Shown piece by piece: positions 1-64,000 of a stretch of 64,000 nucleotides of DNA. Every line of letters begins with the position of its first letter. Positions within the stretch are counted from its first letter, which is position 1. The stretch is from a virus. The stretch covers positions 6,243-70,242 of the IMG/VR virus record IMGVR_UViG_3300009180_000039; one strand, 5' to 3'. The translations under genes and the position numbers were made by a program. The notes beneath the pieces were generated by a model. That model was not told the DNA's origin, made no database searches, and worked only from the letters and a program-made list of their open reading frames with translations.

Positions 1-313
1 ACCCCGGCAAGGCCAATAGAGCCAAGATTCCGCAAAGAATTCCGATTTTCTTAGCTAGTGCATTGTAGCCGCTATTCTTATCGGGTTTCCCCGCTAGTTC
101 CTTCAATCGCAGCCGCGATTTTTCGGCAATAATCCCAAGCTCCAATGCGGTTGTTGGGCTTGCTTCAATGCAAATTACTAGCCCTTCCGGGGCTTCGAAC
201 CAATCCGAGACCCGCCAATTCTGACCCTCAGCCCGTGCTATACGGGCTATTTGGTCCGGGGTTAGGGGTTCCGAGATTAGGAAATTTAGTGCGGCGTTTT
301 GAATTATTGGCAT
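1..313 (-). CDS. Hypothetical protein, runs off the window edge (MPIIQNAALNFLISEPL...)
   Basis: ATG at 313, just downstream of the stop of 316..579; frame is open to base 1 (translated by hand). Confidence 0.6.
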   Translation of the reverse strand, partial: MPIIQNAALNFLISEPLTPDQIARIARAEGQNWRVSDWFEAPEGLVICIEASPTTALELGIIAEKSRLRLKELAGKPDKNSGYNALAKKIGILCGILALLALPG

Positions 314-315
314 GA

Positions 316-579
316 TTAGTTAGCGGTTCCTTTGAAAGTGAAAGTGACTAGTTTATATCCACGGCGGTTTGCCCATTCCACGCTATACGTGTGAGGCAAT
401 CGCCGTAACTGGTTGAGTTCGACCGCATCCCGAAACTGTCCGGTTCCGATATTGAAAGTAATTTTCAGATTATCATTTTTCAGCCGGTGCAATTGGTTGA
501 ACAATTCGACGGGCTGCATGGCCTTGAGTTTCTCAAGGTAAGTGTCCGATAAATCCTTGACAATGGCGGTTATCGTCAT
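316..579 (-). CDS. Hypothetical protein (early region)
   Basis: 87-aa ORF in a tightly packed minus-strand run; AGGA upstream. Confidence 0.7.
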   Translation of the reverse strand: MTITAIVKDLSDTYLEKLKAMQPVELFNQLHRLKNDNLKITFNIGTGQFRDAVELNQLRRLPHTYSVEWANRRGYKLVTFTFKGTAN

Positions 580-626
580 TTTGAAAATCCTAGTTGTTTG
601 GGAATTACAGTTGTTAAGGCGTGAAT

Positions 627-668
627 CCGCTAGCCCGGCATCGAACCGGGCATGGTTCCAAGTAGCGG
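627..668 (-). ncRNA. tRNA-like minihelix (acceptor-like stem + T-arm)
   Basis: Minus strand CCGCTA-N11-GCCCGG-TTCGATG-CCGGGC-TAGCGG: 12 stacked bp closed by a TTCGA T-loop; intergenic. Confidence 0.55.
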
Positions 669-675
669 GGAAATA

Positions 676-1179
676 CTAGGAAGGGCCGGATACTTTGGAA
701 ATATACCGAAACGCGGCTTGTGATGTTTTGAACCGTGCGACGGGTTCCCCGTCTGCCCGGACTTCGCAAACGTAGCCCCGCGAACAATCTACCGCGTGAA
801 CTTCAAACACTTTCGCCCTATATTGCGGATGTTTGTATAGCCAGCGGCCATTTTTGCCGGTTGTTCGAATTCCTACAATGCAACGATCTAGGATACCGCC
901 CCCGCCCGTAGAACGGGCATTGTGAACTAGAATAGGAATTTTGGTGGTTCCCGTAGAACGGGATACGCGCCCGGTGGTATCATTTTCTCCGTGCCAGTCT
1001 TGACCGGGCCGGGCTTCCGTGTCCCCATAGTGTATCTGGATGCGGGCATGGTTTGCCCTGCATTGTTCCAAGATGCGGATAACGGTTCCAGGTGTCCGGG
1101 TATCGTAGGCTGTGCCGTTAACGATATTGTACGATTTTTCAGACGACGGAAGAACGGGAAGCGGAAATACGGTTGACAT
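676..1179 (-). CDS. Conserved phage hypothetical protein
   Basis: 167 aa with NGTxY...GD...RSTG..KIP...RS.GGG.ILD..IV...LY.HP.Y pattern I recall from uncharacterised phage proteins. Confidence 0.8.
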   Translation of the reverse strand: MSTVFPLPVLPSSEKSYNIVNGTAYDTRTPGTVIRILEQCRANHARIQIHYGDTEARPGQDWHGENDTTGRVSRSTGTTKIPILVHNARSTGGGGILDRCIVGIRTTGKNGRWLYKHPQYRAKVFEVHAVDCSRGYVCEVRADGEPVARFKTSQAAFRYISKVSGPS

Positions 1180-1194
1180 TGTATGGGGTTCCTA

Positions 1195-1234
1195 GTTGGT
1201 TGGTTGGTTGGTTGGTTGGTTGGTTGGTTGGTTG
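1195..1234. repeat. (GTTG)10 microsatellite
   Basis: Ten perfect GTTG units fill most of the gap between two genes. Confidence 0.97.
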
Positions 1235-1648
1235 TTACAGTGTAATTCCAGCGAATGAATAAACGGGTAACCCGTTCGCACGTTTTGCCATTCGGTTAAG
1301 TTGATCGCAGCAATCGTATTCATTGTCACCGCGTAGCGGTTCCGATGTCATTCCGGGCTTGAATACTTGGCCTAGGGCACTTAAGGCCGTATAGCTATCG
1401 CTAGATTGTCCATTGTGCCAATTGGAGTAATGCCAATATGCTGCCACAATCAGGGAATCTAGGGAACAATGGCCGAATTCGCCAATTGCCCACAATTCGT
1501 CAGATTCCCCCGGATAATCATGAACCAATCTAGCCAATAAATCGATAGCTTGCGTCAGTCGATTGTAGGTAAATATGGGTTCAATGGTGAACAATGTTTT
1601 TTCTATGGCGGAATGTAGAGCCCGGATTTTTGGTAGATGATTTTTCAT
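1235..1648 (-). CDS. Hypothetical protein
   Basis: 137-aa ORF, colinear with neighbours. Confidence 0.75.
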   Translation of the reverse strand: MKNHLPKIRALHSAIEKTLFTIEPIFTYNRLTQAIDLLARLVHDYPGESDELWAIGEFGHCSLDSLIVAAYWHYSNWHNGQSSDSYTALSALGQVFKPGMTSEPLRGDNEYDCCDQLNRMAKRANGLPVYSFAGITL

Positions 1649-1678
1649 GGTAGATACTTTCGAAGATAGGTAATTGGG

Positions 1679-2125
1679 TTAGTTGCAAGCTAGATCAACA
1701 ATATGTCGTTTTGCGTATTGGTAGATTCGGAATTCTGGAAAATCCCCCCAGTCGGTGCCATTGTCAGACTCGAAAGTCTGACAAGTATTGATATCATAGT
1801 GGCCGTATGCCAAGCAAGCTTCAATTTGCACTAGCATATTGTCGGATTCTTCCGAGTCATCCATACCGATACACTTTAAGGCAGGAAGCATGGCGTCCGG
1901 ACGGTTGACCGTCCCCAATTCAACGTACAAAGTACCCCCAGACTCTTGGAAGCGTACAAATTCACAATATCCGTTTGCTTCCCAATTGTTGGCTTCATAG
2001 TAAGTACCACCGTGTCGAATTGTATTTATATCGCCACTATATTGGATTCCCAATTCTTTGGCGATATCCCAAGGGTTACCCGTGCGCAGGCGTTTTATTG
2101 TGATGTTAGGCTTAGCAATCGTCAT
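1679..2125 (-). CDS. Hypothetical protein
   Basis: 148-aa ORF with GAGGA RBS. Confidence 0.75.
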   Translation of the reverse strand: MTIAKPNITIKRLRTGNPWDIAKELGIQYSGDINTIRHGGTYYEANNWEANGYCEFVRFQESGGTLYVELGTVNRPDAMLPALKCIGMDDSEESDNMLVQIEACLAYGHYDINTCQTFESDNGTDWGDFPEFRIYQYAKRHIVDLACN

Positions 2126-2171
2126 TTTTGATCCTCAAAATTGGAAACAATAGAAACAAGTGTAACGGAAG

Positions 2172-2224
2172 GGAATAGGTATGGAATTGAACCATACAAC
2201 CGTGAAACGGTTCCCTGCTATTCC
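2172..2224 (-). ncRNA. D-armless tRNA-like element
   Basis: Minus strand GGAATAG-CAGGG-AACCG(TTTCA)CGGTT-GTATGG-TTCAATT-CCATAC-CTATTCC: 7-bp acceptor stem, middle hairpin, T-arm with canonical T-loop; intergenic. Confidence 0.6.
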
Positions 2225-2233
2225 GAGACTAGC

Positions 2234-2812
2234 CTACCAAACCTCATTAGGGTTGATAGGAGTAGGCGAATAAACCAGGGCATTGTCGGATACCCGGTAG
2301 ACAGGGTACGGGCATGGGCGGTAGCTATCGAACCAATCATGGCCGAAACAATAAGCCTTCGGGCCATCGGTATCGCATGGCGATAATAGGTAACAAGCAC
2401 CGGGAGCACACGGACTACAATAGCGGGCATGTGTATAGTAGGGGCTCTTGGAAATAAAGATATCAACTTCCCCAATTTGTTCGCATTCATACCCTTCCGA
2501 ATCGTAGGTGAATGAAGTAGGTTCCATGCAATCTGAGAATTCTAGTTCGAATTCCCCGCATTCTTCGCAATGAAGGGTATCGCCCCAAGCAATCGGATTT
2601 TCCGATTCCATGGTGGCCCCACAATCAGGGCACACACAATCGTACAGATCAGGTTCCCCGTATTGTGCCTCACTAGAATCATACCATGCGGAACCTACCG
2701 CATTATGAGGAATAACCCCATATCGGATATCCGTAGTGGTATCGACATTCACGGAATGGGAACCTGCCCAGTTGATACCATAGTCTGAGATTTTTTTAGT
2801 TGTATTCGACAT
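2234..2812 (-). CDS. Cys-rich acidic hypothetical protein (probable Zn-binding)
   Basis: CxCPxC, CxxC and CSPCAPGAC motifs; start moved to MSNTTKK. Confidence 0.8.
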   Translation of the reverse strand: MSNTTKKISDYGINWAGSHSVNVDTTTDIRYGVIPHNAVGSAWYDSSEAQYGEPDLYDCVCPDCGATMESENPIAWGDTLHCEECGEFELEFSDCMEPTSFTYDSEGYECEQIGEVDIFISKSPYYTHARYCSPCAPGACYLLSPCDTDGPKAYCFGHDWFDSYRPCPYPVYRVSDNALVYSPTPINPNEVW

Positions 2813-2816
2813 TTGT

Positions 2817-3158
2817 TTAGACTTTCGAAAAATGAAGGGAAATAGAGACCAGGGAAAAACAAGCACACAAAGAGTAGGTATCGGATGCAAGGTAGTTAAG
2901 TACAGTATCAATCGCTAGGGATTCCCTAGCGATATCAACTGTACTATAGGCAATGGGACGAACATATTCGGTTGGTTTGCCTAGTTCCGTGCTACGCATC
3001 CCGATATAGTAGCCATCCTTGCCGATAAAATCGGCCATGGGTGACATAGGATAGCAATAGGCAACATACTTAACTAGGTTAAGCTTTTCAGTGGCACCAT
3101 ATCCTAGGGATATGATACGATTCACCATGATATTGGGAATTGTGCGGATATTGGACAT
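2817..3158 (-). CDS. Hypothetical protein
   Basis: 113-aa ORF with GGAG RBS. Confidence 0.65.
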   Translation of the reverse strand: MSNIRTIPNIMVNRIISLGYGATEKLNLVKYVAYCYPMSPMADFIGKDGYYIGMRSTELGKPTEYVRPIAYSTVDIARESLAIDTVLNYLASDTYSLCACFSLVSISLHFSKV

Positions 3159-3230
3159 GGGATAATCTCCAAGAAAGTGAGGAAGTGAGTGAGCAAAAAT
3201 GGGGTACCAAAAATTCCGACCGGAAACGAA

Positions 3231-3611
3231 TTACTGACCAAAAACTTCGCAATACTTGACTAGTTCCGAGTGACTATATTTTGCACCGCATCCGATACTA
3301 GCCCATACTTTGCACCATAAGGTAGCTAGTTCTAGGCTAGCGAATCGCCAAGAGTATTCACCAGTACCAAAGGACATTCCACTAGGAATAGGATAGCCTA
3401 GGCTATCGAATAATTGCCGATTGTAGGCATAGTTCTCAAGGAAGGAATACCACCCGTCGGAACCTAGACTACGTGTATCGATTATTTCTGCGGATACAGT
3501 GTAGCCTAGGCTATCGTTGCCAACTACGGTAACCCATATTTGAGTGGATTCGTTTGGCCCCTCGGAAAAACAGTTTTGAGAGTCTGAATAAAAAACAAGC
3601 TTAGTTACCAT
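3231..3611 (-). CDS. Hypothetical protein (first gene of leftward run)
   Basis: 126-aa ORF with AAGGA RBS. Confidence 0.65.
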   Translation of the reverse strand: MVTKLVFYSDSQNCFSEGPNESTQIWVTVVGNDSLGYTVSAEIIDTRSLGSDGWYSFLENYAYNRQLFDSLGYPIPSGMSFGTGEYSWRFASLELATLWCKVWASIGCGAKYSHSELVKYCEVFGQ

Positions 3612-3982
3612 GTTTCGGCGCTTTCCTTTGGAGTAGTGTACGGGGTTCTATTGGGTAAGGTAGCCTAGGGTTTCTAGTGCCCTAGTAGCCAGCTTGCTGG
3701 CTCTCAACAACATTTTCGCAGTCGTGTTTCTCTCGACACAACAAAGATATACAGGAGACAACTCGGAGTCCAGGGCAACTACTCAAGATTATCGGGCATA
3801 CCCCTAGAATACTTGAGAATAAACCCCAAATAAACTTTCCGAGATTCCCCAATAGACATTTGGTATTTGAGAGCGTGAACGCTCTATGGTACACTTTCTA
3901 CCCTTAACTCCTAGCTAGTGGCTACCCTAGCAACATAAAGCACTAGCCACAATAAACCAGAATATCCTAGTACCCTGCCCTG

Positions 3983-4224
3983 CCCTGCCCTATAGGAGGT
4001 GCTAGCACCTCACCTAGCACCGTGCCCTAGTAGCACCTCCTATCCCCTGCCCTATAGCACCGTGCAACGGTGAGTCTGACATAGGGACAACCTAGTGAAT
4101 TTCACAGGGATTATTGATATTGTGCCCTAGGGCAGTACCCTGCCCTATAGGAGGTGCTAGCACCTCACCTAGCTACCCTGCCCTATAGGAGGTGCTAGCA
4201 CCTCACCTAGCTACCCTGCCCTAT
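3983..4224. repeat. 38-bp direct repeats, each with a perfect 16-bp palindrome GAGGTGCTAGCACCTC
   Basis: Core CCCTGCCCTATAGGAGGTGCTAGCACCTCACCTAGC at 3983, 4138 and 4176, partial at 4214, degenerate pieces between. Confidence 0.93.
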
Positions 4225-4658
4225 GCTACTAGGCAACAAACCGAACATAGTAAACATTATCGGACGTAGCATAGAAACTAGGCATACTATGCTTACACTC
4301 TAGGCACCTAGGCGTCTGATGAGGAGGGGGATCAGTTTTACTGATCATAATCTCAAATGATCCAGGGGCCAGGGTGCTGAGCCTTGGGCTCGATTTTTTT
4401 ATAAAACTGAAAACTGAAAAAGGTGCCTAGGCTCTTGGACCGCTTCGCGGTCACTGGGCAGCCCGCCCACACAGCAATAGACCATAGGAGCAATAGGATT
4501 ACTGCACAATAGCCTCATTGCACAATAGCCGACTGGTCCATCGCATGACCGAACCCTCGCACGATAGGCCGCGAAGCGGCCACCGGGTTGTGGGAAATAA
4601 TGGGTACTTTTTCCCACAAGACATAGCACTAGGTCCAAAATTTTTAGAAAACAAAATC

Positions 4659-4686
4659 TTGCAAAGGTTTAGAGCTAGGATAGACT
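4659..4686 (+). promoter_or_regulatory. Sigma70-like promoter
   Basis: TTGCAA-16-TAGACT upstream of the FkbM gene (AGGAGG RBS follows). Confidence 0.45.
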
Positions 4687-4737
4687 AGCACTGTACCTAT
4701 CCCCTAAAACACAGCCCCTCTAGGAGGGGGTATTGTC

Positions 4738-5376
4738 ATGCTAATCTCTCTGAATGATGTCAAAGACCTATGGGCCAAGTTTGGCCTGAGAGGTCTTAGT
4801 GTGCCGAGTATCTTGCACTCGGTAGCTCATGTGGGTGGGCACTATGGGGAGGAGATACCAGACTACTTGGCTGCTGGGTTCGATCCGATTGACGTATTCG
4901 AGCCGCTGGCGGCTAATTGTGACGTAATCCGGAAGACGAACAACAGTGACCGGGTACGACTGTATCAGGTAGCCTTGGGCTCTCAGGCTCTGGCAGGAGT
5001 ACCTATGTTTGTCTCCAGTAATGAGGCACAGAGCAGTAGCCTGCTCAAGCCTACCCAGCACACAGTCCAGTATCCCAGCATTACGTTCGATAAGCAAGAG
5101 GTTGTCGATGTCTGGCCCTTAGATGGCTACCGACTAACGCCTGATCTCCTGGCGATGGATACCCAGGGCTATGAGCTAGAAGTCCTTAAAGGTGCCACAG
5201 AGACGCTGAAAAGCGTTAAGGTGGTCTATACCGAAGTGAGCAATGTACCACTGTATGAAGGCTCGGCACTGGTCGAGGATCTCGACGAGTTTCTCCAGCC
5301 CTATGGCTTCAAGAGAGTCCGAACAGACTGGGTAGGTGTCACTTGGGGAGATGCAGTCTACGTTAAGATCCCATAG
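4738..5376 (+). CDS. FkbM-family (Methyltransf_21) SAM methyltransferase
   Basis: HVGGHYG, FEP, ALG, SSS.L, MDTQGYELEVLKGA, YTEV..VPLYEG motifs. Confidence 0.9.
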   Translation: MLISLNDVKDLWAKFGLRGLSVPSILHSVAHVGGHYGEEIPDYLAAGFDPIDVFEPLAANCDVIRKTNNSDRVRLYQVALGSQALAGVPMFVSSNEAQSSSLLKPTQHTVQYPSITFDKQEVVDVWPLDGYRLTPDLLAMDTQGYELEVLKGATETLKSVKVVYTEVSNVPLYEGSALVEDLDEFLQPYGFKRVRTDWVGVTWGDAVYVKIP

Positions 5377-5440
5377 GAACTCCAAATTAGTGCCTAGGAA
5401 GCGTCCAGACGCTTTAGTGGGCCTCTGGGAGCTAAAACGA

Positions 5441-5466
5441 AAAACGGCCCTCTATGGGGCCGTTTT
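5441..5466. terminator. Bidirectional intrinsic terminator
   Basis: AAAACGGCCC-TCTATG-GGGCCGTTTT between convergent genes. Confidence 0.8.
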
Positions 5467-5495
5467 GTGCGTTTAATGGGGAAGTCGCTAGCAAG

Positions 5496-5894
5496 CTAGT
5501 CTTCTAGGTATTCCAGATCGCTGGCACAGGCCCAGCCGTAGTAGCCTAGGCGGACGTTGCTACTATCTGGATTGAGGTCGATGTAATCGACAGTATCGCT
5601 GAACTCGACAGTATCGCTGAACTCGACAGGTTTAGGACAGCCAATGCCTACATATCGCCATGTAATCCGCTTGCGGGCTTTCCCGAACTCCAATGCCTTT
5701 TCCAAGGTCAGTTTCTTCCAGACCTGGGCTTTACGCATAATGGCTCGGGCTAGAACCATCGGACCATCGGCACTCTCTACTCGGAAATAGACTGGGGAGT
5801 AGAAATTCTCCTTACCTGTAGGAGCACGATATTCCCCAGTGTACTCGTACCCCTCGATCTTGGGCATTTTCATCAAAACATCTACAGTTTCCAT
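5496..5894 (-). CDS. Hypothetical protein, GxEYxGEYR paralog family (copy 1)
   Basis: PKIEGYEYTGEYR...IMRKAQVWKKLT shared with 38459, 54521 and 54900 ORFs; internal 18-bp duplication at 5587-5629. Confidence 0.8.
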   Translation of the reverse strand: METVDVLMKMPKIEGYEYTGEYRAPTGKENFYSPVYFRVESADGPMVLARAIMRKAQVWKKLTLEKALEFGKARKRITWRYVGIGCPKPVEFSDTVEFSDTVDYIDLNPDSSNVRLGYYGWACASDLEYLED

Positions 5895-5896
5895 AG

Positions 5897-6427
5897 CTAG
5901 TTCAATTCCCCCAGTGCTTTATCGTACATAGCTAGCTCTCGGTTCAAGGCAGCGGACAATCCGCTGGCAATACTCTTGCCGACAGCTTTCTTTTTCTCAA
6001 CACTCATAGCATCTCGGCCCGAAACGGCCAATAATGTCACCAACGATGATACTGCGGCGATGCTAGAATATACCAGACTCTTGATCTGTTCCTCGTTGAA
6101 TGGGTCATACTGGTGCCGCCTTACGGCCAGAGCGACCGCCCCGCTCAGCACATCAGAGAACATTGGGACAGTATCTTTGTCCTCTTCACCGTATGCCAAG
6201 GCGGGATGGGTCAACCAGTGCAATCCCACGTAACTTCTTGCCAAGGAGTCCTGGATAGGACTATCGGCGGTCAGGGTGTCAGTGGTCTGGTAGCCAGACA
6301 TAAAGCCGTCTAGTGCCAAAGTGGTCACGAAGAAGGCTTGCCAAGCAAGCTCGGCGTCTACAACATTCGTTAAATTTGCCTCCCGCAGCAAATTATTGAT
6401 GTTTTCATGCAATTCATCTGAGTTCAT
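5897..6427 (-). CDS. Hypothetical protein
   Basis: Start moved to MNSDEL (AAGGA RBS). Confidence 0.7.
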   Translation of the reverse strand: MNSDELHENINNLLREANLTNVVDAELAWQAFFVTTLALDGFMSGYQTTDTLTADSPIQDSLARSYVGLHWLTHPALAYGEEDKDTVPMFSDVLSGAVALAVRRHQYDPFNEEQIKSLVYSSIAAVSSLVTLLAVSGRDAMSVEKKKAVGKSIASGLSAALNRELAMYDKALGELN

Positions 6428-6478
6428 GGTATGTTGATCCTTTCTGTAGACAACTATACACCTTTTTGAGACAATAAA

Positions 6479-7123
6479 ATGGCAAAATTTAAGAAAAAGA
6501 CGGTATCGACCAAGAGCATTGCCGATGCGGTTGCCGAGCAACTCGGCCTACGCAAAGGGCAGACTAAGGCTATCGTCGAAGTCGTCCTGCAAGAACTCTC
6601 CAAGCAGTTTATCACTACAGGATACATGAGATTGCCCAATCTGGGCACCATAAATATCCTGATTTCTGTGCGAAGTGGCGTCCCCAAGCCCTATTACACC
6701 TTCCGTCCGGTCGGACGCCTCCGAGCGTTTCTCGCTACCATGTGTACTGACCGAGCGAACGCCCCGTTCCTTAAATATCTGCTTGAACGGGACCATATCA
6801 AGTACGAAAGGCAGGAAAACGGGCGTCTCGCCCGTGTAGCTGCCATCAAACAATGGCGGAAGAACGACGAAAACCGGGAGAGGGAGCGACTCGCCAAGAT
6901 GCTAAGCGACAAAACCGGCGAGCCGGTTGATCCCGATAGCATCCCAGCGGAATACCTTACTCCTCCCCGCGTGAGTACCGCTCGGTTACCCGATCACCGT
7001 ATAACTGTACGTGAGATGTTAGCCAAGACCGGAGTGTTGTCCCCCCAGACAGAAGATCCCCAGCCGAATCCCGAAGAAAGTAGCCCTCTGGAGTCACTTC
7101 CAGATAGCAATACTGGTGTTTGA
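6479..7123 (+). CDS. HU/IHF-like DNA-binding protein with C-terminal extension
   Basis: N-terminal IADAVAEQLGLRKGQTKAIVEVVLQEL...MRLPNLGTI...FRPVGRLR resembles the HU fold. Confidence 0.7.
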   Translation: MAKFKKKTVSTKSIADAVAEQLGLRKGQTKAIVEVVLQELSKQFITTGYMRLPNLGTINILISVRSGVPKPYYTFRPVGRLRAFLATMCTDRANAPFLKYLLERDHIKYERQENGRLARVAAIKQWRKNDENRERERLAKMLSDKTGEPVDPDSIPAEYLTPPRVSTARLPDHRITVREMLAKTGVLSPQTEDPQPNPEESSPLESLPDSNTGV

Positions 7124-7406
7124 TGAGTTTGTCCACCATGTCAAACACAGGGAATAGCTCAACCCATTCATTATCCACGCTGGCTGCCACGTCGATCATC
7201 TTCTGGGCAAGACTAGCACAAGCACCATACTTGCTGATATTCAGGATGTCATGGGCTTCTTTTTCCAATTTGGCAATCTCCACTCGGGTATAGGTTCGTT
7301 TGATAGGACGCTTCCGCTGATTTCGTAGCGGCGTCCGGTCCACAATGTACTTGGCTTGCCTTGCAAGCGAGTCCAAGAACTCTCGGGGCAAAGGATCTGA
7401 TAGCAT
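6957..7406 (-). CDS. Hypothetical protein
   Basis: 149-aa ORF; TTGCAC-16-TAGAAT promoter-like site on minus strand at 7464-7491. Confidence 0.6.
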   Translation of the reverse strand: MLSDPLPREFLDSLARQAKYIVDRTPLRNQRKRPIKRTYTRVEIAKLEKEAHDILNISKYGACASLAQKMIDVAASVDNEWVELFPVFDMVDKLIKHQYCYLEVTPEGYFLRDSAGDLLSGGTTLRSWLTSHVQLYGDRVTERYSRGEE

Positions 7407-7490
7407 TGGTCTTTTGTCGCCTGTAGTATTAGTTTATGTTATACTGGCGGATAAGTAGCCCTTATTCTAACGCAAAATGAGATTTGTGCA

Positions 7491-8924
7491 ATGCAATTAG
7501 ATTTTTATGGCGAATTGGCACGACTCTGTAGAGACTCGTACTTTGATTTCGTCAAGACATTCTGGAAAATTCTGTGCCCTACGGACCCCTTGGTCTGTAA
7601 TTGGCACATCCCGTACCTCTGCAATGAGCTACAGGTCGCAAGCGACCGAGTGCTCGCAGGCGAGCCGAAGGAATATGACCTAGTAGTCAACATTAGTCCA
7701 GGCACGTCCAAGTCCACCATCTTCTCCATCATGTTCCAGCCGTGGCTATGGGCCAGAGATCCGAGTATTCGGTTCCTGGGCGTAAGCTGTAACGACGACT
7801 TGGCCTGGGACTTCTCTTCGAAAGCGAAGCGAATAGTCGAGAGCCCTTTGTACCAGAAGCTATTTCCCCATGTTTGCCTGCGACAGGACGTAAATAGCAA
7901 GTCCCTATGGGCAAATACTATGAATGGCGAGCGAATGAGCTACGGCATAGGCTCTAACGTGGTGGGTAAGCACGCCCACATCATCGTCATGGACGATTTG
8001 ATCAACGCCAAGCAGGCTCGGTCCCCAGCGGATTTGCTCAGTGCGGAGCACTTTGTCCGAGAAATCATCCCAACCCGAAAGACGGACAAGGCCAGAACCT
8101 TCAGTTGCTTGGTCATGCAGCGGCTATCGGTCAACGATCCTACTGCCGTTATCCTCAAGGAATGGCCCAATGTCCGGATGATTTGCTTACCTGGGGAAGA
8201 AACTGACGACATTACCCCGCCAGAGCTACGGAAAAACTACGTCGATGGTCTCTTTGATCCGGTACGGATGCCTAGACCAGTGCTTGAAGATATGAGATCC
8301 CAGCTACATGCCTACGGATATGCAGGTCAAATCCTCCAGGTGCCGATTCCGGCATCGGGAGGTGCTATCAAGGTCGATAGAATAGTCCAGCATGAGCTAG
8401 GAGTGCCCCAAAACATCAAGTTTGTGAAGAAAGTCAGAGCTTGGGACAAAGCAGCCTTGGATAAGGCAGGGGACTTCACCACTGGTATCCTCCTCGGTCT
8501 CACCGAGGACAACCAAGTCTGGATTCTCTCGATCATCCGGGGGCAGTGGAGCACTGACGAGCGGGAAGGTATCATCCTAGCAACGGCACATGCCGATGGC
8601 AAGTCCACCAAGATCACTTTCGAGCAGGAAGGTGGTTCAGGGGGGCTAGATTCTGTCCGACAGTCGGTAAAACGACTAGGCGGCTTCATCGTCCACGTAG
8701 AGAAACACGTCCAAAAGGGCGGCAAACTCGCCCGAGCAGAGGCATTTGCCACCCAGGTCAACTTCGGAAACGTGCATACAGCACTCCGGGGAAAGCTATG
8801 GGATGACTTCACGCGGGAAGCTATGCACTTCCCAGACGTTATCCATGACGATCAGGTGGACGCGGTAGCGTTAGCTTACACCGTCTTGACTAGGCAGACG
8901 ATTCGACTGGGCGTAATAAAGTAA
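7491..8924 (+). CDS. terL: Terminase large subunit
   Basis: Walker A SPGTSKST, Walker B IIVMDD, VMQR coupling motif, RNase H-like RAWD...DFT...HDDQVDA. Confidence 0.96.
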   Translation: MQLDFYGELARLCRDSYFDFVKTFWKILCPTDPLVCNWHIPYLCNELQVASDRVLAGEPKEYDLVVNISPGTSKSTIFSIMFQPWLWARDPSIRFLGVSCNDDLAWDFSSKAKRIVESPLYQKLFPHVCLRQDVNSKSLWANTMNGERMSYGIGSNVVGKHAHIIVMDDLINAKQARSPADLLSAEHFVREIIPTRKTDKARTFSCLVMQRLSVNDPTAVILKEWPNVRMICLPGEETDDITPPELRKNYVDGLFDPVRMPRPVLEDMRSQLHAYGYAGQILQVPIPASGGAIKVDRIVQHELGVPQNIKFVKKVRAWDKAALDKAGDFTTGILLGLTEDNQVWILSIIRGQWSTDEREGIILATAHADGKSTKITFEQEGGSGGLDSVRQSVKRLGGFIVHVEKHVQKGGKLARAEAFATQVNFGNVHTALRGKLWDDFTREAMHFPDVIHDDQVDAVALAYTVLTRQTIRLGVIK

Positions 8925-9162
8925 GCATTTCGGCATTGAACTCGGCCCAAAGTGCTCGAATATGGTGTAAGTACATGCGGTCGTCGGCCTGAAACCATTT
9001 TTTAGTGCCACTCAGTCGCACAAAGTAGTATGGTTTACCATTTGTATGCTGTCCGGTAGTAATATCTGGGTGATGGTACTGCGTTACGCAAACCTCCAAC
9101 AAGGGGCCGGTGTAACCGGCCTGTGGATCGTTGCCGTCTTTGTCGTAGATGTAGTAGCTCAC
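8890..9162 (-). CDS. Hypothetical protein (inverted insert between terL and portal)
   Basis: 90-aa ORF coupled (GTGA) to the upstream minus-strand ORF. Confidence 0.6.
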   Translation of the reverse strand: MSYYIYDKDGNDPQAGYTGPLLEVCVTQYHHPDITTGQHTNGKPYYFVRLSGTKKWFQADDRMYLHHIRALWAEFNAEMLTLLRPVESSA

Positions 9163-9347
9163 TGTACTGGAATCCCAGACTCAACGTGCATCTTTATCAT
9201 ACGCAAGACGAACATGAGCAAGTAGAAGTAGAAGAACGGTGCCAATAGCACCGCCATACCATAGGCAAACACCTTGAACAAGGTGCCAAACACTATTTCG
9301 GTTATCGCTGCGTCTGCGGGGGTCATCCCCCATTTGTTCTTTCTCAT
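9159..9347 (-). CDS. Small membrane protein (inverted insert)
   Basis: Hydrophobic segment; AAGGAG RBS and TATAAT upstream on minus strand. Confidence 0.65.
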   Translation of the reverse strand: MRKNKWGMTPADAAITEIVFGTLFKVFAYGMAVLLAPFFYFYLLMFVLRMIKMHVESGIPVQ

Positions 9348-9447
9348 AGTAGTCTCCTTGCGTCCATTATACACCCATATTTCAGCATCATCCCAAGAAC
9401 TCTGCTAGAATTGCCCCTATCAGTTTCTCTAATGGGGTAATATCGGT

Positions 9448-10977
9448 ATGGGCCTTGACGGTTTAGAAACACAACTAAAGTTCATCAATAACGTCTATGA
9501 TCGAGTCCTTTCAGGGCTTCCGGTCCTAGATGGACCGAACGAAGACCGGGACATTGATCGTCAGTGCGGGTATCCCGACACGATCACGATGACCGACTAC
9601 CTCTATATGTACCGCCGAAACGAGATCGGTAACCGAGTAGTCAACCTGGAGCCCGATGAGTGCTGGAAAGAGTTTCCCTTGGTCTATGAGACCGAGGAAG
9701 AAAGAGAAACTGAGTTCGAAAAGGCGGTAGACCGCCTCGAAAAGAAGTCGAACCTCTATTCATACTTGCACCGACTGGACCGCATTAGCGGTATCGGCAG
9801 CTTCGGTGTTATGTTTCTAGGCTTTGATGACGGACTAGAGTTTGACCAACCGGCTCCCGGTTACGATGAAAACGGTCCTACCGAAACTCGTGGAACAGCA
9901 AAGGTACTGTACTACCGTGTATTCAGCGAAGCATCTGCGACAGTTTCCGAGTACGAGTCAGACCGCCGTAGCCCGCGTAACGGGCAGCCGAAATACTACA
10001 ATCTCACGTTTCAAGAGTATCCCTCGGGCGAGACAACGACCGCCCAATCTACGCTCGCATCGGACCATAGGGTCCATTGGACGCGGGTAGTTCACGTTGC
10101 GGACAACCGAATGGAGTCCGATTTCTTCGGCTTGCCGAGGCTAGAAGCGGTTTTCAACCGCCTATTGGACCTCCGTAAGGTGGTCGGCGGCTCGGGTGAG
10201 ATGTACTGGAAGGGTGCTTTCCCTGGACTTTCCTTCGAGGTGGACCCGAAAGCGGGTGAATTCTCGGACGAAGACAAGGCTACCTTACGCGAAGACGTTA
10301 AGGCATACGCCGAGGGTCTCCAGCGGTATATTACGATGGTTGGCGTCAAAGTTAACTCCATTGTCCCACAGGTCGTGGACCCGACCAACCACACTAAGAA
10401 CATTCTGATGCTCATGGCAATGAATCGGGGAATCCCGATGCAGACGTTCATGGGCTCACAGCAAGGACAGCTAGACAGTCCACAAGACACTATTCTTTGG
10501 AGAGAGCGAATCGCTCTACGCAAAGAACGGCATGTTAGCCCGAACATCATCCGTCCGACCATTGACCGCCTTATCCAGACGGGATGCTTACCGGCTCCGG
10601 TCCCACAGGAAGACCAACCCCTGCCTTATGTGGTTCGATGGCTCCCAATGGCACCACTGTCCATCATCGAGCAAGCCAAGGTAGCCAAAGACTTGGCGGA
10701 AGCCCTCTCTCGCTACGCGACAGCAGGGGCAGAAGCCCTGATGCCTTTCCCTGAATTTCTTGGCAAAGTCATGGGATACAGTGCACAACAGGTTCAGGCA
10801 ATCATGGCTGCGGACAAGACCGAGCTATCGGTCGTGTTGCAGCAATTGAAGATGGGAGCAGAGGCCGGTTCCACCGGCACTACAGGCGGGAATATCCCGA
10901 CCTCGGTGCCCAATATGCAAAAGAAGAAAGATCCGTCCAAGACCCCCGCAAACACAGTCCAACCCAAGAGGAAATAG
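9448..10977 (+). CDS. Portal protein (DUF1073-like)
   Basis: Follows terL; 509 aa; YRRN..RVV, VHWTRVVH, FG.P.LE.V.N.L.DL.KV.GGSGE motifs. Confidence 0.9.
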   Translation: MGLDGLETQLKFINNVYDRVLSGLPVLDGPNEDRDIDRQCGYPDTITMTDYLYMYRRNEIGNRVVNLEPDECWKEFPLVYETEEERETEFEKAVDRLEKKSNLYSYLHRLDRISGIGSFGVMFLGFDDGLEFDQPAPGYDENGPTETRGTAKVLYYRVFSEASATVSEYESDRRSPRNGQPKYYNLTFQEYPSGETTTAQSTLASDHRVHWTRVVHVADNRMESDFFGLPRLEAVFNRLLDLRKVVGGSGEMYWKGAFPGLSFEVDPKAGEFSDEDKATLREDVKAYAEGLQRYITMVGVKVNSIVPQVVDPTNHTKNILMLMAMNRGIPMQTFMGSQQGQLDSPQDTILWRERIALRKERHVSPNIIRPTIDRLIQTGCLPAPVPQEDQPLPYVVRWLPMAPLSIIEQAKVAKDLAEALSRYATAGAEALMPFPEFLGKVMGYSAQQVQAIMAADKTELSVVLQQLKMGAEAGSTGTTGGNIPTSVPNMQKKKDPSKTPANTVQPKRK

Positions 10978-11295
10978 ATGAACAACTTCAACCCCCTAGC
11001 CGCTAGGCTGCTTTCAGCAGCATTGCGACAAGAAGACCTGGAAACTGCGATGCAGTTTGCCTTGGACCTGACCGACAGCGACCTTTTGGTCCAGACTCGC
11101 ATGGAACCAGCAAAAGAGTACACAACTACAGAACTAGCCGACCTTATCGATTCGACACTACCCCTCATTGAACGGGGCGATGTCAACTTGTCTTACGGAG
11201 TCTACATCCCCACCATCCTTGGTGCTGTATGTAGCTGGCTCACACCCACAGAAACAGGAGAAGATGATGGAAAAACTGATAGCCAACCTAGCTAG
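10978..11295 (+). CDS. Hypothetical head-module protein
   Basis: 105-aa ORF abutting the portal stop. Confidence 0.55.
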   Translation: MNNFNPLAARLLSAALRQEDLETAMQFALDLTDSDLLVQTRMEPAKEYTTTELADLIDSTLPLIERGDVNLSYGVYIPTILGAVCSWLTPTETGEDDGKTDSQPS

Positions 11296-12664
11296 TTCTA
11301 AGGTACGGACTGAGACCCTCAAGGGTAAGAGCTACCTAGTAGCCCCAGTTTCTATGATCCTGGAGGGTGTATGGCAAGGTATGGGCGGTCAAGCAATTCT
11401 CTACACAGAGAAAGAGATCGAGAAATCGATCCCTGCTTGGAACCACAAGCCTATTACTGTCGAGCACCCGACCAATAGCAAAGGCGAGCTAGTCTCTGGT
11501 GCTCTCACAGAGAGCCTTGAGAAGTTCTCGCTGGGTATTGTGCTAAATGCCAAGTTTAACAAGAGAACTAAGAAGCTACAGGCTGAAGCGTGGTTCGAGG
11601 TAGACCGCTTTACACAAGTAGAAGGCGGGGACCGCATCCATGCTGCTCTCTTAGCTAACCAAAAGCTTGAGGTAAGCACTGGATTGTTTGTCGATGCTTC
11701 TATGGTAGCAGGATCGTACAACAACAAAGAGTACACCATGACGGCAAGCAATTTCCGTCCAGACCACTTGGCAATCATATTGTCCGGTGAGGGTGCTTGC
11801 TCCCTGAAAGATGGTGCCGGATTACTCGTAAACAAAGCTGAAATGGATATTGAGAATATGTCAGAAGATATTGATAAGTCCCGACCTGAGCAGTTCCCGC
11901 TCCTCGTCGGTAATGCACAGGAACTCACAGCTTTGTTAGACAAGGTACGCACCGCAGTCTATGAAGCCTATGAAGTGTACAGGGAAAATGAGCCTTCTAC
12001 CTATGTGTACGTCGAGGCGGTTTACCCCTCCTACTGCGTCTTCTGCGTCCAAACAGGCGGCGAAACCGCCCACTACAAGCAAAATTATGCAATGGAAAAT
12101 GATTCTGTTACATTATTAGGAGAACTGATGCCAGTTACTCGCAAGGTAACGTACCAAGTACAGAACACGAAAGAGAACATGGAAAGAAAAGACCTAATTG
12201 CAAAGCTAGGCCAAGAACACTCCGAGTTCGTTGCCAACATGAGTGACGAGCAGTTCAAGGCTTTTGAGAAGGCTTTACAGCCAACTCCTGTTGCACCAGT
12301 CGCCCCGGCGACCCAAGCAGAGAAAATTGTATGTAACTCGGTTGACGAGCTACTATCTTACGCCGCTGAAGGCGTCAAGAACCAAATCAAAGACGCTGTT
12401 GACATTGCAGTCAAGACCCGCGAAAGCCTGATCGAACAGATCGTTGCCAACGGCAAGGATTCGTTCACCAAGGACGAACTCGCAACTCAGCCTACTTCTT
12501 GGTTGACCAAGATGGCCGCTGTCTTCGCAAGTCAAGCTACGCCCAAGGCCCCAACGAATCCTGTGTATGCAGGTGAGGCATTTGTCGGCAACCAAGGCAA
12601 GGTCGATACCTCCAAGGTTCTTCCCCCTCTCCCAATCCCTACTTTTTCTGTTGAGGCCAACTAA
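11264..12664 (+). CDS. Prohead protease/scaffold (DUF2213-like)
   Basis: PIT..HP, EVSTG, PDHLAI..GEGACS..DG.G motifs; start moved to MMEKL (AGGAG RBS). Confidence 0.88.
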   Translation: MMEKLIANLASSKVRTETLKGKSYLVAPVSMILEGVWQGMGGQAILYTEKEIEKSIPAWNHKPITVEHPTNSKGELVSGALTESLEKFSLGIVLNAKFNKRTKKLQAEAWFEVDRFTQVEGGDRIHAALLANQKLEVSTGLFVDASMVAGSYNNKEYTMTASNFRPDHLAIILSGEGACSLKDGAGLLVNKAEMDIENMSEDIDKSRPEQFPLLVGNAQELTALLDKVRTAVYEAYEVYRENEPSTYVYVEAVYPSYCVFCVQTGGETAHYKQNYAMENDSVTLLGELMPVTRKVTYQVQNTKENMERKDLIAKLGQEHSEFVANMSDEQFKAFEKALQPTPVAPVAPATQAEKIVCNSVDELLSYAAEGVKNQIKDAVDIAVKTRESLIEQIVANGKDSFTKDELATQPTSWLTKMAAVFASQATPKAPTNPVYAGEAFVGNQGKVDTSKVLPPLPIPTFSVEAN

Positions 12665-12666
12665 GC

Positions 12667-13113
12667 ATGACAACTGCTCTAGCAAATACGATTATTAAAG
12701 ACGGTCACGTCGGCGTCCAGATGGAGCGAGCAACAGCATCTGCTTCCACCATTAAGCCCGGACACTTTGTTACTGTCAACTCGTCCAATGCGTTTGCTGT
12801 AGTCGGCACCCAAGGTGTCGACGTAGCAACGCTCCTGGTCTTGGAAGACAAGCACCGAGGCAGTGGAAGTGTGGGTGGTACAGACCAAGTTTATGCCGTA
12901 GGTGACATGGCTGTTGCCGAGTTTCCTCCTGCCGGTTCCCTGCGATACGCTCGCGTGCCTAGCGGAACGGTAACCGTTCTTGGTTCCCAGTTGATCTTCA
13001 ACAACGCGGGACAACTGATTGTTACAACGGGGTCTCCCCTCAAAGTCGTCGCATTCGCTGAAGAAGCTCTGACCGCTTCGGGCGAGCAACTTATCCTTGT
13101 CCGAATCGCTTAA
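12667..13113 (+). CDS. Head decoration/cement protein
   Basis: 148 aa, beta-rich, I.PG motif, between protease and capsid genes. Confidence 0.75.
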   Translation: MTTALANTIIKDGHVGVQMERATASASTIKPGHFVTVNSSNAFAVVGTQGVDVATLLVLEDKHRGSGSVGGTDQVYAVGDMAVAEFPPAGSLRYARVPSGTVTVLGSQLIFNNAGQLIVTTGSPLKVVAFAEEALTASGEQLILVRIA

Positions 13114-13135
13114 TCCACAGGAAAAACGAAGTATT

Positions 13136-14248
13136 ATGAGTGATGTCCAAGTAGATTACATGCAGCACACCGGGAACGGCTTCGAGACAAGCGGTTCGGT
13201 TGCAGCAGTCATGGCCAATCCAAATGCGGATTACATGACCAAACGACCTTTCATCCATGACGACGGACGTTCCTACGTTCCCGTATGGAATGGAAAGTAC
13301 GATGCGAACGGGAACCGTGAATACACGGTCCAAGTTAGCAATGCTGGAGCAGTCCTCCGCAAGAATGAATGGGAATTTTTGGATCGCCGATTGGTTGAGA
13401 TTGCCAAGCCTCGCTTGCAACTCATCAACTCGATGCGTGCTGCTGGTTTGGTTGTGAACTTCCCAGAAGCTTACAGCCACTCGCTCTATCAGTACGAACG
13501 AGTTAGCGACATCGACGGAGCATCCGTCAGCATGTCGCCAAAGACCAAGGGAACCAATGACCGTAGCACGGTCGATTTGGTTAGCGTTCCATTGCCAATC
13601 ATCCACAAAGAGTTCTACCTCGAAGCTCGGGAAATCGCCATCGCCCGTAAGACGGGCCAACGGCTTCCAGTTCACTTGCTCGACCTTGCAGGTCGCCGAG
13701 TAGCTGAAACCGCTGAGCAAATGGCTCTCGGAACTTGGGGTACTTACACTTACGGTGGAGCAACCCTCTACGGTTTGACGAACTTCCCCAGTCGAAACAC
13801 CGGAGCGTTCTTGAACCCAACAGTTTCGGGATGGACTCCTGACATGCTGTACAACAGCGTGCTCACCATGATTAAGGCAGCCCAAGATGACAGCCAGTTT
13901 GGTCCTTACGACTTGTACCACAGCACTGGCATGATGGTTCCAATGAACCGGATTTTCAGCCAGAACTATGCTGGTGGCTCCGTAATGGAAAAACTACGTC
14001 AGATCAGCTTGATCTCCAACATACAACAACTTGATTACCTTAGCGGTAACCAACTGTTGCTCGTACAACGAGATCAGATGACTGCTTCCTTGCTCATGGG
14101 CATGGACATGCGAGTCGTTCAGTGGAACACTGACGGTGGTGAGTCTGTTCACTTCCGCGTTATGATGATGATGACCCCGATCTTCCGCTCCGATCAAAGC
14201 GGCCAAAGCGGTATCGTTCACTTCACCGGCAACGCGACAACTGTTTAG
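13136..14248 (+). CDS. Major capsid protein (HK97 fold, encapsulin/Linocin-like branch)
   Basis: LRK.EW..LD, P.PIIHK.F...RE, A.R.VAE..E, YGLTNFP.RN, GPY.LY motifs; gene position. Confidence 0.9.
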   Translation: MSDVQVDYMQHTGNGFETSGSVAAVMANPNADYMTKRPFIHDDGRSYVPVWNGKYDANGNREYTVQVSNAGAVLRKNEWEFLDRRLVEIAKPRLQLINSMRAAGLVVNFPEAYSHSLYQYERVSDIDGASVSMSPKTKGTNDRSTVDLVSVPLPIIHKEFYLEAREIAIARKTGQRLPVHLLDLAGRRVAETAEQMALGTWGTYTYGGATLYGLTNFPSRNTGAFLNPTVSGWTPDMLYNSVLTMIKAAQDDSQFGPYDLYHSTGMMVPMNRIFSQNYAGGSVMEKLRQISLISNIQQLDYLSGNQLLLVQRDQMTASLLMGMDMRVVQWNTDGGESVHFRVMMMMTPIFRSDQSGQSGIVHFTGNATTV

Positions 14249-14285
14249 TAGAATCGGCCTTGCCGATTAACTGATCCTCTCCGCC

Positions 14286-14325
14286 ATACCGCCCATCTCG
14301 ATTCACCCCGAGATGGGCGGTATTT
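14286..14325 (+). terminator. Intrinsic terminator after capsid gene
   Basis: 15-bp stem ATACCGCCCATCTCG/CGAGATGGGCGGTAT followed by a short T run. Confidence 0.7.
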
Positions 14326-14354
14326 CCTTGACACGGGTGCAATGTGAAAAGATT

Positions 14355-14597
14355 ATGGCAAAAACTGAAAAATCTGCTGAAGATACCACCGTTTCCACAG
14401 CTACAGAAGCAAAAGATCCCGTTGTATCCACCACCGAAGCCAAAGCCACAGCGAAGAAGAAACACACGTTTCGTCTCCTTGCTGGCAAGCATTCGGTCTC
14501 TGATGAAGTCCGCCTAGTAAAGGGCGATTTGGTCGAATCGGATGACGACCTAGTTACACTACACGGAAAAGAAAAGTTTGAATACGTGGTGAAATAA
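14355..14597 (+). CDS. Small post-capsid hypothetical protein
   Basis: Low-complexity N-terminus plus KGD.VES..DL...KF domain; start moved to MAKTEK. Confidence 0.7.
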   Translation: MAKTEKSAEDTTVSTATEAKDPVVSTTEAKATAKKKHTFRLLAGKHSVSDEVRLVKGDLVESDDDLVTLHGKEKFEYVVK

Positions 14598-14599
14598 CT

Positions 14600-14881
14600 A
14601 TGTTCGGACGTAAGAAGCGTTTAAGCCAGCCCCACAAGAGGCTGGCAGTCCAAGTAGCAAGAGACAAGTTCTCCCAAGCGCAGGGCAACAAAGTGGAGTT
14701 CGAGCGGCTTGTCCGGGAAGACTCAAGGGTCAAGATGATTGACCCCGCGTTGATTGCCTTGTTTATTCAAGTAGCGATGGCAATTTTCTCCTACTTCAAA
14801 AATAGACAGGCATCGAACCTGTCTACCACGTCGGAATCCGACGATGACATTTACTTAGGTTCTATTCGGTTCGAGGAATAA
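14600..14881 (+). CDS. Hypothetical protein with a hydrophobic helix
   Basis: IDPALIALFIQVAMAIF segment. Confidence 0.7.
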   Translation: MFGRKKRLSQPHKRLAVQVARDKFSQAQGNKVEFERLVREDSRVKMIDPALIALFIQVAMAIFSYFKNRQASNLSTTSESDDDIYLGSIRFEE

Positions 14882-14882
14882 C

Positions 14883-15209
14883 ATGGACATCCAATCAATC
14901 ATCGGTGTAATCGGAGCTATCGTCGCTGGTTCCGGTGGCGTATGGGCTATCTGGCGAGCAATCAAGGGATATCTACCCGCCAACCAAAGCCGAGATGCGG
15001 TAATTGAGGAAGTGCTAAAGCAACTTCACAACCATAGCATGAAGGGCCAAGAGGCTGCACCCTCGGTTCCCGACCGTGCAACGGCCCTACAGTACGTCGA
15101 AGCGGTTCTACGCTTCATGGAGTCGCAGGGCTCCAAGGAAGGCGTTGACGCCTTGATTAAGGTAATGGCAGAGATCGCAAAGCCTACCGTTACTGTACCC
15201 AAGGAATAA
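14883..15209 (+). CDS. Membrane-anchored hypothetical protein
   Basis: N-terminal transmembrane-like segment. Confidence 0.7.
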   Translation: MDIQSIIGVIGAIVAGSGGVWAIWRAIKGYLPANQSRDAVIEEVLKQLHNHSMKGQEAAPSVPDRATALQYVEAVLRFMESQGSKEGVDALIKVMAEIAKPTVTVPKE

Positions 15210-15213
15210 TTTC

Positions 15214-15597
15214 GTGGGCAACAAGACCGCTCCAATACTGGCTATGATAGTCGGCGGGGGCTTAATCGCCCTTGCGTCTTTCATGCCGCAAGCAACCAGC
15301 AACACAGTCGCTAAGGATGACTTAGCCGGAACTGTGTTGCTTTGCGTCCATGAGAAGCAACGCCCTACAGTCGATGAGACTATCGCTATCCGGGAAGCCC
15401 CAGAGTTCGTGAAAGCCAACGGCTTTATCGGCTTCAGGGTACTCGACGTTGATGACGTTGACTCTGTAGTAGCAGCCGCACAAAAAGCTAAGGTCGAGCC
15501 ACCCTTTCTTGCCGCAGGTAAGGTGGTGAATGACCAAGTAGTAGAACTCGTCAAGGTAGTGCCTTGGGTCAATGACATGGAGGACATCCTTAAATGA
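15214..15597 (+). CDS. Membrane-anchored/exported hypothetical protein
   Basis: N-terminal hydrophobic anchor and an alpha/beta domain. Confidence 0.7.
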   Translation: MGNKTAPILAMIVGGGLIALASFMPQATSNTVAKDDLAGTVLLCVHEKQRPTVDETIAIREAPEFVKANGFIGFRVLDVDDVDSVVAAAQKAKVEPPFLAAGKVVNDQVVELVKVVPWVNDMEDILK

Positions 15598-16499
15598 GTG
15601 AAACAGAAGTCTTAACCCTGCTAGACGGTGAGCAAGTAGGTACAGGTCTATTACTACCTACCGAAAAGGATCTCAAGGATGCCCTACGCTTTAACGTCTA
15701 CGCCGATGACCAATTCCTAGAAGCATCGGACATCGAGAAGTCGCTGAAGAACGACAAGTACAAGACCTTCCGGCGTCTCCGTTCTAAGCGAATCATCAAT
15801 CAGGGATCAATTGGAAAATGTAATAGTAGCGCAATCGTAGCCGCATTCCACAATCGTCGAGAACTCGACGGCATGACTGATGTAGCCCTTGCTGATAGCC
15901 ACCTGTACATGAATATCAACGGGGGCAGCGATAGAGGCTCCCAGCTTGTGCATGGTATGGAATACAGCACACTTAACGGAGTTGCCCCCGTCCTGCTCGA
16001 TGTCAACGGAGAACAGCAAAAGTTCCCACTAGCGGCGTATAACCGCCGACAGGTAAGCCAAGCCCTACTTCGTGCTGCGGATACCGCAGCCAAGACCTAT
16101 CAGACATTCGAAGCGTATCGCGTCCCCGTGACCGATTACAACACGTTCAAGACAGCTATTGCCTCCGCTATTGCCAGGGACCACCAAATCGTCATAGCCC
16201 TGCACGCAGGGCGTTCGTTCATGTCCCTAAACAAAGGGTACATCCAACAGTCCCGAGGTCCAGGCAACCATGCCTTGATCGTCCACAGCGGTAAATGGGT
16301 AGGAGGTGAGGATCTAGTCCACCCTGACATTCAAAACTCTTGGGGTCCAACCAAGAATCCTCTCCTAGGCCGCGTAGGCGGCTCGGGATGGGGCGAAGAC
16401 GGTTTTGGTCTAATCACGATGAGCAGCCTGTGGCAATGTGCACGTTCCCACGTTTTCTGGGTTTTCCCAGGATCTAAAGCTAATAAAGGTGCTCTATGA
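15594..16499 (+). CDS. Papain-like (C1A) cysteine peptidase
   Basis: NQGSIGKC (Q oxyanion, C nucleophile), NHA (His), QNSWG (Asn), WGEDGFG. Confidence 0.9.
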   Translation: MSETEVLTLLDGEQVGTGLLLPTEKDLKDALRFNVYADDQFLEASDIEKSLKNDKYKTFRRLRSKRIINQGSIGKCNSSAIVAAFHNRRELDGMTDVALADSHLYMNINGGSDRGSQLVHGMEYSTLNGVAPVLLDVNGEQQKFPLAAYNRRQVSQALLRAADTAAKTYQTFEAYRVPVTDYNTFKTAIASAIARDHQIVIALHAGRSFMSLNKGYIQQSRGPGNHALIVHSGKWVGGEDLVHPDIQNSWGPTKNPLLGRVGGSGWGEDGFGLITMSSLWQCARSHVFWVFPGSKANKGAL

Positions 16500-16927
16500 G
16501 AATACTATTACTTTGCCTAATGCTGTGCAGCTACGGTTGCAAAGACTTTATGCCAGTCCCAGTGACCCCTGATCGGAAACCGATCCCAGTCAATCCGCCA
16601 TTGGACCTAACCACTAAGCCACAACAGGCTCCGGCAGCTACCCCCGAAGTGACCCCTGAAGTCGCCCAGGAAGTTACCCAGGAAGTCAAGCCGCAGGCGG
16701 CTCCTATGCTCCGTAACACAGTAATTCAGTACACCATCGAATCTTGCTCTTGGTGCAAGTATGACCAAAAGCAAGTATTCCCTAGATGGGCAGCCAAAGG
16801 CTGGAAAATCCTTGATCCAGTAGATGAAACGGCTACTGCACGAGGCGTCTATCCTCGCTACGACATCTACGATGCAAACGGCAATAAGAAAACCCACAAA
16901 GGCTCTTTGATTAGCTACAAACCATAA
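16496..16927 (+). CDS. Lipoprotein with thioredoxin/glutaredoxin-like CxxC domain
   Basis: Lipobox-like signal ending in YGC, Pro-rich linker, CSWC and YP motif. Confidence 0.75.
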   Translation: MRILLLCLMLCSYGCKDFMPVPVTPDRKPIPVNPPLDLTTKPQQAPAATPEVTPEVAQEVTQEVKPQAAPMLRNTVIQYTIESCSWCKYDQKQVFPRWAAKGWKILDPVDETATARGVYPRYDIYDANGNKKTHKGSLISYKP

Positions 16928-17310
16928 TGGCAGTAACAGAAGACCAAGTAACTAGAATCATTTTGTTCGATACGGCTCGAATCCCAGAGGTTCAGCCGTT
17001 TATCGACGATGCCGTAATCATGCTCACCAATATCATTGGCACAGCATTAGATACAGCTACCTTTGATCTTGTTACCCGGTACATGGCAGCCCACCTAATC
17101 GCTATTAGCGACCCTCGGGTAAACATGGAAAAGGTCAAGAGCCTACAAGTGCGATATGACACAAAGCTAGATAAAGGCTTAGGGATCACACACTTTGGCA
17201 CAATGGCTATGATGTTGGATTCCAGCGGAAAACTCTCGCAGTGGAACACGCAAGTAGTTTCAGGTGAAGGGCTCAAGCAGTTTTTCTGGGCAGGAGAACC
17301 TGTAGTCTAA
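16927..17310 (+). CDS. Head-tail adaptor protein
   Basis: FI.DA...Y.AAHL...T.FG..A..LD.SG.L pattern; gene position. Confidence 0.75.
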   Translation: MAVTEDQVTRIILFDTARIPEVQPFIDDAVIMLTNIIGTALDTATFDLVTRYMAAHLIAISDPRVNMEKVKSLQVRYDTKLDKGLGITHFGTMAMMLDSSGKLSQWNTQVVSGEGLKQFFWAGEPVV

Positions 17311-17657
17311 TGCAGATTATCAAGACAGTACAGAAAGACGATCTCATCTACTGGGCATACTCTGGGGCCGATAAATACGGTCAACCGACCTATGCTACAC
17401 CAGTACAGATGAAATGTCGCTGGGACGACTGCCGTAAGCAGATATTCACCGATGACGGGTCACCCGTCTTTACGAAGATTGAGTTAATAACGGCGTCGGT
17501 ATTAACCTTAAAGGGAGTAGTGAAAAAAGGTAAGATCACAGCGGGTATAGACCAAGCAAACCCCCATGCTAACTCAGACGTACATGAGATCATGGAAACG
17601 GCGATTACGCCGATGCTAAAAACACGTAACGTCTACTTATACGAGGCATGGGCATAA
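17310..17657 (+). CDS. Head closure (stopper) protein
   Basis: D.YG.P.Y..P....CRW motif; gene position. Confidence 0.75.
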   Translation: MQIIKTVQKDDLIYWAYSGADKYGQPTYATPVQMKCRWDDCRKQIFTDDGSPVFTKIELITASVLTLKGVVKKGKITAGIDQANPHANSDVHEIMETAITPMLKTRNVYLYEAWA

Positions 17658-17926
17658 TGTCAGAATCCACAATGCAGTTCCTTCTCAATAACGGCGTAGC
17701 CGTTCTAACACTTGTGGCCGTAGGATACGGCGTATATCTACTTGCCCGAGTGTTAATCCAAGGCATGGATAAGATGTTCACCCACGTCATAGTTCCAGTC
17801 AAAGAGGCTGCGTTGAAGCACTTGGCAGATGTTGAAGAATATCTGAAAAAGACCACTTCTGCAATCAATTCGCTTCAGGGCACCCTAGAGAAAATTGACC
17901 GGAAACTTCCGGACGATCACCGATGA
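17657..17926 (+). CDS. Holin-like single-TM + coiled-coil protein
   Basis: NGVAVLTLVAVGYGVYLL TM segment followed by a coiled coil. Confidence 0.5.
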   Translation: MSESTMQFLLNNGVAVLTLVAVGYGVYLLARVLIQGMDKMFTHVIVPVKEAALKHLADVEEYLKKTTSAINSLQGTLEKIDRKLPDDHR

Positions 17927-18309
17927 AATTCAAGTTAGAGGGTGCTAAGCAACTAGAGAAAGCCCTTCTGAAGTACCACAAGGACCAGGGCAAGGCTTTT
18001 GCGTCGGTTTTACCGACCATCGCCCGAGACATCCTAGCCGAAGCGGTGCCGATGGCACCCATAGACACCGGAGCCTTGAGGGCCTCGGGGGACTACTTTG
18101 TCGAGGGCACTGGATGGAACGCGGTAGCGGTCGTAGGGTTCGGGTTCCCCGTCTCTGGATTCTTCAAGGGAAACCGAGAGCGGATTCCCGCTGAATATGC
18201 TGTCTATCAGCACGACGACCCCTACCAGAACAAATACCTGGAGTATGCGGTGGATAATCGCATCGATGATGCCTCAGACCTATTCTGGCAGGAGCTAGCA
18301 TACGCATGA
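17923..18309 (+). CDS. Neck/tail completion protein (HK97 gp10-like)
   Basis: APIDTGALRAS, YAVYQH, KYLE motifs. Confidence 0.85.
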   Translation: MKFKLEGAKQLEKALLKYHKDQGKAFASVLPTIARDILAEAVPMAPIDTGALRASGDYFVEGTGWNAVAVVGFGFPVSGFFKGNRERIPAEYAVYQHDDPYQNKYLEYAVDNRIDDASDLFWQELAYA

Positions 18310-18737
18310 CCACTACCACTACCACTACCACGACGCCCGCTCCGGTACGGAGCACTGCCGACCTAATGTACAGTGTAATCCTAACCAAGGCCACTGCCTT
18401 GGGATTCAGTGTATTTGTCAACCACATGCAAGACCAGCCTGACAAGGCTATTCTTGTCCGAGACGTAAAAGGCAAGCTTGATGACCGCGAAATGCGGGGC
18501 GAGCATTACGGGCACGATGGGGTAGAAATCCAAGTCCGAGCCCCCTCCCACCTAGAAGCCTCGAACGTGCTTCCTGTGCTATGGGAAGATGTCTTAAAAC
18601 GAGTCAACGGCACCTCGGTAGCAGGCAAAATTGTGCAATGTATCACAAAAGCTAATACAATGGGGTGCATGGGCCAAGAACCACAGACCCGCCGCTGGCG
18701 GTTTATTCAGACTTTCCTAGTAACGGTGATAAATTAG
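18306..18737 (+). CDS. Tail terminator protein with N-terminal poly-Thr tag
   Basis: QPD.AI...G, V.IQVR, R.RF motifs; begins MTTTTTTTTTPAP. Confidence 0.75.
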   Translation: MTTTTTTTTTPAPVRSTADLMYSVILTKATALGFSVFVNHMQDQPDKAILVRDVKGKLDDREMRGEHYGHDGVEIQVRAPSHLEASNVLPVLWEDVLKRVNGTSVAGKIVQCITKANTMGCMGQEPQTRRWRFIQTFLVTVIN

Positions 18738-18738
18738 C

Positions 18739-19194
18739 ATGTCAGACAGAATACTTCAAAACGGTTTCCGTACAATTATTGCGATTGCTGGTATTACCGC
18801 AAAGTTCCAAGAAGTCTCGGTAACCCCCATCGGCTTGCAGGCAGATGATTCCGTTGAGCAAACCAACATGCGAAACTCCAACTGGCGAACATTCGCCGGT
18901 GGTGCTTTGCTAACGGCTACGGAAGTCAATGTCAAGGTTCACTATGCTCCAGGTGCTTGGGAGCAAGTGCGGCCGATCTTGCGAAGCAATCGCTTCATCA
19001 CCTTGACTATGCCTGATGGTGCAACCATCTCCTTTTATGCCATCGTCCAGTCGTTCGTCCCAGACGAACACACGATCAACGAACAACCTACCGCCACTCT
19101 GATTTTGATTCCAAGCAACCTGACGACCAGCAATCCGCCTGCGGAAATTGGTCCGATTTACGCAACGGGAACTACCACAACGGTAGCACCGTAA
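18739..19194 (+). CDS. Major tail (tube) protein
   Basis: 151 aa upstream of the chaperone and tape measure genes; T.PDG.T..F motif; ends ATGTTTTVAP. Confidence 0.8.
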   Translation: MSDRILQNGFRTIIAIAGITAKFQEVSVTPIGLQADDSVEQTNMRNSNWRTFAGGALLTATEVNVKVHYAPGAWEQVRPILRSNRFITLTMPDGATISFYAIVQSFVPDEHTINEQPTATLILIPSNLTTSNPPAEIGPIYATGTTTTVAP

Positions 19195-19212
19195 TTCTTT
19201 CCCCCTGAGTGA

Positions 19213-19581
19213 GTGGCTATGTTAAAAGTAAGCATTAAGACGAAGACCATCGACGTTACCCTCGAAAACGAGGAAGGCGTCGAAGTCAAGTACAAGATCC
19301 GACAGATGACCGGAGCCGAAGCAGACGAGTATCGGTCGGTCAAGGCTAACAAGATTGAGTTGGACAAGAACGGTGAATTGGTCAAGGTCTTGGACTACAG
19401 CGGCCAGTACATCGACCTGCTTTGCAGGACTTTGGTAACTGCCGAAGGTAAGCCGGTCCCATCGACCACGATCAATTCTTGGCCCGATGAGGCCCTGAAA
19501 GTCTTGTTCGATGAATCTGCGAAGCTGAATCGATTGTCCGGTGATGTTGAAGACGAGGAACTCGACCCAAAAAAATCCTAA
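19213..19581 (+). CDS. Tail assembly chaperone (gpG-like)
   Basis: Gene position; ends in the slippery sequence C CCA AAA AAA. Confidence 0.88.
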   Translation: MAMLKVSIKTKTIDVTLENEEGVEVKYKIRQMTGAEADEYRSVKANKIELDKNGELVKVLDYSGQYIDLLCRTLVTAEGKPVPSTTINSWPDEALKVLFDESAKLNRLSGDVEDEELDPKKS

Positions 19582-19886
19582 CGGATTCTGAGTATCTCTG
19601 GTTCCACCTAGCACATGAACTAGGCTTGCCGTTACAGGTCGTCAAGGCGTACACGCCAATCGACGAGTTTGAAAAGTGGCAAGCCTATTTTTATATCAGG
19701 CGGAGCAAAAATGAGAAGCAGGACTACTATTTGGCGAGTATCGCCCATTTAGTCGCCTGTACTATGGGCGGTTCTAAAACTAAGCTTGAGGAGCACTTAA
19801 TCAAGTTTACCCCTGCCAATGAGAAGTATAACCCAGATGCCAGCAAGAATGCTTGGTTCACTGCCCTAGGGATAACGCCACAATGA
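19572..19886 (+). CDS. -1 frameshift extension of the tail chaperone (gpGT-like)
   Basis: The -1 frame from 19572 reads KILTDSEYLWFHLAHELGLPL...EF..W.AYF and is in frame with the 19626 ORF. Confidence 0.85.
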   Translation, partial: KILTDSEYLWFHLAHELGLPLQVVKAYTPIDEFEKWQAYFYIRRSKNEKQDYYLASIAHLVACTMGGSKTKLEEHLIKFTPANEKYNPDASKNAWFTALGITPQ

Positions 19887-22069
19887 GCGGACCAAAACGC
19901 GAATTACCTCCCATACACGTCAAGATAACCGGAGACCCTTCAGGGGGTCTTAAGGCTATTCAGGATGTCGTAGACGCATCGAAGCAGGCGAACAAGGATA
20001 TCGGTGCTGCGGGTAAGAAGCAGACCAAAACCGAAGCACAAGTACACAAGCAAACAATTGCAAATCTACGTGAGCATATTAAGCAACGTAAAGGTGTACA
20101 AAATGCTATAGAAGGAATCCGAAGATCGAGTGAAAAATTCGCTCGGCAGCAGGCAGCAGAGGACGCTCGCGTCCTACGTCGCCAAAGAATGCGTGAACGC
20201 AATCGCCTACAGACCATAAAGGCGTCAAGGCAAGCAAGAGTATCCTCTATGGGATCTATGGCCCGAGGAGCTTTTGGTGGGGGCTCTATGATGGGTGCCC
20301 GTGCCGATATGTATATGCACCAAGAGAGCCTGCAAAGTATGGGGGCGGGAATACTTAGTTTGATTCGCCCATTTGCACAGGTAGAGAACTACACCATTCA
20401 GATGGAGGCATTTTCCGGCTCGGTGGAAAAGGCGCAGAAAACGGTAGCCGAGCTACAGGCGTTTGCTATTAAGTCGCCCTACTCATTAGAAGGGGTGCTG
20501 GAAGCTTCGGCTACCTTGATGAAATACGGGGCAAGTGCAGAACATGCCTTGGAGGTAACCAAGCTACTGGGGGCAGTAGCAGGCGGAGACACAAACAAAC
20601 TACGCCTACTGGCTATCGGTACAGGGCAGGCAGAAAGAATGGGTAAATTAAGGCAACAGGAACTTAACCAGTTGCTTAATGCTGGATTCAGTCCACTTTC
20701 GATAGCTGCCAAAGAAATGGCCGGACCTGGAGCCGATGAGGCTGCAATTACTAAGATGGCACAGTTACTAGAAGAAAACAAACAGGCAGGTAAGCTAAGT
20801 TCCAAAATTATTACAGCGGCCTTGAAAATAGCTACCGCAAAAGGCGGGGACTTTGCGGGACTACTGGATAAGCAATCCAACACCCTAACAGGTTTGGCTA
20901 GCCAGATTATTGAGACGTTGGACCTAGTAAGCATTGAGATCGTCAAGGTATTTGCTGGAGACCTTGCCACACTAATGAAAGAAGTTAAGAGGTACTTAGA
21001 TGCTGTAGTGGAATGGGTAAAGGCCAACAAAGATGTAGTGGAAAGCTATGTAAAGTTAGGGCTACAGATCGGAGAGGCGGTAGCCGCTTTTTCCGCATTA
21101 GCAATGGCTATAGCCTACACTAAATGGATTATGGGTTCATTAGGCACCGTATTCGGTCCCTTGCTCAAGGCATTGATTTTTACAGCAGGCGCAGTAATTT
21201 CTGTAGCCAGAGGATTTATATTTCTAGGGAATATGGCGATGGCATCAGGCATAAAAGCCACTATCGCTTGGGTACTAGCGACTTTACCTATCTCTGGGAC
21301 GGCGTTGGCTATCATAGCAGTCATCGCCGCTTTCGCGGCCCTGTGGGTTCTTATAGAAGGATTCTCTAGTGACCGTGGGTTCTACGGTATCTTTCAGGAC
21401 GGCATGACTGCCGCAGGGAATTTTCTTGGATTCATGTGGAACTTCGGTGAGAACTTTGTGAACATATTCAAGTTCATTGGGGAGAACTGGAAACTACTCG
21501 TATATGACATGCTCATTACCAATAACCCCTTGATCTCGCTAGCACGAATGGGGGCTAAAGCCTTGGGTATGGGCAAGGGCTTCCTAGGCGTAGAAGAGAC
21601 CATGAAGAGTGCTTCTATGGGATTAGTGGGAGGCAGTCCCCAATTAGATACGTCCATGTTCAAGTTCGACCTACCTAAGATGGACACAAAGACCTTGTTG
21701 GGCATGGGTGATGCTAGTTTTGGTATTTCTAAGGCCCTAGCCCCCTACCTAAAGGCACCCGAGAAACCAGCCGAGATTCCAGACAAACCCAACATCGACT
21801 TTAACCAATTCCTAGGTAAAGGCAGTAAGGGAGGTTCCGGAGGAAGTGCCAATATAGGGAACAGGGAACATGCTATTCGTGGGTCAGGGGACCATGCGGT
21901 ACGCATGTATGAATACGGAGAGAGCGTTAAGCCGCAACCAGCAACAGACCCCAAGCAACAGCACCAGAAAAAGGTCGAAGACCTTCTAAGCGGTATTGAG
22001 AAAAACACAAGACTTAACGGTCCTCTACAAGGGGGCACAGGCATTGAAGAGGCAGCACTAACTCGATGA
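19883..22069 (+). CDS. Tape measure protein
   Basis: 728 aa, Ala/Gly-rich helical, FA.KSPY...GKL...EL.QL..AG tape-measure domain, TM-like region. Confidence 0.93.
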   Translation: MSGPKRELPPIHVKITGDPSGGLKAIQDVVDASKQANKDIGAAGKKQTKTEAQVHKQTIANLREHIKQRKGVQNAIEGIRRSSEKFARQQAAEDARVLRRQRMRERNRLQTIKASRQARVSSMGSMARGAFGGGSMMGARADMYMHQESLQSMGAGILSLIRPFAQVENYTIQMEAFSGSVEKAQKTVAELQAFAIKSPYSLEGVLEASATLMKYGASAEHALEVTKLLGAVAGGDTNKLRLLAIGTGQAERMGKLRQQELNQLLNAGFSPLSIAAKEMAGPGADEAAITKMAQLLEENKQAGKLSSKIITAALKIATAKGGDFAGLLDKQSNTLTGLASQIIETLDLVSIEIVKVFAGDLATLMKEVKRYLDAVVEWVKANKDVVESYVKLGLQIGEAVAAFSALAMAIAYTKWIMGSLGTVFGPLLKALIFTAGAVISVARGFIFLGNMAMASGIKATIAWVLATLPISGTALAIIAVIAAFAALWVLIEGFSSDRGFYGIFQDGMTAAGNFLGFMWNFGENFVNIFKFIGENWKLLVYDMLITNNPLISLARMGAKALGMGKGFLGVEETMKSASMGLVGGSPQLDTSMFKFDLPKMDTKTLLGMGDASFGISKALAPYLKAPEKPAEIPDKPNIDFNQFLGKGSKGGSGGSANIGNREHAIRGSGDHAVRMYEYGESVKPQPATDPKQQHQKKVEDLLSGIEKNTRLNGPLQGGTGIEEAALTR

Positions 22070-23058
22070 CAACCACTCCAGCACCAACTACAACCCCAGC
22101 ACCAAACCCGCCAGCACTGCGAGGCCCCCTCGCACACCGCTTTACTCGGGATGAGGAAGGGCATCGTTTCTACGAAATTGACTGGCACGTCGAGACTAAT
22201 AGCTCCCATGATAATATAGCCTTCATTTTGGCGAACTGGCCCTTATTCGCAGTGGGGTCGCCTTTTAATTTGGCGTCAGCGTGGCCGGAGACCCAAGGGA
22301 CCGACGCCTGGGCGTTCTGTACGCCCCAGCTAAACATTGCCCCCCACCGAGACAATAAAGAATTCTCGGGCGTCCGCCACTGGGTTATCACGCAGTATTG
22401 GTCCACTAAACAATCTTGGAGATGTCAAACTTTCCCGGTCGAGAATCCGCTATTAGAGCCCGTGGACTATTCCGGCGACTTCGTACATGAGCAAAGGCAG
22501 GCAAGCGTTGACCGCTTCGGTAAGCCATTGATTTACCCTACGTTTGAGCCTATCGAAGGCCCAGCTAGGGAGTACCAGTATTCATATCCCACAATCAACA
22601 TTAGTTTCAATTCGGCAACCTTGCCGCTTAGTACCTATGTGAACCTAGTCAACAAGCTAAATGATGCACAGCTATGGGGATTACCTCCACGTACTGTTAG
22701 ATTTGCTGACGCTAGATGGGAACGTAAGGTCTACGGAAACTGTTTCTACTACTTCCATACTACCTATGTGTTCCACTTTGATATTAAAGGATTTGACATA
22801 GAAGTACCTGCCCAAGGTCTTAAAGAGTATGGAGGTTCTGGGTCGTTTGACGACCCTAATAGCTACTCACAAGCAAAAGATAAGAAAACAGGCGAAAACC
22901 TACCTATCGGACCTTTAGACGCTAATGGGCGACGGCTGGTATTTAAGGGCTACACTGTAGATGGTTTGGTAGAATACGTCTATCCCCAAGCAATTCTAAA
23001 GCCACAAGTCCAGGACCAAGGCAATTTACTCCTACTAGGCATACCAGCGACACTATAA
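22066..23058 (+). CDS. Tail-tip protein (distal-tail/hub position) with Thr/Pro N-terminal tag
   Basis: Directly after the tape measure gene; begins MTTTPAPTTTPAP. Confidence 0.7.
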   Translation: MTTTPAPTTTPAPNPPALRGPLAHRFTRDEEGHRFYEIDWHVETNSSHDNIAFILANWPLFAVGSPFNLASAWPETQGTDAWAFCTPQLNIAPHRDNKEFSGVRHWVITQYWSTKQSWRCQTFPVENPLLEPVDYSGDFVHEQRQASVDRFGKPLIYPTFEPIEGPAREYQYSYPTINISFNSATLPLSTYVNLVNKLNDAQLWGLPPRTVRFADARWERKVYGNCFYYFHTTYVFHFDIKGFDIEVPAQGLKEYGGSGSFDDPNSYSQAKDKKTGENLPIGPLDANGRRLVFKGYTVDGLVEYVYPQAILKPQVQDQGNLLLLGIPATL

Positions 23059-23059
23059 C

Positions 23060-23533
23060 ATGGAAAAAGTATCACTAAACCCCCAGTCCGTTGAAGTAAA
23101 CTCTGACCGAGCTACTATTGTCATTCAGGCTACCTACCAAGAGTTCGACCCGTCGAACCAAATGGCCGCGTACCACGGCTTTGACTGGATCAACCCTGCG
23201 GCGGAAACTCCGTTCCAGACTGCTATGAAGGTCAGCCCCAGCGAGCGGTCACCGCTCAACATTGGGCACTTGGAATGGGGTAGAGTCATCCTAGTCCTAT
23301 CGAATGATAAGCCGAGAACGGCTAAAACCATTCCAGAGGACTTGCGTAAAGCCATTGAACTCAATACAATTACTTTAACTAATGCTGACGGGCAGGTAGT
23401 CGGAATAATCCGACCCCGTAGAGCAAGTGTGGTAGAATACCCGTTTCCTGTCTTTGCCCAAGCGAACAACGCTTCCGCGTTGCTTAGCATAACCGCGTTC
23501 CCGGTAACAAACGATGAAGAAATTCCTGCTTAG
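23060..23533 (+). CDS. Hypothetical tail-module protein
   Basis: 157-aa beta-rich ORF in the tail operon. Confidence 0.7.
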   Translation: MEKVSLNPQSVEVNSDRATIVIQATYQEFDPSNQMAAYHGFDWINPAAETPFQTAMKVSPSERSPLNIGHLEWGRVILVLSNDKPRTAKTIPEDLRKAIELNTITLTNADGQVVGIIRPRRASVVEYPFPVFAQANNASALLSITAFPVTNDEEIPA

Positions 23534-26255
23534 TGAAGGCGACCGTAACGAGCTAAGGCGTCTACTATCAGCAGCCCGGTCGGCTCCGGCCCCTACAGTA
23601 TTGCGGGATGTATCCCGAAAGACTTTCTTCGAGGGGGATACCTACTGGGCACTTCCGCCCTGTGAAACAGGGCTACCTGCCGCTGAGTTCGTTGGAGATC
23701 AATGGACATCCTACGGCATCAAGTGCTGTCTATTCAAGAAAGATGCTTTCACGAATAAGATGGAACCGCTGCTAGATGCAGTCGGTAATCCTATTCGCGT
23801 CGAGGTGTGGAACCACTATGGCACCAGTGAAATGAACCTAGTGCAGGTCCACAAGCACAAAGAGGGCTTTTGGACGAATGAGCGTCCACTGGGAGCCACA
23901 GCAAATACAGCAGTCAACCAAAGCACTACCAGCGGCCCTATTATTCCGCAATGTGCAGGTAAGTGCGTCTGGACTGCTGACGCTAACGGCGTCTGGCAGT
24001 GGCCTACGGGCGGTTGCACCGCTAGTTCAACCACTTCTACAACTACAGGGGCACCCACTACCGGAGCACCTGGAGCAGGTAGCACCGCTCCGCCGCTCGG
24101 GATACCTACAACTCCGGCACCGTGCCAAGCAGCCCCTCCTTGCTTTCTAGTGTGCATAGACACATCAACAACTCCGGCACCTGACGAATACGGTGTCCCT
24201 GTGCCCTATACCCGCTTCCGCTATGCAATGAAAGTAGGGTCATCCTGCCCGGCTGGATGCAAGTGCTACGGGCTCGGAGATCCTTGCTTCCTAGTAGCTG
24301 GGGAGCTAAAGTCTTCCTGTATTGGAGATACAGCAGCTACTTCCACGACCACAGCGGCACCCGGCTCTACTCCTCCGCCTGAAGCATACCCTTGTGTGGA
24401 AGCCACGTTCATATTCGGCACGGTTCCACCTAACATTCGGCGGATTGCATACAAGATCAACGGAGATGTAGAGCCTTGCCAAGAGTGCTCAGACCCTAAA
24501 GCGGATTTCTATTCTCCGGGAGCAGTGCCCTATCGTCAGCACGATTGGCGTAAACTGTCTACAGTTTACGAATCGCCCTGTGTTGATAGCCCTTGCGTAC
24601 TTGCTCCTGATAGCGAAGGGTTGCCCATGTTCACTGCATTCGCATACACAGATCAGGTAAATGTATGGGGAGCAGCCAACAATCCAGCAGTTTACGATAA
24701 CACCCCAGGACTGCCAGCACCCCGATATTTGGCTAATTGGTTCAATTGCGAAGTAACGCTTCGAAACCGTAGACCGAACCGTACCCCGCCTCTTTGGATC
24801 TACGACGTAGATGATTCTGTATCGACGCTTAATACTGCTAGAGGTATTACGTTTGAGAACGGTGTTTACGTTTTCCGCACTATTTGGGCTGAAGGTCTAG
24901 CTTGTGGTAATTGCGGTCGGGGACCGACCCTATTGGAGAAAGACCGAGTTAGTGTAGAGCCAGGGGGAAGCACTACTTCCACTACTACCAGCACTACGAC
25001 CACACTAGGTCCGTGCGGCTGCGTTCGCCCAAACTATTGCCCATTGCCTTTTGAATGCACGCTTACAGCGTGCGTTAGGGGCGGGGAAGTAGTCAACGGT
25101 ACTCCAGGAACTACTAGATCACCTGTCGTACCCTGCTTTCCTGACAGTCCACCTACTTCCACCACTAATGGTCCTAATCAGTGTATCGATAGTAGGGGCA
25201 AGCGATGTGTTTGTGGAACAGGCACTACTACAACATCGAACCCTGGCGGCAATTTACAAGACCCTAGATGTCCTAACGGTTTTTATTATGGTTATCCACC
25301 AAATGATCTTACAGGTTGCGCTCCCGGACAATGCTATCCAATCAGCACAGTCCCTCCTATTGATGCACAGAAATGCTGGGCAGTGAATTGCCGAGGCAGT
25401 TGCGGGTGGCTAGGGCAATATACAAATGCCCGTGGAGGAATTCATCCACCTGATAGGGCCGGGTTAGCGTGGGTTAGGTTTTACGAACCACTTGGCGGTA
25501 CGCTCACGGGTGATTTGCGCACAATAGGATGTACTACCGACGTACAGTGCGAGGACGGTGGCTTTTACCCAAACATGGGATGCAGTATTCTTGGAAGCTA
25601 TCCGGGATGTTTCCAATGTCAGTGTATACCCCCTGCGGAACCACCTGCGACATGCGGGCAGATAACATACACAGGATGTAGAGGACAGGACTACCGTGAG
25701 TGTGCTTGCTGTACCCCGACTACTACGGGAAGCCCTTGCGGAGTTAGAACCTGTCGCTATCGAGCCAACTCGGCATTAAATTGGGTTTTGGTTACCAATA
25801 GCTGCATTCTCAATTGCCCTTGTCCCAACCCTGCGGGACTGCCCCGCCCTGTGGAAGAATGCGAGTCTCTTACACTTACTTGCGGGCAGACCCTACCTCC
25901 CCCCACAACTTCACCACCAACTACAATCAATCCCTGCCGTTGTGGCGCACAGAATTGCGGTTGTTCTACGGGAGGAATTGTGTACTGCCCTCCAGGAACA
26001 GTTTTTAATTGCATTAACTGCTTGTGTCAAACAACTACCTCGGCACCGACAACCTCTACCTCAGCACCGACAACTACATTTACCCCTTGCGGGGGCGCAA
26101 ATTGCGGGGCAACGAATTGCGGCTGCACTGGAGGCTACACATGGTATTGTAATGGAATCGGAGAAGTCTACGATTGCTCCGTGTGTGGGTGTGTCACAAC
26201 AACCACATCAGGCCCCGTAACAACGAATTTGGTCACAAGTTCACTTCCACCATAA
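23514..26255 (+). CDS. Cys/Thr/Pro-rich tail-tip or fibre protein (mucin-like)
   Basis: 913 aa; repeated small Cys modules separated by S/T-rich linkers; last structural gene. Confidence 0.75.
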   Translation: MKKFLLSEGDRNELRRLLSAARSAPAPTVLRDVSRKTFFEGDTYWALPPCETGLPAAEFVGDQWTSYGIKCCLFKKDAFTNKMEPLLDAVGNPIRVEVWNHYGTSEMNLVQVHKHKEGFWTNERPLGATANTAVNQSTTSGPIIPQCAGKCVWTADANGVWQWPTGGCTASSTTSTTTGAPTTGAPGAGSTAPPLGIPTTPAPCQAAPPCFLVCIDTSTTPAPDEYGVPVPYTRFRYAMKVGSSCPAGCKCYGLGDPCFLVAGELKSSCIGDTAATSTTTAAPGSTPPPEAYPCVEATFIFGTVPPNIRRIAYKINGDVEPCQECSDPKADFYSPGAVPYRQHDWRKLSTVYESPCVDSPCVLAPDSEGLPMFTAFAYTDQVNVWGAANNPAVYDNTPGLPAPRYLANWFNCEVTLRNRRPNRTPPLWIYDVDDSVSTLNTARGITFENGVYVFRTIWAEGLACGNCGRGPTLLEKDRVSVEPGGSTTSTTTSTTTTLGPCGCVRPNYCPLPFECTLTACVRGGEVVNGTPGTTRSPVVPCFPDSPPTSTTNGPNQCIDSRGKRCVCGTGTTTTSNPGGNLQDPRCPNGFYYGYPPNDLTGCAPGQCYPISTVPPIDAQKCWAVNCRGSCGWLGQYTNARGGIHPPDRAGLAWVRFYEPLGGTLTGDLRTIGCTTDVQCEDGGFYPNMGCSILGSYPGCFQCQCIPPAEPPATCGQITYTGCRGQDYRECACCTPTTTGSPCGVRTCRYRANSALNWVLVTNSCILNCPCPNPAGLPRPVEECESLTLTCGQTLPPPTTSPPTTINPCRCGAQNCGCSTGGIVYCPPGTVFNCINCLCQTTTSAPTTSTSAPTTTFTPCGGANCGATNCGCTGGYTWYCNGIGEVYDCSVCGCVTTTTSGPVTTNLVTSSLPP

Positions 26256-26263
26256 TTAGCGGC

Positions 26264-26291
26264 TTGCAAAATCAGCAGTATTCGCTAAGCT
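26264..26291 (+). promoter_or_regulatory. Sigma70-like promoter
   Basis: TTGCAA-16-TAAGCT upstream of the GT gene. Confidence 0.4.
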
Positions 26292-26327
26292 AATAGAAAC
26301 TTCGTTTCTCCTGTTCAAGGAAACTTT

Positions 26328-28346
26328 ATGCCTAAATACAGTATTTGCATGGCTACATATCAAGACTTCTATGGGGTCGATTCGACCATCATGGGCTTGC
26401 TTATGTACCAAGACATGACCGATTGCGAGATTGTGGTCCTAGACAACGACCCACGGGGAACACACGCCAACGATCTCCGGGGACTCATCAACAACATCGG
26501 GGACAGCATTTGCCCTGTTCGCTACGTCGAGATGGAAGGCAATAACGGCACCTCTGCCACCCGCCAAAAGCTATTTGACATAGCCGAGGGCGAAGTGGTT
26601 ATGGTGATGGATTGCCACGTATTCCTTCAACCAGATGCCATCAAGAACTTCAAAGCATTTTGGGAGTCTGCCGACTCCGAGATGCGAAAGAACCTGTTTA
26701 CAGGTCCATTGATTATGGACTCTCTCAATTGGCGACAGACACACTTCGAGTGTGAATGGCGACAAGAGATGTGGGGTACTTGGGCTACTACTTGGAAGAA
26801 AGACGGCGAATACTACGTTGCCAAGGAATCTGAGGATCATACCAAGATTCAGATGCGAAAGCACCTAGCTACCGAAGTAGTCTATGAGTTCAATCATGCT
26901 TGGCCGGGGCATGAACATGCCCTACGGAAACTAGGCTTTGAGCCAGCGGGCGTTAATCCAGAAGATCCTATCTTCGAGATTCCTGCCCAAGGGCTCGGAC
27001 TGTTTATCTCGTCTAAGGAACATTGGCTAGGCTTCAACCCGCACCACAAGCACTTCGGCGGGGAAGAGTGCTACATCCATGAGAAGTACCGGATGGCTGG
27101 TCGTAAGACCTACTGTATCCCGTTCATGGGATGGCGGCACCGCTTCGGTCGCCCAGAGGGACCACGTTACCCCATCTCCCGTGAAGGGAAGATGCGGAAC
27201 TACGTCCTAGAGTTCCAAGAGCTAGGACTTGACCTAGAACCGATCCGAAAGCACTTCATTGATGAAATCAAGCTGAAGCCGGAAGTCTGGGACAAGTGCA
27301 TGGCTGATCCGATCAACTTCAACCCGTTTGAAACATGGGCAGCTAACACTCATCCAGAGAACATGAAGCCGATTGTCCGAAGCAATCACGGTATGTTCCT
27401 ACCTGTGAACATGGGAGACTTGGGTGCTATGGCAATCGAGGTTGCTGCGCAACCCCGTGACCTGCATGAGCACTTGTCTACATTCCTGATCTATGGAAGT
27501 CGTTCGACTTCTGTGCTTGAGCTAGCTAAGCGTCGAGAATCGACGTTGTTCTGGGCAGCCGGACTGAACCGGAAAGCCTGCAAAGGCTCCTGTAGCAAGG
27601 CAGCCTGTGACTGCAAGGCTAAGCTTGTTAGCTATCAAGCAGAGCAAGACAGTCTATTGGCTATGATTACCCAGTCGGTGGAAGTTAATCCTGGTCGCCT
27701 TGCGACCGTGGATATCTTCGATAAGCCTTTGGACGGGGAATTGCCTGACATTGATGAAGACTTCTGCACACTGTACATCGACGAGTTGCATACCCACGCC
27801 CGTTTGACTGAGACCTTGGACAAGTACAGGGATCGAATTACAAAGTACATCGTTATTCGCGGTTCTAGTGCGGGCAACGCCGGTAATACCGGCGAAGACG
27901 GACAGAAGCCCGGTATGCTACATGCTATCAAGATGTTCGTGAAAACGAACCCACAGTGGTTTGTAGCGGTACATGCTGAGAACTGCTATGGGCTCACAGT
28001 GCTCTCTTGTGTTGAGGCAGAACGGCCCGAGACGGAAATCCGTCCTTGGCCTGTTAGTGACGATGCCGGGAATCCCTGTGGTGTAGGCACCGAGATTGCT
28101 AAGATCCTTAGCTCTATCGGTATCGAGTCCACGCCTACCTGCGCGTGTAACGCGATGAAGGCTAGGTACGATAGTATCGGTCCCGATGCCTGCCAAGACG
28201 AGATCGAAAAGATCCTTGATTGGATGTATGAACAAGCTGTGGCTAGGAAGCTAGAGCACTTCTTTGTTCGCACTGCTGTCCGCATGGCGGTCCAACTGTC
28301 TATCCGCCGAGCCCGAAAGAAGATCAGTAAGGGTGTCTGTAGCTAA
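26328..28346 (+). CDS. GT2 glycosyltransferase fused to a methyltransferase-like domain and a Cys-containing C-terminal domain
   Basis: SICMATY, IVVLDN, MDCHV, FGGEE (GT-A); EHL..F..VLEL...LYID.LH (Methyltransf_24-like); GVGTE..K.L...C.C tail. Confidence 0.85.
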   Translation: MPKYSICMATYQDFYGVDSTIMGLLMYQDMTDCEIVVLDNDPRGTHANDLRGLINNIGDSICPVRYVEMEGNNGTSATRQKLFDIAEGEVVMVMDCHVFLQPDAIKNFKAFWESADSEMRKNLFTGPLIMDSLNWRQTHFECEWRQEMWGTWATTWKKDGEYYVAKESEDHTKIQMRKHLATEVVYEFNHAWPGHEHALRKLGFEPAGVNPEDPIFEIPAQGLGLFISSKEHWLGFNPHHKHFGGEECYIHEKYRMAGRKTYCIPFMGWRHRFGRPEGPRYPISREGKMRNYVLEFQELGLDLEPIRKHFIDEIKLKPEVWDKCMADPINFNPFETWAANTHPENMKPIVRSNHGMFLPVNMGDLGAMAIEVAAQPRDLHEHLSTFLIYGSRSTSVLELAKRRESTLFWAAGLNRKACKGSCSKAACDCKAKLVSYQAEQDSLLAMITQSVEVNPGRLATVDIFDKPLDGELPDIDEDFCTLYIDELHTHARLTETLDKYRDRITKYIVIRGSSAGNAGNTGEDGQKPGMLHAIKMFVKTNPQWFVAVHAENCYGLTVLSCVEAERPETEIRPWPVSDDAGNPCGVGTEIAKILSSIGIESTPTCACNAMKARYDSIGPDACQDEIEKILDWMYEQAVARKLEHFFVRTAVRMAVQLSIRRARKKISKGVCS

Positions 28347-28369
28347 GGAGCTATTGGACAGGTAAACCA

Positions 28370-28395
28370 ATAAGGCCGGGAAATCCCGGCCTTAT
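28370..28395. terminator. Terminator hairpin at the convergence of the two arms
   Basis: ATAAGGCCGGGA-AA-TCCCGGCCTTAT then GTTTT. Confidence 0.8.
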
Positions 28396-28406
28396 GTTTT
28401 GGTAGA

Positions 28407-29009
28407 CTAGCCTTCCCCTACCCACTTAGTAACATCAGTACAACCCCAGTCCACCGGGAGCCAAGTCAAGCTCGTACCGAACTTGACTTCGGCACTATTG
28501 CTCCTGTAGCCTAGAACGTCTTCGCCGTCGATGGCTTCTATCTTAAACAGATCCCCTTGCCGGTCAAGGATAGTCCCAGGCACCCAGCCGCGATACTCGG
28601 CAATCCTAGCAGGGGATATGCCATAGGTAAGCCAGATTACTCCAGTCGCATCGGGTCGTGTAACGACCACCGGAAGCTGTTTCTTTCGGGCTTCGATAAT
28701 CATGCTTCGGCATCCTCCGGACTCTCCATCCCAGATGGCCAGTAATGCGTTGCCTAATTCGGCCATTTGGCGATTTCGCCTAGGGCCTGCTGCATTACCG
28801 TAGCCGAGCCAATCAGCAGGGTAATTCTCCACCGGAATCCCTAGGTTCGAAAAGAACGCTTTAGCTGCTGCATCTATCCCCCTGGCCCCACCCTGTAACA
28901 GGGTAGTGGCCGCTGGGAATAGCTTTAGGTAGCTGGCGTAGCTAGCTTTGACCTGGGACATCGCTGCGCGATGCTGGGTGTTCCTGGAACCGGAAACTAT
29001 TAGTCTCAT
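28407..29009 (-). CDS. SLOG/YspA-like (DUF2493) nucleotide-binding protein with C-terminal extension
   Basis: VSGSR, GGARGID, PADW..YG..AGP.RN..MA, WDG.S.G..MI motifs. Confidence 0.85.
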   Translation of the reverse strand: MRLIVSGSRNTQHRAAMSQVKASYASYLKLFPAATTLLQGGARGIDAAAKAFFSNLGIPVENYPADWLGYGNAAGPRRNRQMAELGNALLAIWDGESGGCRSMIIEARKKQLPVVVTRPDATGVIWLTYGISPARIAEYRGWVPGTILDRQGDLFKIEAIDGEDVLGYRSNSAEVKFGTSLTWLPVDWGCTDVTKWVGEG

Positions 29010-29779
29010 TGGCTTTGTCCTGTAAAAACTTTGTACATCTGCATGACCTGTCCATGCATTTCATTGTATCTCGGCACCAAAGGACCATCAGGGATGGTCG
29101 TGGGTGGTGTATCTGTGTACCAGGAATTATCCTGAGCACCCATTCTACCGGAGCAGTGGTCGTCGAACGACATATCCCACATATACACATACCCTGGTCG
29201 GTCTGGCCCCTTTGGGGCACCGCCGAACTGGTCTCGCATACGCTGTAGGAACTGCTGGTCAAAGATCGGCAGAACGCAGGTGCCGTAGCCCCCAATCGCT
29301 CGTAGCGATTCTAGGCGATAAGCACTACTAGCCCAAAACCGACCCCCGGAGTCCTCAACCCTGAACTGTCCCCCGTAGCTACTATACACCTTGCTTGGGT
29401 AGCTCCAAGGTTCTGTTTCCAGAACTTTTGCATGATCGCTGAGAAAGTGCGGTAGGTACAGGTCGTCATCGTCCATGACGCAGACGTAGGCATCGTGCCA
29501 CACCGGAATATCAGCTTCGGCAACGCCGAAGTCGTACTTAGCCATTAGGAATGGGAACCGTTCTGGGACTGTGATGTGATAGATCCCTCGGTCGTTTGAC
29601 GACCCTTGAAGTGTTCGCATTTGCTGCGACGGGTATCCGGGGCGGTCGTCAATCAGATACAGTTCGGCTCTGCCTTCGTAATCCTGCGAAAGAAAACACT
29701 GCATCAGGTTTTCAGTCCACTCTTGCCGGTGATTCCAAACGGCACAGAGGCAAATGAACAAGGGGGTTTTATTACTCAT
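29006..29779 (-). CDS. GT2-family glycosyltransferase
   Basis: FLSQDY, LIDD, MDDDDLYLP.FLS (DxD) motifs. Confidence 0.85.
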   Translation of the reverse strand: MSNKTPLFICLCAVWNHRQEWTENLMQCFLSQDYEGRAELYLIDDRPGYPSQQMRTLQGSSNDRGIYHITVPERFPFLMAKYDFGVAEADIPVWHDAYVCVMDDDDLYLPHFLSDHAKVLETEPWSYPSKVYSSYGGQFRVEDSGGRFWASSAYRLESLRAIGGYGTCVLPIFDQQFLQRMRDQFGGAPKGPDRPGYVYMWDMSFDDHCSGRMGAQDNSWYTDTPPTTIPDGPLVPRYNEMHGQVMQMYKVFTGQSQ

Positions 29780-30075
29780 TATCTTCGGTCTCTCATTTCC
29801 CTTAAAATCTTACGAATAGGATCAATCTGTTTACGATTCTGTCTAGTCATCAAATCCCCACCACTGAGATCGTTCCGATCTAGGGGGTTGAATATGGGCT
29901 GCCTCGCAGCCGCCCGTTGCCGGTATACCTCAATCCGTTCCCATGTACCCGGTAGGCTACCAGTAGCCTCTTGGTACACTAGGGGGTCGTCGTCCCCATA
30001 GACCAATAAGGCTTCCTCTTTCGAGGCTGGCATGAAGCGTTCCGCTTCCGGTAGGTAGTCTTGGTTACGTCCCAC
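29779..30075 (-). CDS. Hypothetical protein
   Basis: T..LPGT.ER..VY..R.....IF.P.D motif; GTG start coupled to the upstream stop. Confidence 0.65.
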   Translation of the reverse strand: MGRNQDYLPEAERFMPASKEEALLVYGDDDPLVYQEATGSLPGTWERIEVYRQRAAARQPIFNPLDRNDLSGGDLMTRQNRKQIDPIRKILREMRDRR

Positions 30076-30278
30076 TACTTTGTTCTCGATTCGAAAAGTA
30101 CAAGGACAAATGCCCCAGCAACCACACTTAAAGTCACTGGCCATGCCGCACATGCCAAGTAGCTAAACAAGGCGCGGTCGTACTTGTCTGGGATCGCATC
30201 ATCTAGGCTAAAGTACATAGGCAATAGCGATACAAAGGCCACTAGGAAGTAAGCTCCCAAGCAGGCAATAAGTATCAT
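30075..30278 (-). CDS. Small two-TM membrane protein
   Basis: Two hydrophobic stretches; ATGA coupling. Confidence 0.6.
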   Translation of the reverse strand: MILIACLGAYFLVAFVSLLPMYFSLDDAIPDKYDRALFSYLACAAWPVTLSVVAGAFVLVLFESRTK

Positions 30279-30856
30279 AATTCCATCACGTTCCCCCGAG
30301 CAAGCTCGGGAATATGAGTAACCATCAAAAACTGAAACCCTAGCTCGCTAGCGAGCGAATCCAACAAAGCCGCTACGCGGCCCCTGTGCTCTGCACTAAG
30401 GAACCGGAACGGTTCATCGAGTATGAGCACCTGTGCCGGTCTAGGCATCGATAGGACTAGCGTAGCGAGTCTCAAAGCAAAGGCGATAATGTCTACTACC
30501 CCGCCCCCGTTGGACTTGAGTGGATCATACTGGTTTCCTTCACCGTCCACAAGCACAAAGCGAACTTCGCTCTGATCCCGCTTACGTTCATACGCCAATT
30601 GGAATCGATACCGATTCTCTGGAAAAATGTCCGCTAGGCATCGAGTAACAAACTGCTCTAGGCTTGCCTTGGCTTGCATCTGGCACTGTAGAGCTAGGGT
30701 CTTGGTCGCTTCCGCGACTTCGGCTAGGTCTTCCTTAGCGAACTGCAAGTTCTGGTACTTCTTTGTCTCGATGGCGAGCATCGCCTCTAGGGCCTCTTTA
30801 TCCCGCTTGCGGGATAGTTGGGCCAAGAGTTCTGGTTTATACCACTCCGAGAGCAT
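30275..30856 (-). CDS. sbcC: SbcC/Rad50-like ATPase, C-terminal half
   Basis: Coiled coil, signature-like SNGGG, Walker B LILDEP, D-loop, H-switch MVTH; no Walker A. Confidence 0.88.
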   Translation of the reverse strand: MLSEWYKPELLAQLSRKRDKEALEAMLAIETKKYQNLQFAKEDLAEVAEATKTLALQCQMQAKASLEQFVTRCLADIFPENRYRFQLAYERKRDQSEVRFVLVDGEGNQYDPLKSNGGGVVDIIAFALRLATLVLSMPRPAQVLILDEPFRFLSAEHRGRVAALLDSLASELGFQFLMVTHIPELARGNVMEL

Positions 30857-31073
30857 CGTATTCCGCCTTGAGTTTGGTGACTTCAGCTTCTTGCTCAGAA
30901 ATCTGAGCCGCAAGCTGTTCGATCTTAGCTTCAGCTTCCGCCACTGTTGATACGTGGAATTCCTTCTTTAGTCGTTCGAGGAGCATATCTCTCTGCCCCA
31001 GTAGTCTGTTGCGTTTCCCCTGAAGGTCTTGCAGTTGATTGGTCAATTCTGCTAATGTTTGTTCTTTGGCCAC
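30837..31073 (-). CDS. Small coiled-coil protein
   Basis: 78-aa heptad-rich ORF between sbcD and the sbcC C-half. Confidence 0.7.
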   Translation of the reverse strand: MAKEQTLAELTNQLQDLQGKRNRLLGQRDMLLERLKKEFHVSTVAEAEAKIEQLAAQISEQEAEVTKLKAEYDALGVV

Positions 31074-31186
31074 AGCAACGCTCCGCTGTTAGGGTACACT
31101 TACCGTTAAATTGATAGATACAATCTGCCTCTGTACTTTCACAGTAAGCGGGACCAGTGGCGAGTACCTCGCCACACTGGCGACAC

Positions 31187-32080
31187 TTAATCACGCTTTT
31201 GCATGTGTTCAAGAAGGTCATGGTAGATTACCTGCTGTGCTGGAGTCGCCTGCTGTGCTCGCATCTCTAGGGTTTCCCTGAAGGATGCTGCGGATACTGT
31301 CATCGCTGAGAGCGATGCTACGATACTGTCTACCTTTTCCTGTACAGCCGTAGGCTGCCATTGGGGCTCTAGTTCAGGGAACGGGACCGCTGCATAGCTA
31401 TTGTCGTCGTAGACGACCCCTAGCTTAGGCACATGGCCCACTTGGGCACTGGTCATCGCTAACAGCGAGCCGTGGTTGACTAGCCGGGGCATCGACCAAG
31501 CGATATGATTGTCCCCGATGGCTACGCCATCAAAGCACTTCAGATAATTGGTCATCTTAGTTACATGGAATTCTTCGTCTGCTCCGACATAGGAATTTGC
31601 TTGATGGGTCCAGACATATTTGTGGAGCAGGCAAAGCCTGAACATGCCTTGGTGTGGGTCAGTCTCGGGCATAACGTAGCTGCCCCAGGGCTGTGAGTAC
31701 ATAGCCACTGCGGCACGCATCGTGCCCATAGTTTTCCATTGCCCGGCATCGAGATCCTCGATGATTCCGGCCTTTATCAAGGCCCCATAGGCTCCGTGGT
31801 GTCTAGCCGAATACTGGTGCGACGCCAGATCATGTTGTCCTGGTATGCAGTACAACTTCATGCCCTTGAGCGATGAAATCGCCCATGAGACTAGGGAAGC
31901 CGGAGGATCGGGACGATCAAATAGGTCGCCTGCGACCGCAATAGGGACATCCGGATACGCAGCCTTTAGCTGGTTGATCCGTTGGTCCATTACATCGAAC
32001 CAAGACTTCTCCGCCCTGGAACAGGGCATAGTAGTCCGTAGGTGCCAGTCACTACTGGTGATTAGGATGGGTTGCTTCAC
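31187..32080 (-). CDS. sbcD: SbcD/Mre11-like metallophosphoesterase nuclease
   Basis: SDWH, GDLFD, GQHD, H and GDNH motifs; lies between the sbcC halves. Confidence 0.9.
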   Translation of the reverse strand: MKQPILITSSDWHLRTTMPCSRAEKSWFDVMDQRINQLKAAYPDVPIAVAGDLFDRPDPPASLVSWAISSLKGMKLYCIPGQHDLASHQYSARHHGAYGALIKAGIIEDLDAGQWKTMGTMRAAVAMYSQPWGSYVMPETDPHQGMFRLCLLHKYVWTHQANSYVGADEEFHVTKMTNYLKCFDGVAIGDNHIAWSMPRLVNHGSLLAMTSAQVGHVPKLGVVYDDNSYAAVPFPELEPQWQPTAVQEKVDSIVASLSAMTVSAASFRETLEMRAQQATPAQQVIYHDLLEHMQKRD

Positions 32081-33207
32081 TGATCTTTCTCCAATAGTTT
32101 CCCGCATGTAGGGCAGAACTGCCCCATAGCTTCCTTGGCCGTTTCCACGGCCTTGATCTCTGAATCAACCCCTACAAACTGCTGACGCAGTTCCTTGAGA
32201 TTGTTGATCATTTTAACCAAGACCGTCTTACGGTCCCTTGTTGCAGTAACTATACACTCGGCTCTGCCCAATAGCTTCGGAATTTCCGAAGAAACGGAAT
32301 CAATATCCAACATTACTTTAACTAATTCAGCTACAGTAGTCACAAAATCGACGCGATTTCGCTTCATCGTCACCAGGGCCTCTAGCGAGGCCGCTAACGC
32401 ATCCAGTCGCGGGAGCGACTCAGAAGCCCTATAATCAATCAAAACGCTTCCTAGGGCCTGTTTTGAAGCCCGAATTTCTGTTAGCCGTGAAACGGCTGCT
32501 AAATACCGTTGCCCAGCAATCTCTTTTGCATTCACAGCTACCATCCGCTCTCCCAGGCTGCGGCATTCCTCCACAATCTTGTTGATGTCCGAAGACATCT
32601 TAGCCATGATCTCGCCATTGATTACAATAGCTTCCACCGACCGCAGAATCGCAAGGCGATTATCTAGGTCACTGAAGGTTAGAATTTGCACCCCTAAATC
32701 AGAGCATCGGGATTCCGATAGTTCGATCTCGGTGTTGCTGCGAATCTCTCGGGTCTTGATCCAAGTCAAAGCGACATCAATGTCGTCCAGAGCCACAATC
32801 TTGTTGATCTCTTTGGCAGCTTGCCCTGGAGTCAAGCTAAGCAAGAAGTGGGGGTCATGCTGCCCTTGGAAATTGATCTCGGATAGATTATGACGTGCTT
32901 GCACGTCCTTGGGCTGCTCTTTCCCGCAGGCTAGGTACTCGGCTTGGCCGAGTTTGTAGCCGTACTTCTTTTTGTCGCGGAAGCGAACGATTGGTCCCTC
33001 GTCGGTTTTTACACCGACCTTGACCGAGGTTTCGCCGTGGGTAATGATCCCGTCTTGAGATTCATGCAAAGCTAGCCATTTGATGGCTCTGATTATCGCG
33101 GATTTCCCGCGATCTGTAGGCCCTACGATTACGTTAAGCCCTGGGGACAGGGCGAGACGTAATTGGCGATGGGCTTGGAAGTTCTCTAGGCGGATTTCTT
33201 GGATCAT
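32077..33207 (-). CDS. sbcC: SbcC/Rad50-like ATPase, N-terminal half ending in a zinc hook
   Basis: LENFQ.H, Walker A GPTDRGKS, Q-loop, coiled coil, terminal CPTCG. Confidence 0.9.
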   Translation of the reverse strand: MIQEIRLENFQAHRQLRLALSPGLNVIVGPTDRGKSAIIRAIKWLALHESQDGIITHGETSVKVGVKTDEGPIVRFRDKKKYGYKLGQAEYLACGKEQPKDVQARHNLSEINFQGQHDPHFLLSLTPGQAAKEINKIVALDDIDVALTWIKTREIRSNTEIELSESRCSDLGVQILTFSDLDNRLAILRSVEAIVINGEIMAKMSSDINKIVEECRSLGERMVAVNAKEIAGQRYLAAVSRLTEIRASKQALGSVLIDYRASESLPRLDALAASLEALVTMKRNRVDFVTTVAELVKVMLDIDSVSSEIPKLLGRAECIVTATRDRKTVLVKMINNLKELRQQFVGVDSEIKAVETAKEAMGQFCPTCGKLLEKDQ

Positions 33208-33467
33208 TCTTTACCCTTAGCCGTTTCATGGTATTGTTTCACAATCTTTCGCAAGTGTTTCCACTTGACTCGTTTATCTAAAGGTCGGTCCCCGACGAAC
33301 TGGAGTTCGAAACCGCCTTCGCGGTCAGGAACAAACATAGCGATAGTCCACTTGTACTTTCCTGCTTCGTCCCATAGGCAAATGTGCCCGTTCTCGGTTA
33401 GCTCTAAAGGATAGCGGGTTGGCACTTCCTGTGGATTGTAGTGCTTAGTGGATACTGGTTTATCCAT
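33204..33467 (-). CDS. Hypothetical protein
   Basis: 87-aa coupled ORF. Confidence 0.65.
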   Translation of the reverse strand: MDKPVSTKHYNPQEVPTRYPLELTENGHICLWDEAGKYKWTIAMFVPDREGGFELQFVGDRPLDKRVKWKHLRKIVKQYHETAKGKE

Positions 33468-33952
33468 TAGTACCTAGCCTCCATTCTGAAGCTATCGGTC
33501 ACTTTTATCTTCTTGCCGCTGCAAAACACCACAGCAAATATGTCCCATGCCCAAGCTTCCATCAGGAACTCGGTCATCATCTGCCCACCAATGCCCCCAA
33601 AGGGGCCTGCGGTGCTACCGAACACCTGTAGCCATCGAACATACTTCAGTTCATCTGGGTAGCGGATACCGCTAGATAGGACGCCTGTGCACTTTAAGTA
33701 TAGGTTCAGATACCCTAGGGCCGTTTCACGGTCCATAGACGGGGTGAGCGGGGAACCTGCTCTAAGGTAATGGGTGACCTCCTCAACTGTTCCACGCTTG
33801 TATTGGGTCGCATTGAGCCAAGCAACGTATTCATCACAAGACTCTTTGCTGTGCTTGTAGGCTACATGCCGAATTGGTCGTAGTGTCTCTATCTCCGTAG
33901 GACGGAGACTGACGATTTCGTACAGTTCATCTGGTTTCTTGTTCATACCCAC
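33467..33952 (-). CDS. Hypothetical protein
   Basis: 161-aa coupled ORF with Q.FGSTA..FGGIGG..MT motif. Confidence 0.7.
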   Translation of the reverse strand: MGMNKKPDELYEIVSLRPTEIETLRPIRHVAYKHSKESCDEYVAWLNATQYKRGTVEEVTHYLRAGSPLTPSMDRETALGYLNLYLKCTGVLSSGIRYPDELKYVRWLQVFGSTAGPFGGIGGQMMTEFLMEAWAWDIFAVVFCSGKKIKVTDSFRMEARY

Positions 33953-35163
33953 TCCCCAAGTTGATAGTATTTCCGCAACGGCAAACTATCCGTCCATAGG
34001 TCCGAGCGGACCCCTGACGTATACATCTGCATGATCCCCAAGTCCAACTCAGCCAAAGAGTCATAGGCATTATACGTCAGCAACGCACGCTTATCGGCCA
34101 AATGGATGGAATTATATCCCCCTTCGTCCGAGTTTTCAAAGTGCTTATCGACCTCACCAGCGAAGTACCGCTGCCCGAGGTCTCGGAAAGCTTGGAACTT
34201 TAGGCCCGCTACGCCGGGCTGTGGGTCGTACATGTGCCCACTGAGAACATTGTCCCAAGTCCAGCGACGAACATTCACGCCGAATTTGACCTTGGACCAG
34301 CGTTCCTCAAACTTTAGGTTAGCAGCAATCTTGTAGGAATCGCTCAGTAGATAGGACCGCCAAGCGTCCATGACGCCCTCGGTCATAGGAAACGAGATAC
34401 AGTCCATCTTAGTGCCTTCTAGCCAAGCTACCGCAGCGGTATATACCTTGCTGCGGTGCTTCTCGGGCTTTAGGCAATTGGTTTCATAGTCAGGTGCAGA
34501 CAGGGGCGACTGGCTGGCTTTAGCCAGCATACGCCGAATCTCGTCTTCGTCATAGGAAATCTTAACCATTTTCCCGTAGTCCGGAACATGGTCGTAGGGA
34601 CGACCCTCTTGCTTCAGGGCCATGTCAAGGCCCTTGTATAAGTAAATCTGGGCTACCTTGGGATTAGCTTGGATGCCCTTAGCTCCGACCGGGAATATCC
34701 AAGCGTTCAATTCCCGAGAGGGAATCCTACGCCCGTACCAGTTATCCGGTAAACCGGCAGGCTCGCCCCAGAGCCATTGCACCACAGAAGCGAGTGCTCG
34801 CTTCCCGTAGACTATGATCTTCTCTGGATTCAGCTTCTTGATCTCATGGATCATTAGCGGCTGGCAATGCTGCCACGGGGTATTCTTGGGCTCAGAGCCC
34901 GTTACCGGGCAAGCAGCAGCGGGGATCAGGGTGAACTCATCGGAGGACAGACCAAAGCGACGGAGAACTCCGTCCAGCTTGTCTTGCTTGGCAAGACCTT
35001 TAGGGGAGTCTTCGCCGGGGCCATTGACGATGATAACCGTCTTGCCCTTTCGAATCGGTGCCTGTTTCCCGTGGTTGCATTGCCTAAGTAATCCACAAGC
35101 CTGACACTCCGGTAGGAGTGATCTAGGCTTGGATTCTGGGGCAGTTGAGAAGAACTGGAACAT
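33943..35163 (-). CDS. UDG-like (family 4/5 fold, degenerate) domain + DnaQ-like 3'-5' exonuclease; detached N-terminal part of PolA
   Basis: CxxCxL..C Fe-S-type motif, NGPG in place of GEAPG; Exo I DYETN, Exo II ANLKFE, Exo III YNAYD. Confidence 0.82.
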   Translation of the reverse strand: MFQFFSTAPESKPRSLLPECQACGLLRQCNHGKQAPIRKGKTVIIVNGPGEDSPKGLAKQDKLDGVLRRFGLSSDEFTLIPAAACPVTGSEPKNTPWQHCQPLMIHEIKKLNPEKIIVYGKRALASVVQWLWGEPAGLPDNWYGRRIPSRELNAWIFPVGAKGIQANPKVAQIYLYKGLDMALKQEGRPYDHVPDYGKMVKISYDEDEIRRMLAKASQSPLSAPDYETNCLKPEKHRSKVYTAAVAWLEGTKMDCISFPMTEGVMDAWRSYLLSDSYKIAANLKFEERWSKVKFGVNVRRWTWDNVLSGHMYDPQPGVAGLKFQAFRDLGQRYFAGEVDKHFENSDEGGYNSIHLADKRALLTYNAYDSLAELDLGIMQMYTSGVRSDLWTDSLPLRKYYQLGEWV

Positions 35164-35164
35164 T

Positions 35165-36190
35165 TCATAGCTCCACTTCTGCACTTACGACCAAACAATA
35201 CCCATCGCCCTTGGTCCGTAAGGACGCTGGCGTTACTTCAATCTTACCATTGGACCTAAGCAACTCCGCCAAGGATTCTGGATTCATAGTGAAGCCTATC
35301 GGCTTCCCGGCGTAGGTAACCTGCTTCTCTTCGTAGAAGTCGCCGTAGGCGTTCTGTGCACGCACAGTAAGCACATGGTCCGCAAGGCGGACATCGACTA
35401 TCTTGCCCGAGGCATTCTCTGCTACGAACGGGATAGCTCTCTGGACTACATCGGCTACAGTTCGAGGCATCTCGAACTCAGCCACAGTCTCTTGAGAGAA
35501 TATCTCCGATAGGTTCGGGTACTCAGCATCCAGTAGTCGCACAGCGACCCGTGTACCTGAGTAGGTCTGAAACCAAACGAACTCAGTCCCATAGCTCGCT
35601 TTAGCGAGTCCTAGTCCGGTGACCGGCTTGATGCTTTCGCCTCGTACAAGCACGGTCCCAGCATCCCTGCCCGTGGCTACTAGGTAGCGTAGGGCCTGAT
35701 GCCTATTAGTTGCCTGTAACCCTTTGGGGGTTACGGCTATGCAGTTAAGGGCGAAGTTATCGTCCTTCTTGGCGGTTATACCCGCCGCTAAGGCTAGTGC
35801 CTCACTGAACACAGGAGGTAGGTCCGTGAACACGGACGGCTTCTCTACTTCGCTAATGTCGAGTAGAACATCGGTGGACATGGTTAGGCGTTGCTTACGT
35901 CCGGTGCCCTTAATCGTTATCGACGATTCTTCGGCTACGACGTTTAAGATTTCGTCAGGCGATTTCCTTAAAGTCTCGACCAAGGGCTTTGCAGGCAAAG
36001 CACCGTGGCACATTAGCTTCTCGCCCTCGTCGTTGCAGAGCAACGCTTGGCACAGGATCTCGCCGTTGTAGGTCGTGACTACGCCTTCGTTGAAAACGAA
36101 GCAGGAACTCTGCTCCGCTGAGTCTTTTGTGTTAAGTCCTGCTGAGCAGGACTCTAAGATCCTAAGCAGGGTTTGCCGGTTAAACTGCAT
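35165..36190 (-). CDS. dnaN: DNA sliding clamp (Pol III beta-like)
   Basis: 341 aa; TYNGEI, ATN.H, L.D.EYP.L..IF, I.F..NP..L..L motifs of the beta clamp. Confidence 0.8.
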   Translation of the reverse strand: MQFNRQTLLRILESCSAGLNTKDSAEQSSCFVFNEGVVTTYNGEILCQALLCNDEGEKLMCHGALPAKPLVETLRKSPDEILNVVAEESSITIKGTGRKQRLTMSTDVLLDISEVEKPSVFTDLPPVFSEALALAAGITAKKDDNFALNCIAVTPKGLQATNRHQALRYLVATGRDAGTVLVRGESIKPVTGLGLAKASYGTEFVWFQTYSGTRVAVRLLDAEYPNLSEIFSQETVAEFEMPRTVADVVQRAIPFVAENASGKIVDVRLADHVLTVRAQNAYGDFYEEKQVTYAGKPIGFTMNPESLAELLRSNGKIEVTPASLRTKGDGYCLVVSAEVEL

Positions 36191-36192
36191 GA

Positions 36193-36693
36193 CTATTCCG
36201 TAATCTTGTAGGTAAACTTGATTCCCGTTTCATTCGCCCGCCCAGGGAAGGCTTCCGCCTTCAAAGGCAACCGAGCCTTAAAGCCTACCGTCCGTAGGAA
36301 CAATTGCAAGTCAAGATCATCCTCTGGGACCACGAAGTTGATCCGAGATACATCAGGGGTCAAGTCCCCTAGCAGGGTAAGCAGTAATCGGGTTCCGATT
36401 CCACACTTCCGTAGTTCGGGTTCCACGAACACGTTCAAGATGGACACGCTCGTTGCCGAGCCCGGTCCCACTAGCAGATAGCCACAGACACTATTCTGTT
36501 TGCCATGCAAAGCCACGTAGCACAGAATGTCTACCTGCTCCTCGGCTAAGGTCCATTTCCACTCCCGAAGTGACATCGGGGAGGGGTTATGTCTCTTGTC
36601 GAAGTTGGCCAGGATTCTGGCCTGGGCAGGGAACGCAGTTGAATACCGCACGAACTCATGCAAAGGCTTCCTAGCGGGTCGTTTTTTCGGCAT
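36193..36693 (-). CDS. GNAT acetyltransferase (RimI-like)
   Basis: V.PE.R..GIG..LL acetyl-CoA motif, V.E.DL..Q.FL...GF. Confidence 0.85.
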   Translation of the reverse strand: MPKKRPARKPLHEFVRYSTAFPAQARILANFDKRHNPSPMSLREWKWTLAEEQVDILCYVALHGKQNSVCGYLLVGPGSATSVSILNVFVEPELRKCGIGTRLLLTLLGDLTPDVSRINFVVPEDDLDLQLFLRTVGFKARLPLKAEAFPGRANETGIKFTYKITE

Positions 36694-37171
36694 AGTGTGT
36701 TTTCCAGAGGTCTTCCAACCAAGCTTTGTTTTCGTAGCACAGGAACGCTTCGAGGGACGAAATGATAGTGTAGGAGCCGTAGATGGGCGATAGCCAGATA
36801 ACAGCATCCTTCCTATCCCGTTTGTGGATTACAGCATGGCCGGGTGTCCCGGCAAGGCTGGCAGACTTCTCGGCTTGTGCTATGAAGTCATAGAAGCCTC
36901 CAGACTTCTTTTCGAACACGTCAGCTATGCTGACCTTGGGATACCCTCGCTTTAGTTCAAAGGTAATCAAGTCCAGTAGCTTCTGCCCATCAGAACATTG
37001 GGCGCACAAATCGCCCGCTGAGTTCAGGGTTCGCATTCCTTTCTTAGCCCTTTGGGTGGCTCTGCCACCAGATTGACTGGCTCGCCAGAACCAGTCGTCG
37101 GCTTTGCCGTCGCTCCACCATAAAGATAACTCTCGGGCTGTATCCCTTTCAAACTGGCCGCCTTTAGCCAT
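36671..37171 (-). CDS. Holliday junction resolvase (PD-(D/E)xK)
   Basis: KG..FER..A..LS.W, SGGRA, GD, ELK motifs. Confidence 0.85.
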   Translation of the reverse strand: MAKGGQFERDTARELSLWWSDGKADDWFWRASQSGGRATQRAKKGMRTLNSAGDLCAQCSDGQKLLDLITFELKRGYPKVSIADVFEKKSGGFYDFIAQAEKSASLAGTPGHAVIHKRDRKDAVIWLSPIYGSYTIISSLEAFLCYENKAWLEDLWKTHYAEKTTR

Positions 37172-37511
37172 TTGGCAACTCCTCGACAGCTACCCCTAAA
37201 GCTTTCAGCTTTGCCAAGACCGCAGGGCGGTCCTTAACCATGTTGTCAACATCGGCAGGGGTGATACCCCTGGCATTGTACTCCTCCAACCAGCGGTCAC
37301 TCAGCGACCCTAAAACCATCTGCATCAGGTGCCGGTCCTTAATCCGGCTGCGACCCTTGCGTAGCTTAGGCAGGCGTTTCGCCTGCTCAGCACTTAACCG
37401 CATTTCCCGTAGGCCCAGCAAGCGGATATTCCGCTTAATGCGGGCTGCTTCCTTGATCTTGTTTTGCTTGCCGATGATTGCTTTGATACGCCGAATCTCT
37501 GACTTTTTCAT
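37164..37511 (-). CDS. Basic hypothetical protein
   Basis: Arg/Lys-rich; ATGA-coupled start MKKSE. Confidence 0.65.
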   Translation of the reverse strand: MKKSEIRRIKAIIGKQNKIKEAARIKRNIRLLGLREMRLSAEQAKRLPKLRKGRSRIKDRHLMQMVLGSLSDRWLEEYNARGITPADVDNMVKDRPAVLAKLKALGVAVEELPNG

Positions 37512-38347
37512 TCCATCTCCCATCCAAAGGTTACAGCACCGATATGTTCCGCAAGGACACCCCACTTGATAGGGGTGTCCTGCACCACTAACTTCACGTC
37601 CATAGCCCCTTTCAGGGGCAAGCGGACCAGTTCAATGTTCTTAGTATACACAGCTAAGTTCTCACTAAACGCAGAATACTTAGCACTTTCTTGCGGTAAC
37701 TTCCCCCGCAGAAACTTCACCGCAGTCTTCTCGCCTACACCCTTGAGCCCAATGACATTATCGCTGACGCAGCCAGCCCATGCCTTGACACTAGACCACT
37801 GCGTAGGTTGGATCTCCCATTCCTTCCAAAAATCTGCTTCCGTGTACTCAGCCTTAGTCTGGGGGTCAAATAATTTGACCGAGGGAGACAATAGCTGGTA
37901 CAAGTCTTGGTCGCGGGACGCGACTACGAAATCCTTGTCAGGATTGTTTCGGATCGCAGAAGCGATTAGGTCATCTGCCTCATAGCCCGTCTGACCAAAG
38001 ATGTTGACACATCCCATGTCCTTCAATAGCTTAGGTAGGGCATTGACCTGCTCGTACATATCCTGTCTAGCCTGCTGCATATCGGCGGGTTCCGCTGCTC
38101 GCATCTTTTCCCGAGTCGCTTTGTACTCGGGGCAGATTTCCTTGCGTCGGCTTTGCCGACTGTCAAAGAAGAAAGCGACGTTCCACGTCGAATAGATATG
38201 CTGTAGCTTCTCGGCAGTCTGCCCTATCTGGTACAGGATGCCGGTAGGCATCTCATGGTTGTCTGGATGCCTGAGATTGCTAACGGTATGCAGGGCTCGG
38301 TGAGCGAGGTTGAAAACGTCAAGCAGGACGAAGCTATTAGGGTTCAT
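37508..38347 (-). CDS. 5'-3' exonuclease / flap endonuclease (RNase H-type)
   Basis: D..N, FD, YKA.R, EADDLI, S.D.DL.QL, SDN..G..GVGEKTA motifs. Confidence 0.93.
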   Translation of the reverse strand: MNPNSFVLLDVFNLAHRALHTVSNLRHPDNHEMPTGILYQIGQTAEKLQHIYSTWNVAFFFDSRQSRRKEICPEYKATREKMRAAEPADMQQARQDMYEQVNALPKLLKDMGCVNIFGQTGYEADDLIASAIRNNPDKDFVVASRDQDLYQLLSPSVKLFDPQTKAEYTEADFWKEWEIQPTQWSSVKAWAGCVSDNVIGLKGVGEKTAVKFLRGKLPQESAKYSAFSENLAVYTKNIELVRLPLKGAMDVKLVVQDTPIKWGVLAEHIGAVTFGWEME

Positions 38348-38458
38348 CGTCGCCCCCAAACAGGGCCGTGTAAACGGCCTCTGCTGCGTAGTACAATAGG
38401 AATAGGACTATACCTGTCAGGATCATGGACGCGAAAGCGTCTGTCATTGGGTTTAACA

Positions 38459-38839
38459 TCAGGCATCTTGCTCCAGATACTCGACGTAGCTGATAAATGC
38501 CTCTACTTCCAATTGAACACAAAGCGTGTGTCCATTGTGGAAAATCCTATTTAGCGTATTCTTGTGCGTTCTGTTGGTGCCCTTCCAGCAATGGTGTCTA
38601 AGTGTCACCTCCTTGCGGGACAGCATAAACTCGAACGCCTTTTCAGGCGTCAACTGCTTCCAAATCTCCGCTTTGCGGAGCAGGGCGTAATGAGAAGCAG
38701 TCCAAGACGAGAACTCCCACACGGAAGCATTTCGCTCGTTGTCCAAGTACAGTTCCCCTCGGGCAATGCGTCGGTACTCACCGGCGTACTCGTAGCCCTC
38801 GGGTATGTCCAATTCAATCTCAATTTTCGTCTTTGTCAT
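38459..38839 (-). CDS. Hypothetical protein, GxEYxGEYR paralog family (copy 2)
   Basis: IPEGYEYAGEYR...LLRKAEIWKQLT.EKA.EF. Confidence 0.8.
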   Translation of the reverse strand: MTKTKIEIELDIPEGYEYAGEYRRIARGELYLDNERNASVWEFSSWTASHYALLRKAEIWKQLTPEKAFEFMLSRKEVTLRHHCWKGTNRTHKNTLNRIFHNGHTLCVQLEVEAFISYVEYLEQDA

Positions 38840-38842
38840 AGC

Positions 38843-39913
38843 CTAGTACCTCTTCTTTCGCGAAAGGGAAATGTCCAAATGAGTCATGTAATCAGTGTAC
38901 GCAGAAACTAGGAGCTTCTGTAGGTCAGGTTCCTTATTTTCTGCCAAAATCTTTTCGATGAAGGCATTTAAGTAGTAGCCCTTATCCCCGGTAAAGTCGG
39001 TCGTGTAACGACCCCCGGCAGGCACTAGGTACTTGTTCTCCTGTAGCCAAGCAATCGTAGAGCCGATGTTATCGATCCCGTAGGTCGGATAGAAGTGCTC
39101 CCGGAAGTTCAGCCTTAAACCGTTGACACGGTTCTTTCGCACCGTAATCTGGATCTCTTCGCCGATGGGGATTTCCTTGCCCTTGATGTCCTTCTTGATT
39201 TGACCGGCTATGGCCATTTCAAGTTCCAAGTGGCACCAGAACTTTAAGGCCCGGCCTCCGGGCACCACGTCCTTGGGCGAATACGGATTAGCTCGGTTCA
39301 CGTTGTCCCGGTGTTGGCTGACGCCAATCAAGATGCTATTGCTTTTGACTAGCTTGGGTACTGTCTGCCGGAGCCGGTTGCTGTGGATCTTACCATGCTC
39401 CATTCCATAGGAGCCATCGATATCCTTGTCTTGTGCCCGTTTCTTGATGTCATCGTCCAGTTTCTTAATGGCCGCGTGCGGCAACCAGGAATCCCAGGAA
39501 TCTACGATTCCAATGAACGGTTCGGACGCTAAAGCGTCCAAGGCGTCATAGAGGTGGTCAAGGCTGGGGACTTCCATAGCTTCGATCCTGTCTGCCATCT
39601 TCTGTCCGAAGAACTCTTCGCAGTCGAAGTTGGAGCCATTCTCACCGTCGAAAATGACGAGCCGGTGGTTATCATAGGCTGAATTGTTGGCGGCTTCCGC
39701 CATAAGTAACTTAGCATGGAAGGATTTGCCTGATCCCGAGTTTCCGTGGAACCATAGGAACATGCCGGGGGACACGGCCTTTCCGGGGGTTCCCGAGACA
39801 TGGATGTCCATAACATCGGACCCTAGGCTCAAGTTAGGCTCGGGCAGTGAAACTGCCGATGCCTCTAGGGATTCCATTGCTTCGTCTAGTTGCTGTATTG
39901 CTTTCTTTGCCAT
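38843..39913 (-). CDS. recA: RecA/UvsX-like recombinase
   Basis: Walker A GNSGSGKS, D.E, IVDS, SQ.R, GG.ALKF and KNRV motifs. Confidence 0.92.
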   Translation of the reverse strand: MAKKAIQQLDEAMESLEASAVSLPEPNLSLGSDVMDIHVSGTPGKAVSPGMFLWFHGNSGSGKSFHAKLLMAEAANNSAYDNHRLVIFDGENGSNFDCEEFFGQKMADRIEAMEVPSLDHLYDALDALASEPFIGIVDSWDSWLPHAAIKKLDDDIKKRAQDKDIDGSYGMEHGKIHSNRLRQTVPKLVKSNSILIGVSQHRDNVNRANPYSPKDVVPGGRALKFWCHLELEMAIAGQIKKDIKGKEIPIGEEIQITVRKNRVNGLRLNFREHFYPTYGIDNIGSTIAWLQENKYLVPAGGRYTTDFTGDKGYYLNAFIEKILAENKEPDLQKLLVSAYTDYMTHLDISLSRKKRY

Positions 39914-39918
39914 CTTAT

Positions 39919-40812
39919 CTAGCTCCCGTCTGTTGGATAAACTTCACAGGATTCAGAACATCCTGTTTGTAGGTCGTAATCTTGGTTCCAGTCTTTTTCG
40001 TAGTCAAAGTGTGGATCATCGAATCGCTTGAAGTTCCCTTCCTTTGCTTCTCGGAGTATGTCATCTGTGGTCAGGTGCTTACGGAAGAACCGCCTAACAC
40101 CGTCTTTACCGGCGGCACAATCGGCTTTGAATGTGCCGAATTCCTCTTCCATTCGCTTAGGGAAGTTGAAAACTTCCGGGTGATCTTGGGCCAAGGTGAG
40201 CAGCTTGCGATGATTCTTTTTCCAGCACCAGACGCAATTGCCCAAGTGCTCAGGTATCTTCAAATCCCACCCAAATTGGGACATATACTCGATGACCATT
40301 GGCTTGGTCCAACCCTCATCTGCTAGCGGATAAATCCACCTTTGCTCTTTGCGGCGGACAGAGATACGATCAAGTTCATCGGCCCGGATGCCAATTGCCG
40401 TATCGTAGTTGAGTCTCTTGCCTCTTAGCCATCCCCGCGAAGCGAGGTAGGATTCCATAACGTCTGTCTTCAGACGAGAAGTACATGAGGGATTAGTCAT
40501 GTTGGGAATCCCGTACTTGGCTATAACAGCGGCGAACGGTTCCCCGTTCCTTGCTGCTGTAGCGTAGTCTACGATTCTGTGGCTGATGCCCTCGCCCCGC
40601 TCTGGATGCACTTCAGCCTCCAGCCAGACAGTATTAAAACCCCAGTTCTGGTCGCAGGCATCAACAAACCGTAATGTGTCGGCATGTTCACATCCGGTGT
40701 TAGCAAAAGTTATAATGATCTCATGTGTGTCACCATACTTTTCTATCAATCTTTTAGTCATAACGGCAGAGGTTCTGCCGCCACTAAAACTAGCCGCAAT
40801 CTTCGGTCGCAT
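39919..40812 (-). CDS. PAPS-reductase-like (adenine nucleotide alpha-hydrolase) protein
   Basis: PP-loop SFSGGRTS, NTG.EH, CT..LK, GIRADE..R, NC..C..K motifs. Confidence 0.87.
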   Translation of the reverse strand: MRPKIAASFSGGRTSAVMTKRLIEKYGDTHEIIITFANTGCEHADTLRFVDACDQNWGFNTVWLEAEVHPERGEGISHRIVDYATAARNGEPFAAVIAKYGIPNMTNPSCTSRLKTDVMESYLASRGWLRGKRLNYDTAIGIRADELDRISVRRKEQRWIYPLADEGWTKPMVIEYMSQFGWDLKIPEHLGNCVWCWKKNHRKLLTLAQDHPEVFNFPKRMEEEFGTFKADCAAGKDGVRRFFRKHLTTDDILREAKEGNFKRFDDPHFDYEKDWNQDYDLQTGCSESCEVYPTDGS

Positions 40813-40831
40813 TTTATTCCTCTCTAGGTAC

Positions 40832-40858
40832 AAAAAATAACCCCGCTTTCGCGGGGCT
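40832..40858 (-). terminator. Intrinsic terminator after the SSB gene
   Basis: Minus strand CCCCGC-GAAA-GCGGGG-TTATTTTTT. Confidence 0.85.
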
Positions 40859-40878
40859 GTACGTCCAGCTACGCAGGA

Positions 40879-41721
40879 CTATTCCCAACCGGCATCGAAC
40901 GGAGCATCGTCCTTTGCCTTTTCCACGGCTGCGGCAACTGCAGCATCGGCTACGGGAGCATTAGGCTTAGGAGTGGACTTGGCTGCGGGGTCCGCAGCAG
41001 GTGCGGCGGGAGCCGCCACAAAGCCGTCAATGAAGCGAGCCTTCGCTTCGTCATACGGTAGCTTGTTCAGGGCCTTGTCCAAATCGACTGCACCTGCAAT
41101 CAGTTCAGGCATCTTGCCGTCAAAGCCATTGTGCGGCGAGAAGTCAAAGTCTGCTGCGACGTAGAACTTGTTCCGGTTGAAGGTATCTTCCTTCCAAGAC
41201 CAAGTAACATAGGAGCCCTTGTCGGGGGACATGAAGAACTTGGCGTTCTCTTGTCCTCGACGCTTGCTCTTGTTCTCAGCCGCCATACGCAGCACTGCTG
41301 CGAAGTTGGCGAAAGAGTGGTCAAGCACGTAAGGCTTGTTGACCTCTACGCCGTCGATATCGACCACAAAGAGGTTGAACAACGCTTTGCGTTGCGGAAC
41401 CAACTTGGCACCTGCCTGCTTAGCAAAGTCCCCGACTGGGCACTTCTCACCGAAAGTCTGGACGCAATCAAAGTAGGAATCCTTTTGCTCTGGTCCGAGG
41501 TTTCGGTAGAGGAAGTAATCCCGCATGAAGTGCATGTCGCCGGGCTTCTTGGTGCGTGAACAAGTTGTGATATATGGGACAATGATCGCAGTCATTGTGG
41601 ATTCGCGGTCGATCTTCAGCCGCTCTTTGCCTTGACCAATATCAATCGTAAAGTACATCGAGCCGGAACCCCGGCCCTCGGGGATGTCATCAAAGGACAT
41701 ATCTGACATAGTGTAGAACAC
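40879..41721 (-). CDS. Single-stranded DNA-binding protein (gp32-like)
   Basis: IVPY, C...FG.KCPV, Ala/Pro linker and acidic/aromatic tail DDAPFDAGWE. Confidence 0.78.
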   Translation of the reverse strand: MFYTMSDMSFDDIPEGRGSGSMYFTIDIGQGKERLKIDRESTMTAIIVPYITTCSRTKKPGDMHFMRDYFLYRNLGPEQKDSYFDCVQTFGEKCPVGDFAKQAGAKLVPQRKALFNLFVVDIDGVEVNKPYVLDHSFANFAAVLRMAAENKSKRRGQENAKFFMSPDKGSYVTWSWKEDTFNRNKFYVAADFDFSPHNGFDGKMPELIAGAVDLDKALNKLPYDEAKARFIDGFVAAPAAPAADPAAKSTPKPNAPVADAAVAAAVEKAKDDAPFDAGWE

Positions 41722-41745
41722 TCCTAAAGAAAGGCGGAAAGAAAA

Positions 41746-42132
41746 TTAACCTAGCTTACCCGAGAGCCACAATTCGCTCAGGTACTTGCAAGCGGAACGC
41801 TTGGCATCGAGAGCACTGCAAATTGCCTTTGCATTGCTTACTTCAAGACGAGCGGAAGCGTATTCTGCTTCAGCCGTTCGAACTTCTTCTTGGATCTCAA
41901 CTACGACCTTCACCGAGTCTTCCGTGATCTTGCTGATCCCGAAGTCGATTGGTGTTTGTCGCACGGTGATATTGACCTTAGCTCGCACGTAAGCGACCTT
42001 CTGCTCTGCAATATACTGTTTGTACAAGGCATCGGCAAGTACCCCTTCCCAATGGGCGATGTCATCCGGCAGCGTTTGTAGAACGCTCTCGATGTTTTCG
42101 CGGGTTACTGTAAGGTTGAGTTTCTCTGTCAT
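41746..42132 (-). CDS. UvsY-like recombination mediator
   Basis: 128 aa helical, KITE..V..., AL..K...L motif; next to SSB and RecA. Confidence 0.6.
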   Translation of the reverse strand: MTEKLNLTVTRENIESVLQTLPDDIAHWEGVLADALYKQYIAEQKVAYVRAKVNITVRQTPIDFGISKITEDSVKVVVEIQEEVRTAEAEYASARLEVSNAKAICSALDAKRSACKYLSELWLSGKLG

Positions 42133-42181
42133 AGGGTCTCCAATTATAATGTTGTGCTTGACACATTAGGTCACGCTGTAA

Positions 42182-43111
42182 CTATACACCGTTCTTTGAC
42201 CAGATAGTCGAACATTTTGCTAAAAATCCTGGTTTCTTAGAATCGAAGAATGGTGTAACCATTCCCTCGATCACATTGCGAGCAGGCACGCAGTTCTTCG
42301 CATCCTTCATGCAACTGGCTGCGTACCGCAGCAACATCCACCGAACTGCTTCCAGTTCTTCATCTTCTACGGCATCCACTAGGGCGTATACTTCGCCCCA
42401 CTTGCCAGCTTTGGGCCACATGAGCAACGAACACAGGGGGAAAGCATTATGCTTCTCGTCTACGCTATTGGCAAGGTCCGCTAACACGGACCTATCGAAG
42501 CCGCAGGCTTGCATCTGATTCAGGTACACCAGAGCGTTCCGGGCGGAACCTTTAGCTGCCTTAGCAATAGCTTTGAAGTCGTATTCCTTGTATTCGATGC
42601 TTTCGCAAGTAGCTACGCTCTGTATTAGCTTGACTAATTCTGCTTCGAATACTGCTTTAAGTTCGATACCCGTAATACGGGTCTTGATTGCCTTGTCGAT
42701 CTTTTCCGGTTGGCTGGTACACAGAAAGAAGTAGCAATGCTTCGGGGTATCCTCGAACAGCTTGAGCAGGCCCTGAAACGCTTGCTTCGAGAAGCTATGT
42801 GCTTCATCTAGGATGAAGACAGACACCTTGGACCCTAGCGGCTTCATAGCCGCATCGTCCCGTAGCTTCCGCACATCCTCTACGCCGTTCTTATCGGCTA
42901 CGTTGATCTCGTTGACCGACATAGCGGTCGCCCCTACTTCCCTAGCCATGATGCGGGCTAAGGTCGTCTTCCCGGTCCCTGGGGGACCATAGAAGCCTAA
43001 GACCTGTGGGACGCTGGAAGCGTCTAGGAAGCCCTGTAACTGCTTAACCGCTTGTGGTTGCCCGAATACGGTAGCTAAGGTGCTTGGTCGGTATTTAATG
43101 TGGTAGGTCAT
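42182..43111 (-). CDS. Clamp loader AAA+ subunit (DnaX/RFC-like)
   Basis: KYRP, GPPGTGKTT.ARI, LDEAH, LLK..E, T...KI...I.TR, G.AR.AL motifs. Confidence 0.92.
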   Translation of the reverse strand: MTYHIKYRPSTLATVFGQPQAVKQLQGFLDASSVPQVLGFYGPPGTGKTTLARIMAREVGATAMSVNEINVADKNGVEDVRKLRDDAAMKPLGSKVSVFILDEAHSFSKQAFQGLLKLFEDTPKHCYFFLCTSQPEKIDKAIKTRITGIELKAVFEAELVKLIQSVATCESIEYKEYDFKAIAKAAKGSARNALVYLNQMQACGFDRSVLADLANSVDEKHNAFPLCSLLMWPKAGKWGEVYALVDAVEDEELEAVRWMLLRYAASCMKDAKNCVPARNVIEGMVTPFFDSKKPGFLAKCSTIWSKNGV

Positions 43112-43713
43112 GCTAAGTTCCAGGCTTTGATGATCCGGGTTAATTGGGCAGCTAGCTCAGTTTCAGTGCCATTATTGAATATGATGAAGTCTGCGTCTTC
43201 CTTGACATCGTACTCTTCGGACTTGTGATTCGCTGCCTGTATCGGCACATCGTCTCGGTCAATGTAAACGATGATCCCGCCGCATGATCGGATGAAGTCA
43301 GCTTCGTTCGGGAACCGAACATCGGTGAACGTAAAGTTTCTGTTTGCTTTAGTAGCCCGCTCGGCAATGTTCACCCAGCAATTGTACCCATGCAGGTCTC
43401 GCCCGGCTTCGGTTCCGAAGCGTTGCATCAGACCCCGTAAGTCCTTGCTATTCCGCTTCGCGGAATCCCAGCCGATCTGATCTACGACCGTCTGTAATCG
43501 TGCAACGATTCCATTGTCTAGTTCAATCAGAGGGTTCAGAACATAGAGTCCGGCACGGACTGGGTTGGCAAAAGCCATTTGGATGTAGTCGTAGGCTAGG
43601 GCGAGTATCTCGCCACAAGTGTCTTTGCCTGAGCCTTGGGGTCCGGCGAAGCCGACCATTGGGGGTAGTTGCATTAGCTTTCGTTTCCTGTGTAAGCGGT
43701 TTTGTCGGCCCAT
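43108..43713 (-). CDS. Deoxynucleoside monophosphate kinase
   Basis: G..GSGKDT, FA..., MQ.FGTE.GR, TDVRFPNE, H.SE motifs. Confidence 0.92.
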   Translation of the reverse strand: MGRQNRLHRKRKLMQLPPMVGFAGPQGSGKDTCGEILALAYDYIQMAFANPVRAGLYVLNPLIELDNGIVARLQTVVDQIGWDSAKRNSKDLRGLMQRFGTEAGRDLHGYNCWVNIAERATKANRNFTFTDVRFPNEADFIRSCGGIIVYIDRDDVPIQAANHKSEEYDVKEDADFIIFNNGTETELAAQLTRIIKAWNLA

Positions 43714-45068
43714 GACACTGGTGAGACTTCAGTTTCAACCTTCAACGTAATTACCTGCCAAGGCCACGCTTCGCGTAGCTTTGTGGTCATGTACATGGTA
43801 CACATGCCCACGTAATCATGCAACTGATCTTTGTGGACAATTCCCAAAAGGCTATCGTGAACCTGACAGATTAGCTCGCAATCCATGCCGGTGCGGTCGA
43901 TCTCTTTCTGTATCCAAATCATGGACTGGAGCAGCGCGTGGTATGCCGTTGATTGTACCGGGTAGTTGATAATGCTGTTGCGACGTTCCACGCCTGCCCA
44001 AGTAAATCCTGTAAGATTAGTAAAGTACCCTCTGGCTAGGTATTGGTTATACCAATCTTTTCGCCACTTGCCATAGTCTTTGAACAAAACATTCCAGAAT
44101 ACTGATTCCATCTCACGTATCTTGGTAACAAAGGCATCGTCACCGTGGGACTCTATCCATTCTCCCTCGTTATGGTCAAAGTCGAGTCCTAGTCGCTTGA
44201 TGCCTTGACTAGCTAGTTGCTCGGACATGCCGAGTTTATTGACATCTTTCCACATCTTCAGGGCTATGTTACGGTAGTAGTCCCCGTACGCCAAAGAAAA
44301 GGAAAATCCTTTCGCGGATTGCCGTAGTTCCTTTGCTTTCTTGGGGTTCTCTTTGATGAACTCGTCGCCGAACATGAACGTCTGGCGGGCTATGTCCATG
44401 TGCATATCGTAATCTGTGTCCAAATAGCGTACCATAGTGGCGTCCTTGTGGTAGCTACATGCAATAAAGACTTCAAGATTCTTAAAGTCGATTTCGACCA
44501 GTACATGGTCTTTAGGGGGAACTATGGTCCCCTTAACGAAGTTAAGCAGGATTTTGTTCCTGGCAGGAAGGTTCTGTAAATTGGGTGAATCACTAGATCC
44601 TCTGAAACTCTTTACTCCGTGCAGACTGAAAAATCCCCGCAATCTTCCATCGATAGTGTCCCGCTTAAATGCCTGTAGATACGTTCCACGTATTTTGTGC
44701 ATCTTCTGCAACTGGATGTAGTCATCTAGGTAGTCATTGTCAATAGCATCTACGGCTTCCTCATCCATCACGTAACGGCCCGACTTGGGCGATTTAACGC
44801 CTCCTGGCACCTTCATGCAATCGAACAGGATCGTAGCAAGCTGGTCTCGGGAACCGAGAGAGGTTTCCTTGCCGTACTTCTTACGCTGTTCTATGTATAC
44901 AGGGTGCTTTTTCAGCTTGCTGGAAACATCCGAGATAGACTGATCGAGTAACTCGATGTTTCTATCAAGGCTTCTCTCGCACACGGGGAGGCCGTTAGCC
45001 TCCATTCGTGCAAGCATAATGGTTCCTTCTAGGAACAATCGGTGCGCAGCTTTGGTACTTGGTCTCAT
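43674..45068 (-). CDS. polA: Family A DNA polymerase, polymerase domain only
   Basis: ME.NG, PNLQNLP, motif A D...LE, motif B RQSAKGFSFSLAYG (Phe at the 762-equivalent), NYPVQS, motif C VHDS; starts MRPSTK with no exonuclease domain. Confidence 0.93.
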   Translation of the reverse strand: MRPSTKAAHRLFLEGTIMLARMEANGLPVCERSLDRNIELLDQSISDVSSKLKKHPVYIEQRKKYGKETSLGSRDQLATILFDCMKVPGGVKSPKSGRYVMDEEAVDAIDNDYLDDYIQLQKMHKIRGTYLQAFKRDTIDGRLRGFFSLHGVKSFRGSSDSPNLQNLPARNKILLNFVKGTIVPPKDHVLVEIDFKNLEVFIACSYHKDATMVRYLDTDYDMHMDIARQTFMFGDEFIKENPKKAKELRQSAKGFSFSLAYGDYYRNIALKMWKDVNKLGMSEQLASQGIKRLGLDFDHNEGEWIESHGDDAFVTKIREMESVFWNVLFKDYGKWRKDWYNQYLARGYFTNLTGFTWAGVERRNSIINYPVQSTAYHALLQSMIWIQKEIDRTGMDCELICQVHDSLLGIVHKDQLHDYVGMCTMYMTTKLREAWPWQVITLKVETEVSPVSWADKTAYTGNES

Positions 45069-45751
45069 TTGTTCTTTCTTTTGTATCGCACTGGGGTCGT
45101 AAGGGCTCGCTCTAACTCCCACCCAGCAGTAAGACGGGCACATAGAGCAGGATAGTTTATGCCTGTCTCCTCTGCCCATGCAACCATACACTGCGTCTTT
45201 CCGAAAGCCGTAAGCAGTGTATTGTTTCGGCGATTTCTAGCTTGTTCCGTATACGTTGCCCATTTACAGTTCTCTGGGCAATATCCTTTGTTTACATCTT
45301 TTCTATCAATGGTATGCCTAGCGGAGGGCCTTGGTCCGACATCCCGTAGAAAGGTTTCAAATCCTGTAAGAGGATCGGACCATTCCGAGCATACGGCAAC
45401 ACCTCTCCCGCCGTAGTCGTTCCATCCAATATCGTTAGCATTAGTGCATCTATGTATGATACAGCTCCATGAGCCATACTCGGGCATGTGGGAAAGCCCA
45501 TGTGTTCTAACTAAACCTCCGACTATTCCAGGTTGCAGGCATCCGCAACTCCTAGTGTTGCCGTTAGGTAGATGGTCCGCTCGTATTACTACTGCTTCAG
45601 GGTTTCCGCAAGAACAAGTGCATACCTGCCATGTTTTTACTCCCATTCGAAACCTAGGACCAAGGGTTGTTAAACGACCGAAAGTCTCTGGAACAAAGTC
45701 CTTGTAGTCACTTGCAATTCTGATCCCATGTACTAGAATGTACTTATCCAT
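45065..45751 (-). CDS. HNH endonuclease 1 (free-standing)
   Basis: GRLT, C.C.CG, SCGC, YGGRG..VC, IDR.D....Y.P.NC.WAT..EQ..N motifs. Confidence 0.9.
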   Translation of the reverse strand: MDKYILVHGIRIASDYKDFVPETFGRLTTLGPRFRMGVKTWQVCTCSCGNPEAVVIRADHLPNGNTRSCGCLQPGIVGGLVRTHGLSHMPEYGSWSCIIHRCTNANDIGWNDYGGRGVAVCSEWSDPLTGFETFLRDVGPRPSARHTIDRKDVNKGYCPENCKWATYTEQARNRRNNTLLTAFGKTQCMVAWAEETGINYPALCARLTAGWELERALTTPVRYKRKNK

Positions 45752-45845
45752 AGATGATACTGTCCTATCGTTTGTGGCTAGAAAAGCCAGTGGGGTACGA
45801 TCCACTGGCTTTTCGCATTGTAGCACATCTACTTGATTCTTGCAA
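45712..45845. promoter_or_regulatory. Convergent promoter / hairpin / antisense-RNA cassette of HNH1
   Basis: Minus TTGCAA-17-TACAAT (45845-45817); 13-bp hairpin 45781-45814; plus TTGCAA-16-TAGAAT (45712-45739) inside the ORF. Confidence 0.75.
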
Positions 45846-45849
45846 GAAT

Positions 45850-46158
45850 CTACTTCTTAGCCGTTCCACGGCTCCCAGGAACACTAGACTTACCGGAAAC
45901 AGACCCCCTAGTGCCGGTTCCCGGCAACTGGCCGCCTAGACGGCCTTGGTTGTCCTTAATTGTTACACGATTCCCGGACACCACTGCTGACCCTGTGATC
46001 CGACCGCTGGCATCTCGCACAGTGATCTTAGGTCCAGTAATCACCAGGGAGCCTTGCAGTCTCCCTTGGGTGTCACGGAGCGTGAAACGCTCAGCGGCTT
46101 GGATTGTAACTGGCAAAATGCACAGTAACGTAAAAAGGGTTACGATTGCAGTTTTCAT
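45850..46158 (-). CDS. Small secreted beta-hairpin repeat protein
   Basis: Signal peptide plus three (R/K)D..GR..G repeats. Confidence 0.7.
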   Translation of the reverse strand: MKTAIVTLFTLLCILPVTIQAAERFTLRDTQGRLQGSLVITGPKITVRDASGRITGSAVVSGNRVTIKDNQGRLGGQLPGTGTRGSVSGKSSVPGSRGTAKK

Positions 46159-46159
46159 G

Positions 46160-47239
46160 TTAGTATTTCTTACCTGCCACCGCTTTGCGGTTCTCTGGTT
46201 TGTGGTCGCTACGCGACGAATTGAACTTCTCTTTTGCTTCCATGATCGTGCCTAGCTCGATCCCAAGGAACCCGGCGAGGTCAAACACTCGGATCAACAC
46301 GTCGGCAAGCTCGACCGCAATCATATCGTATTCTGGTAGCTTGTCGTCCTTGAGGCCCCTTCGGTGGCCCTCTAGTGCCTCGGCTACTTCAGACACAACT
46401 AGGGCTAGCTTGGTTGGGACTACCAGCGGATTGTCCGCTGCATCCCACCAGCCTGTAGCTTTTTGTTTTTCGTGGATTGTCTTGCATAGGTCATTGATGA
46501 CCTCGGTGACTGCTGACTGGGCTAATTCCTTCTGCATCTTGCGAATGATGCCAACCCAATAGGATGCCCAGTATGCCTGTCCTTGCTTTTGTAGCTCGGC
46601 AACGGTGCTACCAATGCCACTGCGTACATCACTATCTACTACTCCGATAGCTTTCATGTATTGGTCCCCATCGACGAGTACCTCGTCCTCTGCTACATAT
46701 CGCCAGCCAGCAGGCGGATCAGGTCGAGTATCTACTGGTTCAGGGGCAAGAGCCGGTGGAACCGGCTTAGGCCAATCGAACCCGGTGCAGCCTACTAGGT
46801 GCAGAGCGATACTGTCCTCGTCATCCATGTCATGGTCTTCGATCCATAGACCTTTTTCCATGTAGGTTTCCACACAGCCATCCTCTTTTGCCATAACCAT
46901 AGGATAGGTGTCATGGTGTGTCCTGCTATTGCAATACAAACGCTCGTCTGCGTTCGTCTCGTACCATTGCCCCACTTCCAAGGTGCCGTTAAACGACACT
47001 ACGGCGGGGACAGGTGCTTCGAGTTCGACGAAAGCGTATTTCCATGTATCGGTCGGTCCTTGGTAGGGGGCAGTTCCGGCGATAATGCCCTCTAGTTCCT
47101 GACGACATGGGTATCCGATAGCTTCGCTAATGTCTTCAAGGTCGTCAAAGTACACTTCTTTTCCAATATCCCTGTGATCGGCAAGCCGATACTTCTTGCC
47201 TTCGTGCCAGTAAATCTGGGTCACTGTAGTTTGTGCCAT
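46160..47239 (-). CDS. Multi-domain protein with C-terminal MazG-like NTP pyrophosphatase
   Basis: KLAL..SE..EA.E...ELADV.IR..DL...K...N..R motif at the C-terminus. Confidence 0.85.
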   Translation of the reverse strand: MAQTTVTQIYWHEGKKYRLADHRDIGKEVYFDDLEDISEAIGYPCRQELEGIIAGTAPYQGPTDTWKYAFVELEAPVPAVVSFNGTLEVGQWYETNADERLYCNSRTHHDTYPMVMAKEDGCVETYMEKGLWIEDHDMDDEDSIALHLVGCTGFDWPKPVPPALAPEPVDTRPDPPAGWRYVAEDEVLVDGDQYMKAIGVVDSDVRSGIGSTVAELQKQGQAYWASYWVGIIRKMQKELAQSAVTEVINDLCKTIHEKQKATGWWDAADNPLVVPTKLALVVSEVAEALEGHRRGLKDDKLPEYDMIAVELADVLIRVFDLAGFLGIELGTIMEAKEKFNSSRSDHKPENRKAVAGKKY

Positions 47240-47240
47240 A

Positions 47241-48632
47241 TTAAATAAACTCCGAAATAAGGTGGAAACGACCAAGGGGAGGTGCGCCTCCCACAGCCAA
47301 ATAAGACGATGGTAGTTGTGACAGATAGTTCCGCTCCCGCAAAACTATCCAATTCATTCTTGTGATCTGTTGATCTCTTTCCGTTACGGTCGCGTTTAGC
47401 CCTAAGCAGGCGTTAGCATACGCCCAAATAGACTTGCTACCAGTAAATGAGGATTGTGTTAGCCAGTAGGTGCTACCGTGGTAAGCATCTGCGTTGACTT
47501 GACTAGCAGTAAGCACAAGGGACTTGAACTCGCTGCTAATAGCCCTAAGCTTAGACCACGCATGTTCTATCGCTTCATGGCTTTTTTCAAAGCCCCGGCT
47601 AAACCCAAGCAAAGCGGCATAGTCGATTCCAATAACATCAGGAACCCATCCCTTGTTTGCCCATCCCAGTAGTGTCTTGTGTAAATCTTCTACTGTCATG
47701 GTTCGGGCTGGTCTTGTGATAAAACGAATTAGGCACTCGCCTGCCGGGTCTTTTAGCTTAGTCCACGCTTCGCTTGCCTCGTCAGTAGTATACGCAGCCT
47801 TCTGGTACTTCTCTAAGTATTCCAAAGAAAATTCTTTGTTTTCGTACTTCAGGCTCGTAGGAATCTTGATTTTCCCCGCAAATTCGGACTTACCTACGAA
47901 TCCAGTAGTCCATCGCTTTAGCATTTGCTCGGTGCTCAAGTCACCCAGATTAAAGAAAGCGACACGCTTTCCCTGTAGCAATGCCCTCTGGCATAGATTG
48001 GTCAGGTGGCTGGACTTACCTGACTTATCCGCACCGCATAGAACTACTAAAGCATCCCTGTGTAACGTAGGTCCGAACCACCGGCTGATTGCAGTCCCTT
48101 CTTTGAACTTAATCAAAGGCTCATAATTAGCCGCTGTATGGGATTGGGCAATAATAGAAGGGTCATTGATGGGGTCCAGGTAGTCAACATCGGCAGTCAA
48201 TGTTGGAGGTTGCCATGTTTTGATAGTATCCGTGGCAGCTTGGACGTTGCCGTTGGCTAACGCAGCTTGGACCCTATCGGCTAGTTGCTTTGCTGAATGG
48301 CGGACAACTAGCCTTTCTATAAGCGAGACAGCATAGTCGGGGTTCAGTTGCGTAGGACTCAATGACGAAAGGAATTTACCGACCAGCGAGGACGTAGCCT
48401 CGTCAGCGGTATTCGCCCATTCGGCATAGATCGCAGTAAGCGATACCGCCCCAGGGGCTTCCTTGTATTCCGCATAGTGCTTTCGGCACCAGTTGTACAC
48501 CAGATTAGATACTTTGGCAGCAAACGGCGATTCGGGCAAAGCATCCACAACTCGGGATAGTACCTCGGTGTCTAAGCACAGAGCTACTAATGCTAGCTGT
48601 TCTTCCGTTCCTTTCACTTGGGTCACTTGCAT
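47241..48632 (-). CDS. dnaB: Replicative DnaB-like (SF4) helicase
   Basis: Walker A GADKSGKS, IGIDYA, LTASQ motifs; next to primase. Confidence 0.88.
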   Translation of the reverse strand: MQVTQVKGTEEQLALVALCLDTEVLSRVVDALPESPFAAKVSNLVYNWCRKHYAEYKEAPGAVSLTAIYAEWANTADEATSSLVGKFLSSLSPTQLNPDYAVSLIERLVVRHSAKQLADRVQAALANGNVQAATDTIKTWQPPTLTADVDYLDPINDPSIIAQSHTAANYEPLIKFKEGTAISRWFGPTLHRDALVVLCGADKSGKSSHLTNLCQRALLQGKRVAFFNLGDLSTEQMLKRWTTGFVGKSEFAGKIKIPTSLKYENKEFSLEYLEKYQKAAYTTDEASEAWTKLKDPAGECLIRFITRPARTMTVEDLHKTLLGWANKGWVPDVIGIDYAALLGFSRGFEKSHEAIEHAWSKLRAISSEFKSLVLTASQVNADAYHGSTYWLTQSSFTGSKSIWAYANACLGLNATVTERDQQITRMNWIVLRERNYLSQLPSSYLAVGGAPPLGRFHLISEFI

Positions 48633-49309
48633 GTTGACCCCTTTGGTCTTTGAGACACTGCTTGTTCGTGAGTCCAGCCCTTGTTTATTCTATGGTTTAT
48701 AGTAGTTATGCCCACGCCATAGACCCTAGACCATTCCGATATTGTTTTAGTTTCTCCAAATGCTGTTATGTGTCGATTGCATCGTTTATTGTTTGCCTGT
48801 TCTTTTGCTGTTGCCCATCGACAGTTTTCAGGGCAGTAATCTCCGTTTACGTCGATTCGGTCAACCGAATGCTTAGGAGAAGGTCTCGGCCCCATGTCTT
48901 CTAGGAAGTTTAGGTACCCGCCGTTTTCTGCTTTCCATCTTGAACACACTTCTATCCCCCTTCCTCCGTAGTGGGGGTAAGATTTTACTTTCTGATTATA
49001 GCATCGCGTGTGCATACTTGACCACGCTCTATATTCAGGCGGCTGCTTGCCATGTACACCATGCCCATGTGTAATTGATCTATTCCTAGTGACTTCCTTG
49101 GCCAAGCACCCACATGAATGTGTCTGTTTTCCTAAACACTGTCGCATAACTACGGCTGTGTTACCGCAAGCACACTGGCAAGTTTGATAGGTCAGCTTGC
49201 CTAGAATGAATCTAGGACCAATGGTCGTTAAACGACCGAAAGTCTCGGGAACAAAATTTTGGTAATCCTTGTCAATACGGATACCATTGATTACAATATA
49301 CTTAGCCAT
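48623..49309 (-). CDS. HNH endonuclease 2 (free-standing)
   Basis: Same motif set as HNH1; shares the FVPETFGRLTT N-terminus. Confidence 0.9.
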   Translation of the reverse strand: MAKYIVINGIRIDKDYQNFVPETFGRLTTIGPRFILGKLTYQTCQCACGNTAVVMRQCLGKQTHSCGCLAKEVTRNRSITHGHGVHGKQPPEYRAWSSMHTRCYNQKVKSYPHYGGRGIEVCSRWKAENGGYLNFLEDMGPRPSPKHSVDRIDVNGDYCPENCRWATAKEQANNKRCNRHITAFGETKTISEWSRVYGVGITTINHRINKGWTHEQAVSQRPKGSTCK

Positions 49310-49402
49310 GATGACTCCTATTAGTCGTTGGTGGTTAGAAAAGCCGGGAGTGTGGTTACTCCCGGCTTTTCGCATTGTAGCACAAACGACAGGTCGTTGC
49401 AA
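49269..49402. promoter_or_regulatory. Convergent promoter / hairpin / antisense-RNA cassette of HNH2
   Basis: Minus TTGCAA-17-TACAAT (49402-49374); 14-bp hairpin 49338-49371; plus TTGTCA-17-TACAAT (49269-49297) inside the ORF. Confidence 0.8.
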
Positions 49403-49413
49403 GGAAATCATAG

Positions 49414-49707
49414 CTACCAGCCGCCCTTGAACTGGATCTGTTCTCTGATGGCCCGCTTCGTTTCGGTAACGATACGGAAATCAACGTCCGGTTTCGGGAT
49501 TCGGTTGTCCCTACTGTTTAGTCTATCCCAAGTAGCGTCGATCCTGAACTTGTGTCGAGTGGATGGTCGAGATAACTCGTAATAGCTATCCAAGACAATT
49601 CCTAGGGACTCGCACCAATAGAAGCGATATCGCTTCCCGGTGAGCCCTTTCAAAGTGTCTACAATCCCTTCAGTTGGATCAACGTCTACTGTTGCTGCCA
49701 GTCCCAT
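49414..49707 (-). CDS. Hypothetical protein
   Basis: ORF directly after primase; RPS.RHK motif. Confidence 0.6.
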   Translation of the reverse strand: MGLAATVDVDPTEGIVDTLKGLTGKRYRFYWCESLGIVLDSYYELSRPSTRHKFRIDATWDRLNSRDNRIPKPDVDFRIVTETKRAIREQIQFKGGW

Positions 49708-49708
49708 C

Positions 49709-50581
49709 CTATTTCTCCCCAAAAGCAAAGCGTCTAAGTTGCCGGACCTCTTGCTCGGATGCCGAGCCTGGGTCTTCTGCGTCCAAATTTACCACAACAG
49801 TTTCTCCTGGGAATACAGATAATTCAGCGGCTAGCTTATTTGCCCTACGCTGTGCATTTTCACTATTGTCAAAGCAGATGATCCTACGCCATATACTGGC
49901 GAGACGATCCACTTGTGCCATAGTGTATGACACACCAAGGGTTGCTACGCAACCTTTACCTACCCGGAACACATCCGTAGGCCCCTCGCAAATGATACAC
50001 GTATCCTTGACGAACTGTGCCCCGAAAAGCAAAGTTTTTTCGTCCATCGACTTTTCGCCGGGACCGGCGTTGCGATACCTCGGCTCTTGCCCGCACGCGG
50101 CCCTAGCCGTCCAGCTAACCGCTTTGCGGTTCAAGTAGATGGGCATGAACACCCGGAACGGGTAATTGCTGAATGGTCCGGTTGCCCGGACTCCCCAGAC
50201 CGTCTCCAGGTACTCTAAATCAAAGCTACGCTGCTTCAGATAGGCAGCTACGGCAGGTACAGCCTCAAGCGGCTGGAGCATAGTAGGCGGAATAAATACG
50301 CCCTTAGAAGCGGTATCCGCTTCCTTGGGTAGATAGGCTCGGTTCCCGAGCAGTTTGTAGATTTCCGACCACGGGGCATCGGTCAGGTCTTTTAGTAGCT
50401 TAGGGACGTGAAACGACCCACAGACGTAGCAATTGGACCTGGAAAGATCGTCTTTTAGACCGCAGTGGAACTTGGTAGAGCCACAGCGAGGGCAATCGGT
50501 CTGGGTCCACCCATGTCTTGAGTGCGAGCGGTCAGTCTTCGACCATCTCGCACCGTATTTATCAAGGAATTCAGTAAGCAT
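49709..50581 (-). CDS. DNA primase (Zn finger + TOPRIM)
   Basis: CP.C...C..C, YL..R, CEG..D, A.LG, FDN and DPG motifs. Confidence 0.9.
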   Translation of the reverse strand: MLTEFLDKYGARWSKTDRSHSRHGWTQTDCPRCGSTKFHCGLKDDLSRSNCYVCGSFHVPKLLKDLTDAPWSEIYKLLGNRAYLPKEADTASKGVFIPPTMLQPLEAVPAVAAYLKQRSFDLEYLETVWGVRATGPFSNYPFRVFMPIYLNRKAVSWTARAACGQEPRYRNAGPGEKSMDEKTLLFGAQFVKDTCIICEGPTDVFRVGKGCVATLGVSYTMAQVDRLASIWRRIICFDNSENAQRRANKLAAELSVFPGETVVVNLDAEDPGSASEQEVRQLRRFAFGEK

Positions 50582-50782
50582 TGGCGGCTCTTCTTGTAAT
50601 GAAAAAGGGGGTAAATTCGTTACAAGCTACCCTCTAGGTTGTGTGGTATTTGCCAGCATGGACAAAGTGCCCACACATGCTAATCACTATGACCGTGGGC
50701 GGGTCTATGACACAGAAACCCTCTAGGGGCCTAGGCCCCATTAGGTTTGCATGGTTCCAGTGCCAGACAATGATTACCATAA

Positions 50783-51025
50783 TCACTCCTGCGGAAGGTC
50801 AGAAAACAATAGCAATTCTTCGTACCCTGAATCCTCATCTGGCAGGCTATCTGTTTCTACTATCCGTAGACCCTTGTGCCAGTGATCGCAAATGCGATCC
50901 ATAGCTAAGGTTCTACCTTCCGTATCGTTACGCCCATTTCCGAAAACAGGTCCGCACGTAAATCGAACGCCTAGGTGCCAAAATATCTTGTCTTTGTCAC
51001 ATACGACGTAGTAATCTGTGCTCAT
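50783..51025 (-). CDS. Hypothetical protein
   Basis: 80-aa ORF, MST.Y...C motif. Confidence 0.55.
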   Translation of the reverse strand: MSTDYYVVCDKDKIFWHLGVRFTCGPVFGNGRNDTEGRTLAMDRICDHWHKGLRIVETDSLPDEDSGYEELLLFSDLPQE

Positions 51026-51144
51026 ATTAACGTAACTTATCCTAATTTGACGTAATTATATGAGGGGCTCACCGTAATGAATCGGTATTTTCCGTAGGGG
51101 CTATTCACCCTTTCTTGGACGCATTCAATATGCTACTGCCCCAG

Positions 51145-51217
51145 CAAACCAGCCAGGACTTGAACCTGGAACCTTCGGTTTTGGGAACCGACGCTCTACC
51201 AATTGAGCTACTGGAAT
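51145..51217 (-). tRNA. tRNA-Trp(CCA), degenerate
   Basis: D arm GCTC-AATTGGTA-GAGC, anticodon arm TCGGT-TCCCAAA-ACCGA, T arm CCAGG-TTCAAGT-CCTGG; two T-T mismatches in the acceptor stem, C33, no encoded CCA. Confidence 0.75.
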
Positions 51218-51263
51218 GGGTAGCCGATATTTAATACGCCCTCGGCAAACGATGCTGTTCTAC

Positions 51264-51377
51264 TCAGTATCCTTTGGTCCCCTTGCCACCCTTACCACTG
51301 CCGCCCTTCGGTGCGGACTTGGTTCCTGTGGACTTAGTACCTGATCCCTTGCCGCCTTTTGCATCGCCCTTTTTCAT
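51264..51377 (-). CDS. 37-aa Lys/Gly-rich basic peptide (below the ORF-track size cut-off)
   Basis: MKKGDAKGGKGSGTKSTGTKSAPKGGSGKGGKGTKGY; ATG just after the upstream stop; varied synonymous codons. Confidence 0.65.
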   Translation of the reverse strand: MKKGDAKGGKGSGTKSTGTKSAPKGGSGKGGKGTKGY

Positions 51378-51378
51378 A

Positions 51379-51945
51379 TCATGCCCTTTCACTTGCTCGT
51401 TTTACGAGCCTGAGATACTCTACAAACTTAGGATGATCCACTCTGAATCTCCTGACTCTTGGTGACCCGTTCCGGGCCATTAGCACAAACCAATCATACA
51501 CGAAAGAAACGGCTGACGGTAGGTACTGGTACAACAAAGTTCCTTCAATTTCCTTGAAGTACGCTTTGTAACCCTGCAACGCTGCTTGCACGTACTCTGG
51601 GTCGATGCTATTGCTGTTGTCCACAATCCTTTCCCATAGTTCATAGGCTTGGATACTGACAGGTAGCTTGCTGGCCACGGGGTCTAGTTCGGCCTCTGCT
51701 AGCAGGGCCTTGAAGTTCCGTACTAGGCTCGGTGTCCCTGGGGCGAATCCCGCCCTATGGACCGATAGCCAATTGACTACGGCTTCAATCTGTTGTTCTG
51801 AAAAGCCTCGTCGAATCAAGTCCTTGAAATCCGCAAGACGGGCAGTGCCCACAGTAACTTGACGGTATTTGGTAAATAACTCGACGAGGCGTGATTTGTT
51901 TTCTTGGCGGAGATGTTGGAACATGGTTAGGGTCGCTTTTTCCAT
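51379..51945 (-). CDS. Hypothetical protein
   Basis: 188-aa ORF in the operon. Confidence 0.7.
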   Translation of the reverse strand: MEKATLTMFQHLRQENKSRLVELFTKYRQVTVGTARLADFKDLIRRGFSEQQIEAVVNWLSVHRAGFAPGTPSLVRNFKALLAEAELDPVASKLPVSIQAYELWERIVDNSNSIDPEYVQAALQGYKAYFKEIEGTLLYQYLPSAVSFVYDWFVLMARNGSPRVRRFRVDHPKFVEYLRLVKRASERA

Positions 51946-52106
51946 GCTGAGTAAACGGTTTCGATGCCCCAGCTAACTGCTGAGCCTATGCAAAGACCAA
52001 GAGTGAAATCATGTAGCGGGCCGTCGTTTACGACGAAAGTGTAGACACCGGCAAAAATTGCCAGAGTACCTAGTCCCGTGAGTATTAGTTTGCAGGTCAG
52101 TATCAT
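51927..52106 (-). CDS. Small two-TM membrane protein
   Basis: Hydrophobic; ATGA-coupled. Confidence 0.55.
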   Translation of the reverse strand: MILTCKLILTGLGTLAIFAGVYTFVVNDGPLHDFTLGLCIGSAVSWGIETVYSAWKKRP

Positions 52107-52768
52107 TGTTTCTTCGCCCATTCCAATAGTTCTTTGAGCCTACGGGCGGACCCCGCCCTCGCAGGCCATGTGACATTACGCTCTTGGTCCTCTGTGGCTT
52201 TATGCCACTCGGACCCTCCTGACACCACGCCAATAATCCCTGTGTCTATAACGGCGGGACCGCCGCTCTGTCCTGGAGCCACAGAGCTATCTGAGTATAC
52301 ACTGTCTTTGGCAGCAAAGGACACTTTTCCAGAAGTTTCTAGCCAATTTCCGCTACCGAACCCGTAGAACGTGACTTTCACGTTACTGGGCTGATAGCTG
52401 AAGCCAATCTTATCTACTCGTAGATCCTCGGCTACATCGACCAAAGCAAGCAGTTCAAACCGCTTGCTAGTGGTACACTGGATGACTGCGACATCTGCCT
52501 TAACGTCCACAGCGGACACCTTGGCATTGGGCATGTCCTTGATCGTGTCATTCTCCAAAGTGTAGGAGTTACCCTGGAACATCATACCATTGTCCATTAA
52601 AACGACATGGGCAGCGGTTCCTAGGTAAACCTTATCGCCTATCTGCTCGATGGCAAAGGCAGTGCCTTGGCTCTGCTCGGGGGTTCGGATGCGAAAGACA
52701 CCATTGCGTTCTGGGTCTACCGCCATCGCTTGCGATGCTATGAACAAGAAAGCCAGTAAGTATTTCAT
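52103..52768 (-). CDS. Secreted trypsin-like serine protease
   Basis: Signal peptide; TAAHV (His), DVAV (Asp), GQSGGP (Ser). Confidence 0.9.
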   Translation of the reverse strand: MKYLLAFLFIASQAMAVDPERNGVFRIRTPEQSQGTAFAIEQIGDKVYLGTAAHVVLMDNGMMFQGNSYTLENDTIKDMPNAKVSAVDVKADVAVIQCTTSKRFELLALVDVAEDLRVDKIGFSYQPSNVKVTFYGFGSGNWLETSGKVSFAAKDSVYSDSSVAPGQSGGPAVIDTGIIGVVSGGSEWHKATEDQERNVTWPARAGSARRLKELLEWAKKQ

Positions 52769-52778
52769 ATCAATTCCC

Positions 52779-52970
52779 TTACATTAAATCCAAGTCAACA
52801 TCACCCAGAACAGTTAGCTGTCGGTAGGCATAGCAGTCGCTCAGCGACCCGGTGAACTTACGTTCCCATCGCTGATACTCGTCTCGCCAAAAGTACATAA
52901 CATAGGCACCCGGTAGGGTGGCATTCAGGTTGTCTTCGATCTTCCACTTTTTGACTATTTCTGTCATCAT
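52779..52970 (-). CDS. Hypothetical protein
   Basis: 63-aa coupled ORF. Confidence 0.5.
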   Translation of the reverse strand: MMTEIVKKWKIEDNLNATLPGAYVMYFWRDEYQRWERKFTGSLSDCYAYRQLTVLGDVDLDLM

Positions 52971-53302
52971 TATACCTCATGGTCCATTGTTTTCAGTTCT
53001 TCCAGAATCCCAGTCTTACGCCTAGATCGGAACCGATGTAATCGGTCAGCGATATCGAGCCCCTCTCGCATAGCGTATACCTTCAGGTACGACAACACCC
53101 ATTCTACAGGGAAATCGTAACATGCGACGTACTTTTGGAAAGATTCATCTATTTTCTGGTGGAAGTCTTCGACTTCGCTAGCGGTCTTGGCTGTTACTGC
53201 ATTAAGGACTCTTCCAGCATCGTCATCAACGGTAGGTCGTGCGTCGGCTTGCCGTCGATCACTGCTGCTGCTATCCCCGCCTTCATCTCTATCGCCTTGC
53301 AT
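52970..53302 (-). CDS. Hypothetical protein (true start probably near 53200)
   Basis: C-terminal part fills the gap after the helicase gene. Confidence 0.45.
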   Translation of the reverse strand: MQGDRDEGGDSSSSDRRQADARPTVDDDAGRVLNAVTAKTASEVEDFHQKIDESFQKYVACYDFPVEWVLSYLKVYAMREGLDIADRLHRFRSRRKTGILEELKTMDHEV

Positions 53303-54528
53303 AGCTTCTCCTCAATAGTGTTCTCGGTCAAAAGAAATATGGTCCGGGTATCCCGGTCTTGTCCTATCCGGTGGTTCCGGGCATTCAACTGCTCGACCGC
53401 TCTGCTGGTCCAGGGTAGCTCTGCGACTACGGTAGTGGTCGCTGCTGTCAGAGTGATCCCTGCACCAGCGGCCTTAATTTGGCATATAGCTAGTTTTTTC
53501 TGGGGATCGTTCTGGAACTGCTCAATCAGTTTAGTCCGCTTCGCGGCGGAGACTGAACCGTTAATGACTATGGACTCGTCTTCGGCAGCGGCTCGCCGCT
53601 GAATGACATCAATAAACTTGGTATGGATTGCGAAGACTATTAGCTTCTCATTAGGATTCTCCGCAAGGAACTTGCGAATCCACATAACTGTAGCTCTTGC
53701 CTTGCATCTAGCAACCAGCATAAGTAGATTAGTTAGTAGGGATAACTTGTCCGCTCCCTTGGTGCGGAATAGTCCATGATCCCTAATAGCCCCAACGTAC
53801 TTTTTGTGGAGTACGTCGTAGGTCTCCCGGTCGTCCATCGCAATAGTCTCGATGCTGACAGTCTGCTTGGGCAGGTTCAGTATGGACTTGTCCCTTCGGA
53901 GCATAAACGGCTTTAGCCGTTCGTGTAACTCGGGCAGGTGGCAAGCACCTTTGTATTGCCAGCCGAAACGCTCGTGGTACGTGGGCGAACAGTATCGCCA
54001 TAGGTACTCCCGTTCATCGGGGAAAAGGTCCGGTCGAATCATGTGGAGCATTGGGTAGAAACAGGCGGGGCGGTTAGCTATCGGAGTACCGCTGAGCCCC
54101 ATGACCCTTGGGCAATGCTTGCCGATGGTCATAGCTGCTGCTGTCCATTTGGTTGCCTTGTTGGCTAAAGTGTCACATTCATCAAACACCACCAAAGAAA
54201 ACTGCTGTTCCAGCAGCCATTCCTTCTGGTGGTGCAGGATGTCATAGTTGATAATAGCCAACTGGTGGGTCATTTCACCCTCGTAGGGTGCTTGACCATC
54301 AACTATGACTGCCTTGTGTCCTGTGAACTCCTGAAACTCTTTCTTCCATGCCCCTTTGACCGCAGGCGGACAGACCACCAGCATGGGCCATTTGTCAAGG
54401 TACTCCATGTACATGATAGTAGAGAGCGTCTTGCCAAGACCAGGAACCGAAGAATTTAAGATCCTTCCATCATTTGCCTTAGCAAACTCAAAAGCTTCTA
54501 CTTGGTGGGGCAGGGGCGTTTTACGCAT
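53194..54528 (-). CDS. SNF2-family (HARP/ZRANB3-like) helicase
   Basis: GLGKT, INYD, VFDEC, LSGTP, LRR.K, AG.GITLT.A, Q...R.HRIGQ motifs. Confidence 0.93.
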   Translation of the reverse strand: MRKTPLPHQVEAFEFAKANDGRILNSSVPGLGKTLSTIMYMEYLDKWPMLVVCPPAVKGAWKKEFQEFTGHKAVIVDGQAPYEGEMTHQLAIINYDILHHQKEWLLEQQFSLVVFDECDTLANKATKWTAAAMTIGKHCPRVMGLSGTPIANRPACFYPMLHMIRPDLFPDEREYLWRYCSPTYHERFGWQYKGACHLPELHERLKPFMLRRDKSILNLPKQTVSIETIAMDDRETYDVLHKKYVGAIRDHGLFRTKGADKLSLLTNLLMLVARCKARATVMWIRKFLAENPNEKLIVFAIHTKFIDVIQRRAAAEDESIVINGSVSAAKRTKLIEQFQNDPQKKLAICQIKAAGAGITLTAATTTVVAELPWTSRAVEQLNARNHRIGQDRDTRTIFLLTENTIEEKLCKAIEMKAGIAAAVIDGKPTHDLPLMTMLEESLMQ

Positions 54529-54922
54529 TATCCTTCACTTGGCAATAGCGATAGTACCCATCGGGCTCATCCGAATCCTCTTCCTCCGCCACAGCGAACG
54601 GATATTCCGTTCCTCGGCAAGCATCGTACCCAACCAAGAAGCCGATTTCTGGGTTGGTCTCAATGTCCAGAGAGTCGTCGCTGTAGCGACAGACTACTGG
54701 ACCATTATCTAGGTCCGATGGGCGAGCTTCTCGCCAAACTTCTGCCTTACGCATGATTGGGTACTCTGCTGTGATAAGGTGGACTGCTGTTATTACCTCG
54801 GCGTCGTCTGGATCGTACAAGTACGCCTCGCCCACTTTCGGTGTCCGATACTCGCCCGTATACTCAAAGCCCTGTATCCGGGGTAATTCCATCTCGACCT
54901 TAACCATTTTCTTTTTTGCCAT
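54521..54922 (-). CDS. Hypothetical protein, GxEYxGEYR paralog family (copy 3)
   Basis: PRIQGFEYTGEYR...IMRKAEVW. Confidence 0.8.
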   Translation of the reverse strand: MAKKKMVKVEMELPRIQGFEYTGEYRTPKVGEAYLYDPDDAEVITAVHLITAEYPIMRKAEVWREARPSDLDNGPVVCRYSDDSLDIETNPEIGFLVGYDACRGTEYPFAVAEEEDSDEPDGYYRYCQVKDNA

Positions 54923-55244
54923 ATTGTACCTCACAATGTTTGAACCATAAACCACTCTGGGACCGCCAGCCCGCAAACGGGCGATGGTCCACCACAACGT
55001 CGTATACCCAAGGATCATGTCTAGTCAGCCTAAACCTAGCAGGACGGGGAACCCCGTCCCATGCACCCAAGGTCAATCGCTTCCAATTGTTTTCAATCTT
55101 CCGCAGGATAGCCACAGGGCAAAGCATCATAGGGCTATTGTAGTCATGCTGCATGACCTCACCCATCGATCTCAAATACAGTTCCCCGTGATCGGGATAC
55201 CCGATCCTGATTAACTCAAAGCCTTCTGGGATTCCTGAGACCAT
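54900..55244 (-). CDS. Hypothetical protein, divergent member of the same paralog family (copy 4)
   Basis: IPEGFEL....P..GELYL...ILRK....WKRLT. Confidence 0.7.
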   Translation of the reverse strand: MVSGIPEGFELIRIGYPDHGELYLRSMGEVMQHDYNSPMMLCPVAILRKIENNWKRLTLGAWDGVPRPARFRLTRHDPWVYDVVVDHRPFAGWRSQSGLWFKHCEVQYGKKENG

Positions 55245-55726
55245 TAGTTCCTCACAACTACTCGGCGGCCAGCCGCCCTTGTGTGCTTCTCTCTGATCGA
55301 CTCAAGGTCACGCATGACCTCTCGTTCTGATCGACCTACTTGCTTCGCAAGCGACTTGGCCGTATAACGGCCCTGTGCTCCAAGAGCAGCGTCTACAAGA
55401 CTTTGCTCATCTGCATCCAATGATACACTGGAACGAAAGACATCTGCCTCTTTTTGTACTAATTTTGGCATCGTGAACGATGAACGGCGTTTGGTGAACA
55501 GGAAAGACCGAGCAACTTGGAAAATAAAGGTCGTGGGCTTGCCCCGGCTAGGGTCGTACTTCACCCGTTTACGGGTGTAAAACAAGTAAAATTCTTGGAA
55601 TAATTCCTCGGTATCGCCCAAAAACGCACTGTTTCTTGCGGCTTGTGCTAGAATCTTGATGGCGTACTTTGCATTACCGTCAAAAGCGGCATCGAGTTCA
55701 GGTGTTACATTGATGGTACTTTGCAT
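55244..55726 (-). CDS. Sigma-factor-like protein (region 2 + HTH)
   Basis: EELFQE...YDPSRG..TTF region-2 motif and a C-terminal LA..VG.S.R.V HTH. Confidence 0.7.
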   Translation of the reverse strand: MQSTINVTPELDAAFDGNAKYAIKILAQAARNSAFLGDTEELFQEFYLFYTRKRVKYDPSRGKPTTFIFQVARSFLFTKRRSSFTMPKLVQKEADVFRSSVSLDADEQSLVDAALGAQGRYTAKSLAKQVGRSEREVMRDLESIREKHTRAAGRRVVVRN

Positions 55727-55761
55727 GATTGCTCCAAAAATTGGTGGTTAAGGTTCCGACT

Positions 55762-55797
55762 TCGGTGTAATCATAGCGTCGGTTACACCGACGACAA
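55762..55797 (-). promoter_or_regulatory. Promoter with overlapping inverted repeat
   Basis: Minus TTGTCG-16-TATGAT overlapped by TCGGTGTAA...TTACACCGA. Confidence 0.5.
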
Positions 55798-55826
55798 GGG
55801 CTATCCAAACAAAAAGGGAAAATTTT

Positions 55827-56498
55827 ATGGCAAGAGTTTTGGTCATAGGTGACACGCATTGTCCCGGAATGCTTTCAAAATATCCTGCGTTTTTGTCCAA
55901 GGTCGAAAAGACCTACAAATGCAACAAGGTCATTCATATCGGCGATAATGTCGATAATGCTGCGATTTCTTACCATGACAAACATCCAGGTCTCTCTAGT
56001 GCTAGTGAGGAATACAAGAAAGCCAAGAAGCAAGTGCTGGAGCTTTACAAGCGATTTCCCAAGGTAACCCTATGTCTCGGGAACCATGACGCATTAACAG
56101 AGAGACAAGCGACTTCTGCGGGCCTTCTGCCTGAATGGATTAAGGACTACAAGCAAATGTGGTTTGTCCCAAGCTGGGAAATCGTTCCACGATTCGGGTA
56201 CGTCGAGATCGACGACGTGCGGTATGAGCACGGGGATGCTGGGAAATCTGGGCAGTTTGCTGCCGTTAAGACATCCAGAGCCCGTTTCCAGTCTATATGT
56301 AGCGGCCACTGTCACGCCGAGGCAGGCGTATGGTGGACGTGCAACGGTAACGCTAGGGTCTTCGGAATGAACGTGGGAACAGGGATGGACCATAAGCTAC
56401 TACAGTTTGAATACGGGCAGAAGTTCACTAGCAAGCCTATGGTGGGCTGTGGTGTTGTCATCGACGGCCATCCTATTTTTATCCCAATGGACCTCTGA
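55827..56498 (+). CDS. Calcineurin-like metallophosphoesterase
   Basis: GDTH, GD.VD, GNHD, HG, GHCH motifs. Confidence 0.9.
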   Translation: MARVLVIGDTHCPGMLSKYPAFLSKVEKTYKCNKVIHIGDNVDNAAISYHDKHPGLSSASEEYKKAKKQVLELYKRFPKVTLCLGNHDALTERQATSAGLLPEWIKDYKQMWFVPSWEIVPRFGYVEIDDVRYEHGDAGKSGQFAAVKTSRARFQSICSGHCHAEAGVWWTCNGNARVFGMNVGTGMDHKLLQFEYGQKFTSKPMVGCGVVIDGHPIFIPMDL

Positions 56499-56800
56499 TG
56501 CCCTCAAACATCGTAGCCCAGTTATCCCGTAGAATCCGCAAGCATTACCCTAATCTCAAGTATCGGATTATTCGCGGTCGGCTAGCCGACGCATTTGCTA
56601 CGACACACCTGCAAGCCGAATCGGGCACGTATATCATAACCATCGATAGAGATGTCAAGCCTGATTTGGCGGCTTTTCTGCTCTGCCATGAAATTTCACA
56701 TGCAATTTCATGGAATTTTGACGCGGTTGAACACGGCGACGGTTTTTGGTCTGCGTACCGGCAGGTGTATCGATTATACGAGGACTTTACCGCAGGATAG
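56498..56800 (+). CDS. Small zincin-like metallopeptidase (HExxH)
   Basis: LLCHEISHA...HG..F motif. Confidence 0.75.
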   Translation: MPSNIVAQLSRRIRKHYPNLKYRIIRGRLADAFATTHLQAESGTYIITIDRDVKPDLAAFLLCHEISHAISWNFDAVEHGDGFWSAYRQVYRLYEDFTAG

Positions 56801-56811
56801 GGTGACGAGGA

Positions 56812-57642
56812 CTAGGTTTTCTTTTTCGTGTACTTCAATGGGGTTTTTAGTGCTGTCTCTAAATCCCATCCACGGCTTATCCGATTCCTTACCGTGCCAT
56901 CATCAATACCGTGTTCTTTCGCCATCTTAGATAACCCGGCAATAAACTTGGTTTTCTTCTGCATTGGCTTAGCCAGGGCATCCTCGGCACTCCATCCCCT
57001 ACCTAATCGCCAAGCTACTGCATTCGGGCAAACTTGAAACTGTTCAGCAAACGCAACTAGCGGCTTAGTCTCGCCAAAAGCAGTAAGTAGCCGATTGTTA
57101 CGTCTGTTTCTGCCCTGCTCTTCTGGTGTAGCCCACCGGCAATTTTCGGGGCAATAGTTACCGTTTACGTCTTTGCGGTCGATTGAGTGTCTAGCGGACG
57201 GTGCCCGTCCTACGCACGACAAGAAGTAGGTGAACCCTGTTTGGGGGTCTAGCCATTCACTACAGACTACAATCCCCCTTCCTCCGTAGTTGTGGTACTC
57301 TTTTGCATTTTCGTTGTAGCAGCTAAAAATCATCCTTCTCCATGCGCGATACTCCTTTGTTCCGTTATTTGTGGCTTCGCCGTGTTTGGCATTGTCTCTA
57401 TTTCGCTGGGCTGTTGCCTCTCGTGTTAGGCACCCACAACTCCTTGCCTTGCCGTTAGCGACTTCGTAGTACCTAGCTACGTGTACGTTACCACAACTAC
57501 ATTCGCAGACAATTCTGGGTATTGGTGTCCCGTTAGGCTGCCTTACCCAGAAAATAGGACCAATAGAAGACAGTCTCCCGCTTGTGATAGGGGTAAAGTC
57601 TGTGTCGATTCTGATGGAATGGTGTATACTATGGTTAGCCAT
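56812..57642 (-). CDS. HNH endonuclease 3 (free-standing, duplicated C-terminal DNA-binding repeat)
   Basis: Same motif set as HNH1/2; two R..RGW..E.AL..P repeats. Confidence 0.9.
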   Translation of the reverse strand: MANHSIHHSIRIDTDFTPITSGRLSSIGPIFWVRQPNGTPIPRIVCECSCGNVHVARYYEVANGKARSCGCLTREATAQRNRDNAKHGEATNNGTKEYRAWRRMIFSCYNENAKEYHNYGGRGIVVCSEWLDPQTGFTYFLSCVGRAPSARHSIDRKDVNGNYCPENCRWATPEEQGRNRRNNRLLTAFGETKPLVAFAEQFQVCPNAVAWRLGRGWSAEDALAKPMQKKTKFIAGLSKMAKEHGIDDGTVRNRISRGWDLETALKTPLKYTKKKT

Positions 57643-57714
57643 GATGACATTTATCCTGTCGTTAGGGTTAGTAGATGCCTAGTGGAGACGACCACTAGGC
57701 ATCTACCTATTATA
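57602..57714. promoter_or_regulatory. Convergent promoter / hairpin cassette of HNH3 (divergent version)
   Basis: Minus TATAAT (57714-57709); 15-bp hairpin 57671-57706; plus TATACT (57625-57630) inside the ORF with a weak -35. Confidence 0.55.
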
Positions 57715-57777
57715 CACTACGACACAGAAAAGTATATGTTTTTCTGTGTAAACTGTCCAACAAGGAATAGTAATGCT

Positions 57778-58419
57778 ATGGCGAGACGAAAGCGTGCAAC
57801 AAGTCAGGACTCCGAAGCTTTTCAGGGCATGCCAAGAAGGTTTAAGCCAAAAAATGAGGCCCAATCCAGGCTGTGGGACATAATAGGGCAGAATACTGTG
57901 ATTTTTGTGCTCGGCCCCCCAGGCAGCGCAAAGACGTTTGTAGCTACTTCTTGGGCGTTAGATGCAGTGCAACGCGGAGAATTTGGTCGCGTGGTTATGA
58001 CCCGCCCTCTTATCCAAAGCACGGAGTCTACCGGCTGGCTAAAAGGGTCGATAGAGGATAAAACGGCTCCGTTTATGCGTCCTATGACAGATATCATGCG
58101 GAAGATATCCCCTAAAGAGCCGGAGATAGACGTAATCCCGCTTGCCTTTATGCGGGGCATCACCTTAGACCATTGTGTGGGACTATTGGACGAAGCCCAG
58201 AACTGTAACGTGCCCCAACTTAAACTGTATCTAACTCGCCTTGGTGAAAAGGCGAAGTTAATCATTAGTGGCGACACGGATCAAGTGGACGTAAACGATA
58301 GCGGTCTGCTTCAAGTGGCGGAAAAATTACGTGGATTACCGGGAGTCGCTGTGTTCGAGTTCACTAAAGCTGATATAGTACGCCATCCTTTGGTTGGGGC
58401 GATGCTAGATAGGTTCTAG
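57778..58419 (+). CDS. phoH: PhoH-family ATPase
   Basis: GPPGSAKT, TRP, K..PF, PLAFMRG.T, DEAQN, LTRLG, GD..Q.D, DIVRHPLV; start moved to MARRKR. Confidence 0.95.
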   Translation: MARRKRATSQDSEAFQGMPRRFKPKNEAQSRLWDIIGQNTVIFVLGPPGSAKTFVATSWALDAVQRGEFGRVVMTRPLIQSTESTGWLKGSIEDKTAPFMRPMTDIMRKISPKEPEIDVIPLAFMRGITLDHCVGLLDEAQNCNVPQLKLYLTRLGEKAKLIISGDTDQVDVNDSGLLQVAEKLRGLPGVAVFEFTKADIVRHPLVGAMLDRF

Positions 58420-58610
58420 GCTCGGCGATTCCAGTCAGCAATAGCCACGTCTCTATCGTACCGCATCCCATCGGGGCAGGAGACTGCCCCACAGCCCGTA
58501 CACTCTACTTTCCAGTCCCCGATATCATCTCTCTGGTAACAGGGGACGGCTTCGCCGCCGCAGAACGGGCAGGGCAATAGGTGGGTCCATTGGACTGTGG
58601 TTGATTTCAT
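58416..58610 (-). CDS. Lar-like (restriction alleviation family) Zn-ribbon protein
   Basis: L.PCPFCGGEA...C..CG...AI..WNRRA. Confidence 0.8.
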   Translation of the reverse strand: MKSTTVQWTHLLPCPFCGGEAVPCYQRDDIGDWKVECTGCGAVSCPDGMRYDRDVAIADWNRRA

Positions 58611-58659
58611 TTGGGCTAGTAGCCTAGCACTAGATGTAGGGCTTTTCTGTGGTCCTAGG

Positions 58660-58932
58660 TCACTCATCGCTAGAGATGCTCCAGTCTTCATCATAGGAAA
58701 CATCGGCCAGTTTCACTGGCAACCTGCCTCTGTCGCATAGCCAACTATCGTTGGCAGGGCGGCAAGCATACGAAACGATATGTACTGGTCCCTTGTCGCA
58801 TAGCCACTCGATCATGTCACACAACCGCAGGCTGTGCCCCTCGTTGATGAGTTCCCCATTGGCATACATGCCAGCCCAGTCATCGGCATAGACTTCGACT
58901 AGCTTAATCTCTTGTACTTTGCTCATCGGCAA
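58660..58932 (-). CDS. Hypothetical protein
   Basis: DDW.G.Y..G.L..EGHS motif. Confidence 0.65.
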   Translation of the reverse strand: MPMSKVQEIKLVEVYADDWAGMYANGELINEGHSLRLCDMIEWLCDKGPVHIVSYACRPANDSWLCDRGRLPVKLADVSYDEDWSISSDE

Positions 58933-59137
58933 TCGCTTTCCATCGGGGTTCCCCGATCAATCTGAAGGTCAAACTATCCTCTGCCCATCTTATAATCACA
59001 GCATCCTGTACGAAACGTCGGTCCCCGACGACCCCGCTAACGGACGCGAAGCCGTGCCATCCCTTACTGATTGCCATGAACAGATCGGGCTGTGGCACAT
59101 ATTCTACCGTAGCTGTAGTCTCTAGGACATCGGGCAT
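58904..59137 (-). CDS. Hypothetical protein
   Basis: 77-aa ORF in the run. Confidence 0.5.
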   Translation of the reverse strand: MPDVLETTATVEYVPQPDLFMAISKGWHGFASVSGVVGDRRFVQDAVIIRWAEDSLTFRLIGEPRWKAIADEQSTRD

Positions 59138-59195
59138 ATACGTCTTCCAGGGACGATTGGCCCAGACCGGGCCCTTGGAGGGTTCCCTCCCTTGG

Positions 59196-59256
59196 CCTAG
59201 TACCTAGTACCTAGTACCTAGTACCTAGTACCTAGTACCTAGTACCTAGTGCCTAG
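59196..59256. repeat. Heptamer tandem array (CCTAGTA)7 + 1.7 degenerate units
   Basis: Read directly; reverse complement of the array at 63910. Confidence 0.97.
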
Positions 59257-59269
59257 GCAGATAGTGGCA

Positions 59270-59665
59270 TTATTCATTCGGTCTCCCCAACCACTGGATA
59301 GCGTAGTTGCTTCCTCTCTTGCATGGAATGAACCTACCAACAAAGATACCCTTGTGCATGTCAATCTGCTTGAGCATCTTAACGAAGTCAGCGAAGAACA
59401 TCTGGTAACGGTTCCCGTTAGTGACACTATGGACCACGAGCCTAGCCGCTGACTGGCCCCGCTCAGTGTCCACTAGGACTAGGGTATCCTCGAACTCGGT
59501 TGCTGGTTCGTATTTTAGTGGTAATGATCTCCGAATTGGAAAGTTGTGGTAGAACATGCTACGTTCCTCTAGGTCGATGTACGGCCCGTTGTCGGTAATG
59601 TACTCCCGCACCCCTTCGCACTCGACATAGGGAACCATCAATGGTTCTTTGGGTTTCTTAGTCAT
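59270..59665 (-). CDS. Hypothetical protein
   Basis: RG.SAA...Y.MF..D...G.F...KRG.NY motif I recall from phage hypothetical proteins. Confidence 0.75.
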   Translation of the reverse strand: MTKKPKEPLMVPYVECEGVREYITDNGPYIDLEERSMFYHNFPIRRSLPLKYEPATEFEDTLVLVDTERGQSAARLVVHSVTNGNRYQMFFADFVKMLKQIDMHKGIFVGRFIPCKRGSNYAIQWLGRPNE

Positions 59666-60140
59666 TGGATCGGTTCCCGATATACTGAATGACTACCTTG
59701 TACATATCATTGTTCTTATCGTCAGTAAAGAACCCAGTAACAGATTCCTCGTCAGCAACTTCGCGTGCCTCGATAAGGCTGACAGCGAGCATAGTAACAG
59801 GGCACTCCTCAGTTTCCAGGTCGATTTGCTGTTGAGCAGCGTGCGACGGACAGCAAGCAGAGGGCGTGCAACGCCCAAGCTTGACAACGCCCTCTTGATG
59901 TGCTTTCCATATCTTCAGCATTGTCTTTATGTCTTCTTTATCTTTCGATAGCTTGATTAGGTACTTTTCATCAAGAGCCAACAGATTGTACCGTTGTACT
60001 CCGCCCCAATTATCTTCGAGTAGGATAATCTCCCAGTGGTGTTTGTTAACGAGTAATGAAAACACACCACGTCGAGGATCAAAGAATACCCCTTCACCTA
60101 GTCGCTCGGCTACTGCTTTGTGGTCGCTATTTACTTTCAT
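59658..60140 (-). CDS. Hypothetical protein
   Basis: 160-aa coupled ORF. Confidence 0.65.
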   Translation of the reverse strand: MKVNSDHKAVAERLGEGVFFDPRRGVFSLLVNKHHWEIILLEDNWGGVQRYNLLALDEKYLIKLSKDKEDIKTMLKIWKAHQEGVVKLGRCTPSACCPSHAAQQQIDLETEECPVTMLAVSLIEAREVADEESVTGFFTDDKNNDMYKVVIQYIGNRSND

Positions 60141-60615
60141 GCTTTTTCTTTGCTTTGATTCTTGCCTTTCGGCGTGATTGAATTTCTGACTCTGTGATGC
60201 CTTGGAACATAGCCACAGGATTCGGCAAAAGCCGAATAGATTGTGCTAAGTTACCATATCCGATGGCTTTCGCAACCGGGAAGTTATTTTCCGAAAGCAG
60301 ATACCACTCCTCCACCAGTATCTTGACTGAGATCCTCAGTCCCTTGAGCCCGGTAGTCTTCTCTATCTCCTCAATGAACTTAGGCTTAGTGATTGCTGCA
60401 ACGGGCGGTCGCCCGTTAGGCAGAGGCTTCCTATAGCTTTTGAGTGCGTCCCGCACCACAGACGGTGCGTAGCCCGTCATTTGGGTTACGGCAGCGTAGG
60501 TCATGTGGACCCCAAGGCTCTTGGCGGCTGATAGTATCTCGCTCTTTGCCCGCTTGCTGGGCAGGAGCGTAGTTTTGTTGGTTTTCCTGGCCATTACTGC
60601 TAGATCCCATGCCAT
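60127..60615 (-). CDS. Basic hypothetical protein with possible HTH (start uncertain)
   Basis: TYAAVTQMTGYAPSVVRDAL is HTH-like. Confidence 0.6.
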   Translation of the reverse strand: MAWDLAVMARKTNKTTLLPSKRAKSEILSAAKSLGVHMTYAAVTQMTGYAPSVVRDALKSYRKPLPNGRPPVAAITKPKFIEEIEKTTGLKGLRISVKILVEEWYLLSENNFPVAKAIGYGNLAQSIRLLPNPVAMFQGITESEIQSRRKARIKAKKKHESK

Positions 60616-61439
60616 TCCGCAGGCATCATATTTTCCGGGAGCCCCGAAGTGAACCATTTTGTGGGGTAGGCAGTATTCTTCTGCCCATACCCCATAGCTC
60701 GGAGTCTTCCGAGCCAACTGAAACTACTGTTTCCGATAGCAAAGTAAGGCACATAAGCCATGCTGTAAAGCTGGGTAGCTGCATCCGAAATATAGTCCTC
60801 GGCATACAGCGCATCCTTGAAGCCTAACTCAGGCACCAAATGCTCTTTGCACCAAGGTACATCGTCGCTGTAAACGACCAACTGCTCAGAGGCTCCCAAA
60901 CCTCCATTTTTGCCCCTTAGAAGCGAGATCGCTTCCTTGTAGTAGTCTACGCCCATGACCCCGTGGAACGCGAATGCGTTCGGTTGGGTGATGTAGTCGC
61001 CCCGGCGGACATGGATACCTATTGCTTCGAATGATAGCTTATGTAGGAAAGTGCTAAATCCCATCCATGCGGTGTCACCTATCATTTTAGATGTAGTGAA
61101 CATGAACCGTAAGTCCTCGTAACTAGGCAATGCAGCGAGTCGCTGCCAGTAGCCCTGCACAACATAGTCCTTACCGTCATTAGGCACGCTAGATGCCTCC
61201 CATTCGAGCGATATCGCTTCTGGTGGAACTTGGTCCACCGTAGCTGCGGGAACCCGCAGAAGGGTGTTTAGCTCGAATTGGCGAGGGGTAATGCCACTGT
61301 TCTTGTCTTGGTGTGACTTCAGGAAGCTAAGGTCGCATACGACCTCTGCTCCTATTGGCTGTGCCAGCCGCGTAGCGGCTGCGAATTGTATTGCGGTATT
61401 CGCAAGGCCGCCCAGAAGGGTAACATATAGCTTGCTCAC
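60600..61439 (-). CDS. GT11 alpha-1,2-fucosyltransferase-like protein
   Basis: GGLAN..QFA, GYWQ, GIHVRRGDY (GDP-sugar binding), YSDD..WC, NSSFSW; GTG start coupled to the upstream TGA. Confidence 0.9.
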   Translation of the reverse strand: MSKLYVTLLGGLANTAIQFAAATRLAQPIGAEVVCDLSFLKSHQDKNSGITPRQFELNTLLRVPAATVDQVPPEAISLEWEASSVPNDGKDYVVQGYWQRLAALPSYEDLRFMFTTSKMIGDTAWMGFSTFLHKLSFEAIGIHVRRGDYITQPNAFAFHGVMGVDYYKEAISLLRGKNGGLGASEQLVVYSDDVPWCKEHLVPELGFKDALYAEDYISDAATQLYSMAYVPYFAIGNSSFSWLGRLRAMGYGQKNTAYPTKWFTSGLPENMMPAEWHGI

Positions 61440-61837
61440 TTGGCAATCTCCGCAATCTTTTCCAGTAGGACCACTCTCGGTGCAACCGAGACTTTGACCA
61501 ACTTGTAGGTGTTCTCTCCCAAGATAATGACACCTGCGACGCACAGACCTATCGCAAACAGAACTTGGAATATGCCCGCGACGAGTATCTCGTCTCCCCA
61601 TTCGTAGTTGTTTTCGGCTCTTTTGAGGGTGCTTGGTACAAAGTAAGCCAGTACAAATGAACTGACAAGCAGTACCGCACCTAGTATTACGCAGAACAGG
61701 GTAGCTGCCCAATACCAGTTCAGGTACTCGGTCACCACAAGCGGAATCTCAGATTCCACAAACGCGGAACCGCGTTCAATGCGTTCGGCACCTGCTTGCA
61801 GGTATTTGAGCAGTAGGTCTTTTGTTTCTTCGTTCAT
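61436..61837 (-). CDS. Two-TM membrane protein
   Basis: F...EIP.VV.EYL.W, two TM segments, APRV.L motif. Confidence 0.75.
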   Translation of the reverse strand: MNEETKDLLLKYLQAGAERIERGSAFVESEIPLVVTEYLNWYWAATLFCVILGAVLLVSSFVLAYFVPSTLKRAENNYEWGDEILVAGIFQVLFAIGLCVAGVIILGENTYKLVKVSVAPRVVLLEKIAEIAK

Positions 61838-61879
61838 TTGGCAGTTTTCCCACTTATGAAAAGTCGTTAAAATACGAAA

Positions 61880-62029
61880 AGGTTCCGGCAGGACTGGCTA
61901 CCTGCAACGGGGGCCGTTGTTAGACATCCGGCTTTCAACCATCTGGTCATCCCCCAGGGGCTTTCGGCGACTGCCGCCCGCTCCCCTTGCCTTACCCTGC
62001 AATCCGTTAGTTATTCAGCCACGGAACCT
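61880..62029 (-). ncRNA. Structured RNA candidate (~150 nt) with tRNA-like closing helices
   Basis: AGGTTCCG/CGGAACCT terminal stem, adjacent GCAGG-TAGCCAGT-CCTGC hairpin, AACGG/CCGTT helix, GC-rich internal stems; intergenic; strand inferred from context. Confidence 0.6.
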
Positions 62030-62113
62030 AAGTTGCCCTGCCTCAACTTGTCTGGCTAGGAGCTAACTTGCTATCAGTATACGCCGGGAACCGGCCCTTG
62101 TGGGGAGAAATTG

Positions 62114-62278
62114 CTAGAATTTCTTGAACTCATCTACGCCATGTATCTTGCAATGGCACTTATAGCAAACCACTTGGATGTCGCTACGCTATTCCTTGCC
62201 AAGTGGTTGTAAAACGACGGCATCATTGTCCTCCAGGTGCCTGATGATTTCTTTGTGTGCGTTTCTTTCTGGTTTCAT
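62114..62278 (-). pseudogene. Small ORF with in-frame TAG followed by an HNH C-terminal relic
   Basis: ...LGKE*RSDIQVVCYKCHCKIHG resembles the LG.E...D...LC..CH...H end of small HNH nucleases. Confidence 0.5.
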
Positions 62279-62496
62279 TCTTCTAACTTCCACCCTTTCG
62301 ATGTTGCTACCCACGGCCCGGAAAGCTTTTCCCGGCTGCCTGTTTTTACTTCCCGGATCACGCCGTTGTGTAACACCCCGCACCGAAACGTCTTCCCGCT
62401 CCTGATGTGTACCAGGGCGACGGGGCCCAGGACGCAGGCAGCGGTCCATTTATCGACCTCGTACTCGCCGCTATCTTCGTTGTACTCCAACTTCAT
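62275..62496 (-). CDS. Hypothetical protein
   Basis: 73-aa ORF, AGGGG RBS, ATGA-coupled to the next ORF. Confidence 0.6.
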   Translation of the reverse strand: MKLEYNEDSGEYEVDKWTAACVLGPVALVHIRSGKTFRCGVLHNGVIREVKTGSREKLSGPWVATSKGWKLEE

Positions 62497-62673
62497 AATT
62501 TTCCCCTAAAGTAAAATGGAAACCCAGGATTACCGCTCCTGGCCGCGCCGGTCGCAAATCGACGCTGTTCGTCATGCTCGAAAGTTTCGCCCGGACCTTT
62601 TGCTTGCCCGTCCGAAGTATTCTACACAAAATACCTAACGTGGGAAATGTTTTTTCAAATCTTTTCTTGGCTC

Positions 62674-63783
62674 TCATTGATTTGGTTTCTCCTTTAATGA
62701 AACGACTATCCCGGCCTTTTTGAAACGGGCCACCATCACCCGGCGAACATAATCCACTTTGTTTATAGGCACCATGACTTCATCATGGCAAGTAATCACA
62801 GGAATTCCCTTGTAGTCTTTGGTTATCGTTGCGGCAACACCGTCGATCATTATTAGAGATTCAAGTGATTGCATATCGTGGGCCACACGCTGATATCCTC
62901 CTTCGACCTTGCGTTGCCGCAAGTAGGAAGCCACGCTGGGCCATCTGCATTCGATTACCTGGAAGTAGGGGCACTTTTCCATAGCCCACACACGGTCGAA
63001 AATGGTTTTGATTACGGAGTTCTTGATCGTAGCACGATCATTAACCCCAATTTCGTTGCCGAATTCCTCGTACAGAACACCCCGTTGACATAGGCTTTCC
63101 CATTCCAGGGCATCAGGGCCGGGGAATCTTCGCTTGGCTAATAGCCCGAGTAACGCAGGCTGGCAGCATTGTACATCAATGGCCGTCAACGGCCACCGGG
63201 ACTGTAGGTAGTGGCGATGTTTGCAGTTGGTAAAGTTGCTATGGAACCTGCCAAAGTCACAGCGTAGGGCAAACCAATTCTTTTGGCGAATCCTGGACGC
63301 GGTGAACATTTGCCATGGGTTACCAAAATCCAGGCAATCAGGAAGCCACACAGAAGCAAACCGGGAATAGAGTTCCTTGGAAATTGGGTCCAAGTTGAAG
63401 TTGAATGGAGAGCTACGGGGTTTTCGGCTCAGGGTGTGGTAGTCGGCTTCGCCGCTCAGGTATTCAGGCTGGAAACGGATGGACTGAGAAAAAGACGATC
63501 CAGGCTCATTGGAATACCTATCGTTGAAGTCAAACAGGTGGCTATGTTCTCTGGCCGCCTGTTTGGCTTTATGGGCGTAATTTCCGCCATAAGTATAATG
63601 CAATTGGTTGTAGCTAAGGGGTACGTAATGCCTGTAGTCTATGTACGCATCACGAGAAGCCGTCATGCACATTAGCCACCAAGCAAGGCGGGCTACTTCG
63701 TCGGCCCATTCCCCTTGGATATTAGAATTTTTGGGAACAGGAATGACCAGTTTGTTGACGGGATCTTGGTCACAGTGTATCAT
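62674..63783 (-). CDS. Small superfamily-A-like polymerase (TV-Pol-like; candidate primase-polymerase/Rep)
   Basis: GRFHS..TN, motif A IDVQCCQP, motif B-like R...K...., MQSLES, motif C CHD; no exonuclease; extra N-terminal domain. Confidence 0.75.
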   Translation of the reverse strand: MIHCDQDPVNKLVIPVPKNSNIQGEWADEVARLAWWLMCMTASRDAYIDYRHYVPLSYNQLHYTYGGNYAHKAKQAAREHSHLFDFNDRYSNEPGSSFSQSIRFQPEYLSGEADYHTLSRKPRSSPFNFNLDPISKELYSRFASVWLPDCLDFGNPWQMFTASRIRQKNWFALRCDFGRFHSNFTNCKHRHYLQSRWPLTAIDVQCCQPALLGLLAKRRFPGPDALEWESLCQRGVLYEEFGNEIGVNDRATIKNSVIKTIFDRVWAMEKCPYFQVIECRWPSVASYLRQRKVEGGYQRVAHDMQSLESLIMIDGVAATITKDYKGIPVITCHDEVMVPINKVDYVRRVMVARFKKAGIVVSLKEKPNQ

Positions 63784-63896
63784 GTAGCTATGGCTTTCTG
63801 GGCAGTGCGGTGTCTGGAACGCTTAGAAAAGCCGTTGGCGGTGAACCAACGGCTTTTCGCTTTTACCCATTGTACGGGGTTTCGGGATTTTGTCAA
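63755..63896. promoter_or_regulatory. Convergent promoter / hairpin / antisense-RNA cassette of the small polymerase
   Basis: Minus TTGACA-16-TACAAT (63896-63869); 13-bp hairpin 63826-63858; plus TTGACG-17-TATCAT (63755-63783) overlapping the ATG. Confidence 0.8.
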
Positions 63897-63909
63897 AAAT
63901 AACCTAGCC

Positions 63910-64000
63910 TAGGTACTAGGTACTAGGTACTAGGTACTAGGTACTAGGTACTAGGTACTAGGTACTAGGTACTAGGTACTAGGTACTAGGTACTAGGTAC
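63910..64000. repeat. Heptamer tandem array (TAGGTAC)13+, cut off by the window edge
   Basis: 13 perfect units up to base 64000. Confidence 0.98.

Follow-up and report, generated by a model that had tools for sequence, protein, structure and literature searches.

The genes HNH1, HNH2 and ORF4 of an uncultivated freshwater phage each probably carry (probability about 0.6) a small-RNA gene of the RepX/FinP type that is antisense in cis and overlies their own translation-initiation region, as judged from sequence comparison. The stretch of DNA analysed (64 kb, here called the window) is the right-hand part of a 70,242-bp phage record, and the coordinates of its relevant features are collected in Table 1. 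HNH1, HNH2 and HNH3 all matched HNH-endonuclease families of PHROG, with E-values of 1e-51 to 1e-57, and a Pfam search gave no family for them. ORF4, which the original prediction had called a polymerase, had no match among Pfam, PHROG or PDB sequences; an Atlas structural neighbour, named family-A DNA polymerase palm (TM 0.78), leaves that identity as a lead. The start of the phoH-like gene was read directly from the sequence as an ATG.

Every promoter and hairpin quoted in the original prediction was found in its place. The sense promoter of HNH1 adjoins the stop codon of ORF 45850-46158, and its -10 is invariant across 24 aligned HNH cassettes. The sense promoter of ORF4 lies furthest out among the leftward promoters of the record. 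The hairpin base AAAAGCC-N-GGCTTTT, said to be identical in three cases, was present in exactly three copies in the window (45782-45813, 49339-49370 and 63827-63857), against 0.01 expected, and zero additional copies were found across the 70-kb record. Only five plus-strand promoter-like sites were detected in 44001-64000, and three of them were the sites of HNH1, HNH2 and ORF4. As the density of promoter-like sites across the region was at the level of chance (24 found vs 20.0 +/- 4.7 in shuffles), the hexamers by themselves would not carry the case, which stands on their position and on their conservation among relatives. The consensus used for these promoters is that of E. coli, and may not suit whichever host the phage infects.

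Table 1. Features of the four leaders and neighbouring genes (window positions; SL1 and SL2, first and second stem-loop of the predicted RNA; R1, covariance model).
Feature	Position	Strand	Description
HNH1 CDS	45065..45751	-	228 aa; phrog_374 HNH endonuclease, E 1.6e-51
HNH1 antisense promoter	45712..45739	+	TTGCAA-16-TAGAAT, within codons 5-14
HNH1 predicted antisense RNA	45746..45819	+	SL1 + SL2, ~74 nt; R1 77.7 bits (training copy)
HNH1 hairpin SL2	45781..45814		13-bp stem, 8-nt loop; 2 nt past sense -10
HNH1 sense promoter	45817..45845	-	TTGCAA-17-TACAAT with TG (extended -10)
HNH2 CDS	48623..49309	-	228 aa; phrog_374, E 1.4e-57
HNH2 antisense promoter	49269..49297	+	TTGTCA-17-TACAAT, within codons 5-14
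HNH2 predicted antisense RNA	49304..49376	+	73 nt; R1 84.1 bits (training copy)
HNH2 hairpin SL2	49338..49371		14-bp stem, 6-nt loop
HNH2 sense promoter	49374..49402	-	TTGCAA-17-TACAAT with TG
HNH3 CDS	56812..57642	-	276 aa; phrog_374, E 3.3e-56
HNH3 antisense -10-like TATACT	57625..57630	+	codons 5-6; no acceptable -35
HNH3 two-hairpin element	57637..57711	+	SL1 intact, SL2 divergent; R1 46.3 bits (training copy)
HNH3 hairpin SL2	57671..57706		15-16 bp; different base, T run absent either side
HNH3 sense -10 TATAAT	57709..57714	-	poor -35
HNH3 upstream sense promoter	57731..57759	-	TGGACA-17-TATACT
phoH-like gene	57778..58419	+	divergent from HNH3; phrog_170 E 5.2e-55 on longer ORF 57481-58419
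ORF4	62674..63783	-	369 aa; family-A polymerase palm resemblance, predicted structure only
ORF4 antisense promoter	63755..63783	+	TTGACG-17-TATCAT, 10/12; -10 over start codon
ORF4 predicted antisense RNA	63790..63863	+	R1 33.4 bits, E 1.2e-5 (outside training set)
ORF4 hairpin SL2	63826..63858		13-bp stem, 7-nt loop; base as in HNH1 and HNH2
ORF4 sense promoter	63869..63896	-	TTGACA-16-TACAAT, 11/12

A single 5' architecture had been proposed for all four genes, and it held for HNH1, HNH2 and ORF4 but not for HNH3, in which the sense -35 is poor and the antisense -35 is lacking. The TATACT with a weak -35 noted for HNH3 was indeed present, with a -35 too poor to be accepted; the site was not called by the promoter scan and had a promoter score of 0 in the cassette scan. 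The HNH3 leader is a degraded variant of the cassette of the other three genes, partly explained by its divergent neighbour: the plus-strand phoH-like gene begins 67 nt beyond the HNH3 hairpin, so that any plus-strand transcription of this region would yield the leader of phoH and not a discrete small RNA.

Constraint on the antisense promoter was followed in 24 non-identical HNH cassettes, three from the window and 21 from IMG/VR, whose proteins share 34-98% pairwise amino acid identity (median 47%) and which still fall into 23 groups when clustered at 70% nucleotide identity. Of 222 codon columns, leaving aside Met and Trp, only columns 2, 5, 6 and 12 had the same third base in at least 95% of cases. 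Column 2 was NNT in 24/24, its T complementing the A located seven bases after the antisense -10; column 5 was ATT in 23/24 and column 6 NTA in 24/24, which reads TAnAAT on the antisense strand, and column 12 was NTT in 23/24, corresponding to the final base of the antisense -35. The Ala codon of column 13 was GCC in 8/8 representatives before AAG and GCA in 11/11 before other codons, both solutions preserving the TTG of the antisense -35. The spacer codons 7-11 varied freely, with a synonymous diversity of 0.45-0.75 vs a gene median of 0.56 (143 columns), and ATT makes up only 30% of the Ile codons elsewhere in the HNH genes. An antisense promoter match of at least 9/12 was detected within the first 18 codons of 22/24 cassettes, a score reached in 2-18% of trials with synonymous recodings and in 6 of 527 control 54-nt windows from the rest of the HNH genes. 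The pattern indicates purifying selection, acting through synonymous sites, on the opposing promoter that had been proposed to lie within the first codons.

All four predicted RNAs of the window fold into two hairpins, with energies of -36.8 kcal/mol for HNH1 (z -7.3), -39.0 kcal/mol for HNH2 (z -7.3) and -34.6 kcal/mol for ORF4 (z -4.5), and a z of -6.1 for the HNH3 element. In the 24 cassettes, SL1 was always more stable as antisense than as its sense complement (-10.0 vs -4.3 kcal/mol), with a mean z of -3.0 against dinucleotide shuffles (20 distinct sequences) and, against mononucleotide shuffles, of -2.9 for antisense and -0.6 for sense. In a MAFFT alignment not fitted to any structure, 90.2% of cells were paired vs 78.6% after shuffling, a value reached by 0/500 shuffles; 13 pairs had both sides changed, and slid controls paired at 35-50%. 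The alignment of 43 distinct rows (A3), which, unlike the former, was fitted to the covariance model, gave 93.5% vs 76.5%. Read as antisense, SL1 was 88.7% paired, and read as sense, 72.2%; G.U cells numbered 92 and A.C cells 9. The predicted RNA is thus conserved and covarying, and its SL1, carrying the anti-Shine-Dalgarno, is predicted to be stable only on the antisense strand. The RNA predicted for HNH1 is complementary to the 5' UTR, SD, AUG and codon 2, whereas that of ORF4, with an SL1 of unrelated sequence, stops short of the AUG and would cover the 5' UTR only. A counter-transcript covering the RBS, as originally proposed, is backed by a conserved RNA predicted over SD and AUG, with the AUG left uncovered in ORF4.

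None of the four hairpins was called on either strand by the intrinsic-terminator rule of the scan, and the U run of the predicted antisense RNA has no more than 4 nt (3 nt in several relatives), so we infer the 3' end and length of the RNA. On the sense strand, where an attenuator role had been proposed for it, the nearly symmetrical hairpin may act as 5' stabiliser or as partial terminator of upstream genes.

The leader had been described as portable, and a covariance-model search located it before cpn10, HNH_3/AP2, primase-like and other phage genes, as well as before a gene for a 77-aa Cys-rich protein. In the window, R1 retrieved the ORF4 leader at 33.4 bits, the next full-length match scoring 14.7 bits. 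The loci scanned with R1 were pre-selected by patterns that demanded CTAACC together with the base of SL2. That SL2 and the base of SL1 recur at these loci is consequently due in part to the selection, and independent evidence comes only from the promoter and from the pairs further inside SL1. Several non-HNH leaders bear an antisense promoter of their own, with a score of 9/12 in leaders L018 and L030; in HNH_3/AP2 leaders there was a -10-like hexamer only (6-7 of 12). In the cpn10-type leaders the antisense promoter is present along with both hairpins, a stop codon lies against SL2 and there is no sense promoter directly upstream, and TTGTC[ACG]-16-TAAAAT lies seven bases from AGCCAU in 22/24 distinct sequences, although their close kinship (median 83% amino acid identity, 24/85 columns without synonymous change) makes them a weak replicate. 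With cpn10 and the Cys-rich protein among the genes that carry the leader, the targets would go beyond the toxic DNA-acting enzymes originally proposed. Gene-specific loops had been proposed to prevent cross-talk; between HNH2 and HNH3, cross-talk would be thermodynamically possible.

Among known systems, RepX, a copy-control RNA of the IncQ plasmids RSF1010/R1162 (RF00043), comes closest, which makes the analogy with plasmid ctRNAs an apt one. RF00043 matched over its whole length at 49302-49372 (HNH2) with 34.6 bits vs a gathering score of 55; this was 1/4 window copies, none of 13 other loci matched at E <= 1, and sub-threshold matches at E <= 10 appeared in 7/14 control genomes. According to passages of PMC8136791, RepX is 75 nt long, lies antisense to the start codon and RBS of repA-repC, has two stem-loops joined by a GUUA linker, is exceptionally stable and is a ligand of FinO; the predicted phage RNA would have ~73 nt, two stem-loops and a GUUAG linker.

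That the antisense RNA acts positively or otherwise, through RNase E protection, processing from upstream transcripts or a protein partner (FinO/ProQ-like, or the nuclease), is unlikely. Shielding of an mRNA from RNase E by an antisense RNA during phage infection is on record (PMC3113571), the binding of FinO by RepX (PMC8136791, same passages) would suit a protein partner, and the need for repression of cpn10 is not obvious. Against this, the RNA spans SD and AUG, a layout that accompanies repression in the account of RepX given there, and no ProQ/FinO domain was found encoded in the phage record.

It is rather unlikely that the internal promoter, though real, works mainly at the DNA level, with convergent transcription hindering the sense promoter or insulating the cassette and the RNA as a by-product. 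Such interference predicts promoter conservation equally well, the predicted start sites, facing each other, are ~64 nt apart (45746 vs ~45810; 49304 vs ~49367), and the antisense RNA is predicted to end on the sense start site. However, it needs neither the covariation of SL1 nor its antisense-only stability, and the cpn10-type leaders keep promoter and hairpins without an adjacent upstream sense promoter.

Quite improbable is a PeSL-like cassette devoid of antisense RNA, with the hairpins as terminators or 5' stabilisers and the hexamers as by-products of the N-terminal peptide and A/T-rich codons. T4-like phages have promoter-plus-stem-loop cassettes without antisense RNAs, according to PMC2839356. 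In the phage studied here, promoter-like sites are at chance density regionally, the HNH N-terminal peptide is conserved, NTA codons are common in HNH genes (GTA 41% of Val, CTA+TTA 48% of Leu), and HNH3 retains the hairpin although its antisense promoter is poor. Nevertheless, the constraint is synonymous and follows a hexamer-spacer-hexamer pattern with alternative codons preserving TTG, the recoding and within-gene controls speak against a by-product, the G.U-dependent stability of SL1 is peculiar to the antisense strand, and the same layout occurs in the unrelated ORF4 leader and in cpn10 leaders.

In SymE/SymR, an antisense RNA covers the 5' end of the mRNA that encodes a nuclease. The HNH units as type I toxin-antitoxin-like addiction cassettes, with a nuclease toxin, a stable mRNA and an unstable antisense RNA, share this layout only and are very improbable, since the leader also precedes cpn10, primase-like and polymerase-like genes, post-segregational killing is of no obvious use to a lytic-type phage, and RepX, the nearest RNA, is described as exceptionally stable (passages of PMC8136791).

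Under the preferred reading, a RepX/FinP-type antisense RNA, the sigma70-type promoter in codons 5-14 of the HNH genes, or with its -10 over the start codon of ORF4, would fire on the plus strand, with the A that faces the third position of codon 2 as the first base transcribed. The product would be an RNA of ~73 nt with two stem-loops, in the first of which AGCCAU (complement of AUG-GCU) would pair with GUGGUU (complement of the conserved CTAACCAC box), leaving the anti-Shine-Dalgarno at the tip; a GUUAG linker and SL2 would follow, the short U run of SL2 falling where the sense mRNA begins. With only 2 nt between the sense promoter and the hairpin downstream, the mRNA would start within or just before the 5' arm of this hairpin and bear a complementary hairpin at its extreme 5' end. 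Synthesis of the antisense RNA, its end point and the repression are steps that we infer. Given the perfect complementarity to the 5' UTR, SD and start codon of the mRNA, pairing should block ribosome binding, and the duplex would probably be exposed to cleavage. Expression of the endonuclease would thereby be held low, and with it that of ORFs coupled in translation or transcription, such as PolA behind HNH1 and the DnaB-like helicase behind HNH2, whose ORF (47241-48632, by its listed start) has a 10-nt overlap with the end of the HNH2 ORF.

The virus record, of which the window covers bases 6243-70242, comprises 70,242 bp and is rated complete by CheckV, and DNA of the window was present in runs labelled as freshwater metagenome. 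A megablast of positions 45000-58000 returned no close relative among named phages, and the PolA piece was at most 26% identical to these. As the minus strand holds nearly all genes from 28.4 kb to the end, the leaders described below are to be read on that strand. At the junction between the plus-strand structural block and this minus-strand block lies a hairpin with a perfect 12-bp stem and a 2-nt loop, which is probably a bidirectional stop.

Four genes of the window were analysed for their leaders: three HNH nuclease genes (HNH1, HNH2 and HNH3) and ORF4. The three nucleases are paralogues matching phrog_374 and phrog_3377 ('HNH endonuclease') with E values of 1e-49 to 1e-57, none of them matches a Pfam family at E 0.01, and each is of the HNH nuclease family, as is a free-standing HNH homing endonuclease. 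Phage genomes commonly carry free-standing homing endonucleases. For ORF4 no sequence-family match was obtained and no relatives were confirmed in IMG/VR; its structural neighbour in the Atlas is labelled as a family-A polymerase palm (TM 0.78), and the name 'polymerase' is to be taken as a lead only. The phage apparently carries two family-A-polymerase-like genes, one recognised by Pfam and the other, ORF4, by predicted structure only.

Coordinates of the genes, hairpins and repeats of the window
Feature	Position	Strand	Description
(GTTG)10 array	1195-1234		separate from the 38-base repeat
38-base repeat	4136-4224		2.3 copies
Junction hairpin	28370-28395		12 bp, 2-nt loop
Family-A polymerase gene	43674-45191	-	PF00476, E 3.5e-39
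HNH1	45065-45751	-	PHROG HNH-endonuclease match; upstream of the family-A DNA polymerase ORF
HNH2	48623-49309	-	PHROG HNH-endonuclease match; between a primase-like ORF and a DnaB-like ORF
tRNA-Trp (CCA) gene	51144-51217	-	
Metallophosphoesterase gene	55827-56498	+	near HNH3
Small plus-strand block	55827-56800 and 57778-58419	+	metallophosphoesterase, 100-aa ORF, phoH-like gene
HNH3	56812-57642	-	PHROG HNH-endonuclease match
HNH3 hairpin	57671-57706		no T run
HNH3 sense -10	57714-57709	-	TATAAT
GTACCTA array	59196-59256	+	8.7 copies
ORF4	62674-63783	-	369 aa; polymerase label from structure only
GTACCTA array	63909-64000	-	at least 13 copies; runs into the contig end

DNA contigs of three runs matched the window; no indels were found in them at the cassettes, and no cassette-free variant was seen among them. 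Among the sequencing runs listed for positions 45000-50600, none was of RNA. In each of three DNA runs, one contig joined 50626 directly to 59167; the 8540 bases between them were missing, and the shorter arm of the contig was only 30-35 bases long. As the right end of this join lies just before an array of the 7-base unit GTACCTA, either a misjoin driven by repeats or a deletion variant may explain it. The two GTACCTA arrays are inverted with respect to each other and flank a 4.65-kb block with ORF4 and a glycosyltransferase-like gene, which could reflect an assembly break, a genome-end feature or an invertible block. A depth spike at the tRNA-Trp gene in all four runs was due to tRNA-like contigs of other organisms, and two further repeats were found near the start of the window (see the table).

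The original prediction had described one antisense-RNA control cassette reused before the four genes, with a sense promoter, a hairpin and an opposing promoter in the first codons, and the elements that it quoted are present in the window, which confirms the observation. Its plus-strand promoter-like sites were all found, and account for three of only five such sites within 20 kb of that strand. HNH1 and HNH2, on the minus strand, are preceded by a sense promoter (TTGCAA-17-TACAAT with an upstream TG), followed after 2 bases by a hairpin of 13-14 bp with the base GAAAAGCC...GGCTTTTC, and then by CTAACCAC (HNH2) or CTAGCCAC (HNH1), an SD-like AGGA(G) and the ATG. Upstream of ORF4, TTGACA-16-TACAAT is separated by ten bases from a hairpin whose base is identical to that of HNH1 and HNH2. 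Three copies of this hairpin base were counted in the window, where 0.01 would be expected, and the remainder of the 70-kb record has none. Promoter-like sites were not enriched in the region (24 vs 20.0 +/- 4.7 in shuffles), and none of the hairpins satisfied the terminator rule of the scan. In the 12 bases past the G+C stem, 7, 7 and 9 T were counted on the antisense side and 5, 5 and 6 on the sense side for HNH1, HNH2 and ORF4, respectively, a count that suggests a small bias towards antisense termination.

The HNH3 copy is atypical. Its hairpin differs in sequence and lacks a T run, its counter-promoter (the promoter-like site on the antisense strand of the first codons) consists of a -10 only, and its sense TATAAT has no good -35; a reading of this TATAAT as an extended -10 (TGn) was rejected, as the TG directly abuts the hexamer. 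The plus-strand ORF behind this leader is a real gene, PhoH-like (phrog_170, E 5e-55), with its ATG at 57778. Given the plus-strand genes on either side, HNH3 sits in the opposite orientation inside a small plus-strand block and interrupts it. A bidirectional stop at the HNH3 hairpin would cut off phoH, and a hairpin without T runs together with a degraded counter-promoter would be expected here if the canonical T runs matter for stopping transcription.

Relatives of the cassette were collected from IMG/VR by three pattern scans and one protein-based scan, in which the best 80 of 576 confirmed relatives were used. This yielded 24 non-identical HNH cassettes with this leader, three from the window and 21 from other contigs; a locus encoding a different nuclease family (L145) was left out, and the start codon of another (L020) was shifted by 9 bases. 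Pairwise protein identity ranged from 34 to 98% (median 47%), and the cassettes formed 23 clusters even at 70% nucleotide identity, so that synonymous sites are near-independent between most of them. In every one of the 24, a perfect stem of 9-16 bp begins 1-3 bases past a TAnAAT hexamer. In Pseudomonas phage D3, the HNH homologue overlaps the preceding gene and the leader is absent. One leader (L036:4338-4496) looks mosaic, with a promoter close to that of HNH2 of the window, the inner stem of HNH1 and a coding start resembling that of another locus (L014), which suggests recombination inside leaders.

The codon alignment of the 24 HNH cassettes had 222 columns with enough sequences to be scored. 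Leaving aside Met and Trp, the third base was at least 95% fixed in columns 2, 5, 6 and 12 only. Columns 5 and 6 (ATT in 23/24 and NTA in 24/24) form the antisense -10, TAnAAT; column 12 (NTT in 23/24) gives the last base of the antisense -35; and column 2 (NNT in 24/24) gives an A seven bases downstream of the antisense -10, which is the usual start distance. Column 13 was Ala GCC or Asp GAC when followed by AAG (Ala-GCC in 8/8 representatives) and GCA before any other codon (11/11), and both solutions preserve the TTG of the antisense -35. The five spacer codons between the hexamers had a synonymous diversity of 0.45-0.75, around the gene-wide median of 0.56, and the six lowest values of 143 columns were those of columns 2, 5, 17, 12, 4 and 6. 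Elsewhere in the HNH genes, ATT represents only 30% of the Ile codons.

When promoters were scored against an E. coli-type sigma70 consensus, 22 of the 24 HNH cassettes reached at least 9/12 on the antisense strand of the first 18 codons, the two below being HNH3 and one from another contig (L039a). Recodings that preserved the protein reached this score in 2-18% of the trials, and control windows from the rest of the HNH genes in 6 of 527. Judged from the codon alignment, the alternation of hexamer, spacer and hexamer is unlike the effect of a general codon bias at the 5' end, and the counter-promoter is under selection.

The predicted RNA, from the conserved A to a short T run past the hairpin, is 73-75 nt long, and in each of the four window copies it folds as two hairpins (z of -7.3, -7.3, -6.1 and -4.5). 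In the first stem-loop (SL1), AUG-GCU and the CTAACCAC box are represented by their complements, AGCCAU and GUGGUU respectively, which pair with each other, and this pairing accounts for the conservation of the box; the anti-SD lies at the top of SL1. As several of the SL1 pairs are G.U, the structure is stable on the antisense strand only: its energy was -10.0 kcal/mol as antisense and -4.3 as sense, and the antisense form was the more stable in all 24 cassettes. Against dinucleotide shuffles the mean z of SL1 was -3.0 (20 distinct sequences, 16 of them below -1.64), and against mononucleotide shuffles it was -2.9 for the antisense and -0.6 for the sense strand.

Covariation agreed with these folds. 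In a MAFFT alignment not fitted to the structure, 90.2% of the cells of the two helices were paired versus 78.6% in shuffles, none of 500 shuffles being as high; 13 pairs had changed on both sides, and slid controls were 35-50% paired. The A-run/U-run base of the second, conserved hairpin (SL2) varies with compensation (GAAAGGCC/GGCCTTTC and GAAGAGCC/GGCTCTTC). In the model-fitted alignment (43 distinct rows), 93.5% of the cells were paired versus 76.5% in shuffles, and for SL1 the paired fraction was 88.7% in the antisense and 72.2% in the sense reading, its G.U cells numbering 92 compared with 9 A.C cells. Predicted duplex energies between RNA and mRNA were -135 to -144 kcal/mol for cognate pairs and -30 to -67 for non-cognate pairs. 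However, HNH2 and HNH3 are still predicted to cross-pair within the SD/AUG part alone (-39 to -43), so the specificity between paralogues that was proposed to come from gene-specific loops is not guaranteed.

A covariance model of the leader (R1) was trained on 23 sequences. It detected four copies in the 64-kb window, among them the ORF4 leader, which was absent from the training set, with 33.4 bits (E 1.2e-5); the next-best full-length match in the window, the hairpin at the junction of the two gene blocks, reached 14.7 bits. Among 220 fetched IMG/VR loci, 33 + 61 + 4 matches were obtained at E <= 0.001. As the SL2 base and CTAACC were already part of the patterns used to fetch these loci, the recurrence of both is partly by construction; the counter-promoter is independent of it. 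Many of the matches precede genes outside the HNH family of the window. The search for gene families behind the leader, put forward with the original prediction, found cpn10 (PF00166, E 1.5e-11), HNH_3/AP2 endonucleases, a DUF5906 primase-like protein, a 77-aa Cys-rich protein and other genes, and by these matches the element reaches further than had been foreseen.

Counter-promoters were scored in 42 distinct matches outside the training set. In the cpn10-type leaders, 22 of 24 had TTGTC[ACG]-16-TAAAAT ending seven bases before AGCCAU; one of the other two scored 8/12 and the last was cut by the end of the locus. Scores were 10/12 for ORF4, 9/12 for two loci (L018 and L030) and 8/12 for two more (L005 and L185), only 6-7/12 for the HNH_3/AP2 leaders and 0-5 in eight further matches. 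Columns 2, 3, 5, 6, 8, 9 and 13 of the cpn10 alignment had no synonymous change, and spacer columns 10-12 had a synonymous diversity of 0.47-0.65; this is a weak test, with 24 of 85 columns invariant among 21 sequences at a median identity of 83%, and agrees in direction with the HNH result.

One HNH_3/AP2 gene (L142:420-911, minus strand) opens with the first six cpn10 codons (MADVDF) of its sister contigs behind the same leader, in which the -10 is retained and the -35 lost; it looks as if an endonuclease had been inserted just inside the cpn10 start. A search of cellular genomes for AGCCAT-N18-34-GGTTAGAAARGCC returned 62 stretches. No match to R1 was obtained among them at E <= 0.01, and they were taken as chance occurrences, about 10^2 such matches being estimated at uniform base composition.

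The closest described RNA is RepX (RF00043) of R1162/RSF1010. It has a length of 75 nt, runs antisense to repA-repC across the RBS and the start codon, and forms two stem-loops with GUUA as the linker; it is described as a FinO ligand, and its mutation as increasing plasmid copy number (PMC8136791). At Rfam gathering thresholds, a tRNA was the sole match of the search. Below its cut-off of 55, RF00043 matched the HNH2 leader (49302-49372) over the whole model with 34.6 bits (E 0.002 in 3.9 kb, 9.4e-6 for the record); it matched none of the other three window copies, nor any of 13 related loci at E <= 1. The HNH2 leader shares UAACCACCAAC, GGAG and AUGGCUA with the RF00043 consensus, in whose printed form the shared stretches are UAACCAccAAc, GGAG and AAUGGCUA. 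As the match is on the mRNA-sense strand and the printed consensus contains an SD and AUGGCU, the Rfam model apparently represents the sense strand of the overlap. This consensus implies an RNA that starts at the complement of AUG-GCU, as predicted for the phage leader, and consequently its promoter must lie within the coding sequence of the target.

Predicted folds and covariation give the phage RNAs the two stem-loops, short linker and length (about 75 nt, predicted) of RepX, with GGUUAG in the R1 consensus in place of GUUA, and their geometry and promoter conservation fit an RNA antisense to an RBS and start codon. In contrast to RepX, in which it is G+C-rich, the base of SL2 is an A-run/U-run (GAAAAGCC...GGCUUUUC). 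The element is borne by phages, here in a 70-kb virus record, and not by an IncQ plasmid; it occurs in several copies per genome; and in place of repA-repC it would target HNH endonucleases, cpn10, a primase-like gene and others, so the IncQ setting and copy-number role that define RF00043 are not those of the phage leader. None of 72,556 plasmids matched the HNH2 leader in a blastn search. Compared through the Rfam model and the published description, the likeness may reflect either descent or convergence on AUG-GCU pairing. The predicted phage RNA would be a cis-antisense RNA of the RepX/FinP type that falls outside RF00043, and would work as RepX does.

On its sense side, the cassette is similar to the PeSL (promoter-early stem-loop) cassettes of T4-like phages, in which a sigma70-like promoter and a stable stem-loop separate a stop codon from the following SD/ATG, with the stem-loop directly downstream of the -10 in one subclass, and which have been proposed to move genes by recombination between cassettes (PMC2839356, PMC4122927). 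HNH1, HNH2 and ORF4 have this layout, and the mosaic-looking leader, with a promoter like that of HNH2 and an inner stem like that of HNH1, is a further likeness. However, PeSLs occur in many copies that flank ORFans in the hyperplastic regions of T4-like genomes, whereas the four leaders of the window are tied to particular genes (HNH, polymerase-like and replication), and conservation of the phage leader reaches into the coding sequence. The word 'antisense' has 0 occurrences in PMC2839356, which describes no antisense promoter or RNA for PeSLs.

Homing endonucleases of the T4 family (I-TevI, segB, mobE of Aeh1 and seg43 of phage 25) are described as having their own promoters, 5' hairpins and several layers of down-regulation, namely promoter choice, autorepression and hairpins that sequester the RBS, with the seg43(25) hairpin located just upstream of the RBS without sequestering it; in the available text of that source, 'antisense' refers to transcripts from an oppositely placed promoter or to the orientation of segD only (PMC2988022). 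These free-standing or intron endonuclease genes share with the phage cassettes their own promoters and 5' hairpins, and the phage leader differs in having a conserved counter-promoter and a hairpin that does not include the SD. No dedicated cis-antisense RNA for homing endonucleases was found in the literature searched. IS10 RNA-OUT/RNA-IN, P22 sar and SymR/SymE have short cis-antisense RNAs that cover the RBS, with promoters inside or beside the 5' end of the target, and the likeness of RNA-OUT, sar and SymR to the predicted phage RNA is one of general layout.

Most likely, the leader would act by RepX-like translational repression through a cis-antisense RNA. The conserved hairpin would be the 3' structure of the antisense RNA, and its complement the 5'-terminal hairpin of the mRNA. 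The antisense reading of the leader, as a predicted transcript, is well supported by the conserved promoter and folds; the U run after the hairpin of the predicted RNA is 3-4 long, and the 3' end is a predicted one. No ProQ/FinO domain is encoded in the phage record.

A broader reading, to which a probability of about 0.35 is given, is that these RepX-like cis-antisense RNAs form a family that serves, in uncultivated freshwater phages, as a mobile leader for translational control and may have an ancestor in common with the IncQ copy-control RNA. The unit moving between genes would then consist of SL2, the CTAACC box, the SD region and AUG-GCU; homing endonucleases would be carried behind the leader or would invade it, as in L142; and the counter-promoter would be re-created each time within the first codons of the recipient. 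As the cassette is about 150 bp long and self-contained, with sigma70-type signals, it is testable in E. coli.

The counter-promoter would provide a clean natural example of a promoter inside a coding sequence that is maintained by selection on synonymous sites. If the predicted RNA is made, antisense control would join promoter choice, autorepression and RBS-sequestering hairpins among the means of restraining homing endonucleases, and a two-hairpin RNA of the RepX/FinP type would be placed outside conjugation and plasmid-replication systems. If the leader is indeed mobile, promoter constraints would shape the N-terminal peptides of unrelated proteins.

Follow-up and report, generated by a model that had tools for sequence, protein, structure and literature searches.

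The window (the whole 64,000-nt stretch of DNA that was analysed) belongs to a freshwater phage that combines normal replication genes with an extra, stripped-down PolA-like enzyme. Conservation among relatives and a structure model confirmed that the product of this gene is a real, conserved protein with the palm/fingers fold of family A polymerases, a full catalytic set and no exonuclease. In the reading that we prefer, at a probability of roughly 45%, the enzyme would be a tightly restrained, site-specific primase-polymerase.

The polymerase gene and its product

The gene and the parts of its product are located as follows (window coordinates).

62674..63783, minus strand: gene of the 369-aa minimal family A polymerase (TV-Pol/divPolA2-like); ORF with ATG start
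62677..63276, minus strand: beta-hairpin Arg, palm and fingers, residues ~170-369; R179, D203, Q208, K254, Q305, E308, H333 and D334 invariant
63409..63756, minus strand: winged-helix-like domain, ~residues 10-125; domain model pLDDT 74.7

The motifs conserved in the protein are IDVQCCQP (D203, Q208), R250xxxK254, Q305..E308-S309 and H333-D334-E335. When 50 diverse relatives were aligned, H181 was invariant together with the eight residues listed above. R250 fell outside the columns conserved at ≥90% in this alignment, in which K254 was invariant; R250, F262 and E335 were invariant in the 11 closest sequences. A preliminary description, made from the letters alone, had named motifs A, B-like, Q..ES and C (HD), and conservation in the relatives bears these out.

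The AF2 model (pLDDT 86.1, pTM 0.80) places R179 between strands 172-174 and 180-182. The palm fold, which had been put forward as a check, was found in its family A palm/fingers form (VIA Z ~15). The model matched apPol with Z 15.1 (rmsd 3.4, 232 aligned), Pol theta with 15.0, T7 DNAP with 14.8 and Klenow with 14.7; the corresponding values for RNA polymerases were 14.5 (yeast mitochondrial RNAP), 13.3 (T7 RNAP) and 9.9 (the 404-aa N4 RNAPII). Foldseek returned 75 PDB matches at E ≤ 0.001, and among the matches listed all were family A DNA polymerases. The best matches in BFVD were phage proteins of ~400 aa (TM 0.67), and a Barba31A protein was among the BFVD matches (E 1.4e-5). As the preliminary description had stated, no exonuclease domain is found in the 369-aa protein: it has no match of any kind in Pfam, and its N-terminal 125 residues are modelled as a winged helix.

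In an hhalign comparison with the phage's own PolA, D203 aligns with the motif A Asp, and Q208 takes the position of the steric-gate Glu. This alignment is weak (E 0.11, 34 columns), and a steric-gate assignment based on it alone was set aside. At the putative steric-gate position the Gln is invariant and replaces the Glu of DNA polymerases; RNA polymerases have a Gly there. The GRFHS sequence of the beta-hairpin presumably resembles the DNA-polymerase motif TGRLSS, the PolA alignment being weak.

For the N-terminal domain, winged-helix DNA-binding domains made up most of the 50 VIA matches listed, with NtcA at Z 6.4, the RepA protein of pSK41 (4pta_D) at 6.2 and ORC2 at 6.0; a plasmid initiator and ORC/Cdc6 are among them. 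Because all Z values were below 8, the assignment is one of fold class only. As modelled, the winged-helix head suggests that the protein has a specific DNA site.

Relatives and database coverage

The 369-aa protein has 10 close homologues, and 1277 cluster representatives were found at E ≤ 0.001. Its closest relatives include P0001 (87%), P0002 (83%), P0007 and P0009. Curated collections hardly cover the family. Pfam PF00476 (DNA_pol_A) matched none of 50 family members at E ≤ 0.01, a sequence search of the PDB gave no chain at E ≤ 10, and PHROGs gave a single weak match (phrog_4756, E 0.038). No NCBIfam or PADLOC model covers the polymerase, PADLOC giving one unrelated weak match in 1 of 10 proteins, and a search of plasmid sequences found neither the family nor a near relative. 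Matches in GenBank phages were confined to six uncultured phages of 595-735 kb, at 24-25% identity over about half of the protein. In the Planctomycetota, 3 of 301 genomes had a match; the planctomycete homologue L015 has a tyrosine integrase upstream and a serine resolvase downstream.

The gene is retained in every related phage locus that was fetched, and its surroundings vary. Its position relative to PhoH in the window and in L010, whose polymerase is 41% identical to that of the window, differs from that in L011, L012 and L013. In these last three the polymerase gene is followed by an ORF of 128-140 aa, with stop and start touching or overlapping. This ORF matches an HNH endonuclease PHROG in L011 (E 8.5e-7) and NinG in L012 (E 2.3e-4, below the cut-off). 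Neither the window nor L010 has a nuclease gene next to the polymerase gene.

Genome context

The polymerase gene is the first of a 35-kb leftward (minus-strand) early/replication block that holds SNF2, Toprim, DnaB-like, PolA and clamp-loader-like genes. That the phage already has a PolA and a TOPRIM primase had been pointed out before, and both were located.

43674-45191: regular PolA
49709-50581: Toprim protein

Downstream of the polymerase gene lies an ORF of 73 aa (62275-62496), whose homologue in L010 is ~9 kb away from the polymerase gene there. A sigma-like gene of the phage has a weak Sigma70_r2 match (E 3.3e-4, below the cut-off), and host-type promoters precede several phage genes. 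The minimum of the cumulative AT skew coincides with the end of the record, and the cumulative skew merely mirrors the direction of transcription. No tyrosine integrase, serine resolvase or transposase was found in the phage contig, which agrees with the earlier label of an integrase-less phage, and no ParB was found in the genome. At 70 kb, the phage encodes a full lytic-type replication set: helicase, primase and polymerase are all its own. Plasmid-like maintenance, which had been proposed for it, finds no support in a genome with this set and no ParB.

The leader and its counterparts at HNH endonuclease genes

Between the ATG and the repeats described below, the following elements were located.

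63869..63896, minus strand: sense sigma70-type promoter TTGACA-16-TACAAT; 11/12 matches
63826..63858, no strand: 13-bp perfect hairpin GAAAAGCCGTTGG / CCAACGGCTTTTC, two-way terminator-like; arms 63826-63838 and 63846-63858, 100% complementary
63755..63783, plus strand: opposing promoter TTGACG-17-TATCAT; 10/12 matches, last three letters complementary to the ATG
63790..63868, plus strand: predicted cis-antisense RNA of ~80 nt, its ends likewise predicted

The near-consensus promoter, the leader hairpin and the antisense promoter overlapping the ATG had all been seen in the preliminary description, and each recurs in related phage loci. A promoter-like site lies 113-131 nt before the ATG in 7 of the 8 phage-type loci, L010 being the exception. 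The opposing promoter has the same position (-35 at +28, -10 ending on the ATG) in 7 of 8 phage loci and is displaced by 9 nt in L010; in a control, an opposing site of this kind was present at 3 of 43 other ORF starts in the window. The number of promoter-like sites in 62000-64000 (3) is not in excess of that in shuffled sequence (2.2, sd 1.6), so the case for the opposing promoter rests on its conservation. The stem of the hairpin covaries: in an alignment of 9 sequences, 7 of the 13 predicted pairs had two-sided changes and none had one-sided changes. Stretch 63788-63870(+) folds into two hairpins, the second of which is followed by CGCUUUUAC (-34.6 kcal/mol, z -3.68). From the letters of the leader we infer that an antisense RNA may run over it; in Rfam the leader had no match at E ≤ 1, and a search for RNA runs listed none that contained the stretch.

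The hairpin element occurs exactly three times in the window, as against 0 in 100 shuffles. The other two copies lie in front of HNH endonuclease genes.

45781..45814, no strand: leader of HNH endonuclease gene 1 (coding ~45065-45751; phrog_374, E 1.6e-51), with the hairpin cassette
49338..49371, no strand: leader of HNH endonuclease gene 2 (coding ~48623-49309; phrog_374, E 1.4e-57), with the hairpin cassette

The GAAAAGCC-stem-GGCTTTTC hairpin is therefore common to the polymerase gene and two of the three HNH genes of the phage, and the polymerase leader matches those of HNH genes 1 and 2 down to GCGAAAAGCC...GGCTTTTCTA. The layout of promoter, hairpin and opposing promoter is present at all three HNH genes. 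Because the endonuclease genes carry the same layout, the counter-transcript cassette is not specific to Rep genes and does not indicate replication control, which weakens the copy-number-style control that had been suggested. What the cassette suggests is a way of restraining risky genes in general, and not copy-number control.

The heptamer arrays

Upstream of the promoter the window ends in tandem repeats, of which a second, inverted array was found 4.65 kb away.

63909..64000, no strand: (TAGGTAC) array, 13.1 perfect copies, period 7; TRF score 184, 100% matches
63902..63921, no strand: inverted heptamer ACCTAG-G-CTAGGT, closing the array on its inner side a short way upstream of the -35
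59196..59256, no strand: second array, reverse complement (CCTAGTA x8.7), between two minus-strand genes

The perfect (TAGGTAC)13+ array of the preliminary description was recovered with 13.1 copies, a lower bound as the record ends inside the array at window base 64000, and 12 bases separate it from the sense -35. The inverted heptamer was flagged by the terminator scan as a 7-pair inverted repeat. Towards the 4.65-kb segment that separates them, each of the two arrays terminates in CCTAGGC, and the array at 59196 does not adjoin a polymerase gene. Independent Logan contigs of 3 runs, two of them possibly the source runs, span 59257-63908 without differences or joints and stop 30 nt into the array at 63909; in one run, a contig of 4712 nt consists of the segment plus 30 nt of each array. 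These contigs bear neither on the length of the array nor on the orientation of the segment. The segment contains a family 11 glycosyltransferase (GT11) gene. A mobile element with heptamer arrays as its ends was considered and set aside: the contig has no recombinase and L010 has no second array.

Linkage of repeats to the gene in homologues had been named as a point on which the idea would stand or fall, and the linkage was found. A tandem array lies at most 350 nt upstream of the polymerase gene in 7 of the 8 phage-type loci (~0.09 expected per 350 nt) and in neither of the two loci on integrating elements (L015, L018). Repeats are generally commoner in long intergenic regions. That repeats of differing units stand upstream of the gene in 5 separate phage lineages is poorly explained by chance. 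L010 has a 21-bp unit (x3.3) built of GGTAC-type heptamers in the same place as the array of the window, despite 41% protein identity; other relatives have repeats of 32, 12 and 10 bp, and between clades the units are wholly different. Copy numbers differ within pairs of near-identical loci (5.8 in L011 and 2.8 in L021; 2.2 in L012 and 3.2 in L016). In L011 a perfect inverted repeat of 10 bp covers the -35. The same heptamer array was found in two unrelated IMG/VR phage contigs, in which a polymerase homologue was absent from the stretch fetched. Another simple repeat of the window is (GTTG)10 at 1195-1234. Typical iterons are imperfect and 17-22 bp long; with its 13 perfect units of 7 bp, the array has the look of a slippage microsatellite and not of classical iterons.

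Comparison with known systems

Iyer, Abhiman and Aravind described in 2008 the Transposon-Virus polymerases (TV-Pol) as predicted primase-polymerases, so enzymes of this kind were already predicted then (PMC2579912). As set out there, their core combines a beta-hairpin whose Arg is invariant, a palm in which two Asp residues are likewise invariant, and RxxxK fingers. They are found alongside the normal replication genes of the host or phage, both in phages and in integrating elements from Planctomycetes and other groups; the elements are described as replicative transposons. The 369-aa protein has the counterparts of that core (R179 on a beta-hairpin, an RRM-like palm with D203 and D334, R250xxxK254 fingers), has no fused proofreading nuclease, and has the extra N-terminal domain that the paper gives for a subset of TV-Pol. 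The gene adjoining the polymerase in L011-13 is of HNH type and not a proofreading nuclease. That N-terminal domain is all-helical in TV-Pol as described, whereas ours is a winged-helix model with three strands. No fusion to a D5-like helicase was seen in the protein. Of the resolvase and integrase reported from TV-Pol neighbourhoods, both are present at the planctomycete homologue L015 and neither in the phage contig. No sequence-level link to a named TV-Pol member was found: when Microcystis phage Ma-LMM01 (AB231700), which has such a member, was searched with the family profile, nothing matched at E ≤ 1, an empty result that is uninformative in itself.

A second likeness is to divPolA2 of barbaviruses and related phages, for which Yutin et al. 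(2024) suggested repair or RNA synthesis (PMC11348598). According to that account divPolA2 resembles our protein in accompanying a regular polymerase as a divergent extra PolA that has an active-looking palm, no exonuclease, an N-terminal globular domain instead of the normal thumb, and structural matches to DNA polymerases and mitochondrial RNA polymerase alike. The sole match of our 50-sequence profile in MG592441 lies within the divPolA2 representative AUR84708, at a weak E 0.009 and 11.6 bits, and hhalign of the polymerase family with divPolA2 gave E 0.0075 at a probability of 5% over 177 columns. In divPolA2 a Glu stands five residues past the motif A Asp and motif C is FDE, whereas the clade of the window has Gln and HDE; the window polymerase is a different clade. 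It agrees with the type of minimal polymerase predicted under the names TV-Pol and divPolA2.

CcPol-MP and the PolA-SSB primases are reportedly found on SCCmec and other elements of Bacillota. CcPol-MP, an A-family polymerase, has been shown by experiment to prime DNA de novo (PMC10061031). Of the systems compared, it alone offers a tested precedent for priming by this fold. Both it and our protein are truncated A-family polymerases, the former on a mobile element. In CcPol a part of the exonuclease domain is retained; the enzyme depends on a small OB-fold partner whose gene is its neighbour, and its own gene precedes that of a helicase. CcPol clusters near true PolA in the CHEAP subfamily (PMC10201439). 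The window polymerase, in contrast, has no Pfam PolA match, no conserved small partner and no adjacent helicase. In the place of the partner, the window has the 73-aa ORF, which is not kept adjacent in L010, and L011-13 have the HNH-type ORF.

Taken as a layout only, the region resembles a plasmid replicon: direct repeats, an inverted repeat at the promoter, the gene of a winged-helix protein, and an opposing promoter with terminator that could yield a short antisense RNA across the leader, the repeats being kept beside the gene in 7 of the 8 phage-type loci. Plasmid replicons that combine neighbouring repeats with an autoregulated initiator and a counter-transcript are exemplified by ColE2 (Rep primase with RNAI) and by iteron plasmids such as pPS10 or pSK41. 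The region differs from these in that its catalytic fold is of family A, not Rep or AEP, its repeat unit is a perfect 7 bp, its antisense cassette is found at nuclease genes too, and the replicon itself is a lytic-type phage of 70 kb, which brings along its helicase, primase and polymerase.

Discussion

Under the preferred reading, the gene would encode an exonuclease-less, thumb-reduced and probably active family A polymerase, made up of a winged-helix head and a minimal palm/fingers core. It would be transcribed from the near-consensus sigma70-type promoter. Its expression would probably be kept low by the two-way terminator-like hairpin directly past this promoter, and the ~80-nt cis-antisense RNA, running from the first codons to the hairpin, may be a second restraint. 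The winged helix would bind a specific site, probably in the repeat-bearing intergenic region beside the gene's own promoter, and the polymerase would start or extend DNA chains there, after which the regular helicase, Toprim primase and PolA would take over.

The preliminary description had read the region as a plasmid-like replicon. Of that reading the polymerase, the promoter with its hairpin and opposing promoter, and the linkage to repeats stood; the cassette shared with HNH genes, the end of the record inside the array, the inverted copy of the array and the contigs with the array and no gene weaken the rest. In its fullest form, repeats and gene would make up an iteron-like phage origin, in which direct repeats and an inverted copy at the promoter are combined with a counter-transcript and an autoregulated winged-helix initiator. 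This initiator would be a family A polymerase and would lay down the first chain, of DNA or RNA, at the site to which it is bound. By analogy with plasmids this can be put forward, and we hold it to be doubtful. Any initiator reading has against it the heptamer array in two unrelated contigs, the inverted array away from the polymerase gene, the missing conserved OB-fold partner next to the polymerase, and RNA-polymerase fold scores that are nearly as high. Since the phage has a Toprim primase, a DnaB-like helicase and a PolA, a second primer-maker is on the face of it not needed.

It is possible, if somewhat unlikely, that the polymerase is an accessory enzyme of repair, bypass or gap filling, or another non-initiator, and that the arrays are unrelated hypermutable microsatellites, perhaps contingency repeats that tune promoters or substrates for inversion of the 4.65-kb segment. 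Perfect arrays of 13 and 8.7 copies, inverted around 59257-63908, copy numbers that vary between near-identical relatives, the array in two unrelated phage contigs and other simple repeats such as (GTTG)10 would all suit this, as would the GT11 gene within the array-flanked segment, since heptanucleotide repeats reportedly switch surface-modifying genes encoded by phages or pathogens. Repair is moreover among the roles that Yutin et al. favour for divPolA2, together with RNA synthesis (PMC11348598). Such independence of gene and repeats is harder to reconcile with upstream repeats of different units in 5 separate phage lineages, with the GGTAC-type heptamers shared in placement by the window and L010 at 41% protein identity, and with a winged-helix head that suggests a specific DNA site. 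The perfect units would also fit recent synthesis, and the GGTAC-type arrays do adjoin the gene in the window and in L010; that the polymerase itself makes the arrays by reiterative or slippage synthesis, as had been suggested, nevertheless finds no support and is scarcely credible, given the 32-, 12- and 10-bp repeats of relatives, the two gene-less contigs with the same array, and ordinary replication slippage as a sufficient account of perfect short repeats.

The leader shared with HNH genes 1 and 2 raises the question of a selfish mobile cassette, comparable to free-standing HNH genes, that spreads itself, for example by copying from an HNH-made nick, and does not serve phage replication. 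The ORF directly following the polymerase gene in L011-13, HNH-matching in L011, the shifting place of the gene relative to PhoH, the integrase and resolvase around L015, the scarcity of matches in Planctomycetota and the replicative transposons described by Iyer et al. (PMC2579912) all point that way. We consider it unlikely: integrase, resolvase and transposase are all missing from the window contig, the polymerase gene of the window and that of L010 have no nuclease gene as a neighbour, L010 lacks a second array to mark the end of an element, and, as would be the case for a useful gene, each of the related phage loci that were fetched contains the polymerase gene. Very unlikely is a minimal single-subunit RNA polymerase of the T7 or N4 RNAPII kind that transcribes a subset of phage genes, an option raised for divPolA2 (PMC11348598). 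The VIA scores with mitochondrial, T7 and N4 enzymes, an invariant Q208 with no Glu at the steric-gate position, and an early gene behind a host-type promoter are consistent with it, whereas DNA polymerases score slightly higher, the phage has the sigma-like gene with its weak match, and several of its genes lie behind host-type promoters. The GRFHS hairpin, if it does correspond to the TGRLSS of DNA polymerases, would argue in the same direction.

Minimal family A polymerases with a DNA-binding head are very common, with 1277 representatives, and yet Pfam, NCBIfam and PADLOC do not contain them. Should these enzymes prove to be site-specific primase-polymerases, they would represent a widespread and overlooked way of starting replication in phages and integrating elements, and possibly compact enzymes of practical use. 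Should the iteron-like origin be real, the enzyme would form a third structural class of origin-specific initiator-primase, one that works even beside a complete set of helicase, primase and PolA. Two leads follow for the family: the repeats upstream of the gene in several phage lineages, and the layout common to the polymerase and homing-type HNH nucleases, in which the shared promoter, hairpin and opposing promoter point to a common restraint of risky genes.

The polymerase and its fold

The product of ORF 62674-63783(-) is a protein of 369 aa. A word-indexed search returned 10 relatives, two with 87% and 83% identity, seven with 38-40% and one with 28%. Exhaustive comparison with 1.84 billion cluster representatives gave 1277 matches at E<=0.001, of which 247 reach E<=1e-10 and 21 reach E<=1e-30; most of these proteins have 350-450 aa. 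The family is missing from the curated libraries: Pfam yielded nothing for the protein itself and no polymerase family in any of 50 relatives, NCBIfam none for 10 family proteins, PADLOC one weak, unrelated match to the family set, PHROGs one weak match to a PHROG of unknown function, and a PDB sequence search matched no chain.

The AlphaFold2 model (11 sequences; pLDDT 86.1, pTM 0.80) was aligned against 48,161 PDB representatives. The best match was the family A DNA polymerase apPol (Z 15.1, rmsd 3.4, 232 aligned), followed by the family A enzymes Pol theta (Z 15.0), T7 DNAP (Z 14.8) and Klenow (Z 14.7) and then by yeast mitochondrial RNAP (Z 14.5) and T7 RNAP (Z 13.3); unrelated folds begin near Z 7. 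Foldseek was concordant, with 75 PDB matches at E<=0.001. In a viral model library the top matches were phage proteins of about 400 aa (TM 0.67), and lower down stood a barbavirus protein (E 1.4e-5) and the Zamilon replication protein (E 5.5e-4).

Residues R179, H181, D203, Q208, K254, Q305, E308, H333 and D334 are invariant in 50 diverse relatives, and R250, F262 and E335 additionally in the 11 closest. They correspond to the beta-hairpin Arg, the motif A Asp, the RxxxK of motif B and the HDE of motif C. A weak hhalign comparison with the phage's own PolA (E 0.11, 34 columns) places the hairpin region opposite the NLQN region, D203 on the motif A Asp and Q208 on the Glu five residues later. 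This Glu is the steric gate of DNA polymerases (named in PMC10201439); by the same weak alignment, the clade has an invariant Gln at this position.

The N-terminal domain (residues about 10-125), modelled separately (pLDDT 74.7), matched mainly winged-helix DNA-binding domains, namely NtcA (Z 6.4), the pSK41 initiator (Z 6.2) and ORC2 (Z 6.0), and further LexA, MarR and Cdc6. Because every score lies below Z 8, the model would support an assignment to the winged-helix fold class only.

Relation to known minimal polymerases

The class is already known, as a prediction. TV-Pol proteins are described (PMC2579912) as a minimal, thumb-reduced family A core with the hairpin Arg, two Asp and RxxxK, lacking a nuclease and with an N-terminal domain in a subset of members; they occur in phages and integrating elements alongside normal replication genes. 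The 369-aa polymerase fits this description feature by feature.

In L015, a planctomycete locus, the homologue is flanked by a tyrosine integrase and a serine resolvase and lies immediately 3' of an 847-aa protein (7459-10002, +). This protein has matches to a GHKL ATPase, a topoisomerase VI-B transducer and a Spo11/TopoVI-A Toprim domain, each of them weak and close to the cut-off. Only 3 of 301 Planctomycetota genomes searched had a polymerase match; one has two copies, one of them beside ParB-methylase, methylase and helicase genes.

The family profile had no match in Ma-LMM01, which is among the named TV-Pol carriers; this result is uninformative. In Vibrio phage MG592441 the profile's single match, a weak one (E 0.009), lies inside AUR84708, which represents divPolA2, the divergent second PolA, in Yutin et al. 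(PMC11348598); hhalign gave E 0.0075 and a probability of 5%. The divPolA2 motifs have Glu and FDE, whereas the present clade has Gln and HDE. CcPol-MP is the sole assayed relative of this fold known to prime (PMC10061031), but its exonuclease remnant, OB-fold partner and helicase neighbour were not found at the polymerase locus here.

Genome neighbourhood

The polymerase gene is the first of a minus-strand block running from 63783 down to about 28400.

Features of the minus-strand block and its region
60600-61712, minus strand, GT11
58416-58703, minus strand, Lar
57481-58419, plus strand, PhoH, within the region of the block
55244-55726, minus strand, sigma-like gene
53194-54528, minus strand, SNF2 helicase
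49709-50581, minus strand, Toprim protein
47241-48632, minus strand, DnaB-like helicase
43674-45191, minus strand, PolA (Pfam match to the polymerase domain only)
Also in the block: clamp-loader-like ATPase and RecA

No integrase, resolvase or ParB was found across the record. The related phage locus L010 is syntenic with the window. In three others (L011, L012 and L013) the polymerase gene and PhoH are divergent, and an HNH/NinG-type ORF of 128-140 aa follows the polymerase gene, with stop and start touching or overlapping.

A separate gene at 33943-35184(-), 8.5 kb from PolA, has a weak UDG-like match (E 0.0019). Together with a PolA that matches in the polymerase domain only, this fits the split PolA proposed in the preliminary description and the split or UDG-linked PolAs described in PMC10201439. 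The structured RNA proposed at 61878-62049(-), a short distance 5' of the genes for the membrane protein and GT11, is a candidate: the manA motif (RF01745) matches there over model positions 1-192 of 192, but at 26.4 bits (E 0.0008) against a gathering threshold of 55.2.

Leader elements and a shared cassette

The promoter, leader hairpin and antisense promoter at the ATG noted earlier are present in the window and recur in the phage-type loci.

Leader of the polymerase gene
Sense promoter, minus strand, TTGACA-16-TACAAT, 11/12 matches
Leader hairpin, 13 bp, perfect pairing
Opposing promoter, plus strand, TTGACG-17-TATCAT, 10/12 matches, ending on the ATG

A sense promoter-like site lies 113-131 nt 5' of the ATG in 7/8 phage-type loci (all except L010). 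In seven of the eight, the opposing site also keeps its position, the -35 being at +28 and the end of the -10 at the ATG; L010 has it shifted by 9 nt. Its conservation is partly a coding signal (codon 2 always xTA, codon 10 Asn). Match scores across loci are modest (8-10/12). Three pairs of loci (L011/L021, L012/L016 and L013/L017) are nearly identical, so that the eight represent some five independent lineages. Of the 43 other ORF starts in the window, which served as a control, 3 have an opposing site. Among nine hairpins, both-sided changes were seen in 7 of 13 pairs and one-sided changes in none. The absence of G-U pairs would fit a structure needed on both strands. Plus-strand RNA from about 63790-63868 is predicted to form two hairpins, with CGCUUUUAC after the second (z -3.68).

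The window contains the arrangement GAAAAGCC-stem-GGCTTTTC at exactly three sites; 100 shuffles produced none. One site is the polymerase leader, and the other two are leaders of HNH endonuclease genes, which belong to a set of three paralogues (phrog_374, E 1e-51 to 1e-57; 43-50% identical).

HNH endonuclease genes
45065-45826, minus strand
48623-49411, minus strand
56812-57642, minus strand

Their insertion next to PolA, the DnaB-like helicase and PhoH is typical of free-standing homing endonucleases. All three carry a promoter, a hairpin and an opposing promoter of their own; the third paralogue has a different hairpin at the equivalent position. In these genes and in the L013 paralogue, the -35 of the opposing promoter-like site is at +40, and the -10 ends at +12. 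As it also precedes HNH genes, the cassette is a device that these phages use more generally and no evidence for the copy-number-style control suggested earlier. In the simplest reading, it restrains genes whose over-expression would do harm.

Repeats upstream of the polymerase gene

The linear IMG/VR record has 70,242 bases, of which the window covers 6243-70242, and CheckV estimates its completeness at 100%. Window base 64000 is the final base of the record and falls within the heptamer array, and the record opens mid-gene; the array is therefore an assembly stopping point. The stretch is present in three freshwater metagenome runs, two of which may be the source. Independently built contigs of these runs end 30 nt into the array on either side of 59257-63908, so the arrays are real sequence and not the artefact of a single assembler.

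The array has 13.1 perfect heptamer copies up to the record end and is closed, immediately before the -35, by an inverted heptamer (ACCTAG-G-CTAGGT). Homologues do show the linkage to adjacent arrays whose absence would have told against the earlier proposal: at a TRF score of at least 40, a tandem array lies within 350 nt 5' of the ATG in 7/8 phage loci (the eighth holds merely 149 nt of upstream sequence), against about 0.09 per 350 nt expected from array density in the same loci. The units differ from locus to locus.

Repeat units in related phage loci
L010, 21-mer of three GGTAC-type heptamers, x3.3
L011 and L021, 32-mer with hairpin, loop GAACGTAGTGA, x5.8 and x2.8
L012 and L016, TTGCGCATTTGT, x2.2 and x3.2
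L013, 10-mer, x2.5

In L011 a perfect inverted repeat (TGCGCAAATT/AATTTGCGCA) spans the -35. Repeated stem-loops lie upstream of the polymerase promoter in L011 (8248-8432), L021 (5204-5292) and L012 (8108-8190); the loop GAACG(T/A)AGTGA is conserved and the stems vary (GCAACC/GGTTGC, GCAATC/GATTGC, TAGCC/GGCTA). Even nearly identical phages have different copy numbers of these stem-loops, which might act as signals in single-strand DNA or in RNA.

Elsewhere in IMG/VR the exact array occurs in only two contigs, L022 and L023, both unrelated to this phage; the stretches examined contain no polymerase homologue at tblastx E<=1e-8. Their intergenic short tandem repeats, (TAGGTAC)-type and others, lie at 8196-8453 and 9523-9635 (L022) and at 11838-11879 and 13028-13070 (L023). 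CTAG/GTAC-rich microsatellites of this kind may be more widespread among the phages of these waters. A second heptamer array, in reverse complement, lies between two minus-strand genes of the window (59196-59256), and a perfect (GTTG)10 microsatellite (1195-1234) is among its 35 TRF rows.

Interpretation

The polymerase protein and the sequence features of the locus are real. Comparison bears out the proposed replicon-like layout in part: the repeats and leader elements recur in relatives, but the hairpin cassette is shared with the HNH genes. Repeats with an inverted repeat at the promoter resemble the layout of iteron plasmids. Perfect 7-bp units with varying copy number are, on the other hand, the expected product of slippage; such units, the array in two unrelated contigs and the inverted second array weaken a specific tie between array and polymerase. 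The stronger claim, that the polymerase acts as initiator at an iteron-like phage origin, appears rather unlikely. Our main reading, to which we give a probability of roughly 45%, is that the gene encodes a restrained, site-specific primase-polymerase.
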